Shown here: one piece after another, positions 1 through 64,000 of the stretch
Layout of the letters: each line of letters opens with the position of its first letter
How positions within the stretch are numbered: the first letter of the stretch is position 1
DNA from: a virus
Taxonomy: Duplodnaviria > Caudoviricetes
Length of the DNA stretch: 64,000 bases
Virus record (IMG/VR): IMGVR_UViG_3300025502_001322
Location: 32,001-96,000 of that record
Reading direction: 5' to 3' (one strand)
Program-made: the position numbers and the translations under genes
Notes under the pieces: generated by a model
Told to the model about the DNA's origin: nothing
Seen by the model: the letters and a program-made list of their open reading frames with translations, nothing else
Database searches by the model: none

Positions 1-235
1 AGCGCAACGGCAAGCAGATGCAGATGCTAGGAAAGCACAGCAAGAAGCACAAAAGGCAGAAGCGACGGCGAAACAAGAAGCACAAAAAGCAGAACAAGAA
101 CGTAAGCGACAACAGCAAGCACAACAGAGGCCAGTAGTAACAACCGGATCAACACAAACAGTTAAGCCAGTTAGGTTTAGTCCTAGCGGCGGCATTGCAG
201 GTGAAAGTGCCATCTTTAGGGCTATAAACAAGTGA
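1..235 (+). CDS. 3' part of Ala/Gln/Lys-rich coiled-coil protein (truncated by window edge)
   Basis: Open frame from nt 2 (AQRQADADARKAQQEAQK...AINK) ending at TGA 233-235, overlapping the next GTG start. Confidence 0.6.
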   Translation, partial: AQRQADADARKAQQEAQKAEATAKQEAQKAEQERKRQQQAQQRPVVTTGSTQTVKPVRFSPSGGIAGESAIFRAINK

Positions 236-507
236 AAGTAGTGGACATACAGTTTGATTTACTATGTAAATGGTCTAAGGCACCACCGACATACAGGTTG
301 TACTGTAACGGAGATTTACTAACAGAGCGCACATATACTTTTGATAACACAAAAGCGTTCGTGCGTGAACTGTCAAAGGTAGAACTACCAGCAGGAGAAA
401 GTGAATTTGTTGTTGAGAACATTAATCCTGAATTAGGGACATTTGATGTGTGTAACATCTGGATCGCTGGTAAAGAAACAAATAGTCTTAAGTTTACGGT
501 AGCATAA
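232..507 (+). CDS. hypothetical phage protein
   Basis: 91-aa ORF, GTG start coupled to upstream stop. Confidence 0.6.
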   Translation: MKVVDIQFDLLCKWSKAPPTYRLYCNGDLLTERTYTFDNTKAFVRELSKVELPAGESEFVVENINPELGTFDVCNIWIAGKETNSLKFTVA

Positions 508-528
508 ATACAAAAAAAGGTTAGTAAA

Positions 529-933
529 ATGAAAGCAACAGACATTATTGAAGAAGGCATTTTAAGCGACATGGCTGCCAAAAGCGAGCAGGATCATGAG
601 ATCCAAATGGCTCGTGGGCAGTTATATAAGACAGCAAAGTATGCTATTGAACTACACAACATGTTAAAAGGCATTAGCGAAGAGCAAGGCTTAGAAGCAT
701 GGGTTCAAGCAAAGATTACTAAAGCCGCAGACTACTTGGGTGCTGTTAAGCATTACTTAGAATATGAAATGTTATCTAACGGTGAGATGCCAGTAGAAGC
801 AGTTGAGCCTGAAGTTGAAACAGAATTAGAGTTAGGTGAGACTACTACAGCAGGTGGAGTTGCAACCAGTATGAGCGGCAACGGATTTGCTAGTGGCGGC
901 CCAGGTGATAAGAAAAAGGTTATTAAACGATAA
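529..933 (+). CDS. probable virion/head-associated protein
   Basis: DHEIQMARGQLY...LEAWVQAKITKAADYL motif typical of large aquatic myoviruses; TAAATA upstream. Confidence 0.5.
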   Translation: MKATDIIEEGILSDMAAKSEQDHEIQMARGQLYKTAKYAIELHNMLKGISEEQGLEAWVQAKITKAADYLGAVKHYLEYEMLSNGEMPVEAVEPEVETELELGETTTAGGVATSMSGNGFASGGPGDKKKVIKR

Positions 934-1538
934 TGAGTAACGATATCTACAAAATACTAGAAGGTATGGACAGCATTAAGTCTAGTCATAAAGACCAGGT
1001 TAAAGGATCTGACAGGCCCAGTAAGGGCGAAAAGAAGTATGATGGTCCTTATACTAAACATCCTTTCCAGGGTAAACTTGTGGGTGAAGTTAAAGAAGAT
1101 GAGTTATCAGAAGAGTTTGACAAGTTTGATAACTCAGAACTAGTAACAGAGGCACAGTTTGATGAAGCCGCAGGCGAGAAAGACGCTTGCTACCATAAGG
1201 TCAAGTCACGTTACAAAGTGTGGCCCAATGCATACGCAGGTGGTGCATTACTTAAGTGCCGTAAAGTTGGTGCCAAGAACTGGGGCAATACGGGTAAAAA
1301 GAAAAGCAACGAAAACGTAGAGCTTGATAACAAATTAGATGTTAAAAAGTTGTTAACTAGCCTTAGTAATAGTAAAACCGTTAATAGTGACAGACTTGTA
1401 GACGCAATTGAAATGCGGTTCATGCATAACATGACCTACAAAGAAATAGGCGAAGAATTAGGTGTTGGTCCTCAAAGAGCCGCTACGATTATTGGAAAAG
1501 CACTACGCTTACTGAGGGCGCAATACGCTAGGCCTTAG
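933..1538 (+). CDS. phage protein with C-terminal sigma70 region-4-like helix-turn-helix
   Basis: KDACYHKVKSRYKVWP.AYA.GAL..CRK.GAKNWG phage motif; C-terminal AIEMRFMHNMTYKEIGEELGVGPQRAATIIGKALRLLR. Confidence 0.6.
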   Translation: MSNDIYKILEGMDSIKSSHKDQVKGSDRPSKGEKKYDGPYTKHPFQGKLVGEVKEDELSEEFDKFDNSELVTEAQFDEAAGEKDACYHKVKSRYKVWPNAYAGGALLKCRKVGAKNWGNTGKKKSNENVELDNKLDVKKLLTSLSNSKTVNSDRLVDAIEMRFMHNMTYKEIGEELGVGPQRAATIIGKALRLLRAQYARP

Positions 1539-1571
1539 ACTTTAAAAAAATGGATTAGGCATAGAATAGAA

Positions 1572-1805
1572 ATGAGAATAACAGACTTTATAACAGAAAA
1601 ATGCTGGAAAGGCTGCGATCTGCTCGACCAGGTGATCATGGCGACCAGCCCAGACGCCTTTGCGCAGTTTCAGGCTCGCTTGGATATGCTACCTAAGCCT
1701 AATGACCGTTTACGCAAAACTATGCTCACGCCTGCTCCCTGGTTGAGCAGAGAAGACCCAAACAAAAACCGAACTGGCAAAGCCAAGAACGTTGTTACCA
1801 AATGA
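1572..1805 (+). CDS. chimeric ORF: phage N/C termini flanking a DUF1778 (TacA-type antitoxin)-like internal segment
   Basis: LLDQVIMATSPDAFAQFQARLDMLPKPNDRLRKTMLTPAPW resembles the DUF1778 C-terminus; 1611-1740 is 56% GC versus 36% for 1501-1600. Confidence 0.5.
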   Translation: MRITDFITEKCWKGCDLLDQVIMATSPDAFAQFQARLDMLPKPNDRLRKTMLTPAPWLSREDPNKNRTGKAKNVVTK

Positions 1806-1957
1806 CCTTAATAGTAGAAGAAATTACAATTTGTAGAGGGTGCTGGCATCCCGCACACTGTGGACACAGTTGTGTAGATGAGGACTGTGATTACTGCTCG
1901 GAATGCCATTGTGAAAAATGTAGAGAAGAACATGCGAGCAAGCGAAATAATACGTGA
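1802..1957 (+). CDS. small Cys/His-rich (metallothionein-like) protein, 51 aa
   Basis: Manual translation MTLIVEEITICRGCWHPAHCGHSCVDEDCDYCSECHCEKCREEHASKRNNT; 9 Cys, 5 His; ATGA overlap with upstream stop. Confidence 0.7.
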   Translation: MTLIVEEITICRGCWHPAHCGHSCVDEDCDYCSECHCEKCREEHASKRNNT

Positions 1958-2153
1958 AGAGCCAGTAGCCAGTAGTTGGATTACTGACTTGGATTATTTT
2001 GTTTTTGATAACGGTGGTACCGCTGTTAGAATGAAAACCAAAGGTGGTGGAGAGTACTATATAGATGGTGCATCTCAGACTGACTACGATAGATGGATGC
2101 AGGCAATAAGCAAAGGCAAACACTGGTGGTCGGACATCAAATATTCTTATTAA
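1932..2153 (+). CDS. KTSC-domain protein
   Basis: SSWITDLDY...G.EY...Y.RWMQAISKGKHWWSDIKYSY matches KTSC pattern; start moved to ATG 1932. Confidence 0.65.
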   Translation: MRASEIIREEPVASSWITDLDYFVFDNGGTAVRMKTKGGGEYYIDGASQTDYDRWMQAISKGKHWWSDIKYSY

Positions 2154-2230
2154 TAAAGGAAATTAAAAATGGCAAGAATTAAACAAATGGTCACTAAGGC
2201 ACACAGAGTCCAAGGTCGATAAATACTACT

Positions 2231-2638
2231 ATGCTTATAAGAGAATTGTTTGAAGACCAGAGTCCAGTAGCACCGTTAAATAGACCGTTGCCAGACACCC
2301 CCACCGATACAGACCTAGCACAATTAGGTCCTGACGCTGAAACAATTATGGCTATTACACAAGATGCTGGCACAAGAGCCGCCATTAAAGCACTAGCAAG
2401 TAAAATTGCTCGTAAAGAACAGTCATCTGACTCTAAAACATATAGAGACGCACCTTATTTACAGTTAGTGACAAGTATGGGACAGCACCCAGAGTTAGCT
2501 GATGAGTATAATCGAATCAGCAGTACTGCTGTACGTAAACAGCAACAACAACAACAAGCACAACAGCAGGCACAACAACAACGCCCAGGCAGTAGTTTAT
2601 CTACGATCAAGTCAACTGGCACAATTGCACCTTCGTAA
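2231..2638 (+). CDS. hypothetical protein with poly-Gln tract
   Basis: 135-aa ORF, TAAATA 5 nt upstream. Confidence 0.6.
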   Translation: MLIRELFEDQSPVAPLNRPLPDTPTDTDLAQLGPDAETIMAITQDAGTRAAIKALASKIARKEQSSDSKTYRDAPYLQLVTSMGQHPELADEYNRISSTAVRKQQQQQQAQQQAQQQRPGSSLSTIKSTGTIAPS

Positions 2639-2677
2639 TTTAATTTATTCAACAAGAACAAAGGAGGTTAAAATCGT

Positions 2678-3331
2678 ATGTATGTATGGAACCACATAGA
2701 TAATATAGATCCAGATATGGTTCTAGAAATTAAAGATTATTATAGAAACAGTTACAGTTTACAAAAAGAAGTACAAAAAATAATCTATGAACAAGACAAC
2801 GGTTTTGTAAAGTTAAAAACAGAGGACGTATTTGAAAAATGTCCTAAGTTTACATATTGGTGCGAAGATGTTGCAAAGATTAAGATAGATTATATAGGAT
2901 ATCTAATCAGTGCTCCGTTTTATACTTTAAAACATTGCCACATAGACACAGACACTACTGGCGTAGGAATTAACTTTCCTGTATCTGGTTGTGATCACAC
3001 TGAAACAATATTCTACGAACCCAACAATAATGTAAGAAGTGTATTGCTTGACGAACATGCCCATAAAACTCGCATTGTTTGTTATAGCGACAACTGGGTA
3101 CAACTAACAAAATACAGTTTACACACACCCACAATATGCATTAACACTATACCGCATGTATTCACAAATACCGGAGAAGGACTCCGTATATCAATGACTG
3201 TGAGATGTACTCCAGATACCGTGCCTTTTAAATTAATGAAAGGCTGGGACACCAGCAAAGATGCTATAAGATGGGGAGTTGATTGGTATGAAAGTTGGTA
3301 CGGGCACCCTAAACCACCGGAGAATAGTTAA
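2678..3331 (+). CDS. putative 2OG-Fe(II)/cupin-fold oxygenase-like protein
   Basis: HID...GINFP...IPH (HxD...H triad); SD GGAGG upstream; paralog of the next ORF. Confidence 0.5.
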   Translation: MYVWNHIDNIDPDMVLEIKDYYRNSYSLQKEVQKIIYEQDNGFVKLKTEDVFEKCPKFTYWCEDVAKIKIDYIGYLISAPFYTLKHCHIDTDTTGVGINFPVSGCDHTETIFYEPNNNVRSVLLDEHAHKTRIVCYSDNWVQLTKYSLHTPTICINTIPHVFTNTGEGLRISMTVRCTPDTVPFKLMKGWDTSKDAIRWGVDWYESWYGHPKPPENS

Positions 3332-3904
3332 ATGTGGTACTGGAACTGGCTGGATTGTGATGAGCGTGTAACACATGACATACAGCGTTATTACAACACA
3401 AGTCAGGATCTACAATGGATTGTGAAAAAAGCAATAGCAGGGGCATATCATACGTTTGTGCGGATGGATCTTCAGGGGTTTGTAGACAACTGCCCGTTAC
3501 TTACACGATGGATGAAGCGTAACAACGTATATCCAGCTTATATGATATTCTTTGTATCAAGCCCGCATGACGATCCCGACTACAAACACACTGATATAGA
3601 CGAAGCTGGTGTATCTATTAATTTTCCCATAGCAAATTGTCTAGGCACTTCATGTATATTTTATCACAAACCAGATGATCTGAAGATTAATCTAGTTGAC
3701 TTAGGTAACGGACATGTGTATAATGATTGTTTAACAGAAAAAAAGTGGCACGAGCATTCAAGATACGAACTAGTAAAACCTATAATAATGAATAATCAAG
3801 TACCTCATAGGTTTACAAATCCTAAAGACTCTGTTAGAATATCGTTTAGTATTAGGCTTGATCCTACAAAAGAATTACCAACACACTTAATCAAGGAAAA
3901 TTAA
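3332..3904 (+). CDS. putative 2OG-Fe(II)/cupin-fold oxygenase-like protein
   Basis: HTD...SINFP...VPHRFTN...RISFSIR. Confidence 0.5.
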   Translation: MWYWNWLDCDERVTHDIQRYYNTSQDLQWIVKKAIAGAYHTFVRMDLQGFVDNCPLLTRWMKRNNVYPAYMIFFVSSPHDDPDYKHTDIDEAGVSINFPIANCLGTSCIFYHKPDDLKINLVDLGNGHVYNDCLTEKKWHEHSRYELVKPIIMNNQVPHRFTNPKDSVRISFSIRLDPTKELPTHLIKEN

Positions 3905-4158
3905 TGAAAATTTATAACACTGAACAAAAAGCAAAACTTAATCAGGTTATTAACGAAGGCATTGCAGTTATGCAAGAAGTCGAAGACCTTAATGCTGGTC
4001 TTAGCGATACTATTAAAGCAGTAGCAGAGTCTATGGACATTAAACCTTCAGTGCTTAAAAAAGCAATTAGAATTGCATTTAAATCAAAACTTGGTGAAAC
4101 TACTCAAGACCACGAAGAAACTGTAAATATCCTAGAAACTGTCGGCAAGACACTCTAA
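3904..4158 (+). CDS. DsbA/GapR-like dsDNA-binding protein
   Basis: 84-aa helical protein resembling T4 DsbA (TIKAVAESMDIKPSVLKKAIRIAFK), upstream of the polymerase. Confidence 0.5.
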   Translation: MKIYNTEQKAKLNQVINEGIAVMQEVEDLNAGLSDTIKAVAESMDIKPSVLKKAIRIAFKSKLGETTQDHEETVNILETVGKTL

Positions 4159-4440
4159 TTGGGAAACATCAAAAACTTTTGGGTTAACAGTTATAAAAGT
4201 GACCACATAGCGTTCTATCTTGAACTAATTAGTTTTGTTACAACAGTTGGTGCTAGTGCAACCTTGGCGTTTACAGCAGACGCCCCGAATATGATTGTGA
4301 TATACCCCGGCTTCTTTGTTGGGTGTATTACGGGTGCAATAGCATACTTGCGTAGAAGGTTACCTTTTCCGTTTTTGTTAACTAGCTGGTTTGCATGTGT
4401 TAACATATTTGGATATGGTGTAGCATCTGGATGGTGGTAA
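4159..4440 (+). CDS. small membrane protein
   Basis: 93 aa, about three hydrophobic segments. Confidence 0.6.
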   Translation: MGNIKNFWVNSYKSDHIAFYLELISFVTTVGASATLAFTADAPNMIVIYPGFFVGCITGAIAYLRRRLPFPFLLTSWFACVNIFGYGVASGWW

Positions 4441-4505
4441 TATGTCTTGGCAATGAAAACTTATTCGATAGACTTCCCCTTTACCGATTATAGTACAATA
4501 AACAT

Positions 4506-7169
4506 ATGAGTTACATAGACGCATTTCATGACAAAGACACAGATAGAATACACGTCGTAGAACGTATTAATGGTGAGAGAATCTACAACGAGTTTCCTGC
4601 CAATTACGTATTTTATTATGATGACCCTAAAGGCAAACATCGAACTATATACGGCACACCAGTAAGTAGATTCAATACACGTAACGGCAAAGAATTCCAC
4701 AAAGAGCAAAGAATACAAGGCGGTAACAAAAAGCTCTGGGAGTCGGATGTTAATGTAGTTTATCGCTGTCTAGAAGAAAACTATCTGGGCCAAGACGCTC
4801 CCAAACTACAAACATGTTTTTTCGATATTGAGGTTGACTTTGATCCTGAGAAAGGATTTAGCCCGCCCAGTGATCCGTTTAACAAAATAACTGCAATAAC
4901 AGTTTACTTAGACTGGCTTGGCAAACTAATTACTCTTGCAATCCCACCTAAGGGTATGAGTTGGGAAGAAGCACAAGATGTGGCAAACCAGTTTGATGAT
5001 ACATTCATGTTTACTGACGAAGCAGACATGTTGGATCAGTTTTTAAACTTAATAGATGATGCAGACATACTTAGTGGCTGGAACTCAGAAGGTTATGATA
5101 TTCCCTACACTGTTTTGCGTATTAATAAGGTATTAAGTAAAAATGATACCAGACGTTTTTGTCTATGGGGGCAATATCCTAAGAAGCGCACCTTTGAACG
5201 TTTTGGTGCAGAAAATCTGACATTTGATCTTATTGGCAGAGTGCATCTAGATTACATGCAACTCTATCGTAAGTACACATATGAGGAACGCCATAGTTAT
5301 TCACTAGACGCAATCGGTGAGTATGAACTAGATGAGCGTAAGACTCAATACGAAGGTACGCTGGATCAGTTATATAATCAGGACTTTAAAACGTTTATTG
5401 AATATAACAGGCAGGATACTGCATTGCTGTTTAAGTTGGATCAGAAACTAAGGTTTTTAGATTTAGCAAACGACCTTGCACACGACAACACAGTGCTACT
5501 ACCAACCACAATGGGTGCTGTGGCTGTCACAGAGCAGGCAATTATTAACGAAGCACATCAGCTGGGTATGGTTGTTCCTAATCGCACGAGAAGAGGCGAA
5601 GAAGAAAATACACAAGCGGCAGGTGCTTACGTTACACAACCTAAAAAAGGCATGCATGACTGGGTGGGTGCTATTGATATTAACTCACTGTATCCTAGTG
5701 CTATTCGTGCTTTAAACATGGGATCAGAAACTGTCGTGGGACAACTACGTCCTATTATGACAGACAGTTACTTGAACGAGAAACGTGTCGCAGGTAAAAC
5801 TTTCACAGACAGCTGGGACGGATTGTTTGCGTCACTGGAATATACTGCTGTTATGGAAATGCAAGCAGGCACTGAGATAACAGTAGACTGGGCGAATGGT
5901 GAAAGCACCGTACATACAGGTGCAGAACTCTGGAAGATGTTATTTGACTGTAATCAAAGTTGGACACTGAGTGCTAACGGCACTATCTTTACATACGAAA
6001 AGAAAGGTATTATTCCTGGACTGTTAGAACGTTGGTACGCAGAACGTCAAGAACTACAGGCAAAGAAGAAAGAAGCAACAGACACAGAGGACATTGCATT
6101 CTGGGACAAACGACAGTTGGTTAAGAAGATTAACTTGAACAGTTTGTACGGTGCTATCCTTAATCCAGGTTGTAGATTTTTTGACAAACGTATTGGACAA
6201 TCAACTACACTGACTGGCAGAAGTATTGCTAAACACATGGATGCGTTTACAAATGAATGCATAATGGGTGTGTACGATCATACTGGTGAAGCCATTATAT
6301 ATGGTGATACAGACTCTGTTTATTTTACTATGTGGCCCGCAGTTAAGGAAGATGTTGAGGCAGGTCGATTAACCTGGAATAAAGATGTAGTTATACAACT
6401 ATATGATCAAATTAGTAGTTCGCTTAATGAGAGTTTTCCTAAGTTTATGGCAAAAGCATTTCATTGTCCAAAACACATGGGAGAACTTATCCAAGGTAAC
6501 AGGGAACTTGTTGCTACTAAAGGCTTGTACATTAAGAAGAAGCGTTATGCGGCACTGATATATGACATGGAAGGGTACAGGTTAGATACTGAAGGCAAGC
6601 CAGGCAAAGTAAAAGCCATGGGACTTGACCTAAAACGGTCAGACACTCCTCCTGTAGTACAGAAGTTCCTAAGCGAGATATTATTAGCCACACTAACAGG
6701 TGCTAAAAAAGAGGAAATATACGACACGGTACGTGAGTTTAAAGTTGCGTTTAGAGAGCGTCCAGCATGGGAAAAAGGCACACCTAAACGTGTCAACAAC
6801 TTAACCAAGTACTCAGCCGCTGAGAAACGTGAGGGCAGAGCAAACATGCCCGGACACGTAAGAGCCAGTATGAACTGGAACAACTTATGTAAAATGATGA
6901 GCGACAATTACAGTCAGAAGATTGTTGACGGTATGAAAGTTATTGTTTGTAAACTTAAACAGAATCCGTTAGGATATACTAGTGTTGCTTATCCCACAGA
7001 CGAATCACATATTCCACAGTGGTTTAAAGACTTGCCGTTCGATGACGACTTGATGGAGGCCACTATTGTTGACCAAAAAGTAGAAAACTTACTAGGAGTA
7101 CTAGACTGGGATATTCCTAATTATACAGGAATAACTACTACATTTGACAGTTTATTTGATTTTGAATAA
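4506..7169 (+). CDS. family B DNA polymerase (gp43-like)
   Basis: Exo motifs FFDIEVD, GWNSEGYD, YNRQD; polymerase motifs DINSLYPS, KINLNSLYG, YGDTDS, KKRYA. Confidence 0.97.
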   Translation: MSYIDAFHDKDTDRIHVVERINGERIYNEFPANYVFYYDDPKGKHRTIYGTPVSRFNTRNGKEFHKEQRIQGGNKKLWESDVNVVYRCLEENYLGQDAPKLQTCFFDIEVDFDPEKGFSPPSDPFNKITAITVYLDWLGKLITLAIPPKGMSWEEAQDVANQFDDTFMFTDEADMLDQFLNLIDDADILSGWNSEGYDIPYTVLRINKVLSKNDTRRFCLWGQYPKKRTFERFGAENLTFDLIGRVHLDYMQLYRKYTYEERHSYSLDAIGEYELDERKTQYEGTLDQLYNQDFKTFIEYNRQDTALLFKLDQKLRFLDLANDLAHDNTVLLPTTMGAVAVTEQAIINEAHQLGMVVPNRTRRGEEENTQAAGAYVTQPKKGMHDWVGAIDINSLYPSAIRALNMGSETVVGQLRPIMTDSYLNEKRVAGKTFTDSWDGLFASLEYTAVMEMQAGTEITVDWANGESTVHTGAELWKMLFDCNQSWTLSANGTIFTYEKKGIIPGLLERWYAERQELQAKKKEATDTEDIAFWDKRQLVKKINLNSLYGAILNPGCRFFDKRIGQSTTLTGRSIAKHMDAFTNECIMGVYDHTGEAIIYGDTDSVYFTMWPAVKEDVEAGRLTWNKDVVIQLYDQISSSLNESFPKFMAKAFHCPKHMGELIQGNRELVATKGLYIKKKRYAALIYDMEGYRLDTEGKPGKVKAMGLDLKRSDTPPVVQKFLSEILLATLTGAKKEEIYDTVREFKVAFRERPAWEKGTPKRVNNLTKYSAAEKREGRANMPGHVRASMNWNNLCKMMSDNYSQKIVDGMKVIVCKLKQNPLGYTSVAYPTDESHIPQWFKDLPFDDDLMEATIVDQKVENLLGVLDWDIPNYTGITTTFDSLFDFE

Positions 7170-7192
7170 TTATTGACGATAAATAGTTATGT

Positions 7193-8449
7193 ATGCGACT
7201 CAGTCAGTTACTCAAATTAAAGCAGGATCTTCAAAAACATAATAATAAAATAATTGAAGATGCTATTAATGATGCCATTGCACATGTTAATCAACTAGCA
7301 ATGGTTCCTGCTAGGCTGCCTGAAGCAGACACCTTCCAATCCCTAAAGTCTGAATATAGGAATCTATTACCAAATCTAAGGAAAATAGATGAGCACAAAC
7401 GAACTAAAATTCAAGACTTAGATGAGAAAATATCTGAATGGGGCAAACAGTATTATATAGACAGTTACGACATGTATGAATCGCAACACAAATTAGCTGA
7501 TGTTGCTACTAACAGGGACATACGTAAGTTGTACATGTATGATAATGTCAGAGAAGTTGTTAAAACAAGAATATACACATATGTAGATTGGCGCTACCCT
7601 ACGTTAGAGATAGGTCCTGGAGACGGTGATTTTACACAACACTTAATTGCAGGAGACCCATTATATGTTGTTGACATTCATCAGGAATTCTTAGACAGTA
7701 CCAAAAAACAGTTTAATGAGTTTTACGCTACCAAAAGACTTAGACCTTATCTTATTAAAAATAACTATGACCTAAGTGCCTTACCACAACAACAGATGGG
7801 GTTTGTGTTAGCATGGAACATTTTTAACTATTTTCCACTGGAAGGAATTAAAGAGTATCTTAAAGAAATTTCTAAAGTAATGCGACCAGGTGGAGTCTTG
7901 CTATTCAGTTATAACAACTCTGACAGATGGCAAGGTGCTGAAATGGTAGAAAATGCTTTCATGTGTCATACTCCCAAACACGTACTTTTGCCTTTATTAG
8001 AGAGTTTAGGATTTGAGATTATAACCAGCAAGGATTACGACCCAACAGTAAGTTGGGTAGAGGTGCGTAAGCCTGGTGTTATATCAACCTGTAAAGCTCA
8101 CCAGACGATGGGCTCAGTAATTCAAATTTTAGATCCAGACGAAGATCCAATAAGTGTAGTAGCAAGGGCTCAAGAAGAATTAAGAGTTTCCCTAGATGCA
8201 CAGACACGTTTTGACCTACAGAGACATAAACCAGACTGGTTTGACGCAGTCATACAGTATAGAAAAAAACACAACATAACTATTGAAAAGGCACTAGAGA
8301 TTGTATTTGAACAAGTAGGACTGGATCTCAATAGTGTTAAGGAACATAAAACGCAGACTCTTTTAACAGAAGAACGCAAACCACAGGAACAAATTGATCT
8401 TGAACGACAAGAAAATTTAGACCTGGCAAAAAAAGCCCGAAAAAAATAA
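7193..8449 (+). CDS. class I SAM-dependent methyltransferase with coiled-coil extensions
   Basis: LEIGPGDG motif I, VVDIH, WNIFNYF, LKEISKVMRPGG. Confidence 0.75.
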   Translation: MRLSQLLKLKQDLQKHNNKIIEDAINDAIAHVNQLAMVPARLPEADTFQSLKSEYRNLLPNLRKIDEHKRTKIQDLDEKISEWGKQYYIDSYDMYESQHKLADVATNRDIRKLYMYDNVREVVKTRIYTYVDWRYPTLEIGPGDGDFTQHLIAGDPLYVVDIHQEFLDSTKKQFNEFYATKRLRPYLIKNNYDLSALPQQQMGFVLAWNIFNYFPLEGIKEYLKEISKVMRPGGVLLFSYNNSDRWQGAEMVENAFMCHTPKHVLLPLLESLGFEIITSKDYDPTVSWVEVRKPGVISTCKAHQTMGSVIQILDPDEDPISVVARAQEELRVSLDAQTRFDLQRHKPDWFDAVIQYRKKHNITIEKALEIVFEQVGLDLNSVKEHKTQTLLTEERKPQEQIDLERQENLDLAKKARKK

Positions 8450-8459
8450 CAAATAATTC

Positions 8460-8488
8460 TTGCTTTCTACCTCAATATCAACTATAAT
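8460..8488 (+). promoter_or_regulatory. sigma70-type promoter
   Basis: TTGCTT-17-TATAAT upstream of SD GGAG and ATG 8510. Confidence 0.55.
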
Positions 8489-8509
8489 ATCCCTAAAGGA
8501 GAACATTCA

Positions 8510-9241
8510 ATGAAAGATAACTTATTAGACCTAGTATCGCATACATTTGCACTTGGTAATGTAAACAAACTTAAAGTGCAAGGTACTGCAACAGAAACAA
8601 AAATTAATTCTATAGCAGAAGACAAGACTGTTATTATCGAGGGTACATTTAAAAAGCCTATTAAAGAGCTCGAAGGCACGTTTGGTATGCCTAACCTGAG
8701 CAAACTTAATATTATTTTAGGCATTCCAGAGTACAAAGACAACCCTAACATTTCAATTAGTACACAAGACAAAAACGGTGAGACTGTTAAAACAGGTATT
8801 AGTTTTGAGAATGCCGAAGGTGACTTTAAAAACGATTACAGATTTATGAGTAAAGAAGTTGTTGAGGAACAACTTAAAACAATTAAGTTTAGGGGTGTTA
8901 AATGGAATGTAGACTTCAGTCCTACCGACGCCAGTATCCAGCGTTTTAAATTTCAGACACAGGCTAATGCAGAACACCCAAGTTTTATTGCTAAGTCAGA
9001 AGGCAACGACTTAAAATTCTTCTTTGGTGAAGCAACAAGTCACGCAGGTAACTTTGTGTTTGCCGCAGATATTGAAGGCAAAGTTACCAAGCCTTGGTCA
9101 TGGCCCGTAGCACCTATTACAGCAATACTGGGTCTTATTGGTGACAAAACTATCAAATTTAGTGACGAAGGAGCGGCTATGCTTACAGTAGATAGCGGTA
9201 TTGCAGTATATAACTACATTATTCCAGCACTTACCAAGTGA
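8510..9241 (+). CDS. probable DNA polymerase sliding clamp (gp45-like)
   Basis: 243 aa, two-domain alpha/beta pattern, near polB in a T4-like context; no catalytic motif to confirm. Confidence 0.55.
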   Translation: MKDNLLDLVSHTFALGNVNKLKVQGTATETKINSIAEDKTVIIEGTFKKPIKELEGTFGMPNLSKLNIILGIPEYKDNPNISISTQDKNGETVKTGISFENAEGDFKNDYRFMSKEVVEEQLKTIKFRGVKWNVDFSPTDASIQRFKFQTQANAEHPSFIAKSEGNDLKFFFGEATSHAGNFVFAADIEGKVTKPWSWPVAPITAILGLIGDKTIKFSDEGAAMLTVDSGIAVYNYIIPALTK

Positions 9242-9269
9242 TAGAACTTAACAACAGTTCTCCTGCGTA

Positions 9270-10022
9270 GTGACGTACTTCATTGACAAGATAAGAGTTG
9301 AACATTCTTCTAACTCAGGAACAAGCATACTACATGGATACATTCCTAGTGTAGGACTCACTTATTATAGTGGACAAGGACACACAGTAGGACAATGTTA
9401 CAAGTGTCCTGACCAACCGGTAGTGTATATTAATACACCAAAGTGTGCGAGTAGTTTTATGAAGACTCATTTACTTAATCTAGGGTGGGAAAATAAATTT
9501 TTACAACTAGGAGACTGGGTTGCGGATAATCCCTCTGATATGATGCCAGTCAGCGACGTAGAAAAGTTCATTGTTGTTATGAGAGATCCTTATGATAGAT
9601 GGTTAAGTGGTATAGCAGAATACTTTGGTGAATATTTTAACGATCACGAAGGCATATTTGAATACTTGAATAATCCGTTAACTCTAAAGTTATTAGCACA
9701 AAGAGTATCGTTTGATGATCATACTGAAAGCCAATTATTCTTTTTACAGAATGTACCGTTAGAAAAATGTGTGTTCTTAAGACAGGAACAAGGGCTTAAC
9801 TTTAAAATTTCAGAGTACTTCAGAACTGTTCTAAATATACCTAACAATATATCAAGTGAAAAGCCAGTGCATGTCTCAACAGGCGGTTCCTGGAACGGCA
9901 GAGTAAAACAACATTTAAATAGACTTTTAAGAGAAAACAACGTAGAATACATGAATGTCTTAAAGACTATGGAACAAGATTACGAATTTATGGATAACAT
10001 AGTGCATTTTTATGGCGATTGA
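9270..10022 (+). CDS. sulfotransferase family protein
   Basis: 5'-PSB YINTPKCASSFMK, 3'-PB VMRDPYDRWLSG, DDHTESQ. Confidence 0.75.
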   Translation: MTYFIDKIRVEHSSNSGTSILHGYIPSVGLTYYSGQGHTVGQCYKCPDQPVVYINTPKCASSFMKTHLLNLGWENKFLQLGDWVADNPSDMMPVSDVEKFIVVMRDPYDRWLSGIAEYFGEYFNDHEGIFEYLNNPLTLKLLAQRVSFDDHTESQLFFLQNVPLEKCVFLRQEQGLNFKISEYFRTVLNIPNNISSEKPVHVSTGGSWNGRVKQHLNRLLRENNVEYMNVLKTMEQDYEFMDNIVHFYGD

Positions 10023-11484
10023 ACAAGACAACTTGTCTGCTAAACAAAAAGACTACGCAGTCTACTTGCCTGCGCTTAGTAGTTTTTATACGGCATTTGT
10101 AGGTAAACAACAAGAGACAGGCAACTATGTAGATCCTGCTAGAGTGCCCAGTAGTTTCCAAAATGGTGTGGAAAGTCTAAACTTCCTTAATGAAAAAGAA
10201 GGAATGTTTACCTACAATCAAGCATTATATAGTGCAGGACATGCAGTGTTAGATGTTGCTAAAGACCATCCTAAAGACTGGATGGTAACACGTCGTGACA
10301 GGAAAAAGAATCTCATCGTAGGTGATTCAGGTGGCTTTCAGATTGCAAAGGGCACCTGGGAAGGCAACTGGCCCGACACTACAGATAAAGCTACAAGTAA
10401 AAAACGTAAACAGGTGTTGACCTGGTTAGACTCAGTTTGTGATTATGGAATGACACTTGATATTCCTACTTGGACTGTGCATGACAAAAAAGCAAGTGCA
10501 AAGACAAATATTAAAACATACCAACAGGCTGTCGACATAACACAATTTAACAACGAGTACTTTATTAAGAACAGAACAGGTGCCTGTAAATTCTTAAATG
10601 TGCTTCAAGGCAGTAACCACACTGATGCTGACCATTGGTATAGTTTAATGAAGAAGTACTGTGACCCAAAACAGTATCCCAATGACCACTTTAACGGTTG
10701 GGGCATGGGAGGTCAGAATATGTGTGATCTGCATCTTATTCTAAAACGTCTTGTAACGCTACACTATGATGGTTTACTACTACCCGGCACACATGACTGG
10801 ATGCATATCTTAGGTACAAGTAGACTAGAATGGGCATGTGTCCTAACAGATACACAACGTGCGGTTAGAGAAAATTACAACCCACAATTTACTCTAAGTT
10901 TTGATTGTGCGAGTCCCTTCTTAGCAACAGCCAACGGACAAGTGTACACTGTAAACGAACATCCAGACCGGGGTAAATGGGTATACAGAATGCGTCCCTG
11001 TGTTGATGACAAGAAGTATCATAACGATACACGACCATTTGTGTCAGCAGTGTTACAGGATGGGTTATTTGATAACTTTACTGACAGCATAGTAACCCAA
11101 GGCATACAGTTGAAAGATGTCTGCATTTATGCCAACGGTGACCTCAATAAAATTGGCAAAGAAGGCAAGACCTCTTGGGATAGTTTTAGTTACGCCATAC
11201 TGATGGCACACAATGTCTGGATGCACATTAAGGCAGTACAAGACTCAAATGTTCTGTATGACCAGGGCAAGATGCCAAGAATGCTAGTAAATGACCTGGG
11301 TGCTGGCACTGCTATTAGGGACATAATTAACGAAGTGTTTGCACAGCCCACTAAAGAAAAGAGCCTTGCAATTATTGAAAAACATAGCACACTCTGGATG
11401 CAAGTAGTTGGAAACAGAGGATTCTCAGGCAAGAGAGCTCTAAACGCTAATACACAGTTTAGCAATTTGTTTGAAATGGCTTGA
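10012..11484 (+). CDS. divergent TGT-fold transglycosylase (DpdA-like)
   Basis: GDSGGFQI, TLDIP, NVLQG, GGQN, HILG, SFDCASP motifs of the TGT/DpdA family; folE and queE nearby. Confidence 0.8.
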   Translation: MAIEQDNLSAKQKDYAVYLPALSSFYTAFVGKQQETGNYVDPARVPSSFQNGVESLNFLNEKEGMFTYNQALYSAGHAVLDVAKDHPKDWMVTRRDRKKNLIVGDSGGFQIAKGTWEGNWPDTTDKATSKKRKQVLTWLDSVCDYGMTLDIPTWTVHDKKASAKTNIKTYQQAVDITQFNNEYFIKNRTGACKFLNVLQGSNHTDADHWYSLMKKYCDPKQYPNDHFNGWGMGGQNMCDLHLILKRLVTLHYDGLLLPGTHDWMHILGTSRLEWACVLTDTQRAVRENYNPQFTLSFDCASPFLATANGQVYTVNEHPDRGKWVYRMRPCVDDKKYHNDTRPFVSAVLQDGLFDNFTDSIVTQGIQLKDVCIYANGDLNKIGKEGKTSWDSFSYAILMAHNVWMHIKAVQDSNVLYDQGKMPRMLVNDLGAGTAIRDIINEVFAQPTKEKSLAIIEKHSTLWMQVVGNRGFSGKRALNANTQFSNLFEMA

Positions 11485-11509
11485 CAGCCTAGTCGAGTAG
11501 CCTTATAAT
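11481..11509 (+). promoter_or_regulatory. consensus sigma70 promoter (GAGT class)
   Basis: TTGACA-17-TATAAT; GAGT 5 nt before the -10. Confidence 0.8.
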
Positions 11510-11542
11510 AACACAATACTAATCATACGTAAGGTGTAGGTT

Positions 11543-13966
11543 ATGAAGCTACTAGTAATAACTGTTTGTGCAACCCTACTGTCAGCATGTGGCGGAGGTG
11601 GTGGGGGCGGTGGGGGCAATCTTCGCCAAGGAAGTCCTGTTTCTTCTCCCACACAATCATCAGCTGATGTAGACTTTGCAACACCGATTCGAGCTGGCAC
11701 CTACGAGCTGTTTACATCTGGTAGTACCAGTACTCCTGTACAAGACATATTTGTACAGGACTTAAATGCTGACTCTAAAGAAGAAGTTATTATTGCAGGT
11801 AGACAGAGTGCAAGCGCATTTAGTGCTTGTACCGGTGATCTAGACTGTAAAAAAGCCGCATACCAAAACAGTCAAATTAGTATATATGGCTTTAATGCCA
11901 GTAACATACTGGTTAACCAAACAGGTGATTGGTTTACGGGTAATGATCATCAAATAATAGGATCAGAGCCTAGCCTAAGGTTTGGTGACTTTAATGGCGA
12001 CAACAGTATAGACATGGCAGTGGGACATTCTACTGACATGGAACACTTTGGTCCTTTAATCGTATATAAAAACACAGGCGCAAGTAGTTTTAACAGAGAA
12101 GACCATGATATTGGTGACAAGTGGATGCACGATATCGGGGTAGGCGATGTTAACCAAGATGGGTTTGACGATGTTATTGTTGGTGGTTACAGTAACATGG
12201 TTGTTATGTTGGGCGGAGCGGCAAACTTTACACAACTAGACACAACACATAGTGGCAACAGTGGTTTGGCTATAGGAGACTTCTTGGGTGATGGGTCAGT
12301 AACATTTGTGTTTGTTGATTCGACCGGTGATGGCGATGTAGATGACGACACCACGTTAATGAGTTTTAGTCAAACAGGTGTTAATACAGGAGAGTTTACT
12401 AGAATATCAAGACTACCCAGCTCACGTTTTGAACTCCCTTTATATGACGAATTGTTTGATCCCACACAAAACGAACGAGGTCACGACATTAGAGCAGTAC
12501 CGTTTGACTTCAACAACGACGGCTTACTGGATGCTGTGGTTGTCAGCGTTAGCACGGGTCCATTGGATAATAAGAACAGAACAGAAATACAGTTCTTACA
12601 AAATGCAGGAGCAGGCAACTTCATTGACGTAACAGATGACTTACGTGTTGGTTGGGATTTATTTACAAACGGTGACTACAATCCACAGTTGGTTGATGTT
12701 AACGATGACGGCTTAATGGATATTTTATTAAGTGCGCAAAACTTTGGCAATTCTGAATCTACGAGGGTATTACTGCAAACAACTGAAGGCAAGTATGTAC
12801 AAAGTTTTACAGACGTATTTGCTGACTTTGCAACAACAGTACAGGGGTTAGAGACCGAAAAAAATCAGGTACTTAATACTGTTAGATTCGTTACCGGTCC
12901 TGGTGGTGCCAAGTTTCTTGTTACAGCAGTTACACTTAACGATGGCAGTAATGCACTTTACACAACTAAACTAGGCAATGCAGGTGGCACCACAGCACAA
13001 GCCAGCATTGCCCTAATACAACAGGTATGGCCTTACATAACAGACGAACTAGCCGCACAGATCCTAGCTGGTACAGCATTTACAGACTTTGAAGGCTTTG
13101 ATCCTGCTGTGCATGGCTTTGGAATTATTGACATAGAACGTGCATTGTTGCCAGTAGGTGAATTACGCCTGCCGCTAGAAGGCAGGGATGGTACCGTTGC
13201 AATTACAGGCTTACTAAGTGGTGTTAACTTTGGTAATTTAGATAGAGTACAGGCAGTAGACAGTTTAGGTAGAGGATTTGAGATTGGCATTAACAGTATG
13301 CATAATCCTCAGCAACAAGATATCTGGTATGACATTAGTTTTACTAATGACAGTTACACCAGAATGGACTACAACTTTAACACCGTGTATGATAATGGTG
13401 TTGTCAATTACAGTCCAACAGATGAGTCTGGAAACTACACTGTGGGACTTAAGAACATTAAACTACTGAAAGACTGGTACTTACAGGGACAATACACTGT
13501 ATTAAATGCACAAAATCCCTGGTTTAACATGTCTGGTATGTGGGGTACTATAAACAGTTCTACTACATTTGAAACTGTGGCAACACATCTACACAACGAC
13601 TTTACCTTTAACCTTGGTACTATGTATACTAACACAGACTTTGAACCAGGATTGGTTACTGATGTAAGTTCGCTAACTAGTGTGTGGTCAGAAGTAAGTT
13701 GGCGACGTGCAGGTTTCAGAGCCGCAGTGGGCACAATGCCTTATTTGGTAGACGGTGGTATAACATTAAGATTGCCCACAAGTATTGACTTTACTGGCTC
13801 AATACAATATACTGAATTTGACTACAAAATAAGAAACACATTTGCAGAGTATGTTAGTTTAGGTTATAAGAAGCAACTTAACTTTAACACCAGTGTTAGC
13901 GTAGATGGTTACACTAACGGATATGGATTTAGTAAAACACAATTGAAATACAACTATACATTTTAA
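11543..13966 (+). CDS. large lipoprotein with FG-GAP/VCBS repeats and a probable C-terminal beta-barrel
   Basis: Lipobox LSAC plus poly-Gly; repeats GDFNGD, GDVNQDGFDD, DFNNDGLLD, DVNDDGLMD; alternating beta-strand C-terminus ending in F. Confidence 0.8.
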   Translation: MKLLVITVCATLLSACGGGGGGGGGNLRQGSPVSSPTQSSADVDFATPIRAGTYELFTSGSTSTPVQDIFVQDLNADSKEEVIIAGRQSASAFSACTGDLDCKKAAYQNSQISIYGFNASNILVNQTGDWFTGNDHQIIGSEPSLRFGDFNGDNSIDMAVGHSTDMEHFGPLIVYKNTGASSFNREDHDIGDKWMHDIGVGDVNQDGFDDVIVGGYSNMVVMLGGAANFTQLDTTHSGNSGLAIGDFLGDGSVTFVFVDSTGDGDVDDDTTLMSFSQTGVNTGEFTRISRLPSSRFELPLYDELFDPTQNERGHDIRAVPFDFNNDGLLDAVVVSVSTGPLDNKNRTEIQFLQNAGAGNFIDVTDDLRVGWDLFTNGDYNPQLVDVNDDGLMDILLSAQNFGNSESTRVLLQTTEGKYVQSFTDVFADFATTVQGLETEKNQVLNTVRFVTGPGGAKFLVTAVTLNDGSNALYTTKLGNAGGTTAQASIALIQQVWPYITDELAAQILAGTAFTDFEGFDPAVHGFGIIDIERALLPVGELRLPLEGRDGTVAITGLLSGVNFGNLDRVQAVDSLGRGFEIGINSMHNPQQQDIWYDISFTNDSYTRMDYNFNTVYDNGVVNYSPTDESGNYTVGLKNIKLLKDWYLQGQYTVLNAQNPWFNMSGMWGTINSSTTFETVATHLHNDFTFNLGTMYTNTDFEPGLVTDVSSLTSVWSEVSWRRAGFRAAVGTMPYLVDGGITLRLPTSIDFTGSIQYTEFDYKIRNTFAEYVSLGYKKQLNFNTSVSVDGYTNGYGFSKTQLKYNYTF

Positions 13967-13974
13967 ATAATATT

Positions 13975-14271
13975 ATGAAAACAATTATCTTAGCAACACT
14001 ACTTACAATATCAACTCCTACATGGGCTAACCAAGCATGTATGGGGTACTCTAGAATGGCAGAAGACATCGCAACAATGCTAGTAGAGGGCATTAACCCC
14101 GACAACATTAACTTTGTCGACCCAGGTAACCCAGTGGACAAAGGTGCACAAAACTCAGGCAATGGGTTGGTTAGGCGCATACAACAAATGTTGGCTAATC
14201 AGAGTACACCAAGAGAGATCAGGGACATTATATTACAAGATTGTTTAAACCCAAACGATGTCAAATCTTAG
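13975..14271 (+). CDS. secreted hypothetical protein
   Basis: Signal peptide MKTIILATLLTISTPTWA; two Cys. Confidence 0.65.
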   Translation: MKTIILATLLTISTPTWANQACMGYSRMAEDIATMLVEGINPDNINFVDPGNPVDKGAQNSGNGLVRRIQQMLANQSTPREIRDIILQDCLNPNDVKS

Positions 14272-14280
14272 GAGAATAAA

Positions 14281-14454
14281 ATGTTATCTAATAGACTTGA
14301 AGCACTCTATGAAAAACACCAAGAGCTAGAACAAGAACTTTGCTTTCTAGTTAACGGACATCCGCATGTTCAGGAACAGAGAGTAAAAACAATTAAGAAA
14401 CAGAAGTTGCTGATTAAGGACGAACTACAACATCTTAAAACTGTGGATAAATGA
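14281..14454 (+). CDS. DUF465/YdcH-like small coiled-coil protein, 57 aa
   Basis: Manual translation MLSNRLEALYEKHQELEQEL...IKKQKLLIKDEL; SD AGGAG. Confidence 0.7.
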   Translation: MLSNRLEALYEKHQELEQELCFLVNGHPHVQEQRVKTIKKQKLLIKDELQHLKTVDK

Positions 14455-15332
14455 AAAGCATTGTAGTCGGGTTAGGTATAGGCAATCTATATAAGTCTGT
14501 CTTAGAACACATTGGTAATGAAGTAGTAACTGTTGACACTGACAGTGCCAAGAATCCTACTTATACCGACTTATCAAAATCTCTGACATCTCAAGAGCTA
14601 AGTTTAAATGGCAAGTTTGTTACGGGACACGTATGCACACCAAACTTTACACATTATAGTGTAGCAGATACAATAGCACCCTACTGTGATATTGTATTTG
14701 TAGAGAAGCCAGGTGTTAGAACTGCTGACGAATGGCAACAGTTAGTAGATAGGCATCCTGACACAAAGTTTATACTTGTTAAAAATAACATGTGGCGTAG
14801 TAATATCAAAGAACTACGTGAACATGCGCAACAAGCAGAATCTGTTGAGCTTAATTGGATAAACAAAGATAGAGTACCTAGTCCGGGTACTTGGTTTACC
14901 ACGATGGACCTCGCATTTGGTGGTGTTAGTAGAGACCTTATGCCACATCTACTAAGTTTATATATGGCATTTGATGACGATTGGCGTCAAGCAGAACCAA
15001 CACAAGCACTAGCACACAGACGTTATGAGTTGTCAGAATTATCCAACACTGATTACGGAGAAGTAAATAATAATGGCGTTTACAATGTAGACGACTTATG
15101 TAAATTTTCTATTAACAAATATAAACTAACCGCCGATTGGCGTGACACACAATCTGATAAACGTAATATAATTTTCTCTAACCCGGACTACACGTTTAAA
15201 CTAGGATTATGCCCAGAACTAGCATACGAGAATATGATACGAGACTGTATCTATAATCGTAACACAGAAGGTTTCTGGCAAGATCAACTGGAAAAAGACT
15301 TGTGGATACACAAACAAATTCAAAACTTATAA
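14451..15332 (+). CDS. Gfo/Idh/MocA-family NAD(P) oxidoreductase
   Basis: VVGLGIG, CTPNFTHY, FVEKPG, DLMPH. Confidence 0.8.
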   Translation: MKSIVVGLGIGNLYKSVLEHIGNEVVTVDTDSAKNPTYTDLSKSLTSQELSLNGKFVTGHVCTPNFTHYSVADTIAPYCDIVFVEKPGVRTADEWQQLVDRHPDTKFILVKNNMWRSNIKELREHAQQAESVELNWINKDRVPSPGTWFTTMDLAFGGVSRDLMPHLLSLYMAFDDDWRQAEPTQALAHRRYELSELSNTDYGEVNNNGVYNVDDLCKFSINKYKLTADWRDTQSDKRNIIFSNPDYTFKLGLCPELAYENMIRDCIYNRNTEGFWQDQLEKDLWIHKQIQNL

Positions 15333-16225
15333 TGGATGTCAAACTATTAGTTACAGACGGTAACGGTACATTTGCCGAAACGGTCTGGTCCAAGCCTGAA
15401 ATCACCGATACTGAGATAGAAGTTAAAGCCATTATGACTGGCGTGTGTCGTAGTGATATAGACATGATGACTGGTCAGTTTGGTCCGTTGCCGATACACA
15501 TGAGCGGGCACGAAGGCTTAGGGCAAGTTACTAAGATTGGTAAGCACGTTACAGACGTTAATGTTGGTGACATTGTCGCTACTCGTGGTGAACCTGCTTA
15601 TGCAGATTACTATAACGTAAAGCGCAACGAGTATGTGATTGTGCCAGAAGCAAGTCCGGACTACATATTAGAGCCCGTTGCATGCGGTATAAATGTTGTC
15701 GAACAGAACTTACAACAGATACAGTTACGCCAAGATGAGGGTTCAAGACTGCTTATCAAGGGCAGTGGCTTCCTAGCATATTGTGCATATACCACGTTAC
15801 AACAACGTAATGTAGACTTTGATATAGATGTTGTGGGCTCAAGTAACCAACATCTATGGGGCGACAAGTTACAGACTGCTCCTACTGGAGAGTACGATAT
15901 TATCATCGACCTTAAGGGTGACACTAAAACATTTACAGACCCCATATATAAAGAGAATGCGCTAATTATCGTAGGCTCCAACATGCAGGTTAATATGAAC
16001 TTAAACAACTTGTTATGGAAAGCAGTAACAGTAACATTCCCAAGTCCACGTAACCCCAACTTTATCAAATGTATGAAATTAGCAGAGGTATGGATATCAA
16101 AAGGTGTGTTAGAAGTTGACTCATTTTGGACAACCAGTTATAATAGACATACAGACTGGCAAAAAGCATTCGAAGATGGGGTCAACAGACCAGTAGGATA
16201 CAGCAGAGGATACATAGAATGGTAA
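15332..16225 (+). CDS. zinc-binding (MDR) dehydrogenase
   Basis: GVCRSD, GHEGLG, LEPVACG, IKGSGFL; start moved to the TAATG-coupled ATG. Confidence 0.85.
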   Translation: MDVKLLVTDGNGTFAETVWSKPEITDTEIEVKAIMTGVCRSDIDMMTGQFGPLPIHMSGHEGLGQVTKIGKHVTDVNVGDIVATRGEPAYADYYNVKRNEYVIVPEASPDYILEPVACGINVVEQNLQQIQLRQDEGSRLLIKGSGFLAYCAYTTLQQRNVDFDIDVVGSSNQHLWGDKLQTAPTGEYDIIIDLKGDTKTFTDPIYKENALIIVGSNMQVNMNLNNLLWKAVTVTFPSPRNPNFIKCMKLAEVWISKGVLEVDSFWTTSYNRHTDWQKAFEDGVNRPVGYSRGYIEW

Positions 16226-16587
16226 AAGTTTTTTTACTTAGTGTTTTAGTTGTTTGTTGCAGTATCGCTAATGCACAAGAACTGCCAAATGCAGATCAGG
16301 AAACATTGGAAGATCCGGAAACATTGCATAAGCCTGTAGAGTGCTATTCTGCAGAGAGTATTGTTAAATTAACAGAAGAGAAGGGATTAATACTATTTTG
16401 GCAAGGTCCAAACTTAAAAGATAATTACCCAGATAACACAATAGTAGTAATGTTAGACCCCAACGCTAACGGCTGGGTGGTATTTGAAATGACTTTACAA
16501 GTCGCATGTATACTTGGCTACGGTCAAAGTTTTTGGTTGTTTGATCAACTGTATATGTTCTTAGACCCTTTACAGGAAACTGACTAA
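16219..16587 (+). CDS. secreted hypothetical protein
   Basis: Signal peptide; paired Cys. Confidence 0.6.
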   Translation: MVKVFLLSVLVVCCSIANAQELPNADQETLEDPETLHKPVECYSAESIVKLTEEKGLILFWQGPNLKDNYPDNTIVVMLDPNANGWVVFEMTLQVACILGYGQSFWLFDQLYMFLDPLQETD

Positions 16588-17021
16588 TGGAAGAACAACG
16601 AGCAATGGCAGTGGCAGAGAAACTACTCAAGCAAGCAAATAATGCAAGCAAGATGATATGGGTAACTTTTCGTAAGGAAGGTATTCATTGCTATCCTGGT
16701 GCAGACACAGATCCTAAACTAGCAACAGGTGACTGGGACGATGTTAGTTTTTTAGGTGTACCACACAGACACATATTTCACTTTAAAGTCTGGATAGAAA
16801 TATTCCATGACGATAGAGACATAGAATTTATACAGTTTAAGCGTTGGCTACAACGTTTATATGAAAATAGCGTATTAGAGTTAGACCACAAGTCATGTGA
16901 AATGATATCTAATGATCTATTCTTGCAAATTGCAACTCGTTATCCAAGACGTAACATCTGGATTGACGTTAGTGAAGATGGCGAAAACGGAAGTTTCATA
17001 AAGTACCACAAGGAGAATTAA
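16587..17021 (+). CDS. QueD-related T-fold protein with LxxxHRHxF motif (DpdL-like, putative CDG decarboxylase)
   Basis: FLGVPHRHIFHF, DDRDIEF, SCEM, VSEDGENG; lacks the canonical QueD CxxxHGH. Confidence 0.7.
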   Translation: MEEQRAMAVAEKLLKQANNASKMIWVTFRKEGIHCYPGADTDPKLATGDWDDVSFLGVPHRHIFHFKVWIEIFHDDRDIEFIQFKRWLQRLYENSVLELDHKSCEMISNDLFLQIATRYPRRNIWIDVSEDGENGSFIKYHKEN

Positions 17022-17022
17022 G

Positions 17023-17235
17023 ATGGCTAAGCCAAAAACAGGCATGACGCCCAAAGTAACACGTATTTTTGAAGATTTAGAGGCATACGCAGATTACTGC
17101 AGGATGCACTATTGCAAGTTTGACGAAGCAGATATGTATCGCAGAGGTACTAATTGGGAACGTATGCAAAACAAACTACAACGTGGGAATAGAAACGACA
17201 ACGGCAACTACAACTATAAGCAGAGGCGTCGTTGA
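17023..17235 (+). CDS. hypothetical protein
   Basis: 70 aa, SD GGAG. Confidence 0.6.
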   Translation: MAKPKTGMTPKVTRIFEDLEAYADYCRMHYCKFDEADMYRRGTNWERMQNKLQRGNRNDNGNYNYKQRRR

Positions 17236-18320
17236 TATATCTAGTAGACCTAGAAGGTTTGGATACACGTTATACTAAACAATGGAAACACCATGTGCCA
17301 GATCTCCTACGGAGAGAACTGACGGAGGAAGTCACAGTAATTAGTGGTGGTGATACTCCACAGGCAACAACACCAGGTGCGTTCTTAAACTTTGGTGGTA
17401 CCAATGTGTACAAGTCTAAACAACTAGAACAGATAGGTGAATTATTTTGTGCTGGTAAAGTTAAAGACGGTGACTACTTCCTTTATACCGATGCTTGGAA
17501 CCCTACTGTTATACAGTTAAAGTATATGGCAGAGTTGTTGGGTGTCAACATAAAAATAGGTGGTATGTGGCATGCTGGTAGTTATGATCCAGAAGACTTT
17601 TTAGGAAGACTTATTGGTGACAAGCCTTGGGTCAGACATGCTGAAAAAAGTATGTACGAAGTGTTTGATCATAACTTCTTTGCTAGTGTGTTTCATATCA
17701 AAATGTTTCACAACACACTCAATTATCCTGAGCGTATTATATGGGCTGATGGAATGTTTAGTGATGGCAAGATAACTCGCACTGGTTGGCCCATGGAGTA
17801 TATGGTAGAAACTCTTGCGCCATACAGTAATTTAGAAAAACGAGACATAATACTTTTCCCACATCGTATTGCTCCAGAAAAACAACCAGAGATATTTAAA
17901 GACCTGCAAAAGTCCCTGCCACAATACAAGTTTGTGATGTGTCAAGAACAGCAACTTAGCAAAGACGAGTACCATACTTTATTAGGGTCGGCTAAAATTG
18001 TGTTTAGTGCTAACTTGCAAGAAACACTTGGTATAAGTTGGTATGAAGGCGCATTAGTTAATGCTGTTCCCATGGTGCCTGGCAGGCTAAGTTACAGTGA
18101 AATGGCTGTAGACAAATTTAAGTATCCAAGCGAATGGACTACTAACTGGGACAGTTACCAGAAACACAAGACTGATCTATGTGATGCCATTACTATAGTT
18201 ATGGAAAACCACAGTGACTATTTGCCAGCACTGGAACAACAATTAACGAAACTTAAAGACGAGTACTTTGGATGCAGTAAATTAATTTCAACTATTAGAG
18301 ACAGGAGCAAGCATGCGTAA
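17232..18320 (+). CDS. GT-B (GT1/GT4-like) glycosyltransferase
   Basis: C-terminal FPHRIAPEKQP...LQETLGISWYEG...PGRLSYSEM donor-binding pattern. Confidence 0.75.
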   Translation: MIYLVDLEGLDTRYTKQWKHHVPDLLRRELTEEVTVISGGDTPQATTPGAFLNFGGTNVYKSKQLEQIGELFCAGKVKDGDYFLYTDAWNPTVIQLKYMAELLGVNIKIGGMWHAGSYDPEDFLGRLIGDKPWVRHAEKSMYEVFDHNFFASVFHIKMFHNTLNYPERIIWADGMFSDGKITRTGWPMEYMVETLAPYSNLEKRDIILFPHRIAPEKQPEIFKDLQKSLPQYKFVMCQEQQLSKDEYHTLLGSAKIVFSANLQETLGISWYEGALVNAVPMVPGRLSYSEMAVDKFKYPSEWTTNWDSYQKHKTDLCDAITIVMENHSDYLPALEQQLTKLKDEYFGCSKLISTIRDRSKHA

Positions 18321-18879
18321 GAAATATTATTCATGGCGGGACGTTGAAACCATATGTACAGAGCTAGTTATAGACATGTATAAATCTAACTACAAGCCGG
18401 ACATCGTAGTTGGTCTCACACGTGGTGGTAATATCCCTGCTACTATTATTAGCAATATGTTAGATGTTCAATGCGAGTCACTAAAAATTAAACTACGAGA
18501 CAACAAGCCTGGTGAGGAGAACGAAACTAATTGTCAACTTGCACGACAAGCATTTGGGTATGTGTCGGAAACTGAACAAGTAGTATTGAAAACACGATGG
18601 GATATCTCACAACGAAAAAACATTCTTATTGTGGACGACATTAATGATTCTGGTGCTACATTTAATTACCTTAAACATCAGTGGCAACAATGTTGTTACC
18701 CTGAGGAATCCAGTTGGGGGACTGTCTGGGAACACAATGTTAGGTTTGCAGTACTAACGGAAAACTTGTCTAGTAATTTCCAACACGTCAGCTATCACGG
18801 CGACGAAGTAAATAAAATGGAAGAAGATATTTGGTTAGTTTACCCTTGGGAAAACGTAGGTCGATATGGAAACGTATGA
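18313..18879 (+). CDS. type I purine phosphoribosyltransferase (XGPRT-like)
   Basis: VGLTRGG, PRPP loop ILIVDDINDSGAT, WLVYPWE. Confidence 0.85.
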   Translation: MRKKYYSWRDVETICTELVIDMYKSNYKPDIVVGLTRGGNIPATIISNMLDVQCESLKIKLRDNKPGEENETNCQLARQAFGYVSETEQVVLKTRWDISQRKNILIVDDINDSGATFNYLKHQWQQCCYPEESSWGTVWEHNVRFAVLTENLSSNFQHVSYHGDEVNKMEEDIWLVYPWENVGRYGNV

Positions 18880-19486
18880 TGAGGACGTCAGTCCCTGGCA
18901 ACCTATACGTGATTTCGAACAGGAACTAGCCGCATACACTGGCGCACCTTACGCAGTAACAACTGATAGATGCACCCACGCAATAGAAATAGCACTTAGA
19001 TTACGACCACCCACAGAACCTGTTAGATTTACAGCATTTACCTATGTGAGTGTTGTGATGACCATGCACAAACTCGACATAGCTTACGAGTTGATAGACG
19101 AGCAATGGCGTGGCAAATATCAATTTCATAACACTAATATATGGGACTGTGCTAGGTTCTTAGAGCGTGACATGTACGAACCAGGACAAACCCAATGTTT
19201 AAGTTTTGGTAGGACCAAACCACTACCATTGGGCTTTGGTGGTGCTATATTAACTGACGACAAAGAGCTATACGAACGTGCAAGCCGCATGCGTTACGAT
19301 GGCAGAGACTTGTTTAGTCACCAAAAGTGGTCAGAACAAACAGACTGGGAGCCAGGCTTCCATTACTATATGACTCCAGAACAGTGCGAAGTAGCAGGCT
19401 TCCGTCTGGTCAACGAACTCTTAACAATTCAAGAAGATCACCATTACAACTACCCAGACTGTAGACAACTTAATATTAAACATTGA
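18866..19486 (+). CDS. compact DegT/DnrJ-family PLP aminotransferase
   Basis: FEQELAAYTG, TDRCTHAIEIAL, WDCA, LSFGRTKPL.LGFGGA. Confidence 0.8.
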   Translation: METYDEDVSPWQPIRDFEQELAAYTGAPYAVTTDRCTHAIEIALRLRPPTEPVRFTAFTYVSVVMTMHKLDIAYELIDEQWRGKYQFHNTNIWDCARFLERDMYEPGQTQCLSFGRTKPLPLGFGGAILTDDKELYERASRMRYDGRDLFSHQKWSEQTDWEPGFHYYMTPEQCEVAGFRLVNELLTIQEDHHYNYPDCRQLNIKH

Positions 19487-19511
19487 CTTGATTATCTAAA
19501 TATCGTATAAT
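19483..19511 (+). promoter_or_regulatory. sigma70 promoter for folE
   Basis: TTGACT-17-TATAAT. Confidence 0.7.
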
Positions 19512-19554
19512 ACAACATTAAAGAGACTCCCCCTCTTGTTAACTCGGAGATACA

Positions 19555-20235
19555 ATGAAACTATCAACAGCAGAAGTAATTAGACAACGTCTTAAAGTCG
19601 CAGGTGTTAGATTCCATTCTAACGACAATATCAGTGAATATATTAAAGAAGGTGAACTAGACAGTCTTCAAACAGAAGTACAAGATGCAATGCAGAATGT
19701 ATTAGATGCACTCGTTATTGACACAGACAATGACCACAACACACAGGAAACTGCTAAACGTGTTGCTAAGATGTTTGTACATGAAACTTTCAATGGTAGG
19801 TATGTGCCTCGTCCAAGAATAACAAGTTTTCCCAACATGGGTTACAAGAGTTTGTATGTAAGCGGTCCCATTAGCGTTAGGTCAACTTGCGCACATCACT
19901 TTCAGAATATTGTAGGTAAGTGTTGGATTGGTGTACTGCCAGAAGATGAAGTTATCGGACTAAGCAAGTTTAATCGTCTTGTGCATCACATTGCAGAGCG
20001 TCCTCAAATACAGGAAGAGATGACCACACAGATTGCAGAAGAATTAATTAAGTATGCAAAGACTCCTAACATTGCTGTTATAGTTAAAGCAGAACATCAC
20101 TGTATGACTCATAGAGGTGTTAAAGAACATGAGTCAGATATGACTACTGCTATTATGCGTGGTGCGTTTGATGATCATGCTCCTCTTAAGAAAGAGTTTT
20201 ACGATATCGTTATGAACATGAAGGGTCATAGATAA
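19555..20235 (+). CDS. folE: GTP cyclohydrolase I
   Basis: ETAKRVAKM, STCAHHF, GLSKFNR, RPQIQE, HHCMTHRGV. Confidence 0.95.
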   Translation: MKLSTAEVIRQRLKVAGVRFHSNDNISEYIKEGELDSLQTEVQDAMQNVLDALVIDTDNDHNTQETAKRVAKMFVHETFNGRYVPRPRITSFPNMGYKSLYVSGPISVRSTCAHHFQNIVGKCWIGVLPEDEVIGLSKFNRLVHHIAERPQIQEEMTTQIAEELIKYAKTPNIAVIVKAEHHCMTHRGVKEHESDMTTAIMRGAFDDHAPLKKEFYDIVMNMKGHR

Positions 20236-20250
20236 CCTCTATTACTGTAG

Positions 20251-21036
20251 ATGTATAAACGAGCAATCATAACACTAAGTCATATTGAACGTGTTACAGA
20301 CACCATAGACGTAGAGTTTAAATTAAACAACCACAGTTATGCACAGAAGTGGGCAGAGTGTATAAAAACTATTGAAGGTCCCCCCAACGACTTTGGCTTC
20401 CCTAGACGATTAGAAGAAGATCCTGACATATATAAAGCGAGGATTAGCACACATATAGAATCCATTCCTGAATTAGACTTTAGTGTGATTAATCAAGACT
20501 CAGTCAATGCAATACACAGGTACATAGAAGACAATCACAAACAAGCAGACAAACTATTAACACTACACAACGACATACACTATTTGGAGAGTTTATGGGA
20601 AGGGCCAAGAGAAGTAGTGTTTAAAAAGGTACAGTGGGTTCCGCCAGGTAAGAGAATTAAAATGGAGCCAGATGATTACAAGTGTTATACAACTGAACCT
20701 TGTGAGAATTACCTAGAAGCAGACTTTAGTCATGTAGGCAGAACACCACACAATACTTGGTACTACAAAGATGACACAAGTTTGTCAACAAGTTGTCGTA
20801 TACAGGAAGACGTTACTAGTGGTTGTATGTGGTGGTTTACAGACAACAGTCATATATACGAAAACAGACACGGGTTTGTGGAATGGTTTTATCAACACCA
20901 AGCATACTTCCTTCGTAAATATAATATAAATTGGCCACATGATCCACGTGTGTGTTATGGTAGAGTCATACTTGCAACTGCTAAAGAGTTGCCAGGCCCA
21001 GAGTGGGACTTTGTTCAACAATTAAGAGTAGAATGA
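20251..21036 (+). CDS. hypothetical protein (distant paralog of 62274-63428)
   Basis: Shared pattern LNN..YAQKW / NAIH / LHNDIHYLES / DFSHVGRT. Confidence 0.55.
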   Translation: MYKRAIITLSHIERVTDTIDVEFKLNNHSYAQKWAECIKTIEGPPNDFGFPRRLEEDPDIYKARISTHIESIPELDFSVINQDSVNAIHRYIEDNHKQADKLLTLHNDIHYLESLWEGPREVVFKKVQWVPPGKRIKMEPDDYKCYTTEPCENYLEADFSHVGRTPHNTWYYKDDTSLSTSCRIQEDVTSGCMWWFTDNSHIYENRHGFVEWFYQHQAYFLRKYNINWPHDPRVCYGRVILATAKELPGPEWDFVQQLRVE

Positions 21037-22373
21037 AATATCTAATACGTTATAACCCTATAGCAGATTGTGATCCAGAATACCAAGAGCGTATCAAGGA
21101 CATTGCACAGTTTCATCAACAGTTGCCGTTCGATACTGACTTTCAGGTATTAGAAAGTTCTGATTTAGACCAAGCATTTGCAGAAGTATCGGCAGATTCT
21201 GAATGGGTCGTTGTTGTTAGTCTTGGGCACTGTAGTCAAGACAGAAACATGTACGACAAAGCCATTGCCGTTTGCAAAGAAAATAATGTAAAATTAATGT
21301 GCCACCTACTGGACTTTAAAGATCAGTACATACATTTCCATCCGCAGTTTTTTGTCATACACTACCCAAGTTGGATTAAGGCGGGGAGACCTCGCTTTGG
21401 CTACGATGGCGAGGAGCAACAGTTTACAGGACTCGATTATATTCCCAGTAAAGACACGTATCACGATGATTACACACCTGTTAGCCTTAGACCTGGGTTG
21501 CGACGGCGAACATTTCAAGTTCATGAAATGCAAACTGGTGCTTGGGTAATTAAAAACTTCTTAGACAAGGGGTTTAGTATTATTAACGTAACACAAAAAC
21601 TAAGAGATAATACGTTTCACTTATATCCAGACATAGAGTCCGACGAGTTTTATAATTTTTTAAAGACAGGTGAATATACTGGGTCACAGTCAAGTCAGGA
21701 GTGGTATGTTGGGCTTATTAAACATCTAGCACGTAACGTAAAACACCAGTTCTATCCTCTTAACACAGAACCTGTTGGTAATGACAAGATCGATTTTAGT
21801 ATAAACAACTTCATATGTGTAGCAAGCGGCTTAAAACCTTGGTTACTACCAATGTATTATGCTAACGAAACAGACCCTTTGAGTATTAATTTTTGCGATT
21901 TTTCAGATGCCGCGGTGCAATTTCAACAGCATTTAAGCACTTGGTCGGGCGAAGTTGGAACCTTTAATGCAACTGTACAGCAATTTCTTAAAGAACACCC
22001 TGAGTTTGAGAGTTGTGATCCTCCAGGCGCATACGACACCGAGCTTGTTCGACAGTTAACTAATATTAACATAGCCCCTAAGGTTTTTCAGGCTGTCTGG
22101 AGTCAGATACCCAAGGATCAGCCATGCAGTTTATTAAATTTGTATACCGAAGAAGGACAGGATCAGATAATTAACATAGTTGCCAACAATGATACCACAT
22201 ACGTGTGGTTAAGCAATGCATTCTATATGGAGTATGCATTAGTTACTGTTGGTAAAAAGAAGGTATACGAATATAGACAACGTCTTATAGATGGGCTAAC
22301 CGCAACTGGTAAGCGTTTTGTGTTAGACTTGATGGATCCTTGGCAACAAGGACCGGTAACCTTCAATGACTAA
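21033..22373 (+). CDS. hypothetical protein, possibly glycosyltransferase plus methyltransferase-like domains
   Basis: Long ORF; CVASGLKP and NFCDFSDAA Rossmann-like segment; function unresolved. Confidence 0.45.
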   Translation: MKYLIRYNPIADCDPEYQERIKDIAQFHQQLPFDTDFQVLESSDLDQAFAEVSADSEWVVVVSLGHCSQDRNMYDKAIAVCKENNVKLMCHLLDFKDQYIHFHPQFFVIHYPSWIKAGRPRFGYDGEEQQFTGLDYIPSKDTYHDDYTPVSLRPGLRRRTFQVHEMQTGAWVIKNFLDKGFSIINVTQKLRDNTFHLYPDIESDEFYNFLKTGEYTGSQSSQEWYVGLIKHLARNVKHQFYPLNTEPVGNDKIDFSINNFICVASGLKPWLLPMYYANETDPLSINFCDFSDAAVQFQQHLSTWSGEVGTFNATVQQFLKEHPEFESCDPPGAYDTELVRQLTNINIAPKVFQAVWSQIPKDQPCSLLNLYTEEGQDQIINIVANNDTTYVWLSNAFYMEYALVTVGKKKVYEYRQRLIDGLTATGKRFVLDLMDPWQQGPVTFND

Positions 22374-23048
22374 TTGTCGAAAACGTTCAGCAACTCTATA
22401 ATCGTCTGGGTAACCATGTATAATCATATGATATCTATCATGTTCACTGTCATTAAAAACAGCATGTTCAAAGTTGTTGGCAAAAAGAAATATACTACCC
22501 ATTTGATTGAATGGTACAGTACCTTGGTCTTTAACTACCAATTTGCAGCCGTCAGGATTCCATAAACTTATGTTTACTGCATTTAATCCGTATGTGTTGC
22601 CGTCAGTATGTGGTAAAATATATCCGCCCGGCTTAACCTTCATAAAACGAACACGGTGATAAACATCATATGGAAAGTGTTGTGCTAACCACAGTTTCGT
22701 ATAAGGAGCATCTATGTCTGTCCAGTCATATGGTACATTTCTATTTGACAAATCCTTGTATTCCGTATATAATTCATAATGATCCGTATAACTTTGACTA
22801 ATACCATGAACACAAACACTGGACCAACCGCTACTGTCGTTATCCCTATGTTCGTGATAAGTAGCACGTTCGGCTTCTGCATGCAACACCGGCCATTGTG
22901 CATGAATATAAAGAGGAATATAGGGCAGGTTACTTTCTGTCACAATCCATTCGTAGTCAGCATCTCTAGGAAGTTGACTAACGTCAGGACTGCAATCAGA
23001 ATTACTAGCAATAAATGTTTCGAGTTTGTCCACAAAATTATTTACCAT
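22323..23048 (-). CDS. aspartyl/asparaginyl beta-hydroxylase-like 2OG-Fe(II) dioxygenase
   Basis: RVRFMKVKPGGYILPHTD...EHAVFNDSEHDRYHMIIH. Confidence 0.8.
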   Translation of the reverse strand: MVNNFVDKLETFIASNSDCSPDVSQLPRDADYEWIVTESNLPYIPLYIHAQWPVLHAEAERATYHEHRDNDSSGWSSVCVHGISQSYTDHYELYTEYKDLSNRNVPYDWTDIDAPYTKLWLAQHFPYDVYHRVRFMKVKPGGYILPHTDGNTYGLNAVNISLWNPDGCKLVVKDQGTVPFNQMGSIFLFANNFEHAVFNDSEHDRYHMIIHGYPDDYRVAERFRQLVIEGYRSLLPRIHQV

Positions 23049-23082
23049 AATACAAGTAGTCTAGATATAAGCAGAGGTTAAA

Positions 23083-23958
23083 ATGAAATTTAAAGTAAGT
23101 GAAATATTTTACAGTCTACAGGGAGAGGGGAGATTTGTAGGAGTACCCAGTGTATTCTTAAGACTGTTTGGGTGTAACTTCGAATGTCCAGGTTTCGGTT
23201 TGCCTAAAGGTAAGAAGACTGAAGAAGTCGACAACATAATTAAACTGGTAGAACAAGATCCCGACAAGTACAAACGACTAGAAGACCTTCCACTTGTTAC
23301 AACAGGCTGTGATAGTTATGCAAGTTGGCATCCAAAGTTTAAAAAGTATTCGCCAACTTATGACATAGACACACTTGTTGGTAAATTAACCGACTTACTC
23401 CCTAATAACACATGGCGACAAGATAATGGATCAGACATACACCTAGTTGTTACTGGTGGAGAACCATTATTAGGCTGGCAACGTATATACTCGCACTTAC
23501 TAGAACATGACAAAATGAGTAACTTGCAGAATATAACGTTTGAGACAAACGGCACACAAAAGTTACATGATGACTTTAAGGCATTCTTTCACACATGGAA
23601 GAATGATTATCATAACTACCACAACTTAACATTTAGTGTTAGTCCTAAACTAAGTGCTAGTGGTGAAGCGTGGGACGATGCTATCATGCCAGAAGTAGTT
23701 GCTGAGTATAACTGGATAGGCAACACGTATTTGAAGTTTGTAGTAGAGAATGATGAACACATGGCTGAAGTAGATGAAGCTGTTAATGCATATCGTAAAG
23801 CAGGAGTAAACGGTAACGTTTATATTATGCCTGTTGGTGGGGTAGCAGAAGCATATAATCAAAATAACAAACGGGTAGCCGAATATGCACTAAGTAAAGG
23901 TTACAGATACAGTCCCAGATTGCACGTAGATATCTGGGGCAACAGTTGGAGTACTTAA
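23083..23958 (+). CDS. queE: 7-carboxy-7-deazaguanine synthase (radical SAM)
   Basis: EIFYSLQGEG, FLRLFGCNFEC...GCDS, VTGGEPLL, ETNGT, SPKL, SPRLHVDIWG. Confidence 0.93.
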   Translation: MKFKVSEIFYSLQGEGRFVGVPSVFLRLFGCNFECPGFGLPKGKKTEEVDNIIKLVEQDPDKYKRLEDLPLVTTGCDSYASWHPKFKKYSPTYDIDTLVGKLTDLLPNNTWRQDNGSDIHLVVTGGEPLLGWQRIYSHLLEHDKMSNLQNITFETNGTQKLHDDFKAFFHTWKNDYHNYHNLTFSVSPKLSASGEAWDDAIMPEVVAEYNWIGNTYLKFVVENDEHMAEVDEAVNAYRKAGVNGNVYIMPVGGVAEAYNQNNKRVAEYALSKGYRYSPRLHVDIWGNSWST

Positions 23959-24332
23959 TGATTGATAAAATTAAAAACTTTTTTAAGAAAAACGAAGAGC
24001 CTGCACCTAGGCAACAACGCAAGTCTAAAAAGTCTGACAAAGACATAGCAACCGAAAAGAAAGAACCTTGGGTCAGCGTATTACAAGTTGAGCTTGATCC
24101 TGATAATATAGGTAACGGTAGTTTTGAACTAGACTGGAACGATTTCTTTGTTGCTAAACTTGTTAGGTCGGGCTACCCTGGCAAAACAGATCAAGACATT
24201 GTTGATAACTGGTTTCAAGATGTATGCAGGCATATTGTACTAGAGACACATCAACAGTATGATGCTAATGTTAGCCGTGCTGACAGAGTTAATAAAAAAG
24301 ACTTAGGTGACGGTAGGTCAGAATATAATTAA
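23958..24332 (+). CDS. conserved hypothetical phage protein
   Basis: FELDWND.FVAKL..GY; start coupled to queE stop. Confidence 0.6.
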   Translation: MIDKIKNFFKKNEEPAPRQQRKSKKSDKDIATEKKEPWVSVLQVELDPDNIGNGSFELDWNDFFVAKLVRSGYPGKTDQDIVDNWFQDVCRHIVLETHQQYDANVSRADRVNKKDLGDGRSEYN

Positions 24333-24333
24333 C

Positions 24334-24525
24334 ATGGGTATGGTGACACGACATCATGATGTAGAAAAAACACCATGGGAAGAATGGTTTGCGTGGAGAC
24401 CAGTTATGACGTTAGACGGAGAAACTATCTGGTGTCGTAAGTGTTACAGAAGATATGTAAAGTTCTATCATGGAGTTAACCCTAATCGCTGGCAATACGC
24501 CAATATTTTTACAATACTAAAATGA
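24334..24525 (+). CDS. hypothetical protein
   Basis: WEEWFAWRPV...W pattern. Confidence 0.55.
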   Translation: MGMVTRHHDVEKTPWEEWFAWRPVMTLDGETIWCRKCYRRYVKFYHGVNPNRWQYANIFTILK

Positions 24526-25268
24526 TACTATACACAAACGGTTGCAGTCACGTTGCAGGTGCAGAAGCACTTAACACATATTGTTTTGCAGAAGATGATT
24601 CACAATACTTCTATCTAAAACGTAAACCACATCCAGCTAACTTAGCAGTGAGTTTTAGTGCTATTTTAGCCAAACTACTACAAGCACGTTTATATTGTGA
24701 TGCTGAAAGTGCCGCCAGTAACGATCGAATTGTTAGAACTACTCGAGACTTTATTAAAGGACAATATAAAGAAAACGTAAAAGAAGATGTGTTTGTACTA
24801 ATTGGTTGGACTACGTGGGAACGTGAGGAATGGGAACACGAAGGCGAATACTATCAGGTTAATAGTAGTGGGTTAGATGCTCTTCCTGAACCTTTACAAC
24901 TAAAGTATAAGCATTGGATAGTGGGAAAGGCAAGTAACTGGCAAGCACATCAGCAAAAATGGCACAGACAAGTATGGGATCTACATTGCGAACTACAGGA
25001 ACAAAATATCAAACACTTATTTTTTAACAGTCATATCGCCTTCAGTCTGATACAAGAACAAGATCAAAAAGACTGGGGCGATAGCTATGTAGACCCTTAC
25101 ACTGAATCACAATCATATTTTAACCTAATGAACACAAAAGGATTCAGTGTTCGACCTAGTGTTGCCGCTGATATGGGCGGTGGTCACTACATGGCTGACG
25201 GTCACCAAACCTGGGCACATCACTTGTTGCCGCACTTGACAAAAGCACTGAGTGGCCCTATAATATAG
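24522..25268 (+). CDS. SGNH-like hypothetical protein
   Basis: YTNGCSH, IGWT..ER, GGH...GH; similar to 60797-61423 and 61487-62299. Confidence 0.6.
   Translation: MILYTNGCSHVAGAEALNTYCFAEDDSQYFYLKRKPHPANLAVSFSAILAKLLQARLYCDAESAASNDRIVRTTRDFIKGQYKENVKEDVFVLIGWTTWEREEWEHEGEYYQVNSSGLDALPEPLQLKYKHWIVGKASNWQAHQQKWHRQVWDLHCELQEQNIKHLFFNSHIAFSLIQEQDQKDWGDSYVDPYTESQSYFNLMNTKGFSVRPSVAADMGGGHYMADGHQTWAHHLLPHLTKALSGPII
25236..25264 (+). promoter_or_regulatory. consensus sigma70 promoter (GAGT class)
   Basis: TTGACA-17-TATAAT, GAGT at 25250-25253. Confidence 0.75.
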
Positions 25269-25271
25269 TAT

Positions 25272-26261
25272 ATGAGATACTTAATAGTCGACTTAGCAAA
25301 CACATTCTTTAGAGCCCGCCACATTGCACATCGTGGGTCAGATCAATGGACTAAACTGGGATTTGCAGTACACCTTACATTAGGTAGTGTTGCTAAAGCC
25401 TGGCGAGACCAAGCCGCAGGACACGTAGTGTTTTGCCTAGAAGGCAGATCCTGGCGTAAAGACTTTTACGAACCCTACAAGAAAAACAGGAAAGTGGCAC
25501 GTGATGCACTAACAGAAGCAGAGGCAGAAGAAGATCAACTGTTCTGGGATACATTTGACGATATCAAAACATTCCTAACAGAGAAGTCGAACTGCACTGT
25601 TATGCGACATCCTGAACTGGAAGCAGATGACTTAATTGCAGGTTGGGTACAAGCACACCCTAACGATCATCATACTATTGTGTCTAGTGACACAGACTTT
25701 TATCAGCTGTTAGCTAAGAATGTTAAACAGTATAATGGTATTACTGATGAGTTGCATACACTCGAGGGTGTGTTTAACAAAAAAAGCGAACCTGTACTGG
25801 ACAAGAAAACTAAAGAACCTAAAGAAGTTAATCCACAGTGGATGTTGTTTGAGAAGTGTATGCGTGGTGACACCAGTGATAATGTGTTTTCAGCATATCC
25901 TGGTGTGCGTAAGAAAGGCACTAAGAACAAGATTGGGTTGTTAGAAGCATTTGCAGATAAGGGCAAGAAGGGGTTCAACTGGAACAACATGATGTTACAA
26001 CGTTGGTCAGATCATAATGGTGTTGAGCATCGAGTGCTAGACGACTATCAGCGTAACGTAACACTTGTCGACTTAACTGCACAACCAGACGACATTAAAC
26101 GAAAGATTGCTGAAACAATAGCAGAAGCCAGTAGTCCCAAAACTACTAGCATGGTGGGTGCTAAATTTCTTAAGTTCTGTGGCAAGTACGAGCTAACTAA
26201 ACTGTCAGACGATGCACAAAGGTATGCTGATCTACTAGGCTCTCCCTATCCGGCTTCTTAA
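25272..26261 (+). CDS. 5'-3' exonuclease / T4-type RNase H
   Basis: IVDLAN, YK.NR, EADDLI, SSDTDFYQL, GDTSDNV. Confidence 0.9.
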   Translation: MRYLIVDLANTFFRARHIAHRGSDQWTKLGFAVHLTLGSVAKAWRDQAAGHVVFCLEGRSWRKDFYEPYKKNRKVARDALTEAEAEEDQLFWDTFDDIKTFLTEKSNCTVMRHPELEADDLIAGWVQAHPNDHHTIVSSDTDFYQLLAKNVKQYNGITDELHTLEGVFNKKSEPVLDKKTKEPKEVNPQWMLFEKCMRGDTSDNVFSAYPGVRKKGTKNKIGLLEAFADKGKKGFNWNNMMLQRWSDHNGVEHRVLDDYQRNVTLVDLTAQPDDIKRKIAETIAEASSPKTTSMVGAKFLKFCGKYELTKLSDDAQRYADLLGSPYPAS

Positions 26262-26272
26262 TAAATACTGAT

Positions 26273-26770
26273 ATGCTTACATCAATTAAAATTGGAATCG
26301 TCATAGCCATAGTTGGCGCACTTAGTGGTGGTGCATTGTATGTTAAAAACCTACGCAGTGACTTAGAAACATCAAGAATTAATCAGAAACTGCTAGAACA
26401 AACAGTTGCCGAGCAAAAACAACTGATGGTTGTTAAAGAGAAAGACATCGAATTACAGAAGAAGATCCACAAAGAGTTGGATAATACTCGCAAGGCAAGT
26501 GAACAGCGTATCGATGACCTTAACGATAAACTTAATAAAGTTAACGAAGCAACAGGCAAGCGTCGTGATATTAATGAAGCCGCTGTTAGAAAAACAACGT
26601 TGGTTACAAAAATCATCAATAATGCCAGCAAAAATGTTATGAGGTGTTTTGAGATTGCTGGTGGCAGTCCGTTAACTCCAGATGAGGCGGAGGCTACTAA
26701 GAAAAGCCAGGCTAACAACGAGTGTCCTGATCTAGCAAATCCAAACTATACACCCAAGGAGCAGCCATGA
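26273..26770 (+). CDS. inner-membrane spanin (Rz-like)
   Basis: N-terminal TM segment plus long coiled coil with Cys; adjacent to a lipoprotein. Confidence 0.7.
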   Translation: MLTSIKIGIVIAIVGALSGGALYVKNLRSDLETSRINQKLLEQTVAEQKQLMVVKEKDIELQKKIHKELDNTRKASEQRIDDLNDKLNKVNEATGKRRDINEAAVRKTTLVTKIINNASKNVMRCFEIAGGSPLTPDEAEATKKSQANNECPDLANPNYTPKEQP

Positions 26771-27150
26771 GATATCTACTGATTTTATCGTTAGTGTTTG
26801 TAACTGGATGTTCCATGTTCAGTAAGAGAGAACCTGAGATCGTAATTAAGACAAAACTGGTAGAGCGTGAGCCGTTAGGCTTAGAAGCCCCAGCACCATT
26901 ACGCTTAAAAAGTCCTGAGTGGATAATTGTTACTGAGGTAAACCTTGAGGAACTAATCGAGGAACGCAAAAAGAACCCTGATGATTTTATAGCGTTTTAC
27001 AGTCTTGATGAAACTGGCTATAAACAACTTGCAATTAATATGCAAGAACTATTACGCCTAGTTCAGGAACAAAAACTAATTATAGTAAAGTACAAAGAAT
27101 ACTACGAGCAAACCGATCGAAGCACTCCTGAGGAAGCTGAAACAAAATAG
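26767..27150 (+). CDS. outer-membrane spanin lipoprotein (Rz1-like)
   Basis: Lipobox FVTGC; overlaps the i-spanin stop. Confidence 0.7.
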   Translation: MRYLLILSLVFVTGCSMFSKREPEIVIKTKLVEREPLGLEAPAPLRLKSPEWIIVTEVNLEELIEERKKNPDDFIAFYSLDETGYKQLAINMQELLRLVQEQKLIIVKYKEYYEQTDRSTPEEAETK

Positions 27151-27178
27151 AACTTGGTTAACAGTAATAAGTAGAAGT

Positions 27179-27541
27179 ATGAGAAAACTACTATTACTAC
27201 TACTCTTGCCGTTTACAGCACAAGCAGAATACGCAGACTGGGACAAATACGACAAAGAGTTGTTTTGGATGTCAACCACAGCTATTGCTGTGGATCACTT
27301 AACCACAAGAGATATGGCTAGTAGGTATGATGAAGGATACGTAGAACACAATCCTTTACTGGGCAATAGGCCCGATACAGATACGGTGGATCTGTTTTTT
27401 CTATTAAACTATGTTACACATTACTATCTAACAGACTATTTACAAGGCGAACATAGACCTGTGTATCTAACTGCTAGGCTCGTGGTCAACGGCCTAGCTT
27501 CTGCAAACAATCTTAAGATAGGGTTGGGACTTAGGTTTTAA
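27179..27541 (+). CDS. membrane/secreted hypothetical protein
   Basis: Signal peptide; E.NPLLG motif. Confidence 0.6.
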   Translation: MRKLLLLLLLPFTAQAEYADWDKYDKELFWMSTTAIAVDHLTTRDMASRYDEGYVEHNPLLGNRPDTDTVDLFFLLNYVTHYYLTDYLQGEHRPVYLTARLVVNGLASANNLKIGLGLRF

Positions 27542-28463
27542 AACAGTCTTTAATATTGTTATCATACTCATTATCAAAGAACAGAGCTTGGTTAGCCCTA
27601 AGTTTATTAATATTATCTAGGTAGAATTCAGTTAGGGCATGCTTGTGTGTGCCCATACAGAATTTACGCAAACACTGACAAAATTGTTCCAGTCTATTAT
27701 AATCATCAAGCACTTGGTCATATGTAAAATCAAATAAATCGCCCAACCAGAACCCTTTTGCACCCAGTTTTTTAACTTGGAAGGGCGCACTATATAGCAT
27801 TACTAAGTGACCCCTACTTAATGCATGGTACGTACTAAGGCCCAACTGAGGCTCTTCAATCACACTTACCATGGTGTGTATAAAATCACCACCATCAGTA
27901 ACTTGTCCTGAATAGTCACTAAACACCAGGTCCCTTAGTTCTGAAACACCGCCATCAAATTTCAGTATATTGCCAATATTTTTCTCTGCCAGTAGCATAG
28001 GCATATGGTAATCCTGATATTGCCAGAACTTTGTGGGATCCTGTACGTCTTGTGTGGCATAGTACTTAAAATGATTCCATGACCAGTCATATCTAACAGT
28101 GTTGTATTCTGTTTCAACTAGTTTGTCAGTAACAAGCACAAGTTCTTTATCGTAGAATAGTTTTTTAACTTCGGTGTAGTCTACTTCAGGGTAACCTATA
28201 TCCCATAAGATAATCCTTTGGCAAAACCTATAGTGTGCCCGTAACCTGTCTCTGTAATACTGATTCTCCAACCACACAGGATCACCTGACACATAATATG
28301 GTGGCAACCAACCTATTGTGCTTTCAGGATGGAACTCAAATTCTATGTTATGGAACAACGACATGGCGTTGGTAAAATAATTAAATTCTTTTTCCAGTTT
28401 TTGATAGGCACTGTCTTCTCTAGGGAAAACAAATTTAATTCCAGGCTGTAGTGTTAGTTTCAT
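27531..28463 (-). CDS. hypothetical protein (degenerate relative of 57347-58405)
   Basis: 310-aa ORF; LGAKGFWLGDLFDFTYDQVLDDYNRL resembles LKSYGFKSFDKWIDESYDLIEDD. Confidence 0.55.
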   Translation of the reverse strand: MKLTLQPGIKFVFPREDSAYQKLEKEFNYFTNAMSLFHNIEFEFHPESTIGWLPPYYVSGDPVWLENQYYRDRLRAHYRFCQRIILWDIGYPEVDYTEVKKLFYDKELVLVTDKLVETEYNTVRYDWSWNHFKYYATQDVQDPTKFWQYQDYHMPMLLAEKNIGNILKFDGGVSELRDLVFSDYSGQVTDGGDFIHTMVSVIEEPQLGLSTYHALSRGHLVMLYSAPFQVKKLGAKGFWLGDLFDFTYDQVLDDYNRLEQFCQCLRKFCMGTHKHALTEFYLDNINKLRANQALFFDNEYDNNIKDCFKT

Positions 28464-28583
28464 TATGCTTCTTTAATGAATATCAGTATGTACTTTAGGA
28501 TAATCTCTCTATATACTTATGTTAAATACTAGCGTTGGAACATTGTTTTAACATTAATTAATTAATCACTGAAAGGAAATACT

Positions 28584-28655
28584 ATGTGGAGCAAGCCCGA
28601 GTACACAGAAATGCGTTATGGCTTCGAAATTTCAATGTACATTGCACATCGCTAA
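28584..28655 (+). CDS. pqqA: PQQ precursor peptide PqqA, 23 aa
   Basis: MWSKPEYTEMRYGFEISMYIAHR with the ExxxY core; SD GAAAGGA; TAAATA at 28523; terminator downstream. Confidence 0.9.
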   Translation: MWSKPEYTEMRYGFEISMYIAHR

Positions 28656-28680
28656 TATACATTAATTTTTAAAGAAACAA

Positions 28681-28709
28681 AAAGTGCTCACTTCGGTGGG
28701 CATTTTCTT
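28681..28709 (+). terminator. Rho-independent terminator after pqqA
   Basis: AAAGTGCTCAC-TTCG-GTGGGCATTTT; C(UUCG)G tetraloop. Confidence 0.8.
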
Positions 28710-28736
28710 GACACAAACATTTTCTACCTGTATAAT
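28708..28736 (+). promoter_or_regulatory. consensus sigma70 promoter
   Basis: TTGACA-17-TATAAT. Confidence 0.8.
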
Positions 28737-28741
28737 AAGGC

Positions 28742-28990
28742 ATGAAAAAATACATTCACGTTAATCAAAACGTAATTCGCAGTAACTTGAAGAAGCAACG
28801 ACTCGATCCTGAGTTTGTAGATGTGGAACCTACCATAACTATCAAAGAAGGAAAATCTAACACATACTGCCACGAAGTAGAAATACTAGGTCCCAGCAAG
28901 GTTGTTTACGGCGAACACGGTAAACAGATACTAAGTTGTGGTGCCAGAGTCGTAATTGAAACAGACAGTAACATTAAAATAATAAGATAA
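28742..28990 (+). CDS. conserved hypothetical phage protein
   Basis: IHVNQ.VIRSN...EP.IT.K.GKSN.Y.H.V.I.GPS..LSCGARV.IET. Confidence 0.65.
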   Translation: MKKYIHVNQNVIRSNLKKQRLDPEFVDVEPTITIKEGKSNTYCHEVEILGPSKVVYGEHGKQILSCGARVVIETDSNIKIIR

Positions 28991-29000
28991 GGAGAAGCAT

Positions 29001-29546
29001 ATGATCGAGCAAAAGAAAATTCCCACCATTACCTTTATGTGTAGGGTAGGTGATGAAGAGCCTGAAGACGGCGGATGTCCAATTGGTGGGGAATTCATAC
29101 CCACAACCACAGACCAATTATTTGCTGGCAAGAGGGTAATTGTATTTTCATTGCCAGGAGCATTTACTCCAACCTGTAGTTCATTACAACTGCCTGCCTT
29201 TGAACAAGCACATGAAGACTTTTATGCACAAGGCATTGACGAAATTTATGTATCCAGTGTTAATGACAGTTTTGTAATGAATGCTTGGGCACAACACATG
29301 GGCATTAAAAAAGTAAAAGTAATTCCAGATGGCAACGGAGAGTTTGCTGACTCATTGGGTATGTTAGCAGACATGAGTGTTATTACCTTCGGTAAGCGAT
29401 CAAGACGTTTTGCTGTTGTTATTAACGATGGAGTGGTTGAACGCAGTTTTGTGGAACCAGATGGGTCCGAAGAGAATCCAGATCCATATGGAGTAAGTAG
29501 TCCTGCGCACATCCTCAAAGTATTGTCTGACGCACCTGGTGATTAA
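29001..29546 (+). CDS. peroxiredoxin (Prx5/AhpC-TSA type)
   Basis: FSLPGAFTPTCSS, SVNDSFVMNAW, IPDGNGEF, RSRRFA. Confidence 0.92.
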   Translation: MIEQKKIPTITFMCRVGDEEPEDGGCPIGGEFIPTTTDQLFAGKRVIVFSLPGAFTPTCSSLQLPAFEQAHEDFYAQGIDEIYVSSVNDSFVMNAWAQHMGIKKVKVIPDGNGEFADSLGMLADMSVITFGKRSRRFAVVINDGVVERSFVEPDGSEENPDPYGVSSPAHILKVLSDAPGD

Positions 29547-29549
29547 TAA

Positions 29550-29735
29550 ATGCACTTAGAGCGGTGCGCAAGATGTAACTCGTTGCTCAAGTGTGCGGCT
29601 CGTACACCAGAGGTTGAATGCTGGTGTACGATTATGCCACCCCTTGTCGAAATCAATAAGGATCAAGGTTGTTACTGTGGTCAGTGTTATAGACAGATTC
29701 TTAATGAACAAAACACACAAGAGTTAAGAGGCTAA
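29550..29735 (+). CDS. cysteine-rich CWC protein
   Basis: C.RC...C...ECWC...CYCGQC. Confidence 0.75.
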   Translation: MHLERCARCNSLLKCAARTPEVECWCTIMPPLVEINKDQGCYCGQCYRQILNEQNTQELRG

Positions 29736-29879
29736 ATGAAAACTTGGATAGTTTTACAAAAACGAGACAAGAACGTTAACTACAAATACATATCATTATT
29801 GCATTGCAATAAATACCACTGTGGAGTCAGGAGTACTTCACAAATTTAAATGCGTCAAGAGTACGCAGAAAGGTAATAA

Positions 29880-30217
<338 letters not shown>

Positions 30218-30218
<1 letters not shown>

Positions 30219-31441
30219 TGGACTTAGCATATAGTTTAGACACATTCTACTTCCTGGTATGCGGAGCCCTGGTCATGTTCATGGCGGCAGGCTTTACAAT
30301 GCTAGAAGCAGGTATGGTTCGTAGTAAAAACGTAGCAGAAATTATCACCAAGAACTTTGCACTGTATGGTGTTGCATGTTTGATGTATCTATTATGTGGA
30401 TACGGAATCATGTATGGTTCAGGAGAAGGCTGGGTACCTGGGTTCGGTACACTGATCGGCGCCGACAATACTGTAGCAAGTGAAGAGGCTTACTACAGTG
30501 TTCTGAGTGACTTCTTCTTCCAAGTGGTATTTGTTGCAACTGCAATGAGTATCGTAAGTGGTGCTGTAGCAGAGCGCATCAAGTTATGGAGTTTTCTATT
30601 ATTTGCTGTGGTGATGACAGGCTTTATCTATCCTATCCAAGGATTTTGGAAATGGGGAGGTGGTGCATTAGATCAACTTAACTTTTTGGACTTTGCTGGC
30701 TCAGGTGTTGTACACCTAGCAGGAGCAAGTGCCGCACTAGCAGGTGTTATACTGTTGGGCGCACGTAAAGGCAAGTACGGACCAGACGGTAAACCTAGAG
30801 CTATTCAGGCCAGTAACTTGACACTGGTAGGACTAGGCACATGGGTGTTGTGGTTAGGTTGGTTTGGTTTCAATGGCGGAAGTCAATTGCAAATCACTGG
30901 TTTACTGAATGCCAATGCAGTAGCACAAATTTTCGTCAACACAAACATGGCGGCAGTTGGTGGCCTACTAGCGGCAATGATAGCAAGTAAACTGATCACA
31001 AAGAAGACAGACTTAACAATTACACTTAATGGCGCACTGGCAGGTTTAGTTGCTGTAACAGCAGAACCACTCACAGGATCTGCACTTGCAAGTACCTTTA
31101 TTGGTGCAGTAGGTGGCGTACTGTGTTATGCCAGTATCATAACACTGGATCGTGTGTTTAAGATAGACGACCCAGTTGGTGCAATTTCAGTGCATGGCGT
31201 TGCAGGAATTTGGGGACTAATAGCAGTAGCGTTTACTAATCCTGATGCAGGGTTTGGTAACCAAATATTTGGTGCAGTTGTTATCTTTGCATTTGTATTC
31301 TCGACCAGTTTTGTTACTTGGTACATTATCAAGAAAGCAATCGGGTTAAGAGTGGATATTAAAGAAGAACATGAAGGCTCAGACATGGAAGAATGTGGAC
31401 TTGTAGCATATCCAGAATTTAGGATGTCAAACAAAATTTAA
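30218..31441 (+). CDS. amtB: ammonium transporter
   Basis: DFAGSGVVH, WFGFNGGS, DDPVGAISVHG; both pore His residues present. Confidence 0.96.
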
Positions 31442-31458
31442 CAACTGTTAAACAGATT

Positions 31459-31486
31459 AGCCAGCTCACTTGGGGCTGGCTTTTTT
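31459..31486 (+). terminator. Rho-independent terminator
   Basis: AGCCAGCTC-ACTT-GGGGCTGGCT followed by a T run. Confidence 0.8.
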
Positions 31487-31531
31487 GTGACTTCACGTGA
31501 TAAATACTTGTGAGGGCAAGGGGGCATTATT

Positions 31532-31693
31532 ATGATGTACATGGATTACTTTTTTCATATCGATAAGAGGGGAAACTCGATTCAATTTGACAGAGAATTA
31601 GATGTCAGCGATATGATCGAAGATGGAGCAAAATTCGAAGCGCAAGTAAACGAAAATGGTAGATTAACACTGGTTAGAGAAGTCTCTGAATAA
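31532..31693 (+). CDS. small hypothetical protein, 53 aa
   Basis: Manual translation MMYMDYFFHIDKRGNSIQFDRELDV...; TAAATA at 31501 and G-rich SD. Confidence 0.55.
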   Translation: MMYMDYFFHIDKRGNSIQFDRELDVSDMIEDGAKFEAQVNENGRLTLVREVSE

Positions 31694-32597
31694 CCCATTG
31701 TAGATCAACGTTATTCTCATCTGACGTTTTGTAGGTTGCCCTATATGTACCTGACTCTGGTACATAGTAAAAAGGGGCCTTCCTCCAATGTGAGTGCATA
31801 AAGTTATATAGGTAATCTTCCTCCATGATAGGCACGAAGGCTATCAGACCTTTGGGTATCTCAAGTGTAAAATCTATCAATGGGAAAACATGTGTTGGGT
31901 ATTCAAGGTCAAATCTATATTCTGGCAAGTTACTGGGAGACCAGTTGACTGTGTGTAGTTTAGTCCTAGGATATATACTTCTCATGTACTCGTCTACTGA
32001 TCTCCATTGGTACATTCTTAGGTCTTCTGTGTCTGTCGTAACTACCGCTTCTAGAAACTCTGCAGGTAAACTATGCTTGTTAAGGTAGGCAGCCTGATCT
32101 GGTACACCGCCTAAAAAGTTATAAGTTTCCCAACTATGTACCTCAATAGAAACATCATTGGGAATAAAAACGCAATCTGACTTTGCAAAGTTTTTAGCAC
32201 ACCACCATGTAGTTAGAATCCCTTCATCTATACCTGCACCGCCTAGTGTTTCCGAAATTACGACATCTATAGAGTCAGGGTCTATCAGCTGTTCCACCTC
32301 ATCAGTCCAAAAATTTGTATTAATTACAGTGTACCTATCACTATCGAAACATTTGCTTAAGACTCCATGTAGGATAGGCGAGATTCCTGGATCAGACTCA
32401 ACAGCATATACGTGTTTGGCGCCTGCTTGAAGCGCATAATATGTGAGTAGCCCAGATCCCGCACCTACATCTAAGACCACCTTATTGGGACAATTCTGCT
32501 CAATACGGTGCTTAAACCACTCGTTACGAGATCGATCGTTAAGCATTTCAGCGTGTTGCACTAGTGTATTTGATTGTACTGGATATCGATCAGACAT
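31674..32597 (-). CDS. class I SAM methyltransferase, PRMT-like
   Basis: EMLNDRSRNEWF, VLDVGAGSGLL, AGAKHVYAVE, DVVISETLG. Confidence 0.75.
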   Translation of the reverse strand: MSDRYPVQSNTLVQHAEMLNDRSRNEWFKHRIEQNCPNKVVLDVGAGSGLLTYYALQAGAKHVYAVESDPGISPILHGVLSKCFDSDRYTVINTNFWTDEVEQLIDPDSIDVVISETLGGAGIDEGILTTWWCAKNFAKSDCVFIPNDVSIEVHSWETYNFLGGVPDQAAYLNKHSLPAEFLEAVVTTDTEDLRMYQWRSVDEYMRSIYPRTKLHTVNWSPSNLPEYRFDLEYPTHVFPLIDFTLEIPKGLIAFVPIMEEDYLYNFMHSHWRKAPFYYVPESGTYRATYKTSDENNVDLQWVIQRLL

Positions 32598-32641
32598 ATA
32601 CTTATATTTAATATAAATACAGTACACCACAAGGAATTAAT

Positions 32642-32965
32642 ATGGCTCGCATTATTATTCTTATATGTGCTATGTTATATTCGGTATCAGCATATAGCGA
32701 AGAACTACCTAGATTACAAATTAATAAACTTATTCCACTAGAGAAATGTGTGTATAAAGCAAAACTAGCGGCTGCCGCTTCCTGGTTGCGCATTACAAAA
32801 AAAGCTACCGATTGCAACAGTATTAAGATACATTGGCACGGAGACGAAACAGAATACGAAATAGACTTTATTAAAGAGTGGTCCTGTGTTGGCTTTCGAT
32901 TCGACAAAGATCCGATTAAAACTGGTGATACTGTCTATCTAGATTGTATTAAAAAGTTACCGTGA
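32642..32965 (+). CDS. secreted hypothetical protein
   Basis: Signal peptide, SD AAGGA. Confidence 0.6.
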   Translation: MARIIILICAMLYSVSAYSEELPRLQINKLIPLEKCVYKAKLAAAASWLRITKKATDCNSIKIHWHGDETEYEIDFIKEWSCVGFRFDKDPIKTGDTVYLDCIKKLP

Positions 32966-33474
32966 GACACAGTTTCTCATGGACCATGAGAAACATACTA
33001 ACAATTATTTGTGCTGTATTATCTTTGTCAGCCAGCGCACAGAACAATGGCACAATCGACTACAATTATGTAGACTTGCTATTAAAACATATAAATGTTA
33101 GCTCTGATTTAGGCATACCCAAAAAAGGTACTCCAGAATATCCTACAGTAGTGTTTGTTCCAGCCGAGGAAGTATATAAGTTAGTATGCCATAACAGTTT
33201 AAAGTGTACTGCTGTGGCAGCCGCTAAATGGAACCTAGTACTGTTAACCAAGTACGTGGACTTAGATACCCCAGAAGGAGATTCTATTTTATATCATGAA
33301 CTAGTGCATGTGGCACAGTGGTATACAAAAGGCACAGCCAAAACCTGCAAAGAATGGTCAGACAACGAAATACAAGCATATCTACTGCAACACAAATATT
33401 CACAGTCTAAAGGTCATGACATGGACGTGATATATAAATGGATACAGACTATACGTAAGCGTTGCAATTATTAG
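32962..33474 (+). CDS. secreted protein with zincin-like HExxH motif
   Basis: ILYHELVHVAQ...EIQAY. Confidence 0.55.
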   Translation: MRHSFSWTMRNILTIICAVLSLSASAQNNGTIDYNYVDLLLKHINVSSDLGIPKKGTPEYPTVVFVPAEEVYKLVCHNSLKCTAVAAAKWNLVLLTKYVDLDTPEGDSILYHELVHVAQWYTKGTAKTCKEWSDNEIQAYLLQHKYSQSKGHDMDVIYKWIQTIRKRCNY

Positions 33475-33518
33475 TTTTTTAGTGTATAATCCAAGCATAA
33501 ATTAACAAAGGAAAACAA

Positions 33519-34250
33519 GTGTATAAGGAACAAGTTACTTGGGTCCACCATTGGGGCGACAAAACATTTAGTTTTCGCACAACCAGAAATCAATCATTTA
33601 GATTCAATGCTGGCGAGTTTGCTATGATTGGATTGGAAGCAGATGGAAAGAAAATACTACGTGCGTACAGTATTGCCAGCGCACCATGGGAAGAACACTT
33701 GGAGTGGTTAAGTGTAAAAGTACAAGACGGTGAACTGACCGGCAAACTGCAACATCTTAAAGAAGGTGACGAGGTTATCATCATGCCCAAGTGTGTGGGC
33801 ACATTACGCAACGAAGCATTTACAGACGGTGACACGCTCTGGATGATGGCAACAGGCACTGGTCTGGCGCCTTTTATGAGCCTGATACGTGATGTGGACA
33901 CACTAGAACGTTGGAGTAAAATTATACTTGTTCACAGTGTGCGTAACAGAGAAGAACTTGCATACAAGCACGAACTAACTCGCAAGTTTGTGGGCACAGA
34001 ACTATTTGATCTAATGCATAATACCTTAGAATATGTACCTATCGTAACAGGTGAAGGCGGTGACCGCATTACCACACAGTTAGAATCAGGCAGCCTAGCA
34101 GTAAACACTGATTCAGACAAAATTATGATATGTGGTAACATGACATTTAATGAAGACGTTATGGCTTGGTGCGAAAGTAAAGACATGCGAGAAGGTACTT
34201 TACGTACACCTGGCGATTATGTGTTTGAAAGAGCATTCGTAGAAAAATAA
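33519..34250 (+). CDS. fpr: ferredoxin/flavodoxin-NADP+ reductase
   Basis: RAYSIAS, G.LT, ATGTGLAPF, MICGN, ERAF; TTGCAA-17-TATAAT promoter at 33462-33490. Confidence 0.93.
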   Translation: MYKEQVTWVHHWGDKTFSFRTTRNQSFRFNAGEFAMIGLEADGKKILRAYSIASAPWEEHLEWLSVKVQDGELTGKLQHLKEGDEVIIMPKCVGTLRNEAFTDGDTLWMMATGTGLAPFMSLIRDVDTLERWSKIILVHSVRNREELAYKHELTRKFVGTELFDLMHNTLEYVPIVTGEGGDRITTQLESGSLAVNTDSDKIMICGNMTFNEDVMAWCESKDMREGTLRTPGDYVFERAFVEK

Positions 34251-34322
34251 GCGGATATCGTATAATGGTTATTACGTGGCGTTGCCAACGCTACAATGTG
34301 AGTTCGATTCTCACTATCCGCT
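34251..34322 (+). tRNA. tRNA-Gly(GCC)
   Basis: GCGGATA/TATCCGC acceptor stem; loop TTGCCAA; GTGAG-TTCGATT-CTCAC. Confidence 0.9.
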
Positions 34323-34328
34323 CAAAAC

Positions 34329-34364
34329 GGAAGTAGGTGTTATACTGTATCGAGGGTTCGAATC
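34329..34364 (+). pseudogene. deleted tRNA remnant (Ser-like)
   Basis: GGAAGT...TATCGAGGGTTCGAATC with no D arm, anticodon arm or 3' acceptor strand. Confidence 0.4.
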
Positions 34365-34381
34365 ATTAGATAAATATTCAT

Positions 34382-35890
34382 ATGTATGACGCAGTTTTTC
34401 TCACCGACCATGATGATGTAACCGATGTCAGTATCATAACATTAGGTCCATATAAATGCGCACACGTCTTACGCAAACTAGGTTACAAATGTCTTGTTGT
34501 AACCAACACGGTGAATTTCACCGAAGAAGATTTTAAAGAATTATTTTTTTACGCTATAGGACATAATACAAAGTTAGTGGGGTTCAGCACAACTTTCCAA
34601 TGGGTCAGTGAAGATGGTCTTGCGTCAGGTGAAAAGAGCAGAGAAGAACTAATTCTCATTGAGATAAAGAAATATAACAAAGACACGAAGATTGTTTTAG
34701 GAGGATCAAAATCACACAGAGAGTGCGCTAATAAAAATGTAGATTTTGCTGTAGTAGGACTAGGTGAGACAAGTATAGTTCATATTATGAATCACCTAGA
34801 TCATGGGCAACCACTAAAAGACAGTTTTGTAAACATACATGGCGTCACTATTGTTGACAGTCAAAATAAAGAAACATATGATTTTATGTCTGATGTGATG
34901 CATTGGTTGCCGGAGGATGTAGTTAATTATAGAACACTACCTATTGAAATGGCCAGGGGGTGTATATTCAAATGTAAATTTTGTTTTCACAGAAATTTAG
35001 GCAAAAAGAAGTTAGAGTACGTTAAAAAGTTTGATGCTCTCAAACAAGAACTGCATCAAGCATACAAGGACTTTAATATCACTCATTATCAGATAGTAGA
35101 CGACACATTTAATGATGATGTAGACAAACTTGAACAGATTAGGAAAGTAACAGACACATTACCAGAACAACTCCGTCTCTGGTGTTATATGAGATTAGAC
35201 CTACTAGGCCGCAATCCACAAAGCATACCTATACTAAAGGATATGGGGGTTAGAGCTACAATATTCGGAATAGAGACCATGCATCCTAAAGCGGCTTCTG
35301 TTATAGGCAAAGGTGGTAGCAGACAGCGAGTAATAGACACTTTGCAGATGTTACGTACAGACTTCTCTGACTTATCAATGCATAGTGGTTTTATTGCGGG
35401 ACTGCCTTATGAACCTGTATCATCTTTAGAACGTACTTTAGAAGATTTAATATCTGGTAAAATACCGTTACATAGTTGGAACTGGATGGCATTTGTAATA
35501 CAAAAGTCAGGAATATATCAGGCAGACAGTACTTTTAACCTAGAGTATGAGAAATACGGCTATAGGAATAGAGGTTATGTTTGGGCAGATAAAAAGACAA
35601 TTAACCAAGTAGCCAACAATGCACTAGTTAACTGGGAAAGAGACGACTGGAATTTTGAAGATGCCTGGAAATGGACAACCCAAAAAGAATTTGAGAGTGT
35701 AAATTGTGGAACATACCACTACGACGGACTATTAGCCGTTGGCACACACACTTTCCCAGCCCCTAAGTTGGACTTTGACCTCATGCGTAAAACACTATAT
35801 CAGGATGTTGATTTTTCACTGATACGTCGTGCCAAAATGCAATTTATTCAAGACTATAAGAAAAAATTATTCAAATTAATAAAAACTTAA
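34382..35890 (+). CDS. cobalamin-binding-type radical SAM protein
   Basis: EMARGCIFKCKFC, DDTFND, FGIET; N-terminal B12-binding-like domain. Confidence 0.85.
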   Translation: MYDAVFLTDHDDVTDVSIITLGPYKCAHVLRKLGYKCLVVTNTVNFTEEDFKELFFYAIGHNTKLVGFSTTFQWVSEDGLASGEKSREELILIEIKKYNKDTKIVLGGSKSHRECANKNVDFAVVGLGETSIVHIMNHLDHGQPLKDSFVNIHGVTIVDSQNKETYDFMSDVMHWLPEDVVNYRTLPIEMARGCIFKCKFCFHRNLGKKKLEYVKKFDALKQELHQAYKDFNITHYQIVDDTFNDDVDKLEQIRKVTDTLPEQLRLWCYMRLDLLGRNPQSIPILKDMGVRATIFGIETMHPKAASVIGKGGSRQRVIDTLQMLRTDFSDLSMHSGFIAGLPYEPVSSLERTLEDLISGKIPLHSWNWMAFVIQKSGIYQADSTFNLEYEKYGYRNRGYVWADKKTINQVANNALVNWERDDWNFEDAWKWTTQKEFESVNCGTYHYDGLLAVGTHTFPAPKLDFDLMRKTLYQDVDFSLIRRAKMQFIQDYKKKLFKLIKT

Positions 35891-35987
35891 AGGTACGAAT
35901 GTAATTTTCTTAGTAATGAAAAAAGGTTAATAAATCTTGGTAAAAAGATTGCAAAAGAGTTCAATTTCAGTTATATTTTATGGTTAC

Positions 35988-36077
35988 GGAGAGTTGGCTG
36001 AGTGGCTAAAGGCAACGGTTTACTAAACCGTCATACGTGAATACGTGTCGTGGGTTCGAATCCCACACTCTCCGCCA
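35988..36077 (+). tRNA. tRNA-Ser with ACT anticodon
   Basis: GGAGAGT/ACTCTCC, G73, CCA; ACGGT-TTACTAA-ACCGT; long variable arm. Confidence 0.85.
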
Positions 36078-36083
36078 GACCAC

Positions 36084-36112
36084 TTGACAAGAAAGTTTTA
36101 CGGCACTACAAT
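36084..36112 (+). promoter_or_regulatory. sigma70 promoter
   Basis: TTGACA-17-TACAAT. Confidence 0.65.
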
Positions 36113-36161
36113 AAATAACATCTATAATCTATTAGAAATAAATAACATCTATAATCTATTA
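36110..36161 (+). repeat. direct repeat of a 25-bp TAAATA-containing unit
   Basis: AATAAATAACATCTATAATCTATTA at 36110-36134 and 36137-36161. Confidence 0.9.
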
Positions 36162-36177
36162 AAGGAGAAAAAATTAG

Positions 36178-36540
36178 ATGGCATACTGGGGATATCACGC
36201 AATGTTTGATTGCGCCGCATGTGACAAAGAACTTGTTATGAGCAAAGAAAATGTTTATAACTTTATTAAAGAATTAGTTCCAGCAATTGGTATGAAGGCA
36301 TTTGGTGAACCAATGATCGAGCATTTTGCTACGCATGCCCCTGATAAGGCAGGTCTTAGTTGTTGCCAAATGATTGAGACCAGTAATATTTGCGGACACT
36401 TTGTAGATAGCAATGGTGATGCTTATATTGATATTTTTTCGTGTAAGCCAGTTGATATTGGTGTAGCACAAGATGTTATTGAAAAGTTTTTTAAGCCTAC
36501 AAAAACTCGTGTTAATTTCTTAACACGTAGCGCAGGATAA
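36178..36540 (+). CDS. speD: pyruvoyl-dependent AdoMetDC (SpeD)-family decarboxylase
   Basis: GYHAMFD, IET-SNICGH self-cleavage site, DIFSCK. Confidence 0.85.
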   Translation: MAYWGYHAMFDCAACDKELVMSKENVYNFIKELVPAIGMKAFGEPMIEHFATHAPDKAGLSCCQMIETSNICGHFVDSNGDAYIDIFSCKPVDIGVAQDVIEKFFKPTKTRVNFLTRSAG

Positions 36541-36552
36541 ATTGGAGATAGT

Positions 36553-36708
36553 ATGACAGTTAAAAAGAAGAACAGCCCATTAGCATATGAATCAGGCAAT
36601 CCAAGACTTGGTCCAATGAGTACTGAAGCATTACAAGACCTACTAGGTAAATGTAGACCAAGACACAAGAACAAAATTTCACACGAGTTAGCAAAACGTA
36701 GTAAATAG
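36553..36708 (+). CDS. small basic hypothetical protein, 51 aa
   Basis: Manual translation MTVKKKNSPLAYESGNPRLGPMS...; SD GGAG. Confidence 0.6.
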   Translation: MTVKKKNSPLAYESGNPRLGPMSTEALQDLLGKCRPRHKNKISHELAKRSK

Positions 36709-36714
36709 ATGCGT

Positions 36715-36788
36715 GCCCGGTTAGTTAAATGGTATAACGATGGTTTTGTAAACCTTAATTGGCAGTTCAATTCTGTCACTGGGCACCA
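36715..36788 (+). tRNA. tRNA-Thr(TGT)
   Basis: GCCCGGT/ACTGGGC-ACCA; loop TTTGTAA; GGCAG-TTCAATT-CTGTC. Confidence 0.85.
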
Positions 36789-36809
36789 TTTTTCAATTAT
36801 AGGTACAAT

Positions 36810-37232
36810 ATGAAAAAACTTATAGCGACAGTACTAATTTTAATATCACCGTTTGTGTTTGCACGTCGTGAATATATTGATGATCCTGCACTGCATGTAC
36901 ATGAACCAACAGAAACTCTACGCTTCATGCCCCAAGAAATTGATAAAGTTTTAGGTAGGCCTGACATATTTGAGGCATATTGGGAAATTAACGGTCCGTA
37001 CATAAACAACAATAAAGTTCACATGCGTAGAATGTTGTTCTTTGTGGACTGTTCACCAGAAAACTTCCCTGAAACTAAACCAGTGCATGTAGCTCTAAGC
37101 ACGATTGCGCTAGGTGGAGAGCAAGGTCATATGATTAAGATTATCTTAGTCCCACCCGGCACTGAAGAGTGGATGGATTGGTCTGAAGTAAGTTTTATTA
37201 AACAAGAAGATATTTCAAAGATATGTAAATGA
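36810..37232 (+). CDS. secreted hypothetical protein
   Basis: Signal peptide MKKLIATVLILISPFVFA. Confidence 0.6.
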   Translation: MKKLIATVLILISPFVFARREYIDDPALHVHEPTETLRFMPQEIDKVLGRPDIFEAYWEINGPYINNNKVHMRRMLFFVDCSPENFPETKPVHVALSTIALGGEQGHMIKIILVPPGTEEWMDWSEVSFIKQEDISKICK

Positions 37233-37233
37233 A

Positions 37234-37257
37234 GTTCGAGTCTCGTCCGTTCCGCCA
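37234..37257 (+). pseudogene. 3' tRNA fragment
   Basis: GTTCGAGTCTCGTCCGTTCCGCCA: T-loop, 3' acceptor strand and CCA with no 5' half. Confidence 0.6.
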
Positions 37258-37271
37258 AGTAAGTATATAAT

Positions 37272-38945
37272 ATGTTTAATAATGACAAGCCCAACGTAAT
37301 ACTACTTTCTGATTTTGGCAATCAACTATACCTAGAGAAAACAATAGGCCCATATAAGATTGCACAACAGTTACGTAGTGCTGGCTTTGAAGTCGCAGTT
37401 GTTCATCACCTGATGACGTTTACTTTGACTGAAGTTAAACATATTCTTACACACCTAATATCAGACAAAACACTGTTTGTAGGTGTTAACAACTTCTTCT
37501 ACAAAAAAATTGTTAATTACGAAACAATAGAGTTACAGTACCCAGATCCTCATGCTATTATCCCGCACGGCAGTGAGTTTAACGCAGAGATAAAACAGCT
37601 GATACTAGAATGCAATCCCAATTGTAAACTAGTACTTGGTGGACCTAACGCCTGTGACATTCCTATATATAGTGACTATGATTATATAATACTGGGGTAT
37701 GCTGAAATGTCTATAATTAATCTTGCTAAACACCTTGAGAACCCAGTAATATATTTAGATAAAGCACGGGTAAGCAAACATGGTTTTACAGTTATCGACG
37801 ACAGCAAAGCACCCACATACGACTTTGTTAACCATGTTATGCACTACGAAGATCATGATGCAATTATTGATTATGAAACGCTGGTAGTTGAAATTGCACG
37901 TGGTTGTATCTTTCAGTGTAAGTTTTGTAGTTATCCACTTAATGGCAAAAAGAAACTGGACTTTATTAGAACTGAAGAAAGTTTATATCGAGAGTTCATG
38001 GACAATTATGAACGTTTTGGTATAACCAATTATACAATTAGTGATGATACCTTAAACGACAGCGTAGAGAAATGTGAAATGCTGGCTAACCTTACAGAAC
38101 GGTTACCGTTCCAGCCGATGTATAGTGCCGCAGTAAGATTAGATCTCATGACCAAACACAGGGACACGATTGACATGCTGTGGCAAGCAGGGTTGCGATC
38201 AGCGTTCTTTGGTATAGAGAGTATGCATAGTGAAGCGGCTAAGTTTGTGGGCAAGGGAGGTTCCAGAGAACGCCTAATAGAAACATTAAAATACATACGC
38301 AACACTTATGGCGGTGAGTTAAATCAGACAGGTGGGTTTATTTTAGGTTTGCCCAAAGAACCATTAAGCAGTATGCGTGAAACTATAGATTGGCTGTTGA
38401 GTGACGATAACCCACTAGATATATGGCAAATGTTTCCCTTAATGATCAGAGATATGAGTCTTGTACAAGGTGGAAACGGATTTGTTAGCGACTTTGATAA
38501 AAACTGGAAACTGTACGGATACGAAGACACCGGTATTAAAACTAGCAAATACTATATGCATGGTTATATTCCTTGGCGTAATGAATTTACAGATTTTAAT
38601 GAAGTCAGTGACATGGTAGACGATGCAGAGTCTACACGCCGTCTTCACAAGGACACGTCTAGTAATGCAGGTAGACACGTACTTTTACTAGCCAGTTTGG
38701 TTGCTAAAGAGAGTGCTATTATTGCTCAGACGGATTATCTTAACATCAACTGGGACCAACTAAACACCCTTAAACTAGAAAAGAGTCTTAAATACAAAGA
38801 CATGTTATTCAAACAGTGTAATATACCCAACATTGACAGGGCAGGCACATATAGAACTTTTACTGAGGTTATACAATCTAAAGAATACCGCAGAAATCAC
38901 TTACTACTTCCGACTCATCCTTGGTATTCAAACGTGTTTGTCTAA
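37272..38945 (+). CDS. cobalamin-binding-type radical SAM protein (paralog of 34382-35890)
   Basis: EIARGCIFQCKFC, DDTLND, FGIES. Confidence 0.85.
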   Translation: MFNNDKPNVILLSDFGNQLYLEKTIGPYKIAQQLRSAGFEVAVVHHLMTFTLTEVKHILTHLISDKTLFVGVNNFFYKKIVNYETIELQYPDPHAIIPHGSEFNAEIKQLILECNPNCKLVLGGPNACDIPIYSDYDYIILGYAEMSIINLAKHLENPVIYLDKARVSKHGFTVIDDSKAPTYDFVNHVMHYEDHDAIIDYETLVVEIARGCIFQCKFCSYPLNGKKKLDFIRTEESLYREFMDNYERFGITNYTISDDTLNDSVEKCEMLANLTERLPFQPMYSAAVRLDLMTKHRDTIDMLWQAGLRSAFFGIESMHSEAAKFVGKGGSRERLIETLKYIRNTYGGELNQTGGFILGLPKEPLSSMRETIDWLLSDDNPLDIWQMFPLMIRDMSLVQGGNGFVSDFDKNWKLYGYEDTGIKTSKYYMHGYIPWRNEFTDFNEVSDMVDDAESTRRLHKDTSSNAGRHVLLLASLVAKESAIIAQTDYLNINWDQLNTLKLEKSLKYKDMLFKQCNIPNIDRAGTYRTFTEVIQSKEYRRNHLLLPTHPWYSNVFV

Positions 38946-38948
38946 ATG

Positions 38949-38977
38949 TTGACAGCACCTAAGAGTTGTAGTATTAT
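38949..38977 (+). promoter_or_regulatory. sigma70 promoter (GAGT class)
   Basis: TTGACA-17-TATTAT, GAGT at 38963-38966. Confidence 0.7.
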
Positions 38978-39019
38978 TATTATGATTCTGAAACTTACTT
39001 ACGTTAACAAGAGGCCAAC

Positions 39020-39220
39020 ATGGCAACCAACGCTGAAATAGAAAAACTGGTAGAAATACTAAAATTCACTCCATGTACATATACGATCAGTGTCTCTGGA
39101 TACGGCAGGGAGCATACATTTGGTCATATGCCTAATCAGTCAAGTATAGTATACATGGGGAAGCACGATCTTAATTGGGAAGATGTTATGGGGATGAGCC
39201 CTGATGAATGGGATGATTAG
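39020..39220 (+). CDS. hypothetical protein, possibly a truncated N-terminal fragment
   Basis: 66 aa, SD GAGG; resembles the N-terminus of a longer phage family (recall only). Confidence 0.45.
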   Translation: MATNAEIEKLVEILKFTPCTYTISVSGYGREHTFGHMPNQSSIVYMGKHDLNWEDVMGMSPDEWDD

Positions 39221-39233
39221 TTATAGCACAAAC

Positions 39234-39575
39234 ATGATGGGTCCTTGGCATACGAGTTGGTATACTGAAAGAGGACTTACTCACAAAGCAACTCGCACAG
39301 TGACCTCTGACATCATCAAAGGATACTCTCCTGGTGACACAATAGAGTATGATGAAATAACCACACATTATGCTGGTGGTAGAATAGATATTCGTGGCGT
39401 TCCAGATGAACCATATGGTCTCGAATATGGTCTAGCGGTGATGCACGGTGAGGATTGGAACGCATTAAGTGAATGGTTAGCTGATTTTGAATCTGAAGAG
39501 CTTGTGTCACACGACTCTCTCATAGAACAATTTGAAAATGATTATGGTAAAAAGATAAGGTGGTGGAACGACTAA
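39234..39575 (+). CDS. hypothetical phage protein
   Basis: MGPW..WY.ERGL...GRIDI motif; start moved. Confidence 0.6.
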   Translation: MMGPWHTSWYTERGLTHKATRTVTSDIIKGYSPGDTIEYDEITTHYAGGRIDIRGVPDEPYGLEYGLAVMHGEDWNALSEWLADFESEELVSHDSLIEQFENDYGKKIRWWND

Positions 39576-39651
39576 TGAAAATTAAGTTTGATAAAGAATC
39601 TATACAACTTAGACGAATGGGTTTAATCCTAACGATACATGAGGAACAAGA

Positions 39652-39924
39652 ATGACAACTAACTTTACAAGACAGAATGACCAAACAAAACCATCAGATA
39701 GAAAAAGAAGCACAACATTAGAAGTCAAGATGGATCTAGTGTTAAGTAAACTCGACAAGATTTTAAACAACCTAGATGCAATTAATTTTACTGAATATAC
39801 TTACACTGAAGAAGAAATACAAATTATGACTACACAAAATGACTTCTGTTCCAGTACTGACCGGGACGAAGAAGCATATAATAAGTTTTTAACTGAATTA
39901 AATGACGGATATTCTCCCCAGTAA
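39652..39924 (+). CDS. hypothetical protein
   Basis: 90 aa, SD GAGG. Confidence 0.55.
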   Translation: MTTNFTRQNDQTKPSDRKRSTTLEVKMDLVLSKLDKILNNLDAINFTEYTYTEEEIQIMTTQNDFCSSTDRDEEAYNKFLTELNDGYSPQ

Positions 39925-39932
39925 ATAACTGT

Positions 39933-40286
39933 ATGCCTTGGGGTTACCATTATCACTACGATGTTGCTGGTTGCAGTAACGTATCAGACAAAGAACATGT
40001 TACTGGTTTTATCAAAGAACTAGTTACCAGTATAGACATGACGCCACTAGGCGAACCTTTTGTGGAACACATAAATGTAGAAGGTGTAGACAGTGGTATA
40101 ACCGCAGTACAAGTTATTACAACAAGCAGTATCACAGCGCATTTTATAGACGATACAGGTGATCTTTACCTAGACGTTTTTAGTTGTAAAGAGTTTGATG
40201 TAAATAACGTTAAGGCAGTAGTAGACAAATTCTTTAAACCAAAATTATGCGCAGAATCATTCATGACCCGACAAGCACCAAGATAA
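39933..40286 (+). CDS. second AdoMetDC-family pyruvoyl decarboxylase
   Basis: WGYHYHYD, ITT-SSITAHF, DVFSCK. Confidence 0.8.
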   Translation: MPWGYHYHYDVAGCSNVSDKEHVTGFIKELVTSIDMTPLGEPFVEHINVEGVDSGITAVQVITTSSITAHFIDDTGDLYLDVFSCKEFDVNNVKAVVDKFFKPKLCAESFMTRQAPR

Positions 40287-40315
40287 CGGGTAAAGATATC
40301 AATGAGGAGAGTTTT

Positions 40316-40678
40316 ATGAAGAGACTAATTTATATTGCAGGCAGTATTAGTTTAATTGGACTACTAATGTATCCGATTCTTTCAACTTCCGGAGTAACAG
40401 GCACAGCCGCACCAGGATCAGGTGCTAACGTAAAATCTGCAGGTGAAATTGTTGCTAAACAGAACCACTGCCTAGCATGCCACAGTGTGGATAACAAACT
40501 GGTTGGTCCGGCATTTAAGGACGTAGCTAATAAATATACAGAGGCCGACCGTGAGTTTTTAGTTAACAAAATTGTTAAAGGTGGTGGTGGGGTGTGGGGG
40601 CCAATCCCGATGCCGCCAAATGCTGTAGACCAACAGCAAGCAAACCAAGCAGTTACTTGGATTTTGGATCTTAAATAG
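40316..40678 (+). CDS. class I cytochrome c (c551/c8-like) with N-terminal signal/anchor
   Basis: CLACH haem motif, VGPAFKDVA, WGPIPMPPN axial Met. Confidence 0.92.
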   Translation: MKRLIYIAGSISLIGLLMYPILSTSGVTGTAAPGSGANVKSAGEIVAKQNHCLACHSVDNKLVGPAFKDVANKYTEADREFLVNKIVKGGGGVWGPIPMPPNAVDQQQANQAVTWILDLK

Positions 40679-40761
40679 ACGGCCAGTTATCCGCATCAAC
40701 AACGGGTATATGTATAAAACCAATTTTTATAACAAGCTCTTTAATAATTGTATGAATAAAT

Positions 40762-41553
40762 ATGTTTATACATTTAATAAGGGCTTGTCAAATGTCAGAC
40801 ATAAAAGAAATACACCTGCATGCTGAATGCGCACAGATTGCCTACCTAGGTCTTAAAGAGGCAAAACCAAAATTTAAAAAACTTGGACTTAAAGTTAATA
40901 GTTACTACGACATTGACGGTGCCCAGGCATACTTACTAACAAACAAAGATAGAAGCATACTGGCATTTAGAGGCACAGAGCCCAAAGAAAAGTCAGATAT
41001 TTTCGCTGACTTAAATGCTCTTAGAGATCCAGAACCAACAGGTGGTAGAGTGCATCAGGGCTTCCAGGGAGAAGTTGATAAACTCTGGCCAGAGATAACA
41101 AAGGACCTATTGACTGCTAAAATTAACACTAACTTAACAGTGTGCGGTCACTCATTAGGTGCGGCAATGGCAACTATTGCGGCAGGAAGATTACACTGTC
41201 AACTAGTAAACACTAATTGTGATTTTAAAGAATTATATACATTTGGCTCACCTAGGGTAGGTAATAGACAATGGTTAAAACACGTTGAAGGCATGATCCA
41301 TCACCGTTGTGTTAACAATAATGACTTAGTGCCCAAGGTTCCGCCTGCATTAATGCTTTACAAACACCAAGGAAATCTAGTATACTTTAACTGTTACGGA
41401 AGTATTAGAAAAACCACAATGTGGCAAAGATTCAAAGACCAAATACGTGGACGTAGACGTGCATTACAAAAGGGACAACCGTTTGATGGCATCTACGATC
41501 ATGTCATGACAGAGTACATACGATCAATTGACACAAACCTAACGGAGGAATAA
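40762..41553 (+). CDS. class 3 lipase / alpha-beta hydrolase
   Basis: AFRGTE, VHQGF, GHSLG, YTFGSPRVG, DLVPKVP, DH. Confidence 0.9.
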   Translation: MFIHLIRACQMSDIKEIHLHAECAQIAYLGLKEAKPKFKKLGLKVNSYYDIDGAQAYLLTNKDRSILAFRGTEPKEKSDIFADLNALRDPEPTGGRVHQGFQGEVDKLWPEITKDLLTAKINTNLTVCGHSLGAAMATIAAGRLHCQLVNTNCDFKELYTFGSPRVGNRQWLKHVEGMIHHRCVNNNDLVPKVPPALMLYKHQGNLVYFNCYGSIRKTTMWQRFKDQIRGRRRALQKGQPFDGIYDHVMTEYIRSIDTNLTEE

Positions 41554-41599
41554 AAGGTAGCTAACCGAAGTAATAAAGACGCAACATAAAGCGGCTTTT

Positions 41600-41842
41600 T
41601 TATTTGGCGTACTTTAATTTATAGAAGAGTTCGTTCTCTTCTGACAGTTTTGCTGTCACCACAACACGGTATTCCCATTGACCTGGACGTATATAAAATA
41701 CAGGTTTCTCCAATGCATTATCTAATACCCATTGTCCGTGGTCAGTTTGTTGCCACTCCCATAATGGTTGGGCGGCATATATTTCAGGATCTTCGCAATC
41801 GGATAGGTCAAACGCATGTACTTCTATTTCTTTACGATTCAT
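41600..41842 (-). CDS. hypothetical phage protein
   Basis: DPEIYAAQPLWEWQQTDHGQWV motif. Confidence 0.6.
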   Translation of the reverse strand: MNRKEIEVHAFDLSDCEDPEIYAAQPLWEWQQTDHGQWVLDNALEKPVFYIRPGQWEYRVVVTAKLSEENELFYKLKYAK

Positions 41843-41855
41843 AATTTAATTATAT

Positions 41856-41884
41856 TTGACATTGTTAGATAATGCAAGTATAAT
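41856..41884 (+). promoter_or_regulatory. consensus sigma70 promoter
   Basis: TTGACA-17-TATAAT. Confidence 0.75.
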
Positions 41885-41910
41885 GAACATATTAACAAAA
41901 GGACTCAGTA

Positions 41911-42360
41911 ATGTTAAAGGCAACCCCAATAGTAAAAAACAAATTTTGGTTAGTAACAAGTAACGGTGAAAAAGTTGGTGCCGTAAAGTCCAGTGACAAA
42001 GGGCTAACGTATATACACGGCGACGAAGAAGAACGTTTTGCAACAGTTAAACTGTTAGAAGACAAGTACAATATTAAGTTTGAGTCATACAAATCAGATA
42101 ATGTTAAAGATTCAGAATACGAAGCATACGGAGCATACGGATATCCTACCGGTAATAACTACCCCCATAACCCCTTGTGGCATATACAACTAGGTATACC
42201 AGTGTTTACTAAAGAAGAAAAATCTCGTAGTTTTTACTGTGCGGGTTACTATCTGGTTAAAGAACGCAATAAAACTAAGTTGCGATTCTGTCCTAAAATT
42301 ATTCTATTAGAACGCAATGAGTTTGAAGGGCCTTTAAAGACCACATTAGGAAACTTTTAA
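41911..42360 (+). CDS. conserved hypothetical phage protein
   Basis: FTK..KSRSFYCAGYY...FCPK.I.L.R..F.GP. Confidence 0.6.
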   Translation: MLKATPIVKNKFWLVTSNGEKVGAVKSSDKGLTYIHGDEEERFATVKLLEDKYNIKFESYKSDNVKDSEYEAYGAYGYPTGNNYPHNPLWHIQLGIPVFTKEEKSRSFYCAGYYLVKERNKTKLRFCPKIILLERNEFEGPLKTTLGNF

Positions 42361-44159
42361 AAGTCGTCTAACGAAGAATACGAACCTTCATGTTCATGAG
42401 TATCAGGAACATTGTGAGGTTGTAGTATTAACGCAAGTAGTGTGTCTCTTTTTTGTTCGTACGTCTGACCTGCGTATAGGCCTTCTGGGGGAATAGTACC
42501 CATGTCCACAAACATTGTTCTCTTCATAAAGTTCCACATATCCACAGTATACACACTGGTATAGAAATAAGCATCCAGTGTTTTTCCTAATACAATATCC
42601 TCGCATTTCTTAGATATAATACGCCAGACGTCGTTGGCGCCAGGTGTTTCGAACCACGACAACGCCAGATCCAGGAAGTCTGTTAACATAGTGCTATGGT
42701 ACCCTGAGTAAAATTGTTTTAGCCAGGTGGCCACTTTAAAGTTATCTATAGCAGTTTGTGTGCCTTTAATGTAACTTATACAGATTGGGAATTCCTCAAG
42801 GTCGTCTTCTGTTGGTGGCCTTGTTAGGATGTCACCAGGAACCTTTAAGTTTAGTACCTTAACTCCAATCTTTTCTCTGTATTCTTTGCTACCCACTGGG
42901 CTATTTGGTAGATACATCCAGAGATACCAACGTGTTCTAACATTACATTTCAGTACTTCGTACTGTGTGTCTAGCATACTTTGTGGTGTTTGGTTAGGCA
43001 TACCACTTATTAACTCTGTAACTAACTGCAAATCAGGAAATTTTGACTGTATGTTATGTATGTATTCTTTGTGTTTTTCCCAGGGTATCTCAGGTCTGTC
43101 AATCGCAGCCAATACGTCTTTATCGACATCTTGGAAACTTAGTGTCCAGGTTATTAGGTTTACATTTTCTGGATCACCATCAAACTTTTCAGTAAGCATA
43201 TAGTCAAATATTTCATACACTCTGTCTTTCTGCAACTTAGCCCAGGTTATCTCCCAAGGACAAATTACCTTAGGATATTTACGTCTCACTTTTGCCCAGA
43301 ACTTTGTTATATCCATGTCACGTGGGACTTGTCCAAAGTTTGCATCACAGAGCTTTAAGTATCTAATGTCTTCTTGTCCAAAGAACGCAAGATCTTTGTA
43401 AATTGGTATTAGACTCCAAAACGTAACTTTATTATGTAGCCCGCTGGTCCAGTCACAAAATGCGCAGTGGTACGGACACCCTCGGCTTGCCTCAAAATTA
43501 ACAATTGCAGTTAATCCTTGCTGTTTAGCCCAGGCAAACCATTCCCTAACAAGTTTTCTATTGTGCCACCATAACGGAATACCGAAGAATTTTTTATCCT
43601 TAAACGTAGCATGCTTTGCTTTAACTATCTTATCGCCTTCTATCCACAAAGCATTTTCAGTCTCTTCGATAACAGGTGTTTTGTCCTCAAAGTGGCAGTC
43701 TAAGATGTATTTTACAAACTTGTAGCCATCACCGTAACATGCGTATGTGATCCAATCTCTTTCATTAAGCCAAGTATAATCTTTGTGCTCTACTTCAGGA
43801 CCACCCACCATAACCTTAATATTAGGAAGTTTTTTCTGAACTGCTCGTACAATCTTTGCTAGACCTGGCTGAGTCCATATATACATACCCACAAACAACC
43901 AGTCTGATTGATTCTCTACAATTTGATCTACGTATGTGTTAACATAGTCTTCAGTAGGTAAAACTTGATGCCAGTCAACTTGTTTAGCAAGCTCAGGACT
44001 ATACAGATCGTAGTATGTCTTAAAATGCAACATACTGGCATTTATAAACCATGCTGGTCTAGGCTCAGTACTCATTTTATGCTTAGATACGACAGTATTA
44101 TGAAATATTGTCGTATCGAGGATACAGTTTATGAAACTAATCTTTAATTTTTTTGTCAT
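42357..44159 (-). CDS. cobalamin-binding-type radical SAM protein
   Basis: VGGPE, EASRGCPYHCAFCDW, DANFG, ELISGMP. Confidence 0.85.
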   Translation of the reverse strand: MTKKLKISFINCILDTTIFHNTVVSKHKMSTEPRPAWFINASMLHFKTYYDLYSPELAKQVDWHQVLPTEDYVNTYVDQIVENQSDWLFVGMYIWTQPGLAKIVRAVQKKLPNIKVMVGGPEVEHKDYTWLNERDWITYACYGDGYKFVKYILDCHFEDKTPVIEETENALWIEGDKIVKAKHATFKDKKFFGIPLWWHNRKLVREWFAWAKQQGLTAIVNFEASRGCPYHCAFCDWTSGLHNKVTFWSLIPIYKDLAFFGQEDIRYLKLCDANFGQVPRDMDITKFWAKVRRKYPKVICPWEITWAKLQKDRVYEIFDYMLTEKFDGDPENVNLITWTLSFQDVDKDVLAAIDRPEIPWEKHKEYIHNIQSKFPDLQLVTELISGMPNQTPQSMLDTQYEVLKCNVRTRWYLWMYLPNSPVGSKEYREKIGVKVLNLKVPGDILTRPPTEDDLEEFPICISYIKGTQTAIDNFKVATWLKQFYSGYHSTMLTDFLDLALSWFETPGANDVWRIISKKCEDIVLGKTLDAYFYTSVYTVDMWNFMKRTMFVDMGTIPPEGLYAGQTYEQKRDTLLALILQPHNVPDTHEHEGSYSSLDDF

Positions 44160-44200
44160 ATAAGTAATTACAACTAAACGGAAGGTGTACAAGTATTTAT

Positions 44201-44413
44201 ATGAACACTCATTATATAAACCAATTAAACAATAAAATACAGATTTTAAATTCTGGCCCAAATAAGCAGATTATATTAAGCAAGCAGGAAGCACAAGGAC
44301 TGCACAATGAGGTTTACCGGCTTCTGGCTAGGATAGCAGAGCTTGAGGGGATTCAAGAGCAACAGCCCACCGAGGAAGTTATTCGAGCAAATGTAGATGG
44401 TGGTGGTTGGTAA
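44201..44413 (+). CDS. hypothetical protein
   Basis: 70 aa ending in DGGGW. Confidence 0.6.
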   Translation: MNTHYINQLNNKIQILNSGPNKQIILSKQEAQGLHNEVYRLLARIAELEGIQEQQPTEEVIRANVDGGGW

Positions 44414-44443
44414 TATACGTATATTATTGGTATAAATAATACT

Positions 44444-44731
44444 ATGTCGAGACCCAAACCAGACGTTCTATTAGAACACGTTAATAAACAAAATTACAAG
44501 AGTGATCAAGTCATTGCTTCTCAGGGCATATGGGCAGTTTACCACAACGGTCACCCTATTAACTTAAAAAGTGCAAATATGTTGGTTAGTTATCCTGGGC
44601 CCAAGTATAAGAAAACAAGTTTTAGTAACCCAGGACACGCAATTAATCTTGCAAAGAAACTCAACAAACTGTTTGATACTGCATTATTCAGTGTGGTGTT
44701 ATTAAAAGCAGGTGAGCAAGTCTTCCCTTAG
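44444..44731 (+). CDS. conserved hypothetical phage protein
   Basis: MSRPKP...GPKYKKTSFSNPGHA.NLAKKLN; TATAAATA upstream. Confidence 0.7.
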   Translation: MSRPKPDVLLEHVNKQNYKSDQVIASQGIWAVYHNGHPINLKSANMLVSYPGPKYKKTSFSNPGHAINLAKKLNKLFDTALFSVVLLKAGEQVFP

Positions 44732-45056
44732 ATCACAAGTTAGCGAATATCTGTCTAAAGAAACAGGACTTAAGCCGGTTCACATCTGGGTTAATCCATT
44801 AAACAAGACAAGTATGCGTTTGTCTGTGACTGCCTACCGAACACTTAAAAAATTAAAGTTCCAGCGATTCACACACAAGTTTACTGACCGGATAACACCA
44901 AGGCACATGCTGGAATTAGACAGACTATTCAAGTATCCATATTACATAAGCAGTTACCAAACCATAGAAGTATTTTCTGAAGAGGATACCCTAATGCTAA
45001 CGTTAAACAACAATAATTTAGATAACTATCTGAAAGCACTTCGCCTAAGTTGTTGA
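44712..45056 (+). CDS. hypothetical protein
   Basis: 114 aa, GTG start. Confidence 0.55.
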   Translation: MSKSSLRSQVSEYLSKETGLKPVHIWVNPLNKTSMRLSVTAYRTLKKLKFQRFTHKFTDRITPRHMLELDRLFKYPYYISSYQTIEVFSEEDTLMLTLNNNNLDNYLKALRLSC

Positions 45057-45076
45057 TTTAAAACAAAAACAAAAGG

Positions 45077-45105
45077 TTGACGCAATGTTCGAGTAACACT
45101 ATAAT
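45077..45105 (+). promoter_or_regulatory. sigma70 promoter (GAGT class)
   Basis: TTGACG-17-TATAAT, GAGT at 45091-45094. Confidence 0.75.
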
Positions 45106-45155
45106 AGCACTTGAAGTACAGTTAGTTATTAATAATACTAATAAGGAGAGTAAAT

Positions 45156-45362
45156 ATGGGTTATTTTAATGAACTTGAAACAGATGTACTTGACTTGTAT
45201 TGTGCTGACGTTCCTGCAGACAAAATTGCTGAAGAATACGGAATCAGTATTGATTTGGTAGAGAAAATTGGCAAAAAGTGGGAACAAGAGAACAATCTTA
45301 ATGTGGTGTCACGCTCAGTGAAGACTTCGCCAAAGACCGTGTGTAAGTTGTTGGCTTACTAA
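45156..45362 (+). CDS. small HTH-like protein
   Basis: DKIAEEYGISIDLVEKI; SD AAGGAG. Confidence 0.55.
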   Translation: MGYFNELETDVLDLYCADVPADKIAEEYGISIDLVEKIGKKWEQENNLNVVSRSVKTSPKTVCKLLAY

Positions 45363-45372
45363 ACAATGGTGC

Positions 45373-45460
45373 GCCCGGGTGGCGAAATTGGTAGACGCAC
45401 GGGACTTAAAATCCCGGGCCCCTTAAAGGCGTGCCGGTTCGATTCCGGCCCTGGGCACCA
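45373..45460 (+). tRNA. tRNA-Leu(TAA)
   Basis: GCCCGGG/CCTGGGC-ACCA; CGGGA-CTTAAAA-TCCCG; long variable arm. Confidence 0.92.
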
Positions 45461-45529
45461 ACTAATTCAGATTTATAGTACGTTGGGCAAGTGTTTGTTT
45501 TTAAACAGTTTCTTTTTTTGTCCAAATTG

Positions 45530-45558
45530 TTGACGTATGGTCCGAGTGACACTATAAT
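45530..45558 (+). promoter_or_regulatory. sigma70 promoter (GAGT class)
   Basis: TTGACG-17-TATAAT, GAGT at 45544-45547. Confidence 0.75.
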
Positions 45559-45592
45559 ATACATATGCTGTTAATAAAGAAGAGGGGAAACA

Positions 45593-45733
45593 ATGTATAA
45601 AGTCGATTTTTATAATTTTGGTTATTTGAAGCACTTCGACACACTCGAGCAAGCAATTGAAAATGCAAAGTCTTCAGGATTTCAATGTGCGGTTTGGTTT
45701 GATAATGCACTGATTAAACACTTTGGAGGGTAA
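45593..45733 (+). CDS. small hypothetical protein, 46 aa
   Basis: Manual translation MYKVDFYNFGYLKHFDTLEQAIENAKSSGFQCAVWF...; SD GAGGGG. Confidence 0.6.
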   Translation: MYKVDFYNFGYLKHFDTLEQAIENAKSSGFQCAVWFDNALIKHFGG

Positions 45734-45734
45734 T

Positions 45735-45914
45735 ATGACTGACGCAATTGATATGGCATTATTCTTAGAATCTATTAAGTATGACATCACCAACAAAATG
45801 GCATCATCAGAAGATGAAGTTGCATTAACAAACAAACTGGATCAGAAAATTGATGAACTGCGACGTGAGGTTTCTAGAATGCAGACTCACTTTGACAGCC
45901 AACTAACTTACTAG
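45735..45914 (+). CDS. small coiled-coil hypothetical protein
   Basis: SD GGAGG, ATG 45735. Confidence 0.55.
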   Translation: MTDAIDMALFLESIKYDITNKMASSEDEVALTNKLDQKIDELRREVSRMQTHFDSQLTY

Positions 45915-45922
45915 GAGACGGT

Positions 45923-46132
45923 ATGCTTATAAGATCAGATGTAGCAATAGATGTATGCGGTGGTGATCAGTATTTGATGATACGGATGGCCGCACAACGA
46001 GCAAGAGAAATACTACAAGGCTCCGAACCTAGAGTCGTAGCAATTGAGGACGAAAAGGCAGCCAGCACCGCTATTAGAGAAATTGAGCTGGGCGTGTACA
46101 CCGTAGAGGATTTTAACCAGGGGGCAACATAA
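45923..46132 (+). CDS. rpoZ: RNA polymerase omega subunit homolog
   Basis: GGDQYLMIRMAAQRAREI..GSEPRV...EKAASTAIREIELG aligns with omega GNRFDLVLVAARRARQM...DKTTVIALREIEEG. Confidence 0.75.
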   Translation: MLIRSDVAIDVCGGDQYLMIRMAAQRAREILQGSEPRVVAIEDEKAASTAIREIELGVYTVEDFNQGAT

Positions 46133-46144
46133 CAGGAGATGCAG

Positions 46145-46315
46145 ATGGCTAATTATGCTATGGCACCAAAAAAACGTTGGTATGTTACAGAAGAAGGCAA
46201 AGAGATTGTACAACCATTTCCAAACACCGAGTACGAATGTCAAATTACTATAGACCGGTTAGTAGAAGAAAATGAGAAACGTATTCTAACTGTTGAAAGT
46301 GCGACACTGTCATGA
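46145..46315 (+). CDS. small hypothetical protein, 56 aa
   Basis: Manual translation MANYAMAPKKRWYV...; SD AGGAG. Confidence 0.55.
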   Translation: MANYAMAPKKRWYVTEEGKEIVQPFPNTEYECQITIDRLVEENEKRILTVESATLS

Positions 46316-46527
46316 ACGATCTGTTGGAGATGATAGATTTTTTAGGCGAACTTGATTACGACTTACATGGCAATATCTCAGGTGAAGAGTTAATTATGGT
46401 ACGTGAGAAACTACATCGGTATAAAGATAGATTAGAAGCAGAAGTTGATGTATTCGAAAATTCTTTCGAGGATACAAAAACAACATTCTACAGCTTGACA
46501 AGAGAAGAGAGTGGCAGTACACTGTAA
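46312..46527 (+). CDS. hypothetical protein
   Basis: 71 aa, ATGA coupling. Confidence 0.55.
   Translation: MNDLLEMIDFLGELDYDLHGNISGEELIMVREKLHRYKDRLEAEVDVFENSFEDTKTTFYSLTREESGSTL
46495..46523 (+). promoter_or_regulatory. sigma70 promoter (GAGT class)
   Basis: TTGACA-17-TACACT, GAGT at 46509-46512. Confidence 0.65.
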
Positions 46528-46555
46528 CTCTAACTTAAAGAAGGAGGTAATGTAG

Positions 46556-47683
46556 ATGGCTACTACAGAAACTACGCTAACAAGAACTAGTACATTAGAT
46601 GGTGTTAAACGAGTAATCGAACGATGTGCTAAATCAAAAAAGAAACATCCTATTATGCTCTGGGGTCCTCCAGGGGTAGGTAAGTCAGAAATTGTTGAAC
46701 AAATAGCAAGGGAATTAAATGGGCGGGTATGGGACTTACGTCTTGCACAGAATGACCCAACTGACATTAAAGGTATTCCTTACTATAATAAAGACAGCAA
46801 TAAAATGTCTTGGGCAGACCCAGACGAATTACCTAGCGCAGAAGAAACTAAAGACTATGGTACATGTTTCTTGTTTATGGACGAGATTAACTCTGCTCCT
46901 AGTGCAACACAGGCTAGTGCGTATCAGTTGGTATTAAACAGACGTGTAGGTAAGCACTACAAAGTTCCTGACAATGTTTACATTATTGCGGCAGGTAACC
47001 GAGAAGGTGATCGAGGTGTTACTTACAAGATGCCTAGTCCACTCGCTAATAGATTTATCCACATAGAAGTTCGACCAGACTACGAGACCTGGGAAAAGTG
47101 GGCAACTAAGAATCGTATCCACAAAGATGTAGTGGGTTATATTGGATTTGCCAAACAGGACTTGTTTGATTTTGATCCTAGAAACGCATCACGTGCCTTC
47201 GCAACGCCACGCACCTGGGAATTTGTATCCGACTGTTTACACGATTCTGATACTGATACAGAAACTATTACAGACATGGTTGCTGGTGCAGTGGGCGAAG
47301 GTATTGCTCTTAAGTTTATGGCGCATCGAAAGATTGCTGGACAGTTGCCCAAACCTGAAGAGATCCTTAACGGCAAAGTTAGTACACTTGAAATTAAAGA
47401 AATTAGTGCAATGTACTCTCTAACAATTGCATTGTGTTATGAGTTGCAGGACATCTATCGTAAGGTAGGTAACGACAGCAATGCACTAGATGCTTGGTAT
47501 AAACAGTCTGACAACTTCTTTAAATTTATGATGGAAAACTTTACAACTGAGTTGGTTGTGATGGGTGCCAGAACTGCTCTTACTACTTACGAGTTGCCGT
47601 TTATCCCTAGCAAGTTAAAGAGCTTTGATGAATTCCACAAACGCTATGGTAAGTATGTGGTTAGAACAACGGAGAAGAAATAA
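46556..47683 (+). CDS. MoxR-like AAA+ ATPase
   Basis: Walker A GPPGVGKS, Walker B LFMDEIN, AAGNR, PLANRF, ATPRTW. Confidence 0.9.
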   Translation: MATTETTLTRTSTLDGVKRVIERCAKSKKKHPIMLWGPPGVGKSEIVEQIARELNGRVWDLRLAQNDPTDIKGIPYYNKDSNKMSWADPDELPSAEETKDYGTCFLFMDEINSAPSATQASAYQLVLNRRVGKHYKVPDNVYIIAAGNREGDRGVTYKMPSPLANRFIHIEVRPDYETWEKWATKNRIHKDVVGYIGFAKQDLFDFDPRNASRAFATPRTWEFVSDCLHDSDTDTETITDMVAGAVGEGIALKFMAHRKIAGQLPKPEEILNGKVSTLEIKEISAMYSLTIALCYELQDIYRKVGNDSNALDAWYKQSDNFFKFMMENFTTELVVMGARTALTTYELPFIPSKLKSFDEFHKRYGKYVVRTTEKK

Positions 47684-48951
47684 TGACTGCGACCTCTGAA
47701 AAAGACCTAGGTCAGGCAGAAATTTTAGGGCCAACAGATCCAGAAGTGGATGCAGAGGCAATAGAGCTTCTCATAACTGCTAGGGTAGGACTTTTACTAA
47801 AACATCCGTTCTTCGGCAACATTGCTACAAGGCTTAGCCTTGTTAACGCAGATGAGTGGTGCCCTACAGCGGCTGTCGATGGCAGACGTATGTACTACAA
47901 CTCAAGGTTCATAGTAAAACACACGGTAGCAGAACTTCAGTTTTTGTTTGCACACGAAGTTCTACATTGTATCTATGACCACTTGGGAAGACGTGGTGAC
48001 CGTGATCCGCAACTAGCGAACTGCGCACAAGACTATGTGGTTAATGATGATCTGGTACAACACCACATAGGTGACATGATTAAACCTTGTCTATGGGATC
48101 CCAAGTACCGTGGTATGAGTTGGGAAGAAGTATACGATAAGCTATATGACCAGATGGACAAAGTTAGTCTTGCGCAATTAGTCGAATTAATGTTAGACGA
48201 ACACTTAGACGGTGAAGGTGAAGGTGGTGTTGGTGGCGACGGTGATGGTAAAGATGGTGACCAACAAGGAAAACGCCCAGCACTTAGTGATACAGAACGT
48301 GAACAGATTAAACAGGAAATTAAAGAAGCCATGTTAACTGCGGCTCAGACTAGCGGCGCTGGAAACTTACCGGCAGGCATTAAACGTTTAATTGAAAACA
48401 TGACTGATCCTAAGATAAACTGGCGTGAGCTTATTGCACAGGATATTGCGGCATGTTTTAAGAACGACTACAGTTTTACTCGACCTAATAAACGTGGTGC
48501 TCACATAGATGCAATACTTCCTGGCATGATACCTGGACAAAAGATTGACGTTTGTGTTTTTAATGACTGCTCAGGATCAATGACAGACTCCATGTTACGT
48601 GATATCCATTGTGAAGTAAAAGGTATTATGCAGACATTTCAGGAGTTTGACTTACACCTAGGAACATTTGACACTGATGTTTACAATTTCCAAACGTTTA
48701 CCACAGACAACATCGACGATATTGATCAATACGAAATGAAAGGTGGTGGTGGTACTAATTTTGAATCTGTCTACAACTTCCTTAAAGAACGTGACATTAT
48801 GCCCAAAAAGTTAATTATATTTACAGATGGTTATCCGTATGGTTCATGGGGAGACCCTAACTACTGCGATACAATATTTGTAATTCATGGCAGTAACGAC
48901 ATCAATGCACCATTTGGCATCACTTGCCAGTACGAAGAGTACAAAAAGTGA
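47683..48951 (+). CDS. VWA-domain protein with N-terminal metallopeptidase-like domain (DUF2201-like)
   Basis: AHEVLH zincin motif; MIDAS DCSGSM, GGGTNF, FTDGY. Confidence 0.88.
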   Translation: MTATSEKDLGQAEILGPTDPEVDAEAIELLITARVGLLLKHPFFGNIATRLSLVNADEWCPTAAVDGRRMYYNSRFIVKHTVAELQFLFAHEVLHCIYDHLGRRGDRDPQLANCAQDYVVNDDLVQHHIGDMIKPCLWDPKYRGMSWEEVYDKLYDQMDKVSLAQLVELMLDEHLDGEGEGGVGGDGDGKDGDQQGKRPALSDTEREQIKQEIKEAMLTAAQTSGAGNLPAGIKRLIENMTDPKINWRELIAQDIAACFKNDYSFTRPNKRGAHIDAILPGMIPGQKIDVCVFNDCSGSMTDSMLRDIHCEVKGIMQTFQEFDLHLGTFDTDVYNFQTFTTDNIDDIDQYEMKGGGGTNFESVYNFLKERDIMPKKLIIFTDGYPYGSWGDPNYCDTIFVIHGSNDINAPFGITCQYEEYKK

Positions 48952-48967
48952 ATGTAGTAGCCAACCA

Positions 48968-48988
48968 GGGGGGACACAGTGTCCCCCC
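48968..48988. repeat. perfect GC-rich inverted repeat
   Basis: GGGGGGACAC-A-GTGTCCCCCC. Confidence 0.8.
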
Positions 48989-49000
48989 GCCCTTTCGACA

Positions 49001-49279
49001 ATGTTAAAACATGGCATAATTAATCCGCTAAACGCACTGGATATCAGATGTGTGAGCTTTCGGCCGCCGCATTTTACCTGTACCACACTAGATGGACTAT
49101 GGTGCGACATACGAGACATAGAAGACTACATTTATCGAAACCTAGAAAGTCGCTATTGTATAACATCAGTTACTATAGGCAATCAGGAGCATGTGGAGAT
49201 AGGATTCGAAGACCACGCAGAAGCAAGTATATTTGGGCTAGTAATAAATCAAATAAACAGGCGTCCTGACTTGTTCTAG
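49001..49279 (+). CDS. hypothetical protein
   Basis: MLKHGIINPLN...IGFED..EAS.F. Confidence 0.55.
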   Translation: MLKHGIINPLNALDIRCVSFRPPHFTCTTLDGLWCDIRDIEDYIYRNLESRYCITSVTIGNQEHVEIGFEDHAEASIFGLVINQINRRPDLF

Positions 49280-49344
49280 AAATTTTTATATAGTATAATA
49301 CTGCTTTAAATAAGTATACATTAATTTAATGGAGAGTTAAACAA

Positions 49345-49623
49345 ATGGCTAAGAAACGAGTCGAGCAACAACCAGAAAAGCAGAAGGCTGCGCCGACCCA
49401 ATCAGAAGGACTACAACTAACTGACTTGCAAGTTATGATGCAAATTATCGATGTAGTCACACAACGTGGCGCAATTAAGGCAGATGAAATGTCTGCGGTC
49501 GGGGCCGTGTATGCTAAACTTAAAGCATTCACAGGCTCGTCCACTCAGGCTGCACCTGCTGAAACAGGTACCAAAGAAGCACCTGCTGAAGTAAAAGATG
49601 ATTCTGGAAACGGAACAGACTAA
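49345..49623 (+). CDS. hypothetical phage protein
   Basis: IIDVVTQRGAIKADEMSAVG; SD GGAG. Confidence 0.65.
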   Translation: MAKKRVEQQPEKQKAAPTQSEGLQLTDLQVMMQIIDVVTQRGAIKADEMSAVGAVYAKLKAFTGSSTQAAPAETGTKEAPAEVKDDSGNGTD

Positions 49624-49633
49624 GGAGATTATT

Positions 49634-50305
49634 ATGATTAAACATGTCGGTAGACACAATAATGAAAGAGTAGCAATACTTTACAAAACAGTACCAGGGG
49701 AGGACCACATGGCATTAGTTGCGTACAGTGGAAAACTTCCTGCATTAATACACGATGAGGTTATGAAAACTCTGGAAAGTGAAATGGGGCAACAGGCTAA
49801 GGAACTTGCAGATGCTTTATTTAGAACCATTATGGCAGATGGTCGTAATGCATTAACCGCAATGCATGAGGAAGGACTAATTAAAAAAGTCCCTACTAAT
49901 CAAGTTATCGTTACTCCCCGGGCAAATAGCCATGTAAGGTTAGACGAGCTTAATAGCATATTGAAAAAGATGGAAGCTGGCGAAGAAGCTATTCAAGAAA
50001 TGGCTAATATAGATTCGCAACGTGGTGTGCGTGATCCGGCGAAGAGGCTAGAGCCAAGAGAAGTTGGAGAGCCTGCTAATTCAAGAGCAACGCCAGTGCA
50101 AGTACAGGCACCACAAGACGGTGCATTAACAGATGTGGATATTGCAAGGGGTTATAGAGACCAAGCAACACGCATGCAAGTGGAAGCCAAAGCTATGGTA
50201 GCAGAGGCGGCAAGACTCACGAAAGAAGCACTTAAAATAGACCCTTTGACCAATGCCAAAAAAACTACAAAGAAAAAAACAACGGATCGTAAAGTTAAGT
50301 CCTAA
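49634..50305 (+). CDS. conserved hypothetical phage protein
   Basis: MIKHVGRH...; SD AAGGAG. Confidence 0.65.
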   Translation: MIKHVGRHNNERVAILYKTVPGEDHMALVAYSGKLPALIHDEVMKTLESEMGQQAKELADALFRTIMADGRNALTAMHEEGLIKKVPTNQVIVTPRANSHVRLDELNSILKKMEAGEEAIQEMANIDSQRGVRDPAKRLEPREVGEPANSRATPVQVQAPQDGALTDVDIARGYRDQATRMQVEAKAMVAEAARLTKEALKIDPLTNAKKTTKKKTTDRKVKS

Positions 50306-50591
50306 TGGTGAACATAGTTGGAAGCGTATTCTAGAACAAATTGACAAAAAAGAAGTTCCTGTTGAAATATTAAAGTCTGTGGAGATTACCTTAAATGATG
50401 GTACCATAGTAGAACTTTCAATGAAGGAACTTACAAGTCAAGGCTTGAGTTATAAAGATATAGAATCTGCTCTCAACGACCGCATGGATAAAATGGGCGA
50501 CTTAATTAAAAATGTGGACTTCTTTGTGGACATTGAAAAAGTGGAAGCAGAAGTCCAACCAAATACTGACAAGCTGTTAAAAGGCTTATGA
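50253..50591 (+). CDS. hypothetical protein
   Basis: 112-aa ORF. Confidence 0.6.
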   Translation: MPKKLQRKKQRIVKLSPNGEHSWKRILEQIDKKEVPVEILKSVEITLNDGTIVELSMKELTSQGLSYKDIESALNDRMDKMGDLIKNVDFFVDIEKVEAEVQPNTDKLLKGL

Positions 50592-51112
50592 TTAAGGCTA
50601 TATTTGCAATAGACGCATTCGGCAACATGGGATTTAATAACAAGTTGCCTTGGCCTCCGTGTAAAGAAGACTTTGCTTGGTTTGCGAATAATACCAAGGA
50701 CAAAACAGTCATCATGGGTCGCAAAACGTGGGACAGTGTTGGCATGCCTACCCCGCTACCTGGTAGACGTAATATTGTTGTTTGCAAAAATAGATATTAT
50801 AAAGCCGCAGGTGCAGAAGTCTGGACCGACAACTGGCTGGAACGTCTAGAACGTTTGGGTCATAATGACCTCAATGATGTCTGGGTAATAGGCGGAGTTA
50901 GTCTATTAGAACAGGCTAGGCCTCTTATTAAACAGTTTTATGTCACTAGATTTAAAGGTGTCTACCGAGCAGATACTACGTTAAACACACGAACTTATTT
51001 TGAAGGCTTACAATGTCGCACAATAGTGCCCAGTAAGGAAAACAATCAAATAAATTTTGAGGTGTGGATTCCATGGTTAAGCCAGGCTACAGGGTGGGGA
51101 TCCAATGGTTGA
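50588..51112 (+). CDS. folA: dihydrofolate reductase
   Basis: MGFNNKLPW, IMGRKTWDS, LPGRRNIV, VIGG. Confidence 0.92.
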   Translation: MIKAIFAIDAFGNMGFNNKLPWPPCKEDFAWFANNTKDKTVIMGRKTWDSVGMPTPLPGRRNIVVCKNRYYKAAGAEVWTDNWLERLERLGHNDLNDVWVIGGVSLLEQARPLIKQFYVTRFKGVYRADTTLNTRTYFEGLQCRTIVPSKENNQINFEVWIPWLSQATGWGSNG

Positions 51113-52016
51113 GTACCTAAGGAACTTAACGCATGTTTTATACAACGGTGATAAACGCACAGACAGAACAGGTGTAGGCACTCGGTCGATATTTGGTTTA
51201 CAAATGCGTTTTGATTTACGCAAAGAATTTCCTGCGGTAACTACTAAGCGGCTTGCCTGGCGTGGTGTTGTTTCAGAACTGCTATGGTTTCTAGAAGGTT
51301 CTGGAGATGAACGTAGACTAGCAGAGATACTGCATGGTACACGTGACACAGACAAGAAAACCATATGGAGTGCTAATGCTGATGCAGACTACTGGCAACC
51401 CAATGCAAAGTATGAAGGTGACCTAGGTAGAGTATACGGAGTGCAGTGGCGTAGTTTTAGAGGTGCCCGTGCTGAGAAATCTATTAGAACATTTAAAGGC
51501 ATAGAACACCATTCATATGATGACACAAACTTAGTAACATTTGAAGTAGATCAAATTACCGCATTATTAGAAGGTATTAAGTCTGATCCGAACAGTAGAC
51601 GTCACATCATTAGTGCATGGAATCCTGCAGACTTGCCTGCAATGGCACTACCTCCCTGTCATGTCATGAGTCAGTTCTACGTAAACAACGGTGAACTTAG
51701 TTGTCAGATGTATCAGCGTTCAGCAGATATGTTTTTGGGTGTACCATTTAACATTGCCAGTTACAGTTTGCTAACACACATGATAGCACATTGCTGTGAC
51801 TTAAAGGTAGGTGACTTTGTACACTCGATAGGCGATGCACACATTTACAATGACCACGTAGATCAAGTCATTGAACAACTTGGTAGAAAGCCACTACCAG
51901 GACCTAAATTAGTATTAGATTGTGAATCAAAAAACATCTTAGATATCAAAATGGAACATATTAACTTGCTGGACTATCAGAGTCATGCACCAATATCTGC
52001 TTCAATGGCTGTGTGA
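51105..52016 (+). CDS. thyA: thymidylate synthase
   Basis: DRTGVGT, GRVYGVQWR, ALPPCH, QRSADMFLGVPFNIASY. Confidence 0.96.
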   Translation: MVEYLRNLTHVLYNGDKRTDRTGVGTRSIFGLQMRFDLRKEFPAVTTKRLAWRGVVSELLWFLEGSGDERRLAEILHGTRDTDKKTIWSANADADYWQPNAKYEGDLGRVYGVQWRSFRGARAEKSIRTFKGIEHHSYDDTNLVTFEVDQITALLEGIKSDPNSRRHIISAWNPADLPAMALPPCHVMSQFYVNNGELSCQMYQRSADMFLGVPFNIASYSLLTHMIAHCCDLKVGDFVHSIGDAHIYNDHVDQVIEQLGRKPLPGPKLVLDCESKNILDIKMEHINLLDYQSHAPISASMAV

Positions 52017-52037
52017 TGTGATGGGATGTAGCAGTGT

Positions 52038-52307
52038 ATGTATCTAGTACACCAGTTTGTTATAGACGCCAGTGCGCATTCACTAGTCTCTCACTCTCCG
52101 CATGAACTTGATTTTGAAAGATATGCAGGTTGGGAATTTGTTAGATGGTTGGATGCTACAGAAGATGGAAAGTTATATAAACGACACATTAATTTACCTG
52201 TATCACTAGAACTAATATACAACAACGATAGCGTAGGTGTAAAAGTATATGCACCGTTGACCCAAGAACAAGCAGTATTTTTTGAACTTATAAAAACAAA
52301 TGACTAG
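52038..52307 (+). CDS. hypothetical protein
   Basis: 89-aa ORF. Confidence 0.5.
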   Translation: MYLVHQFVIDASAHSLVSHSPHELDFERYAGWEFVRWLDATEDGKLYKRHINLPVSLELIYNNDSVGVKVYAPLTQEQAVFFELIKTND

Positions 52308-53310
52308 ACATACCGATCTCCCAGTATTAGTAGTTGGCGGCAATGGTTTCATTGGCAGTCGCATTACACAGAACTTGGTAGCAAGTTTAAAATGGAATCC
52401 TATTGTAGTGGACAATCAGGAAGACTATGGTATACTAGACCGAACCCAACTCAGTAAGCTACACCGACTTAGGCGATGCACAAGACTGCTAGAGAACTCC
52501 AGTTACGATGTACACAATATCAGTATCATGGAGTTTAACAAGATGGAAACTATGTTTAAAAAGTGTCAACCACATAGTGTTATCCATCTTGCCAGTTACC
52601 CAAGACAAAAAGTAGTTAACGCCAATCCTTTAAAGGCAACAGGCGTGATGTGTGATGCACTGGTTAACATGCTAGAGCTTGCAGTAAAGTACCAGGTAAA
52701 ACATTTTATGTACTTTAGTTCAAGTATGGTATATGGTGATTTTAATGACAGAGTTAACGAGAATGCCGTGTGTGCCCCAAAAGGTCAGTATGCCATTATG
52801 AAACACATGGGCGAGCAACTAGTACGTGACTACCATATCAGGCATGGGTTACAATACACAATTATCAGACCCAGTGCTGTATACGGACCTTTAGATGTAG
52901 AAGATCGTGTTGTTAGTAAAATGTTATTAAATGCATTGCGTGGTAAAGAAATACAGGTAAACGGTCCTAATGAAATATTAGACTTTACATACGTAGACGA
53001 CATAGGCAAACAGATTCCCATAGTGCTAAATGCACCCTACACCAACAACGGTATTAATCAAACATATAATTTAACTGCCAGTGAAATTGATGCACGTACA
53101 CTGTTAGACTGTGCAAAAATAATTAAGAAAATCGTACCTGGAACACAAATTGTGATTAACGAGCGAGATCAAAGTTTTCCCCAACGTGGCAGATTAAACA
53201 ACAACAAGATTAATATGTACTTTGAGAACGTTAAAAGAACACCACTAACCACAGGACTAGTGGCATATCATTCCTGGCTTGTCAAGAACTTTGAACTATT
53301 CAATAACTAA
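52300..53310 (+). CDS. NAD-dependent nucleotide-sugar epimerase/dehydratase
   Basis: GGNGFIG, IHLA, SSSMVYG, YAIMK, RPSAVYGP. Confidence 0.92.
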   Translation: MTRHTDLPVLVVGGNGFIGSRITQNLVASLKWNPIVVDNQEDYGILDRTQLSKLHRLRRCTRLLENSSYDVHNISIMEFNKMETMFKKCQPHSVIHLASYPRQKVVNANPLKATGVMCDALVNMLELAVKYQVKHFMYFSSSMVYGDFNDRVNENAVCAPKGQYAIMKHMGEQLVRDYHIRHGLQYTIIRPSAVYGPLDVEDRVVSKMLLNALRGKEIQVNGPNEILDFTYVDDIGKQIPIVLNAPYTNNGINQTYNLTASEIDARTLLDCAKIIKKIVPGTQIVINERDQSFPQRGRLNNNKINMYFENVKRTPLTTGLVAYHSWLVKNFELFNN

Positions 53311-53322
53311 AATAATACCGCA

Positions 53323-54402
53323 ATGATTCCGTTTACAGACTTATACGCACAGTACCAAGAAGCAAAAACAGAAATAGACCAAGCCTATCACAGAGTAATG
53401 ACTACGTCTAGTTATATTACTGGTCCAATTGTAGATGAATTTGAGACTGCATTTGCTGAGTACGTAGGAGCAGAAGCATGTGCCAGCACAGGTAGTGGTA
53501 CAACTGCCTTACTTTGTGCATTACTAGCATGTGGAATACGAGACGGAGAAGTAATTACGACTCCGTTAACTTTTGTTAGCACTAGTGAATCAATATTATG
53601 GACAGGTGCTAAACCAAAGTTTGTAGACATCGACAACAACTATCAAATAGACGTTGACAAAATAGAAGCAAAGATTACAAGTCATACTCGTGCTATACTG
53701 TACGTCAGCCTTTATGGTCAGACACCTGATGTAGATAGACTACGTGAGATTGCAGACCGATATAACTTATATCTGATTGAAGATGCCGCCCACAGTATTG
53801 GCAGTAGTTATAAGGGCAAGCCTGTTGGCTCACTTGCTGACTTAACTTGTTTTAGTTTTAACCCTGTTAAGAACTTGGGTGCCGCAGGTGATGCAGGCTG
53901 TATTACAGGCAGAGCTGACTTAATTAAACGAGCACGTATGTATAGAGACCATGGTCGCCAAAACAAATGGGATTATGAACTACAAGGTATCAATGCTAGG
54001 ATAGACAATTTCCAAGCTCTTGTAGTATTGGCTAAGTTAAAATATTTAGACTCTTGGTTAACTAAAAAACGTGAAATATGCAACAGATACACCCAAGAAC
54101 TTAAGGATTATTGCCCTACACCTACTGAATTTGCAGACAGTTACCACACATACTATGTTTATGTAATACAAGTACCTGAAAGAGATGCATTTGTCAAATA
54201 CATGCAGGACAACGGTGTTAGTGTTAACGTACACTACCGTGGACCACTGCATAAGCAACCAGTATTTTTATCATACGATGTTTGTCCAAACACAGATAGA
54301 ATTGTGGAAAGTATTGTAAGTTTGCCTTGCTATCACACTCTAACAATAGAACAACAAGACACAATTACAGGATTAACAAAAGCATGGTTAAAGTCGCACT
54401 AG
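53323..54402 (+). CDS. DegT/DnrJ sugar aminotransferase (WbpE/WecE-like)
   Basis: EDAAH, SFNPVKNLGAAGDAG, NARID, YYVYVI. Confidence 0.92.
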   Translation: MIPFTDLYAQYQEAKTEIDQAYHRVMTTSSYITGPIVDEFETAFAEYVGAEACASTGSGTTALLCALLACGIRDGEVITTPLTFVSTSESILWTGAKPKFVDIDNNYQIDVDKIEAKITSHTRAILYVSLYGQTPDVDRLREIADRYNLYLIEDAAHSIGSSYKGKPVGSLADLTCFSFNPVKNLGAAGDAGCITGRADLIKRARMYRDHGRQNKWDYELQGINARIDNFQALVVLAKLKYLDSWLTKKREICNRYTQELKDYCPTPTEFADSYHTYYVYVIQVPERDAFVKYMQDNGVSVNVHYRGPLHKQPVFLSYDVCPNTDRIVESIVSLPCYHTLTIEQQDTITGLTKAWLKSH

Positions 54403-55268
54403 TAGGAGCAGGCTACTGGGGTAGCAAAATACAGGCTAGCCTAAGTAACAACAAGTCTGTTACAGACACAGTAATTATAGATATTCGGAATGGCGACTCA
54501 CTGGATGACATTCCCATTGAGTACAAGTGTGCTATTGTGGCAACTCCACTTTGGGATCATTTTGATACAGCACGAGAATTATTACAACGTGGCTTTGATT
54601 GCTACATTGAAAAGCCACTTGCAGAAACTAAAGAACATTGTGAACAATTGCGTGACATGTTGGATGATCAGATTCTAATGGTAGGACATATCTTTTTATA
54701 CCATCCAGGATTAGACATTGTCAAACAAAATCTAAATCAGATAGGCAAAGTAAAACACATCACTAGCCAACGTTTAAACTGGGGTATATACCAAACTAAG
54801 ACAACACCATTGCTAAGTTTGCTACCACACGATGTCAGTATTGTGCAAGACATATTAGGCATTGATCACAAACTGCTGAATGTCGTACATAACAGTTTTA
54901 ACAATGACCAACAGCCAGACTATGTAAGTTTTAATTTGCAGTTTGGGGACGTCACATGCAACGTTACAGGCAGTTGGTATTGGCCAGAGCGTGTGCGTAA
55001 GTTAACAGTTATCGGAACTCAGGGACATATTGTCTGGGACGACGTCATAAACATGGTCAGTATCTATCAGGGCACTGTGGAAGATAAAAAACTTACTGAG
55101 TTAACAGTGTTAGATTGTTTAACACCTGACATGTCTGTGACACCATTAGAAAGAGAAATCGATCACTTTATAGATTGTGTTGTTACTAGAAACACACCAC
55201 GTAGCGATGTTAACAATGCTATAGAGGTTGCCAGTTTGCTTGACGAAGTTGCAACTTACCTAGGCTAG
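54384..55268 (+). CDS. Gfo/Idh/MocA oxidoreductase (WbpB/WlbA-like)
   Basis: VGAGYWG, ATPLWDH, IEKPL, VGHIFLY, LPHD. Confidence 0.88.
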   Translation: MVKVALVGAGYWGSKIQASLSNNKSVTDTVIIDIRNGDSLDDIPIEYKCAIVATPLWDHFDTARELLQRGFDCYIEKPLAETKEHCEQLRDMLDDQILMVGHIFLYHPGLDIVKQNLNQIGKVKHITSQRLNWGIYQTKTTPLLSLLPHDVSIVQDILGIDHKLLNVVHNSFNNDQQPDYVSFNLQFGDVTCNVTGSWYWPERVRKLTVIGTQGHIVWDDVINMVSIYQGTVEDKKLTELTVLDCLTPDMSVTPLEREIDHFIDCVVTRNTPRSDVNNAIEVASLLDEVATYLG

Positions 55269-57267
55269 GATCATCCACACTATCATACAAACCTGCAAAG
55301 TGTTCACGCAACCAGGTCCACAAAAAGGCTTGTTGTAATGCATCACTGTCGTCTGCATTAGCACGATAAAATTCTACACCGTCTCTCGCACCACGTGTGC
55401 ACCACTCTGCATAATCACCGTTAGCACTTTTAGTCCAGGTACGTAGTCTATATTCAGTTTCTACATCTTGCGTTTGTGAATTAAACTGTGCAAGTTTTGC
55501 GCCTTCTCTAAATGCAGTACGCCAAGTTTGGTATGGGTTTGTGTTGAATCTAGCAACCGCACTAACCAGTGGAACAACCTCATGTCGAAAACTCAGTGTG
55601 TAGTCTACGCCAAACTGTTTTGCAGATTTTACCATATCGCAATTATACATAACAATACCCATGTGACCATAGCATAGTCCGTTCATGGGATTTTCAGCGT
55701 GGAAGATATAGTGCTTGGGTTGTTGTAAGTAATCCGGAACAACATCAAATTTAAAGTCTGGGTGTAGTTCTGTTTTAGCAAACACCATATAACACCAGGG
55801 AGTTCTACTGATCTCAGCCGCCTGTCGCAGAGCATTTTCCATACCATCAACACCGTGCAGTCTCTGACTAGATGGGAACCGTCCATGTAGTTTGTTCCAG
55901 TTTTCATCAGCATTCGTTTCGTCATAACTTATAAACACAATATCCTGTTTAGATTCCGATAGTGTCTTGTGCTTAGTTATATAAGGGTAGTCGTATACTT
56001 GCTCACTGACGTGTTGTCGCACTTCTCTAGGGACCTGAGCAACCGAGTTACTCTGTGTAAACGTATGCACGTCACGGTCTTTGACGGCCCAGAGCTTGGG
56101 TGTGTGGGATATAGAGCACTCATATGGTGCAAATAGTACGTAGGGATCCGTAAATTGGTTATGATTTACAGCATCTACTAGTGTATCCTGGTTGTATACA
56201 ACTGTAGGCATACTCTCTCTGGGCACGACAACGTCTTCAACATAGTGTACAGTGTCATACCAGTCTAGTAGTTTAATCCTGTCAGATTGTTCTCTGAAAG
56301 ACTCTACATTTACCAGGAAGGTATCACCAAACGTTTGCTCATTACTGGCAAATGCATGCAACATTGTGCTTTGCCAGGTCTCTGGATGCCAGTTAAAATC
56401 AAAATTACTGTAGTCACATAGTGTAGTTACTACCCAGATATATTCTGTAGTAGCCGTGGCACAAATTCGCTTGATTATGTCTAAGTAAGACCCTACAAAT
56501 CGTGTTTTTTTAACCACCAAACCTCTGTTTTTTAGTGTGTCTAACTTTGCTGTAGTGCTATCAGTCATAAAGTCTATTAGATATACTTCAGTGTCTGCTC
56601 TACGTTTAACCTTGCGAGTCATACTAGTATACTTCTTGACTGTGGCACCAGGCACTGTGTACAACAAGCCACTGGTCTTCTGATGCTCAGTAGCAAACTC
56701 ATATATAAATGCTGATTGCGTGGGATCTGGGTGCCAGCTAAAGTCTACATCCTCAATGTCTTTAGGCACAGTCCAGTTTGTCTTATCTGATAGTGCTGTT
56801 ACAACAACGTCGCTTGTAAACTTATTAGGACCCGTACCATAAGTTACTCCACTTGCCCGTTGATGCTGGCTGGGAAAGTGGTATGTAAATTCGGTTTCTA
56901 ATGGATCTGGGTGCCATGTTGTGGCAACCGTTTCAAGGTCTATGTTTTTAGGAAATGTAAACAAGTGCGGATGCTGTAAACGTTCGCACTGTTGATCGAC
57001 GTTGTAGAAATGATCAGCGTTGACATTGCCTTTCTTTACAAGAAAAGTATACCCGTGTTTTTGCCATTGATCACCAAAAACATGTGTAAAGTTTTGCTCC
57101 CAGTTATTAGGACGATAATAGAAGTTAAATTTACGGTAATTGTTACCACCATAAATATACCAGTAGCATGATGTTTTACTTAACTGATCGGCAACCTCCA
57201 ATGACTCCGCAAATTTCTCGTGCGGAAACAAACCGGGCTTAGGTCCAAAATAGAATATATCGTACAT
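55219..57267 (-). CDS. repeat-containing protein with C-terminal glycosyltransferase-like domain
   Basis: About four FDFSWHPD-type repeats; DIVFISYDE..ADENW..L...RLHGVDG. Confidence 0.65.
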   Translation of the reverse strand: MYDIFYFGPKPGLFPHEKFAESLEVADQLSKTSCYWYIYGGNNYRKFNFYYRPNNWEQNFTHVFGDQWQKHGYTFLVKKGNVNADHFYNVDQQCERLQHPHLFTFPKNIDLETVATTWHPDPLETEFTYHFPSQHQRASGVTYGTGPNKFTSDVVVTALSDKTNWTVPKDIEDVDFSWHPDPTQSAFIYEFATEHQKTSGLLYTVPGATVKKYTSMTRKVKRRADTEVYLIDFMTDSTTAKLDTLKNRGLVVKKTRFVGSYLDIIKRICATATTEYIWVVTTLCDYSNFDFNWHPETWQSTMLHAFASNEQTFGDTFLVNVESFREQSDRIKLLDWYDTVHYVEDVVVPRESMPTVVYNQDTLVDAVNHNQFTDPYVLFAPYECSISHTPKLWAVKDRDVHTFTQSNSVAQVPREVRQHVSEQVYDYPYITKHKTLSESKQDIVFISYDETNADENWNKLHGRFPSSQRLHGVDGMENALRQAAEISRTPWCYMVFAKTELHPDFKFDVVPDYLQQPKHYIFHAENPMNGLCYGHMGIVMYNCDMVKSAKQFGVDYTLSFRHEVVPLVSAVARFNTNPYQTWRTAFREGAKLAQFNSQTQDVETEYRLRTWTKSANGDYAEWCTRGARDGVEFYRANADDSDALQQAFLWTWLREHFAGLYDSVDDPSLGKLQLRQANWQPL

Positions 57268-57346
57268 GTATAACCTTAATAATCACTATGATAGCATATG
57301 GCAACTAACATTGCAACGTTTTAATAACCCACGAATTAATTACTTT

Positions 57347-58405
57347 ATGCCTTTTGGTGCAACTGGGATAGAAGATATTGAGCAACGGTTTGTGAGCATA
57401 GGTGGAGTTGATTGTAGTATCTTTGCGTATGACCAAGAGCCTTTACTAAAGTTATTTAATCCCAGCGTATTCTTTAAAATACAAAGTGACAGTCACGCAG
57501 ACGGGCTAAAGTGGACTATACTACTGAACACAGAATTACATAGTGATCCCAAAGACGATATTCTAAAAAGATTTAGAATGATAGACTGTTATTATTTCCA
57601 CCACGCTCTTGCGGCGGCAGACTGGTACCGAGGAGGCAATTACTGGCATGAGATTAAACCGGTGGCTAGTAGAGTTATTAAAAATAAATTTATTACATTT
57701 AACAGACTAACCAGTAATGACAGGGTGTATAGATCTCTGTTAATTAACGAGTTATATAAACATGACATTCTCAGAGAAGGATTAGTAAGTTACAGTAAGC
57801 AATGCCCAATGGGAGGAGACTATAAAGTAGAAATAATGCATAGCAAACATATCCCAGACGGTTTAAAACTAGAGGCACTGTTTAATATAGGAAAAATAAA
57901 AGACGAGTTAAGGATAGATATACAGGGAGAAATTCCTAATCAAAGTTTTAATATTAGTTGTATTCCAGAATGCATGGAAACATTTTTATATGTTGTTACT
58001 GAAACTTGTTACTGGGGTCGTAAAAAACACCTAACTGAAAAAATATTTAAACCTATAGTCACAATGAACCCGTTCCTACTAGTCGGACCTGCTCATAACC
58101 TTGCATACCTTAAGAGTTATGGGTTTAAGAGTTTTGATAAGTGGATAGATGAATCTTATGATTTAATAGAAGACGATATTAAGCGTATGGAAGCTATAGG
58201 CAACGAACTAAAGCGTATAGCAAGTCTGGATTTTTACCAACTTAAACTAATCTACTATGATATGCAGGCAGTCTTAGAGCATAACAGAGACTGGTTCTAC
58301 AGTCAGGACTTTATTAAGTCAGTACACACCGAACTTATAGATAATTTTACTCAGGCATGTGACGAACTTCAACATCGCACTGCTTTAAAAAATCAACACC
58401 CTTAG
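57347..58405 (+). CDS. conserved phage hypothetical protein (GT-B-like family)
   Basis: FITFNRL..DR.YR, VVTETCY, LTEKIFKPI, ESYDLIEDD; start moved to 57347. Confidence 0.6.
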   Translation: MPFGATGIEDIEQRFVSIGGVDCSIFAYDQEPLLKLFNPSVFFKIQSDSHADGLKWTILLNTELHSDPKDDILKRFRMIDCYYFHHALAAADWYRGGNYWHEIKPVASRVIKNKFITFNRLTSNDRVYRSLLINELYKHDILREGLVSYSKQCPMGGDYKVEIMHSKHIPDGLKLEALFNIGKIKDELRIDIQGEIPNQSFNISCIPECMETFLYVVTETCYWGRKKHLTEKIFKPIVTMNPFLLVGPAHNLAYLKSYGFKSFDKWIDESYDLIEDDIKRMEAIGNELKRIASLDFYQLKLIYYDMQAVLEHNRDWFYSQDFIKSVHTELIDNFTQACDELQHRTALKNQHP

Positions 58406-58841
58406 TGTCTCGATATTCCGTTGCATAGTATACTTCTTTTATACCAGCCTGGTATATACCTTTTGCACAATCTAAACAAGGACTGTGCGTGATAAACATT
58501 GTGGCACCTTCACCGCCTCCGTTAGATTTTGCTAACTTCAATAGCGAGTTCATTTCAGCATGAAGTACTTCGGGTTTACTTTTTAACTTAGAATATTTGC
58601 CATAAGCAAATGTCCAACCTGATTCTGTTAATGCAGTATAATCGTGCCATGGATTGTCTTCCATTTCCTCAATGGTGTTTTCGCAATTGTTATCCCAACC
58701 GCTCGGCATTCCATTGTAGCCACATCCTATTATCATGTTGTCTTTTACGACAATAGCGCCTACTTGTAGTCTACGTGCTGTACTACACTCCGCAAATGCA
58801 TGCGCAGTTTTCATATAGGCTTTTGTATGTTTTTCTTTCAT
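58347..58841 (-). CDS. dCMP deaminase
   Basis: GYNG, HAEMN, THSPCLDCAK. Confidence 0.92.
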   Translation of the reverse strand: MKEKHTKAYMKTAHAFAECSTARRLQVGAIVVKDNMIIGCGYNGMPSGWDNNCENTIEEMEDNPWHDYTALTESGWTFAYGKYSKLKSKPEVLHAEMNSLLKLAKSNGGGEGATMFITHSPCLDCAKGIYQAGIKEVYYATEYRDTKGVDFLKQCDVEVRHMPE

Positions 58842-59422
58842 TATAAGTGTTCTTTGTCTATGTAGTTGTGCCAAAATATTAAACTGTACCTAACACTGTT
58901 AGGTACAACATCAAACTCTCTGCTGTGCATGGTTTTTTGACAGTCTTGCATTACCCAACCGTAGTTGTTTCTATAAGGCAAGGTAAACAACAACTCTTTA
59001 TTGTTGTTCAACATACTTGTACCATTTGTTTTATGCAACTCTCTAGTTAGGAATATTTGCCCTTGTGCTTGGCCGGCGTTTTCTTGGTGTGCAAGCAATG
59101 GACCAAACCCGGGGTAGTCAGCCCAAAGATTGCACTGCACGAATTCCATTTTTAGAGGACCTTTTCCCTGTTCTTGTAGGTAAACTTGCATGGGCTGTAA
59201 GAACCGCGGATCACGTAGTATTGACTCTAGTTTTTTAAAAGTGTCAGTGTTGCCTTTGTGTATTTTACGAAGATCAGTCCACTCAGCATACTGCCAATCT
59301 TGGGCATGTGTTTCTGAAGTTTCGCACATGGTCAACAACTCTTCTATTAGATCATCTGGGAAAAAGTTATCCACCAACAGTACCTGCAACTTGTCAGGAT
59401 ACATAAATGTGTTAACTATCAA
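58841..59422 (-). CDS. putative 2OG-Fe(II) oxygenase-like protein
   Basis: LWADYPGF..L.H, GT.M, HSRE...RYS; second metal ligand atypical. Confidence 0.45.
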   Translation of the reverse strand: MIVNTFMYPDKLQVLLVDNFFPDDLIEELLTMCETSETHAQDWQYAEWTDLRKIHKGNTDTFKKLESILRDPRFLQPMQVYLQEQGKGPLKMEFVQCNLWADYPGFGPLLAHQENAGQAQGQIFLTRELHKTNGTSMLNNNKELLFTLPYRNNYGWVMQDCQKTMHSREFDVVPNSVRYSLIFWHNYIDKEHL

Positions 59423-59835
59423 AGTTTACCTTCAGATCTGAGTCTAGCTCTAATTTCTGTTGCACTTATATTGTGTATTTCTTCACCAAGATCATGTTCT
59501 GTAAATGTGTACCCGACGCCACGCCCGTAACTGATATCAACTATGTTGGGCACTTGCATTATAATGTATTCCTCACCATATGTAAAGCCTTCTTCAAACA
59601 GTCCTTGAGTGATCTTGTTTTTTACGATATTGAAGTTAAATGGATTATCATCCTGTACAGTTGAGGTACGGTTAGCACCGGCATCCTTGCCAACAATACC
59701 ACCCACGTCTCTAATCATAATACATACTTGTCCTGTTTCTAACAGTGCTTTTTTAAACAATGCCGTGTGTCCTGGGTGCCATGGCTGCCACCTCCCAAGT
59801 AGCATAGTGGTTGGCTTCTGATTATCAAACTTCAT
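59419..59835 (-). CDS. HxGH nucleotidyltransferase (cytidylyltransferase-like)
   Basis: LGRWQPWHPGH, ISATEIR. Confidence 0.8.
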   Translation of the reverse strand: MKFDNQKPTTMLLGRWQPWHPGHTALFKKALLETGQVCIMIRDVGGIVGKDAGANRTSTVQDDNPFNFNIVKNKITQGLFEEGFTYGEEYIIMQVPNIVDISYGRGVGYTFTEHDLGEEIHNISATEIRARLRSEGKL

Positions 59836-60041
59836 TATTCTTTCACTCCATATTTTATATGCGTGTACCAAACACGCTCGTGTGCATAGTACAACACAAA
59901 TTTAATTACCAAATCTGCCGCAAATACCAGACCCACTGCTTTAGCTGGTAAGCCAAACCACCATGCTATAATAACAGTAACCGTGCTGGCAATTATTCGC
60001 CATGTAACTGCTTTTGCTAAATGTCGTCTTGCTGAAACCAT
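59835..60041 (-). CDS. DUF2061-like membrane protein
   Basis: RHLAKAVTWR...YYAHERVW. Confidence 0.8.
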   Translation of the reverse strand: MVSARRHLAKAVTWRIIASTVTVIIAWWFGLPAKAVGLVFAADLVIKFVLYYAHERVWYTHIKYGVKE

Positions 60042-60042
60042 G

Positions 60043-60372
60043 TTATGTCATCCTTTGTAGTACTGCCCACATAATTGCACCAGTAATCACTGCGCTTGTT
60101 AACAGTGCTGTATAAAATCCAAAACTGTATAACCAAACAAACATAGGAAAAAACATAAGACTCAGCGCAACAAAAAACACAGTCTCGTAACTAAAGGTAC
60201 GAAATGTTTCAAAAGGCACACCTGCGTGGTGCATCAATACCAATGTAATAACACTTACAAAAGGAATGCCCATAATAAACGCTCCCAGTGTGGGAGTTCG
60301 TTGTGCAATAGTGCTGACTATGCCTATTAGCAAGCCACCTATTAGACTTTTAATTACAATATCAATCAGCAT
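60043..60372 (-). CDS. DUF3147-like membrane protein
   Basis: Four TM segments, LGAFIMGIP. Confidence 0.55.
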   Translation of the reverse strand: MLIDIVIKSLIGGLLIGIVSTIAQRTPTLGAFIMGIPFVSVITLVLMHHAGVPFETFRTFSYETVFFVALSLMFFPMFVWLYSFGFYTALLTSAVITGAIMWAVLQRMT

Positions 60373-60393
60373 TTCTTTCCATGTACTTTTGTA

Positions 60394-60828
60394 TTATCTC
60401 TGTAAAAAAGGCCACAAGTACTTGCTTACGATTTCTAACAATTCTTTGTGTGTGTCATCAAACCATTCCGCAACATGATAATCATATTCGTCTTGTTCTA
60501 AAGGCTCAAACATTTTGTTTGTATCTTCAAATCTACCTTCTTTAATTGTGTCCATCCAGATGGTGTAGTCTGCACCAAAGCCTGCTCTTGCTTGTTTTGT
60601 GGGTGCAATAAAGTCTGCTATACAGATCTTACCTGCCTTGACAATGCCGTCTGCCAGATACTTCATGCGTAGTGCTTGTCGCATACGCCCTTCTGGTGAA
60701 AAATCCCAGTCGTCGTATTCTTTTCTAACAGCGTCAGCGTTGATATGTACTGCACTAATTAGTTTAGCAAATGGTTCTGCTAGTGTAGTTTTACCACTAC
60801 CGGGTAATCCGCAAATTAAAATTTTCAT
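60394..60828 (-). CDS. adenylylsulfate kinase-like P-loop kinase
   Basis: GLPGSGKTT, NADAVR, DFIAP, FEP. Confidence 0.8.
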   Translation of the reverse strand: MKILICGLPGSGKTTLAEPFAKLISAVHINADAVRKEYDDWDFSPEGRMRQALRMKYLADGIVKAGKICIADFIAPTKQARAGFGADYTIWMDTIKEGRFEDTNKMFEPLEQDEYDYHVAEWFDDTHKELLEIVSKYLWPFLQR

Positions 60829-61423
60829 TGAGATGTTTCTCCATTCGTTTTGCTATTGCCTGATGTCCTGCTTCTAATGGGTGACCACCAGGACCTTTGT
60901 CACAATTGTAAGTCATTTGTGTCAGTGGCTCCAGGAATGTTTCTGTGTCTAAGACGCCGCCGACGGCGTAAAACATGCTACGTTTTTCTAGAATGGTATT
61001 CATTGAAGTCATAACGTAAGGTTGTTCCATTCTTTTAAAATGATTCTGTAGTGCGATTATCTGAGTTATAGTTCGTTGCCACGCATAGTTATCATCATAA
61101 AATTCTTTGTAGTACTTATCTAGCCACTTCTTGTCGACCTTGTTTAAGCGTTGTGTGCTGGGATTAACCCCTTGAATATCGGCACCACATATACTTAAAT
61201 CTACCCTACCACGTTCTGTCCATTGTACTATAATTACATCATACCGTTCCCAGACAGTTCGCTCGACGGCTGTTGTAAATATCCAGTCATTACTTGCACC
61301 AGACTTTCCTAAGTTAAGAACGTCTACGCCATAAAAACTATCTGCTAGTAAATTGGGCCAGGCGTTTCTGGTATCTGATAATTCTTCCCCGTAGGTAAAA
61401 CTATCACCTATACATAGAATCAT
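60797..61423 (-). CDS. SGNH-like hydrolase
   Basis: GDSFT, NLGKSGASN, GGHPLEAGH. Confidence 0.7.
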   Translation of the reverse strand: MILCIGDSFTYGEELSDTRNAWPNLLADSFYGVDVLNLGKSGASNDWIFTTAVERTVWERYDVIIVQWTERGRVDLSICGADIQGVNPSTQRLNKVDKKWLDKYYKEFYDDNYAWQRTITQIIALQNHFKRMEQPYVMTSMNTILEKRSMFYAVGGVLDTETFLEPLTQMTYNCDKGPGGHPLEAGHQAIAKRMEKHLNENFNLRITR

Positions 61424-61486
61424 TTGTAGATAAAAGGATCCCTCTTACGAAGTTCTTTAAGTTTTTTACGATATGCTATTTCTAAT

Positions 61487-62299
61487 TTAATCCTGTTTAC
61501 TATATTGCGTAACCATGTCATTGAATGTGTCCTTTATAAGTTCTGCGGCAGCCGTGTGTGCTGATTCTCTTGGGTGTGTTGTATACATAGGGTATTTATT
61601 TTCCACAGCCCATTGGTAAAAACCTCTGGGAGCAACTGTTTCTCCCTGATGTGTGCCTTTGGGAAACCAAAAAAACTTCTCCCAGTCTATACTGTTATAA
61701 ACTGCGGCAATACTGGGGTCTCTACCTTGTATATTATGATTATCCATAATACAGTTATCAGCGGCAGTAAACATATAAGGTATTGACATTTGTTTGAGGT
61801 ACATTTGTAGGTATAGTATCTCTTTAAGAGTAGTGTATGTTTTCCAATACATGTCAGCACCTACATGTTTAAAGTACGACTTAGCAAAGTCTGAAACTCC
61901 TGTGAGTCTCGCCCTCTCATTATGCTTGTTCTGCAATGTCTTTTGTTTGTGATCAACTTCAAAAAAGTAAACGCTGGGGTCAAAATCATCATCTTCAGCA
62001 ACCCAAGGACTAATGTTATACCAGTGACCACTGCGTTGACCAGTGTCGTAGTTAAATTTAAATTCGTACCTAGCAGGAAAAGTCCACTGTACTATTACAC
62101 CACATCTACCTATCTGAGATATTTCATTAATGACATTACGAGCAATACCTTGGTTACTCCAGCCGGGGCCAGCAACTAATCTATAGTCATGGTCTTGACT
62201 TAACAGTGCGGGCCATGTAGATGCACTACCGGTTTTAACGTCCCAGTCTTGTAATTCGACTCCGTGTATAAAACTACAACCGCCTGCTACTATAATCAT
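61487..62299 (-). CDS. SGNH-like hypothetical protein
   Basis: GGCSF, GWSN, VQWT...R, THP...H. Confidence 0.6.
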   Translation of the reverse strand: MIIVAGGCSFIHGVELQDWDVKTGSASTWPALLSQDHDYRLVAGPGWSNQGIARNVINEISQIGRCGVIVQWTFPARYEFKFNYDTGQRSGHWYNISPWVAEDDDFDPSVYFFEVDHKQKTLQNKHNERARLTGVSDFAKSYFKHVGADMYWKTYTTLKEILYLQMYLKQMSIPYMFTAADNCIMDNHNIQGRDPSIAAVYNSIDWEKFFWFPKGTHQGETVAPRGFYQWAVENKYPMYTTHPRESAHTAAAELIKDTFNDMVTQYSKQD

Positions 62300-63428
62300 A
62301 TCCGGGTTTCATCATTTCAATTTGATTGTGTTTGTAATTGTGGTCTGACCAACAGTAATCGAACTCTCCCACAACATTATCTATTTCTATTCTGTATATG
62401 TCCAAGTGCTTACTCAGGTGTTGCCACACTGTTTGTGGATGTGCTGTTCCAAATGCTGAACGTAAGTCTATCTCACCTAACTCCAGATAACCTAAACTCA
62501 ATGAACTGTCTTCAGTATTCATGTTGTTGTCACCAAGCCACTTGTCAAACTCTGTCATTTGTTTATTATGCCAATCAAAGTCTCCTCCTTTGACAATGTC
62601 TACACCCCACTCTACATCGAACTCACCTGACCAGTACTGCAAATGTGTTATGGCGTCACACACTGTGTCTGTAAGTTTAGGTGCATGTTCGTCTCTAAAC
62701 ACTTCCATAAGTGTTTTACCAATCTGTGTCCAGTGCATGTAGACTCCACCAAATTTCCTATCGTATCCGTTAGTTAAAAAGCCTTTGCGATGTTCGTCTT
62801 GTAACTGGAATCTATTTGCGTGTAAGAACGTTGTTATCTGACTAGGACGCACAAACTGTGGTGTTGTTGCTAGTTTACGTTGACTTAGTACTAGACTTTC
62901 TAGTTCATGACAGATATTGTTTAACTGTCTGATTGCATACTTTGTGTCGTAGTCTGCTAGTATGTAATACTCACTTAAGTGTTCTACTGTGCCTTGTAAG
63001 ACTTCAAAATGATTGTGTAACTTGTTCATTACTTCATGCTTAATACCTAATCCCAAGTTAGCATCATTATATCCTACAGGATACTCGTCTCCAAATCGTA
63101 TTACGTCAGGTGTAAAGTAATCTTCAATTACATAACTATCTAAGCCCATGTGTTGCCACGTGCGACTGGCATTAAACATGTTGATCTGAAACACTACTTG
63201 ATTTAGTTCGTTACACAGATAGGTTAAGTTGCGTGGACTATGTGGGAACCCCATAAAGCAAAAGTTTTTTTCTAATAACTTTTTGTTACGCAACTCATGC
63301 GTCAGTGCTGATCGCCAGTCTCTTGCAAGTCTAGAATCGTTTAAGATAATGTCATAGTCTAGTGTCTGAGTCTTCTGAAACGGATTACGCAGTACTACTT
63401 TAACTTTCGATTGATTGCCACCACTCAT
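62274..63428 (-). CDS. conserved hypothetical phage protein
   Basis: 384 aa; LEKNFCF.GFP, NKLHNHFE, YMHWTQIGKT. Confidence 0.6.
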   Translation of the reverse strand: MSGGNQSKVKVVLRNPFQKTQTLDYDIILNDSRLARDWRSALTHELRNKKLLEKNFCFMGFPHSPRNLTYLCNELNQVVFQINMFNASRTWQHMGLDSYVIEDYFTPDVIRFGDEYPVGYNDANLGLGIKHEVMNKLHNHFEVLQGTVEHLSEYYILADYDTKYAIRQLNNICHELESLVLSQRKLATTPQFVRPSQITTFLHANRFQLQDEHRKGFLTNGYDRKFGGVYMHWTQIGKTLMEVFRDEHAPKLTDTVCDAITHLQYWSGEFDVEWGVDIVKGGDFDWHNKQMTEFDKWLGDNNMNTEDSSLSLGYLELGEIDLRSAFGTAHPQTVWQHLSKHLDIYRIEIDNVVGEFDYCWSDHNYKHNQIEMMKPGYDYSSRRL

Positions 63429-64000
63429 ATACGTCTGGTCTCGCTTTTAGAATTTCGTCTATTGTTATTGAATCGTTACGTATTTCTTCTAATTGTAACA
63501 TACGATGCTTGCCTTTTGCAAGACCTTGTTGGTATTCTTCTGGCCACTGCTCTGCAAACGTTGGTCTTGTTTTTAGTTGAGTTAAGACATCACGTAATGC
63601 TCCGCTGGTTTTTGGCACTATTTCATCAACCCAATCATCTAGTAGTTTTCTTGGCAGGGCAAGCGGGCTCATTATAATGTCAGGTGAAAAACTAAAGATA
63701 ACTTTAGCCAATATGCCTACCCCGTTCTCTTGTGCGAACTTCACAATGTTTTCAACTTCAAACATGCCCAGTAACGTGAGAGTAAAGTCTACACGTAGTT
63801 GTCTACTATGTTGTGTTATCTGTTTTACTTGCCTAAAGTTTTCCTGCCATTCAGCCCAATTTAAACCTGTACGTATATATTCACCTATTTTGCCTGTGCC
63901 ATCTATACTAGCACATATCTGCCAGTCACGCAACTCACTCAATATGTCGCATAAGTTAGCGCCTTTGTATTTTATTCTACTTAGGTTTGTATTATAACGT
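63400..64000 (-). CDS. C-terminal part of a radical SAM protein (5' end outside window)
   Basis: Frame open to the window edge: RYNTNLS...ASIDGTG..GEYIRTGLNW. Confidence 0.7.
   Translation of the reverse strand, partial: RYNTNLSRIKYKGANLCDILSELRDWQICASIDGTGKIGEYIRTGLNWAEWQENFRQVKQITQHSRQLRVDFTLTLLGMFEVENIVKFAQENGVGILAKVIFSFSPDIIMSPLALPRKLLDDWVDEIVPKTSGALRDVLTQLKTRPTFAEQWPEEYQQGLAKGKHRMLQLEEIRNDSITIDEILKARPDVYEWWQSIES

Follow-up and report, generated by a model that had tools for sequence, protein, structure and literature searches.

The window (the whole 64,000-nucleotide stretch analysed here, part of a 289-kb jumbo phage record estimated to be 80% complete) contains a gene module that is best explained overall as a DpdL-type, QueC-independent system for 7-deazaguanine modification of DNA with additional sugar decoration, a reading to which we give about even chances. 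Judged from the sequences, the DNA of this phage very probably contains 7-deazaguanine, and it is possible, at somewhat less than an even chance, that the deazaguanine carries a sugar which varies between lineages. Since a glycosyltransferase (GT) and sugar-tailoring enzymes are found almost only in the deazaguanine set, a purine bearing a sugar may be present in the DNA and, if so, is as yet undescribed.

The module sits within the replication block, with a family B polymerase on one side and a 5′-3′ exonuclease on the other. An earlier note on this DNA had named nine genes, all of which we confirmed as intact + strand ORFs with the starts it proposed. The region described in that note is not a single operon. 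Consensus sigma-70 promoters lie at 11481, 16116, and 22745, each ahead of a lineage-specific insert; FolE has its own upstream consensus sigma-70 promoter at 19483. The genes confined to the window's own lineage are an FG-GAP gene (11543-13966) and those at 13975-14271, 16219-16587, 20251-21036, and 21003-22373. Unrelated inserts accumulate in phage replication blocks, and the promoter-bearing lineage-specific genes of the window are an example. Also within the stretch is a 2OG/Fe(II) oxygenase gene that the earlier note had overlooked (22323-23048, - strand, 241 aa, Asp/Arg-hydroxylase family; PF05118 at 1.1e-10, above cut-off), for which no homologue was found among 80 related loci. Directly upstream of the DpdA-like gene, a conserved 243-aa protein (8510-9241, +; phrog_12062 at 3e-27) is encoded in all 80 related loci; in phage PA5oct its homologue EST35_0314 carries a structural annotation from ESI-MS/MS, and it is probably a virion protein with no part in the chemistry.

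The core of the module is of a known kind, because its T-fold protein is DpdL, QueD is present, and QueC and QueF are absent. FolE, GTP cyclohydrolase I (19555-20235, +; PF01227 at 4e-45, phrog_2197 at 3e-52), was found in 27 of 28 loci, and QueE, the radical-SAM 7-carboxy-7-deazaguanine synthase (23083-23958, +; phrog_2076 at 2.5e-55, full length), in 21 of 28 within the 10-kb flank searched. QueD, for which the earlier note had suggested a search elsewhere in the genome, is encoded ~180 kb past the window's end. QueC and QueF, reported there as missing from the window, are also missing from the entire 289-kb record (80% complete), anywhere in which the Pfam TGT model likewise found no match. 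The protein previously described as a T-fold HRH protein is, by its sequence, DpdL, a QueD-like T-fold protein and predicted 7-carboxy-7-deazaguanine (CDG) decarboxylase (16587-17021, +): its motif LGVPHRHIF matches LxxxHRHxF (PMC10516641), it has 54% identity to the DpdL of phage ACP17 and 30% to that of phage phiST, and it was found in 48 of 49 loci. With FolE, QueE, DpdL, and QueD identified, the original interpretation of the module as a QueC-independent 7-deazaguanine system is upheld. The QueC-less core itself is not new: FolE/QueD/QueE with DpdL, the predicted decarboxylase, and DpdA, a set that the earlier note did not recognize as such, have already been published as a pathway to 2'-deoxy-7-deazaguanine (dDG) that bypasses QueC (Cui et al., 2023, PMC10516641). 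In the same study this gene set was found to yield dDG in Cellulophaga phage phiST, where replacement with dDG is full and there is no GT, and expression of ACP17 dpdA and dpdL in E. coli gave no dDG, leading its authors to suggest that further enzymes are perhaps required (PMC10516641).

The predicted DNA guanine transglycosylase, a DpdA-like protein of 490 aa (P0001; 10012-11484, +), gave no match in Pfam/HMM searches. Its AF2 model (pLDDT 92) has the TGT fold: the best 50 of 190 Foldseek matches (E ≤ 0.001) were all TGT, with a best E of 4.5e-8, and ~300 residues aligned with TGT at a VIA-align Z of 18-19. The invariant residues are D105-S-G-G, D150, G229, H265, and D298, the catalytic aspartates being retained; the protein carries DSGGFQ and SFDC motifs, and the family lacks the TGT zinc motif CxCxxC..H. 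Comparison with the DpdA2 family by hhalign (97.5%, E 6.9e-12, 197 columns) indicates a distant relationship between P0001 and phage DpdA2 (Vibrio phage nt-1/KVP40; ACP17 ASD50403; PMC6884629). The two have the TGT fold in common and their DSGG[FL]Q, LD-IP, HxLG, and SxD motifs align, although identity is ~20%, pairwise BLAST gives no better than E 7e-4, and P0001 has an additional C-terminal region. The nt-1 DpdA2 acts within a QueC pathway (dPreQ0/dG+; Hutinet et al., 2019, PMC6884629); the role predicted for P0001 is insertion of the 7-deazaguanine base into DNA.

Between DpdL and the GT is a gene for a small basic protein (70 aa, pI 9.7; 17023-17235, +), found at a constant position in 41-46 related loci (family median pI 9.9). 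The GT itself is a GT4-like (GT-B) enzyme of 362 aa (17232-18320, +) in which E264-x7-E272 and R212..PEKQ are invariant; it has no Pfam match of its own, PF00534 is matched by 9 of 26 relatives, and its Atlas neighbours are Glycos_transf_1. The GT is a fixed member of the module. Co-occurrence with this DpdA clade, a check put forward in the earlier note, was seen in 43 of 43 environmental loci, and seven phage lineages (the 43 loci counted as one lineage, PA5oct, Phosso, ACP17, X1, BCSR5, and BUCT-ZZ01) have the GT no more than one or two genes away from DpdL or DpdA. Gene order differs among the latter six with the GT staying beside DpdL or DpdA, and in BUCT-ZZ01 DpdA2-DpdL is flanked by two GTs. 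In the neighbourhoods examined, the GT was missing near DpdL in 4 of 11 DpdL lineages. The type I 6-oxopurine phosphoribosyltransferase (PRTase; 188 aa; 18313-18879, +; PF00156 at 3.6e-13, NF006613 XPRT) co-occurs with the same clade in 25 of 28 loci and has homologues in BUCT-ZZ01 and PA5oct, while none was seen in the ACP17 module; its best PDB sequence matches are the archaeal enzymes GpT-1/2 of Sulfolobus, also 6-oxopurine PRTases, together with yeast HGPRT.

The remaining enzymes are optional. The Gfo/Idh/MocA-like NAD oxidoreductase (293 aa; 14451-15332, +) scores slightly below the Pfam cut-off (PF01408, 22.6 versus 24 bits), conserves GxGxxG, EKP, and D-x3-H motifs, and has DgpA (2e-4) and WbpB as best PDB matches. 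The Zn-dependent MDR dehydrogenase (ADH; 15302-16225, +, true start likely the ATG at 15332; ADH_N at 1.9e-11) conserves its zinc ligands (Cys/His/Glu) and a GxGxxA nucleotide loop, which reads GSGFLA here. The DegT/DnrJ/EryC1-like protein (206 aa; 18866-19486, +; PF01041, 66 bits in two segments) has invariant PLP lysine K118 and D94 and WbpE among its PDB matches; ORFs of this kind, here termed mini-DegT, are 192-225 aa in 83 loci versus ~370 for the DegT family. Its earlier identification as a DegT aminotransferase is borne out as to family, and the PLP lysine is kept, but since the C-terminal domain is missing the aminotransferase activity is uncertain.

Positions are fixed, with Gfo-like/ADH between DpdA and DpdL and mini-DegT after the GT, and the distribution of all three is clade-structured on the DpdA-like tree. 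The Gfo-like gene has the DpdA-like gene upstream in 75 of 76 loci, ADH follows it in 68 of 68, and the GT, DpdL, and DpdA-like genes are all near mini-DegT in 43 of 48. The Gfo-like/ADH pair and mini-DegT are thus nearly confined to such clusters and, because of this confinement, the independent distribution that the earlier note held would refute its proposal was not found. Its suggestion that Gfo and DegT act as a fixed oxidation-transamination pair is unsupported, since the two are seldom together: among 38 DpdA-anchored loci, 7 had Gfo and ADH only, 18 DegT only, 12 neither, and 1 both, and DegT was also present in 6 of 36 Gfo-anchored loci. Further optional accessories are a class I SAM methyltransferase (418 aa; 7193-8449, +; Methyltransf_12/25/23/11), found in 45 of 80 related loci, and a sulfotransferase-like protein (250 aa; 9270-10022, +; a weak assignment, PF03567 at 3e-4 being below cut-off), found in 32, whose gene overlaps the DpdA-like gene start by 11 nt at its 3′ end. 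These two and mini-DegT are associated across loci, the methyltransferase travelling mainly with the mini-DegT clade. In relatives the same locus encodes proteins fit for supplying and tailoring a sugar: a phosphomannomutase, a cytidylyltransferase-like protein, an NAD epimerase/dehydratase, a UDP-Glc-dehydrogenase-family protein, and an FAD/NAD reductase. Elsewhere the genome encodes a thymidylate-synthase-family protein and a separate large sugar locus with full-length DegT genes, which the GT might instead serve. Relative to the literature searched, the linkage of the GT to DpdL/DpdA, a 6-oxopurine PRTase as module member, and the confinement of Gfo-like/ADH and mini-DegT to these clusters are new.

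From gene identities, fold, and co-occurrence we infer every chemical step of the proposed pathway, most of all that a sugar is present and where it sits. FolE, QueD, and QueE would convert GTP to CDG, which DpdL is predicted to decarboxylate to 7-deazaguanine, and the divergent TGT-fold protein would swap guanine in DNA for this base. The GT would most likely attach a sugar to the deazaguanine, in DNA or as the free base, and the PRTase most likely salvage the released guanine to GMP and hence GTP, while the optional Gfo-like/ADH, mini-DegT, methyltransferase, and sulfotransferase-like enzymes may modify the sugar, varying by lineage. The amino sugar that the earlier note placed on the base is conjectural. 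Since 7-deazaguanine has no hydroxyl, any sugar would have to be joined to the base through an N- or C-glycosidic bond; we know of no precedent for such a sugar on a DNA base.

That missing acceptor hydroxyl is one of several observations consistent with plain dDG, as in phiST, the GT, oxidoreductase, and aminotransferase genes having other targets (a different base in the DNA, proteins of the virion, or sugars of the host envelope) and being co-located through shared expression timing or a recombination hot spot. The full replacement achieved by phiST without a GT, the four DpdL lineages with none nearby, the several promoter-bearing unrelated inserts in the window's region, and the genome's thymidylate-synthase-family gene and separate sugar locus with its full-length DegT genes point the same way. 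We nonetheless think plain dDG rather unlikely, given the retention of the GT beside DpdL/DpdA in seven lineages despite shuffled gene order, the near exclusivity of the Gfo-like, ADH, and mini-DegT families to these clusters, and the fixed positions of the tailoring genes.

The near-constant purine PRTase, recurring in BUCT-ZZ01 and PA5oct, is also compatible with a pre-replicative route, in which a TubE-like enzyme would couple CDG or 7-deazaguanine to PRPP, the deaza-nucleotide would be reduced, phosphorylated, and incorporated by the phage polymerase, and the TGT-fold protein would have a secondary or other role. TubE, whose size is similar, is a PRTase specific for CDG (PMC6112128), and IMPDH/GMP-reductase-family genes adjoin the PRTase in 5 loci, like ToyE/TubD. 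This route is improbable, however, as the TGT-fold protein is universal with its catalytic aspartates kept, base exchange requires no nucleotide route, no PRTase was seen in the ACP17 module, the closest solved relatives of the PRTase are ordinary 6-oxopurine salvage enzymes, and guanine freed by base exchange would give it an obvious part in salvage. The co-presence of FolE, a T-fold protein, and dehydrogenases with a GT of ~360 aa is reminiscent of cyanobacterial biopterin glucoside synthesis, and one carrier of the module, BUCT-ZZ01, infects Synechococcus elongatus PCC 7942. That the GT and reductases, with FolE and a T-fold protein resembling PTPS, make a glycosylated pterin cofactor in place of a DNA modification is nevertheless highly improbable: QueE and the TGT-fold protein are fixed members with no role in such synthesis, the catalytic cysteine of PTPS/QueD is missing from DpdL (PMC10516641), the dehydrogenases are optional, and the locus lies within a DNA replication block.

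Among the closest known systems is the DpdL-type dDG system of phiST, also predicted for Acidovorax phage ACP17 (Cui, Hutinet et al., NAR 2023, PMC10516641). That system and the window's module both have FolE, QueD, and QueE without QueC, DpdL with LxxxHRHxF, a TGT-superfamily transglycosylase, and adjoining replication genes. The window's transglycosylase, in contrast, represents a separate, longer subfamily (490 aa) missed by the Pfam TGT model and by BLAST from DpdA2 or DpdA3. The window's module has a fixed GT4-like GT and purine PRTase plus optional tailoring enzymes, all of them absent from phiST, which instead encodes MazG and an ATPase.

The T4 alpha- and beta-glucosyltransferases are phage GT-B enzymes that glucosylate 5-hydroxymethylcytosine in DNA, and in T4-type systems the GT is likewise encoded with the base-modification pathway and the decoration differs between related phages. 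The likeness is one of function; the window's GT has a GT4-type E-x7-E motif, and the T4 acceptor is a hydroxyl group, which 7-deazaguanine does not have. Among solved structures the Gfo-like protein is matched best by DgpA (C-glycoside 3-oxidase) and by WbpB of the WbpB/WbpE pair (UDP-sugar 3-dehydrogenase and aminotransferase), and WbpE is among the mini-DegT matches. All these matches are weak, with E from 2e-4 to 0.05, the phage Gfo-like and DegT genes seldom co-occur, and the phage DegT is about half normal length. By description, the tubercidin/toyocamycin clusters likewise combine a ~190-aa CDG or preQ0 PRTase (TubE/ToyH) with FolE, QueD, and QueE homologues (PMC6112128), and their IMPDH/GMP-reductase-family genes have counterparts beside some relatives of the window's locus. 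Unlike the phage module these clusters have no TGT-fold protein, and the phage PRTase is closest among solved structures to salvage 6-oxopurine PRTases. HuiG of huimycin biosynthesis N-glycosylates a 7-deazapurine base with GlcNAc (bioRxiv 10.64898/2026.04.15.718813); although it acts on the free base in actinomycete secondary metabolism and DNA is not its substrate, it is, by description, a precedent for direct transfer of a sugar by a GT onto a nitrogen of a base derived from 7-deazaguanine.

The module is embedded in a replication block, with a family B DNA polymerase gene upstream (4506-7169) and a 5'-3' exonuclease gene downstream (25272-26261), and the region had no match among GenBank phages by megablast. 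Each of the nine genes named in the earlier note proved to be an intact ORF on the plus strand with the start assigned to it there, and the identities proposed for FolE (19555-20235), QueE (23083-23958), a phosphoribosyltransferase (PRTase, 18313-18879), a DegT-like protein (18866-19486) and a Zn dehydrogenase (ADH, 15332-16225) were clear in HMM searches. The lack of QueC and QueF extended to the rest of the genome, neither having a match anywhere in the 289,070-bp IMG/VR record (judged 80% complete) in which the window spans bases 32001-96000, and a search of the remaining sequence for queD located QueD at genome positions 273129-273545, with 54% identity to the QueD of phage ACP17. Just upstream of QueD (L001:64-1290, genome about 271.7-272.9 kb), a gene encodes 408 residues that include a curlin repeat and a PA14 domain; its product is likely to be an adhesin or to decorate the virion, outside the pathway.

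A QueC-less pathway of this kind has been described in Cellulophaga phage phiST, in whose DNA 2'-deoxy-7-deazaguanine (dDG) replaces dG (Cui et al., PMC10516641). DpdL, a QueD-like T-fold protein in which LxxxHRHxF stands in place of the QueD motif CxxxHGH, was proposed to decarboxylate 7-carboxy-7-deazaguanine (CDG) alongside a distant TGT homolog (PMC10516641). The 144-aa protein at 16587-17021, which the earlier note had described as a T-fold protein with an HRH motif, carries LGVPHRHIF and had 54% identity to the DpdL of ACP17 (1e-35) and 30% identity to phiST CGPG_00067 (7e-9) by tblastn, and we therefore identify it as DpdL. The HMM of its family scored 2.6e-50 with ACP17 and 2.4e-36 with phiST, and its context is that of DpdL, as FolE, QueD, QueE and a DpdA are present and QueC is absent. 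Alignment to six phage QueD sequences by hhalign reached just 66% probability over 41 columns, so membership in DpdL rests on the motif and on homology to the published DpdL proteins. The core thus corresponds to the known DpdL-type dDG pathway of FolE, QueD and QueE with DpdL and DpdA (PMC10516641). In Vibrio phage Bakedbeans, DpdL is fused into a protein of 383 aa (gp176; L098:5212-6363) and makes up its C-terminal third; the N-terminal ~260 residues have no Pfam match, and this fusion partner could hint at a co-substrate or partner enzyme.

The DpdA-like protein of the window, P0001 (490 aa, 10012-11484), was compared singly and as a profile of 47 sequences with Pfam, PHROGs, NCBIfam and PDB sequences, with no match. 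PF01702, the TGT model of Pfam, matched neither P0001 nor anything in a six-frame search of the genome, and found one of 47 relatives (E 0.043). A single-sequence AlphaFold prediction was of low confidence (pLDDT 34) and a usable model required an alignment; the AF2 model built from 47 sequences (pLDDT 92, pTM 0.91) matched tRNA-guanine transglycosylases with Z-scores of 18-19 (rmsd 4.4-4.8 over about 300 aligned residues), and the best 50 of 190 Foldseek matches at E<=0.001 were all TGT. Residues invariant in the 47 family members include D105 (in D105-S-G-G-F-Q), D150, G229, H265 and D298 (in S-F-D298-C), and the zinc motif CxCxxC...H is missing from both P0001 and the family consensus. We take DSGGFQ to mark the Asp102 site, and F-D-C the site of the nucleophile Asp280, of the Zymomonas mobilis TGT, and by motif D105 and D298 would be the counterparts of these two residues.

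By profile comparison (hhalign) the P0001 family was related to the phage DpdA2 proteins of ACP17, KVP40, Moby, X1, pf16 and BUCT-ZZ01 (97.5%, E 6.9e-12), and the HMM of the P0001-family alignment picked up the ACP17 DpdA2 (2.8e-8). A DpdA2 HMM did not pick up the PA5oct homolog of P0001, and P0001 had no BLASTP similarity to phiST gp042 (259 aa), taken as the phiST DpdA3. We read the P0001 family as a remotely homologous sister subfamily of DpdA2 and not a member of it. The model indicates that P0001 is an enzyme with the TGT fold, and its subfamily is probably new. The family is large, with 919 clusters when grouped at 50% identity and, as a lower bound, more than 7,900 at 90%. Its members in culture are PA5oct-like jumbo phages of Pseudomonas (37% identity) and Sinorhizobium phage Phosso, and Vibrio phage 2.275.O matches it in part. 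In PA5oct the homolog is encoded six genes upstream of QueE. The DNA of PA5oct, already known as a target of END nucleases, is resistant to five restriction enzymes, from which its authors infer a modified G, naming QueE and a PTPS and no transglycosylase (PMC12191111).

Beyond the known core, the module has a gene at 17232-18320 whose 362-aa product is a predicted GT-B/GT4-type glycosyltransferase (GT) and a constant module member. R212 and P215-E-K-Q218 (R..PEKQ, the donor-phosphate motif) and E264-x7-E272, all in the C-terminal half, are invariant across 26 sequences. Pfam Glycos_transf_1 did not match the GT of the window or anything in the genome search, and it matched nine of the 26 relatives weakly (best 2.5e-4); in the neighbor clusters of the GT in the ESM Atlas, PF00534 was present in 29-100% of members, and the homologs in Phosso and PAC2 are annotated as glycosyltransferases in GenBank. 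A GT profile found nothing among PDB sequences. QTMAN_N (PF12038), the N-terminal domain of QTMAN/GTDC1-like queuosine mannosyltransferases, had no match at E<=10 in a six-frame genome search and none among the 26 relatives, these being profile searches that leave room for remote homology. The GT homologs of two related viral contigs (L070:16764-17855 and L083:13729-14847) each contain one in-frame stop codon, which could be sequencing error, decay or recoding.

Gene order was compared in 79 IMG/VR loci retrieved with a DpdA-like protein, with frequencies calculated only over loci with enough downstream sequence. The order was conserved, namely a 243-aa protein, the DpdA-like protein, optionally a Gfo-like protein and ADH, a 175-aa protein, DpdL, a small basic protein and GT, followed by an optional mini-DegT, FolE, PRTase and QueE. 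DpdL was present in 48 of 49 loci, GT in 43 of 43, FolE in 27 of 28, PRTase in 25 of 28 and QueE in 21 of 28, and the co-occurrence of GT and PRTase with this DpdA clade, which the earlier note had put forward as a check, was thereby borne out. A GT homolog was also found within one or two genes of DpdL or DpdA, in varying gene orders, in PA5oct, Phosso, ACP17, Xanthomonas phages X1/BUDD, Burkholderia phage BCSR5 and cyanophage BUCT-ZZ01, the last of which has an annotated xanthine-guanine PRTase and another GT on the opposite side of DpdA2. In phiST, Rhizobium phage RHph_I1_18, Aeromonas phage Ahp1 and Bakedbeans, the vicinity of DpdL showed no GT, and the QueC-type clusters of pf16, KVP40 and Moby also lack one. 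At 90% identity the GT family has more than 7,900 clusters (a lower bound). The 175-aa protein (c3; L008:4189-4716, L069:13592-14119 and 68 other loci) was directly upstream of DpdL in 47 of 49 environmental relatives and upstream of DpdA2 in ACP17 (L003:6216-6701); it has no Pfam match, is unrelated to the annotated "glycosylase" of Phosso, and is absent from PA5oct, from a close relative (L005) and from the genome studied here, in which a 122-aa secreted-looking protein (16219-16587) takes its place.

The Gfo-like protein (14451-15332) scored 22.6 bits with PF01408, below the cut-off of 24; all 15 relatives in the alignment keep its GxGxxG, EKP and D-x3-H motifs, and among solved structures it matched DgpA (2.2e-4) and WbpB best. 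The aminotransferase assignment stood in part, as the DegT-like protein scored 66.4 bits with PF01041 (cut-off 19.8) and an alignment of 19 sequences showed no variation at its PLP lysine K118 (S-F-G-x-x-K) or at D94, but at 206 aa the protein departs from the full fold-type-I architecture (about 360-400 aa) in lacking the C-terminal domain. Profile positions of about 88-160 and 250-360 have no counterpart in it, and its ORF was always 192-225 aa long (83 loci), hence our name mini-DegT. Full-length DegT aminotransferases are encoded elsewhere in the genome, at 206608-207711 and in the window at 53365-54369, the latter 1.3 kb downstream of a thymidylate-synthase-family gene (51111-52013, 341 bits) with which it opens a large sugar and radical-SAM locus.

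Of the 38 loci anchored on DpdA that had >=7 kb of downstream sequence, seven had the Gfo-like protein and ADH only, 18 mini-DegT only, 12 neither and one both. This content was clade-structured on the DpdA-like tree (six changes, versus 17 for shuffled labels), with the long-branched lineage of the window lying within the DegT-bearing clade and having gained the dehydrogenase pair in addition. Reverse neighborhoods were obtained from alignment-based locus scans, as single-protein scans with mini-DegT and Gfo-like gave only close relatives. The Gfo-like family had 453 IMG/VR matches, with a DpdA-like gene upstream in 75 of 76 loci, the Zn dehydrogenase downstream in 68 of 68, and DpdL and GT in 43 of 44; for mini-DegT (more than 588 matches), GT, DpdL and the DpdA-like gene were within 10 kb in 43 of 48. 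The two sets were nearly mutually exclusive, occurring together in six of 36 Gfo-like-anchored loci. The three enzymes are thus optional but dedicated to the module, although they do not form a fixed oxidation-transamination pair.

The promoter positions indicate that this stretch comprises several transcription units and not one. Three perfect TTGACA-17-TATAAT promoters (11481-11509, 22745-22773 and 25236-25264, plus strand) and two sigma-70 promoters with 11 of 12 matches (16116-16144 and 19483-19511) are found inside 19.5 kb. Three of the five are directly ahead of lineage-specific inserts (an 807-aa FG-GAP protein, the signal-peptide protein at 16219, and the ORF at 22779, whose promoter at 22745 serves a unit with QueE), and these inserts look like self-promoted morons set into the module; the promoters at 19483 and 25236 precede FolE and the conserved 5'-3' exonuclease gene. 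ESM Atlas look-ups for 20251-21036 and 21003-22373 were uninformative, and DNA-binding and other roles could not be told apart by isoelectric point. Overlooked in the earlier note was a minus-strand gene (22323-23048), between the gene for a 456-aa protein and QueE, for a 241-aa 2OG oxygenase of the Asp/Arg-hydroxylase family, with no homolog among 80 related loci. A hydroxylase in a base-modification cluster might in principle make a sugar acceptor.

The module can be arranged into a pathway in which FolE, QueD and QueE would convert GTP to CDG, by chemistry established for those families, and DpdL would yield 7-deazaguanine, as the literature predicts. P0001, judging from its fold and catalytic residues, is predicted to exchange 7-deazaguanine for guanine in DNA. 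The PRTase (49.5 bits with PF00156, cut-off 26.3) has the PRPP loop ILIVDDINDSGAT, and its PDB matches are 6-oxopurine PRTases; it most likely salvages the displaced guanine to GMP and GTP and so closes the cycle, with formation of a deaza-nucleotide in the manner of TubE (PMC6112128) as the alternative. In some relatives (L018, L058, L082 and L017; e.g., L082:14958-16007 and L017:18456-19556), an IMPDH/GMP-reductase-family gene immediately precedes that of the PRTase, and one for a SAM synthetase immediately follows QueE; these look like a supply for guanine nucleotide and SAM demand, though the former could instead provide a ToyE/TubD-like step. After base exchange, GT would attach a sugar, which the variable enzymes would modify. 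The base 7-deazaguanine lacks a hydroxyl for attachment, so the sugar would have to be joined through N2 or through the electron-rich C7/C8. In secondary metabolism, HuiG sets a precedent by N-glycosylating a deazapurine base (bioRxiv 10.64898/2026.04.15.718813). A pterin-glycoside pathway was considered as another reading of these genes and rejected, since QueE and the TGT-fold protein belong to the fixed part of the module.

Tentatively, and with somewhat more doubt than belief, we propose that a very large phage group replaces guanine with a sugar-carrying 7-deazaguanine whose sugar is diversified by lineage, and that the lineage of the window joins both tailoring sets, possibly to give an amino sugar. 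The group would comprise thousands of environmental clusters together with PA5oct, ACP17, Phosso, X1, BCSR5 and BUCT-ZZ01, and the diversifying enzymes would be a Gfo-like 3-oxidoreductase with the Zn dehydrogenase, the half-size PLP enzyme, and methyl- and sulfotransferases. Complete NDP-sugar pathways would add to sugar diversity in relatives, whose loci encode an NAD epimerase/dehydratase (26 of 79 loci), phosphomannomutase, a cytidylyltransferase-like protein, a UDP-glucose-dehydrogenase-family protein and an FAD/NAD reductase, and also HIT, SAM synthetase, IMPDH/GMP-reductase-family and radical SAM proteins.

The core has been described before; what is new is its coupling to a GT and to sugar tailoring, together with a DpdA subfamily of its own. 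To our knowledge the DNA deazaguanines described to date all have small C7 substituents, and we know of no sugar-bearing purine in DNA; our literature searches found none, nor any report of a glycosylated deazaguanine in DNA or follow-up work on DpdL or DpdA3. If correct, the proposal would provide the first glycosylated purine in DNA. The proposal may also account for the failed reconstitution of dDG from ACP17 dpdA and dpdL alone, and several carrier phages are already in culture. With more than 7,900 90%-identity clusters each, the DpdA-like and GT families abound in metagenomes; the modification could therefore be widespread in nature and of consequence for sequencing, restriction mapping and phage therapy candidates. 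Should GT act on deazaguanine, the result would be a DNA hypermodification of a new class, in which lineage-specific sugars would suggest an arms race against modification-dependent nucleases, and sugar-deazaguanine would be a parallel to the glucosyl-hydroxymethylcytosine of the T-even phages.
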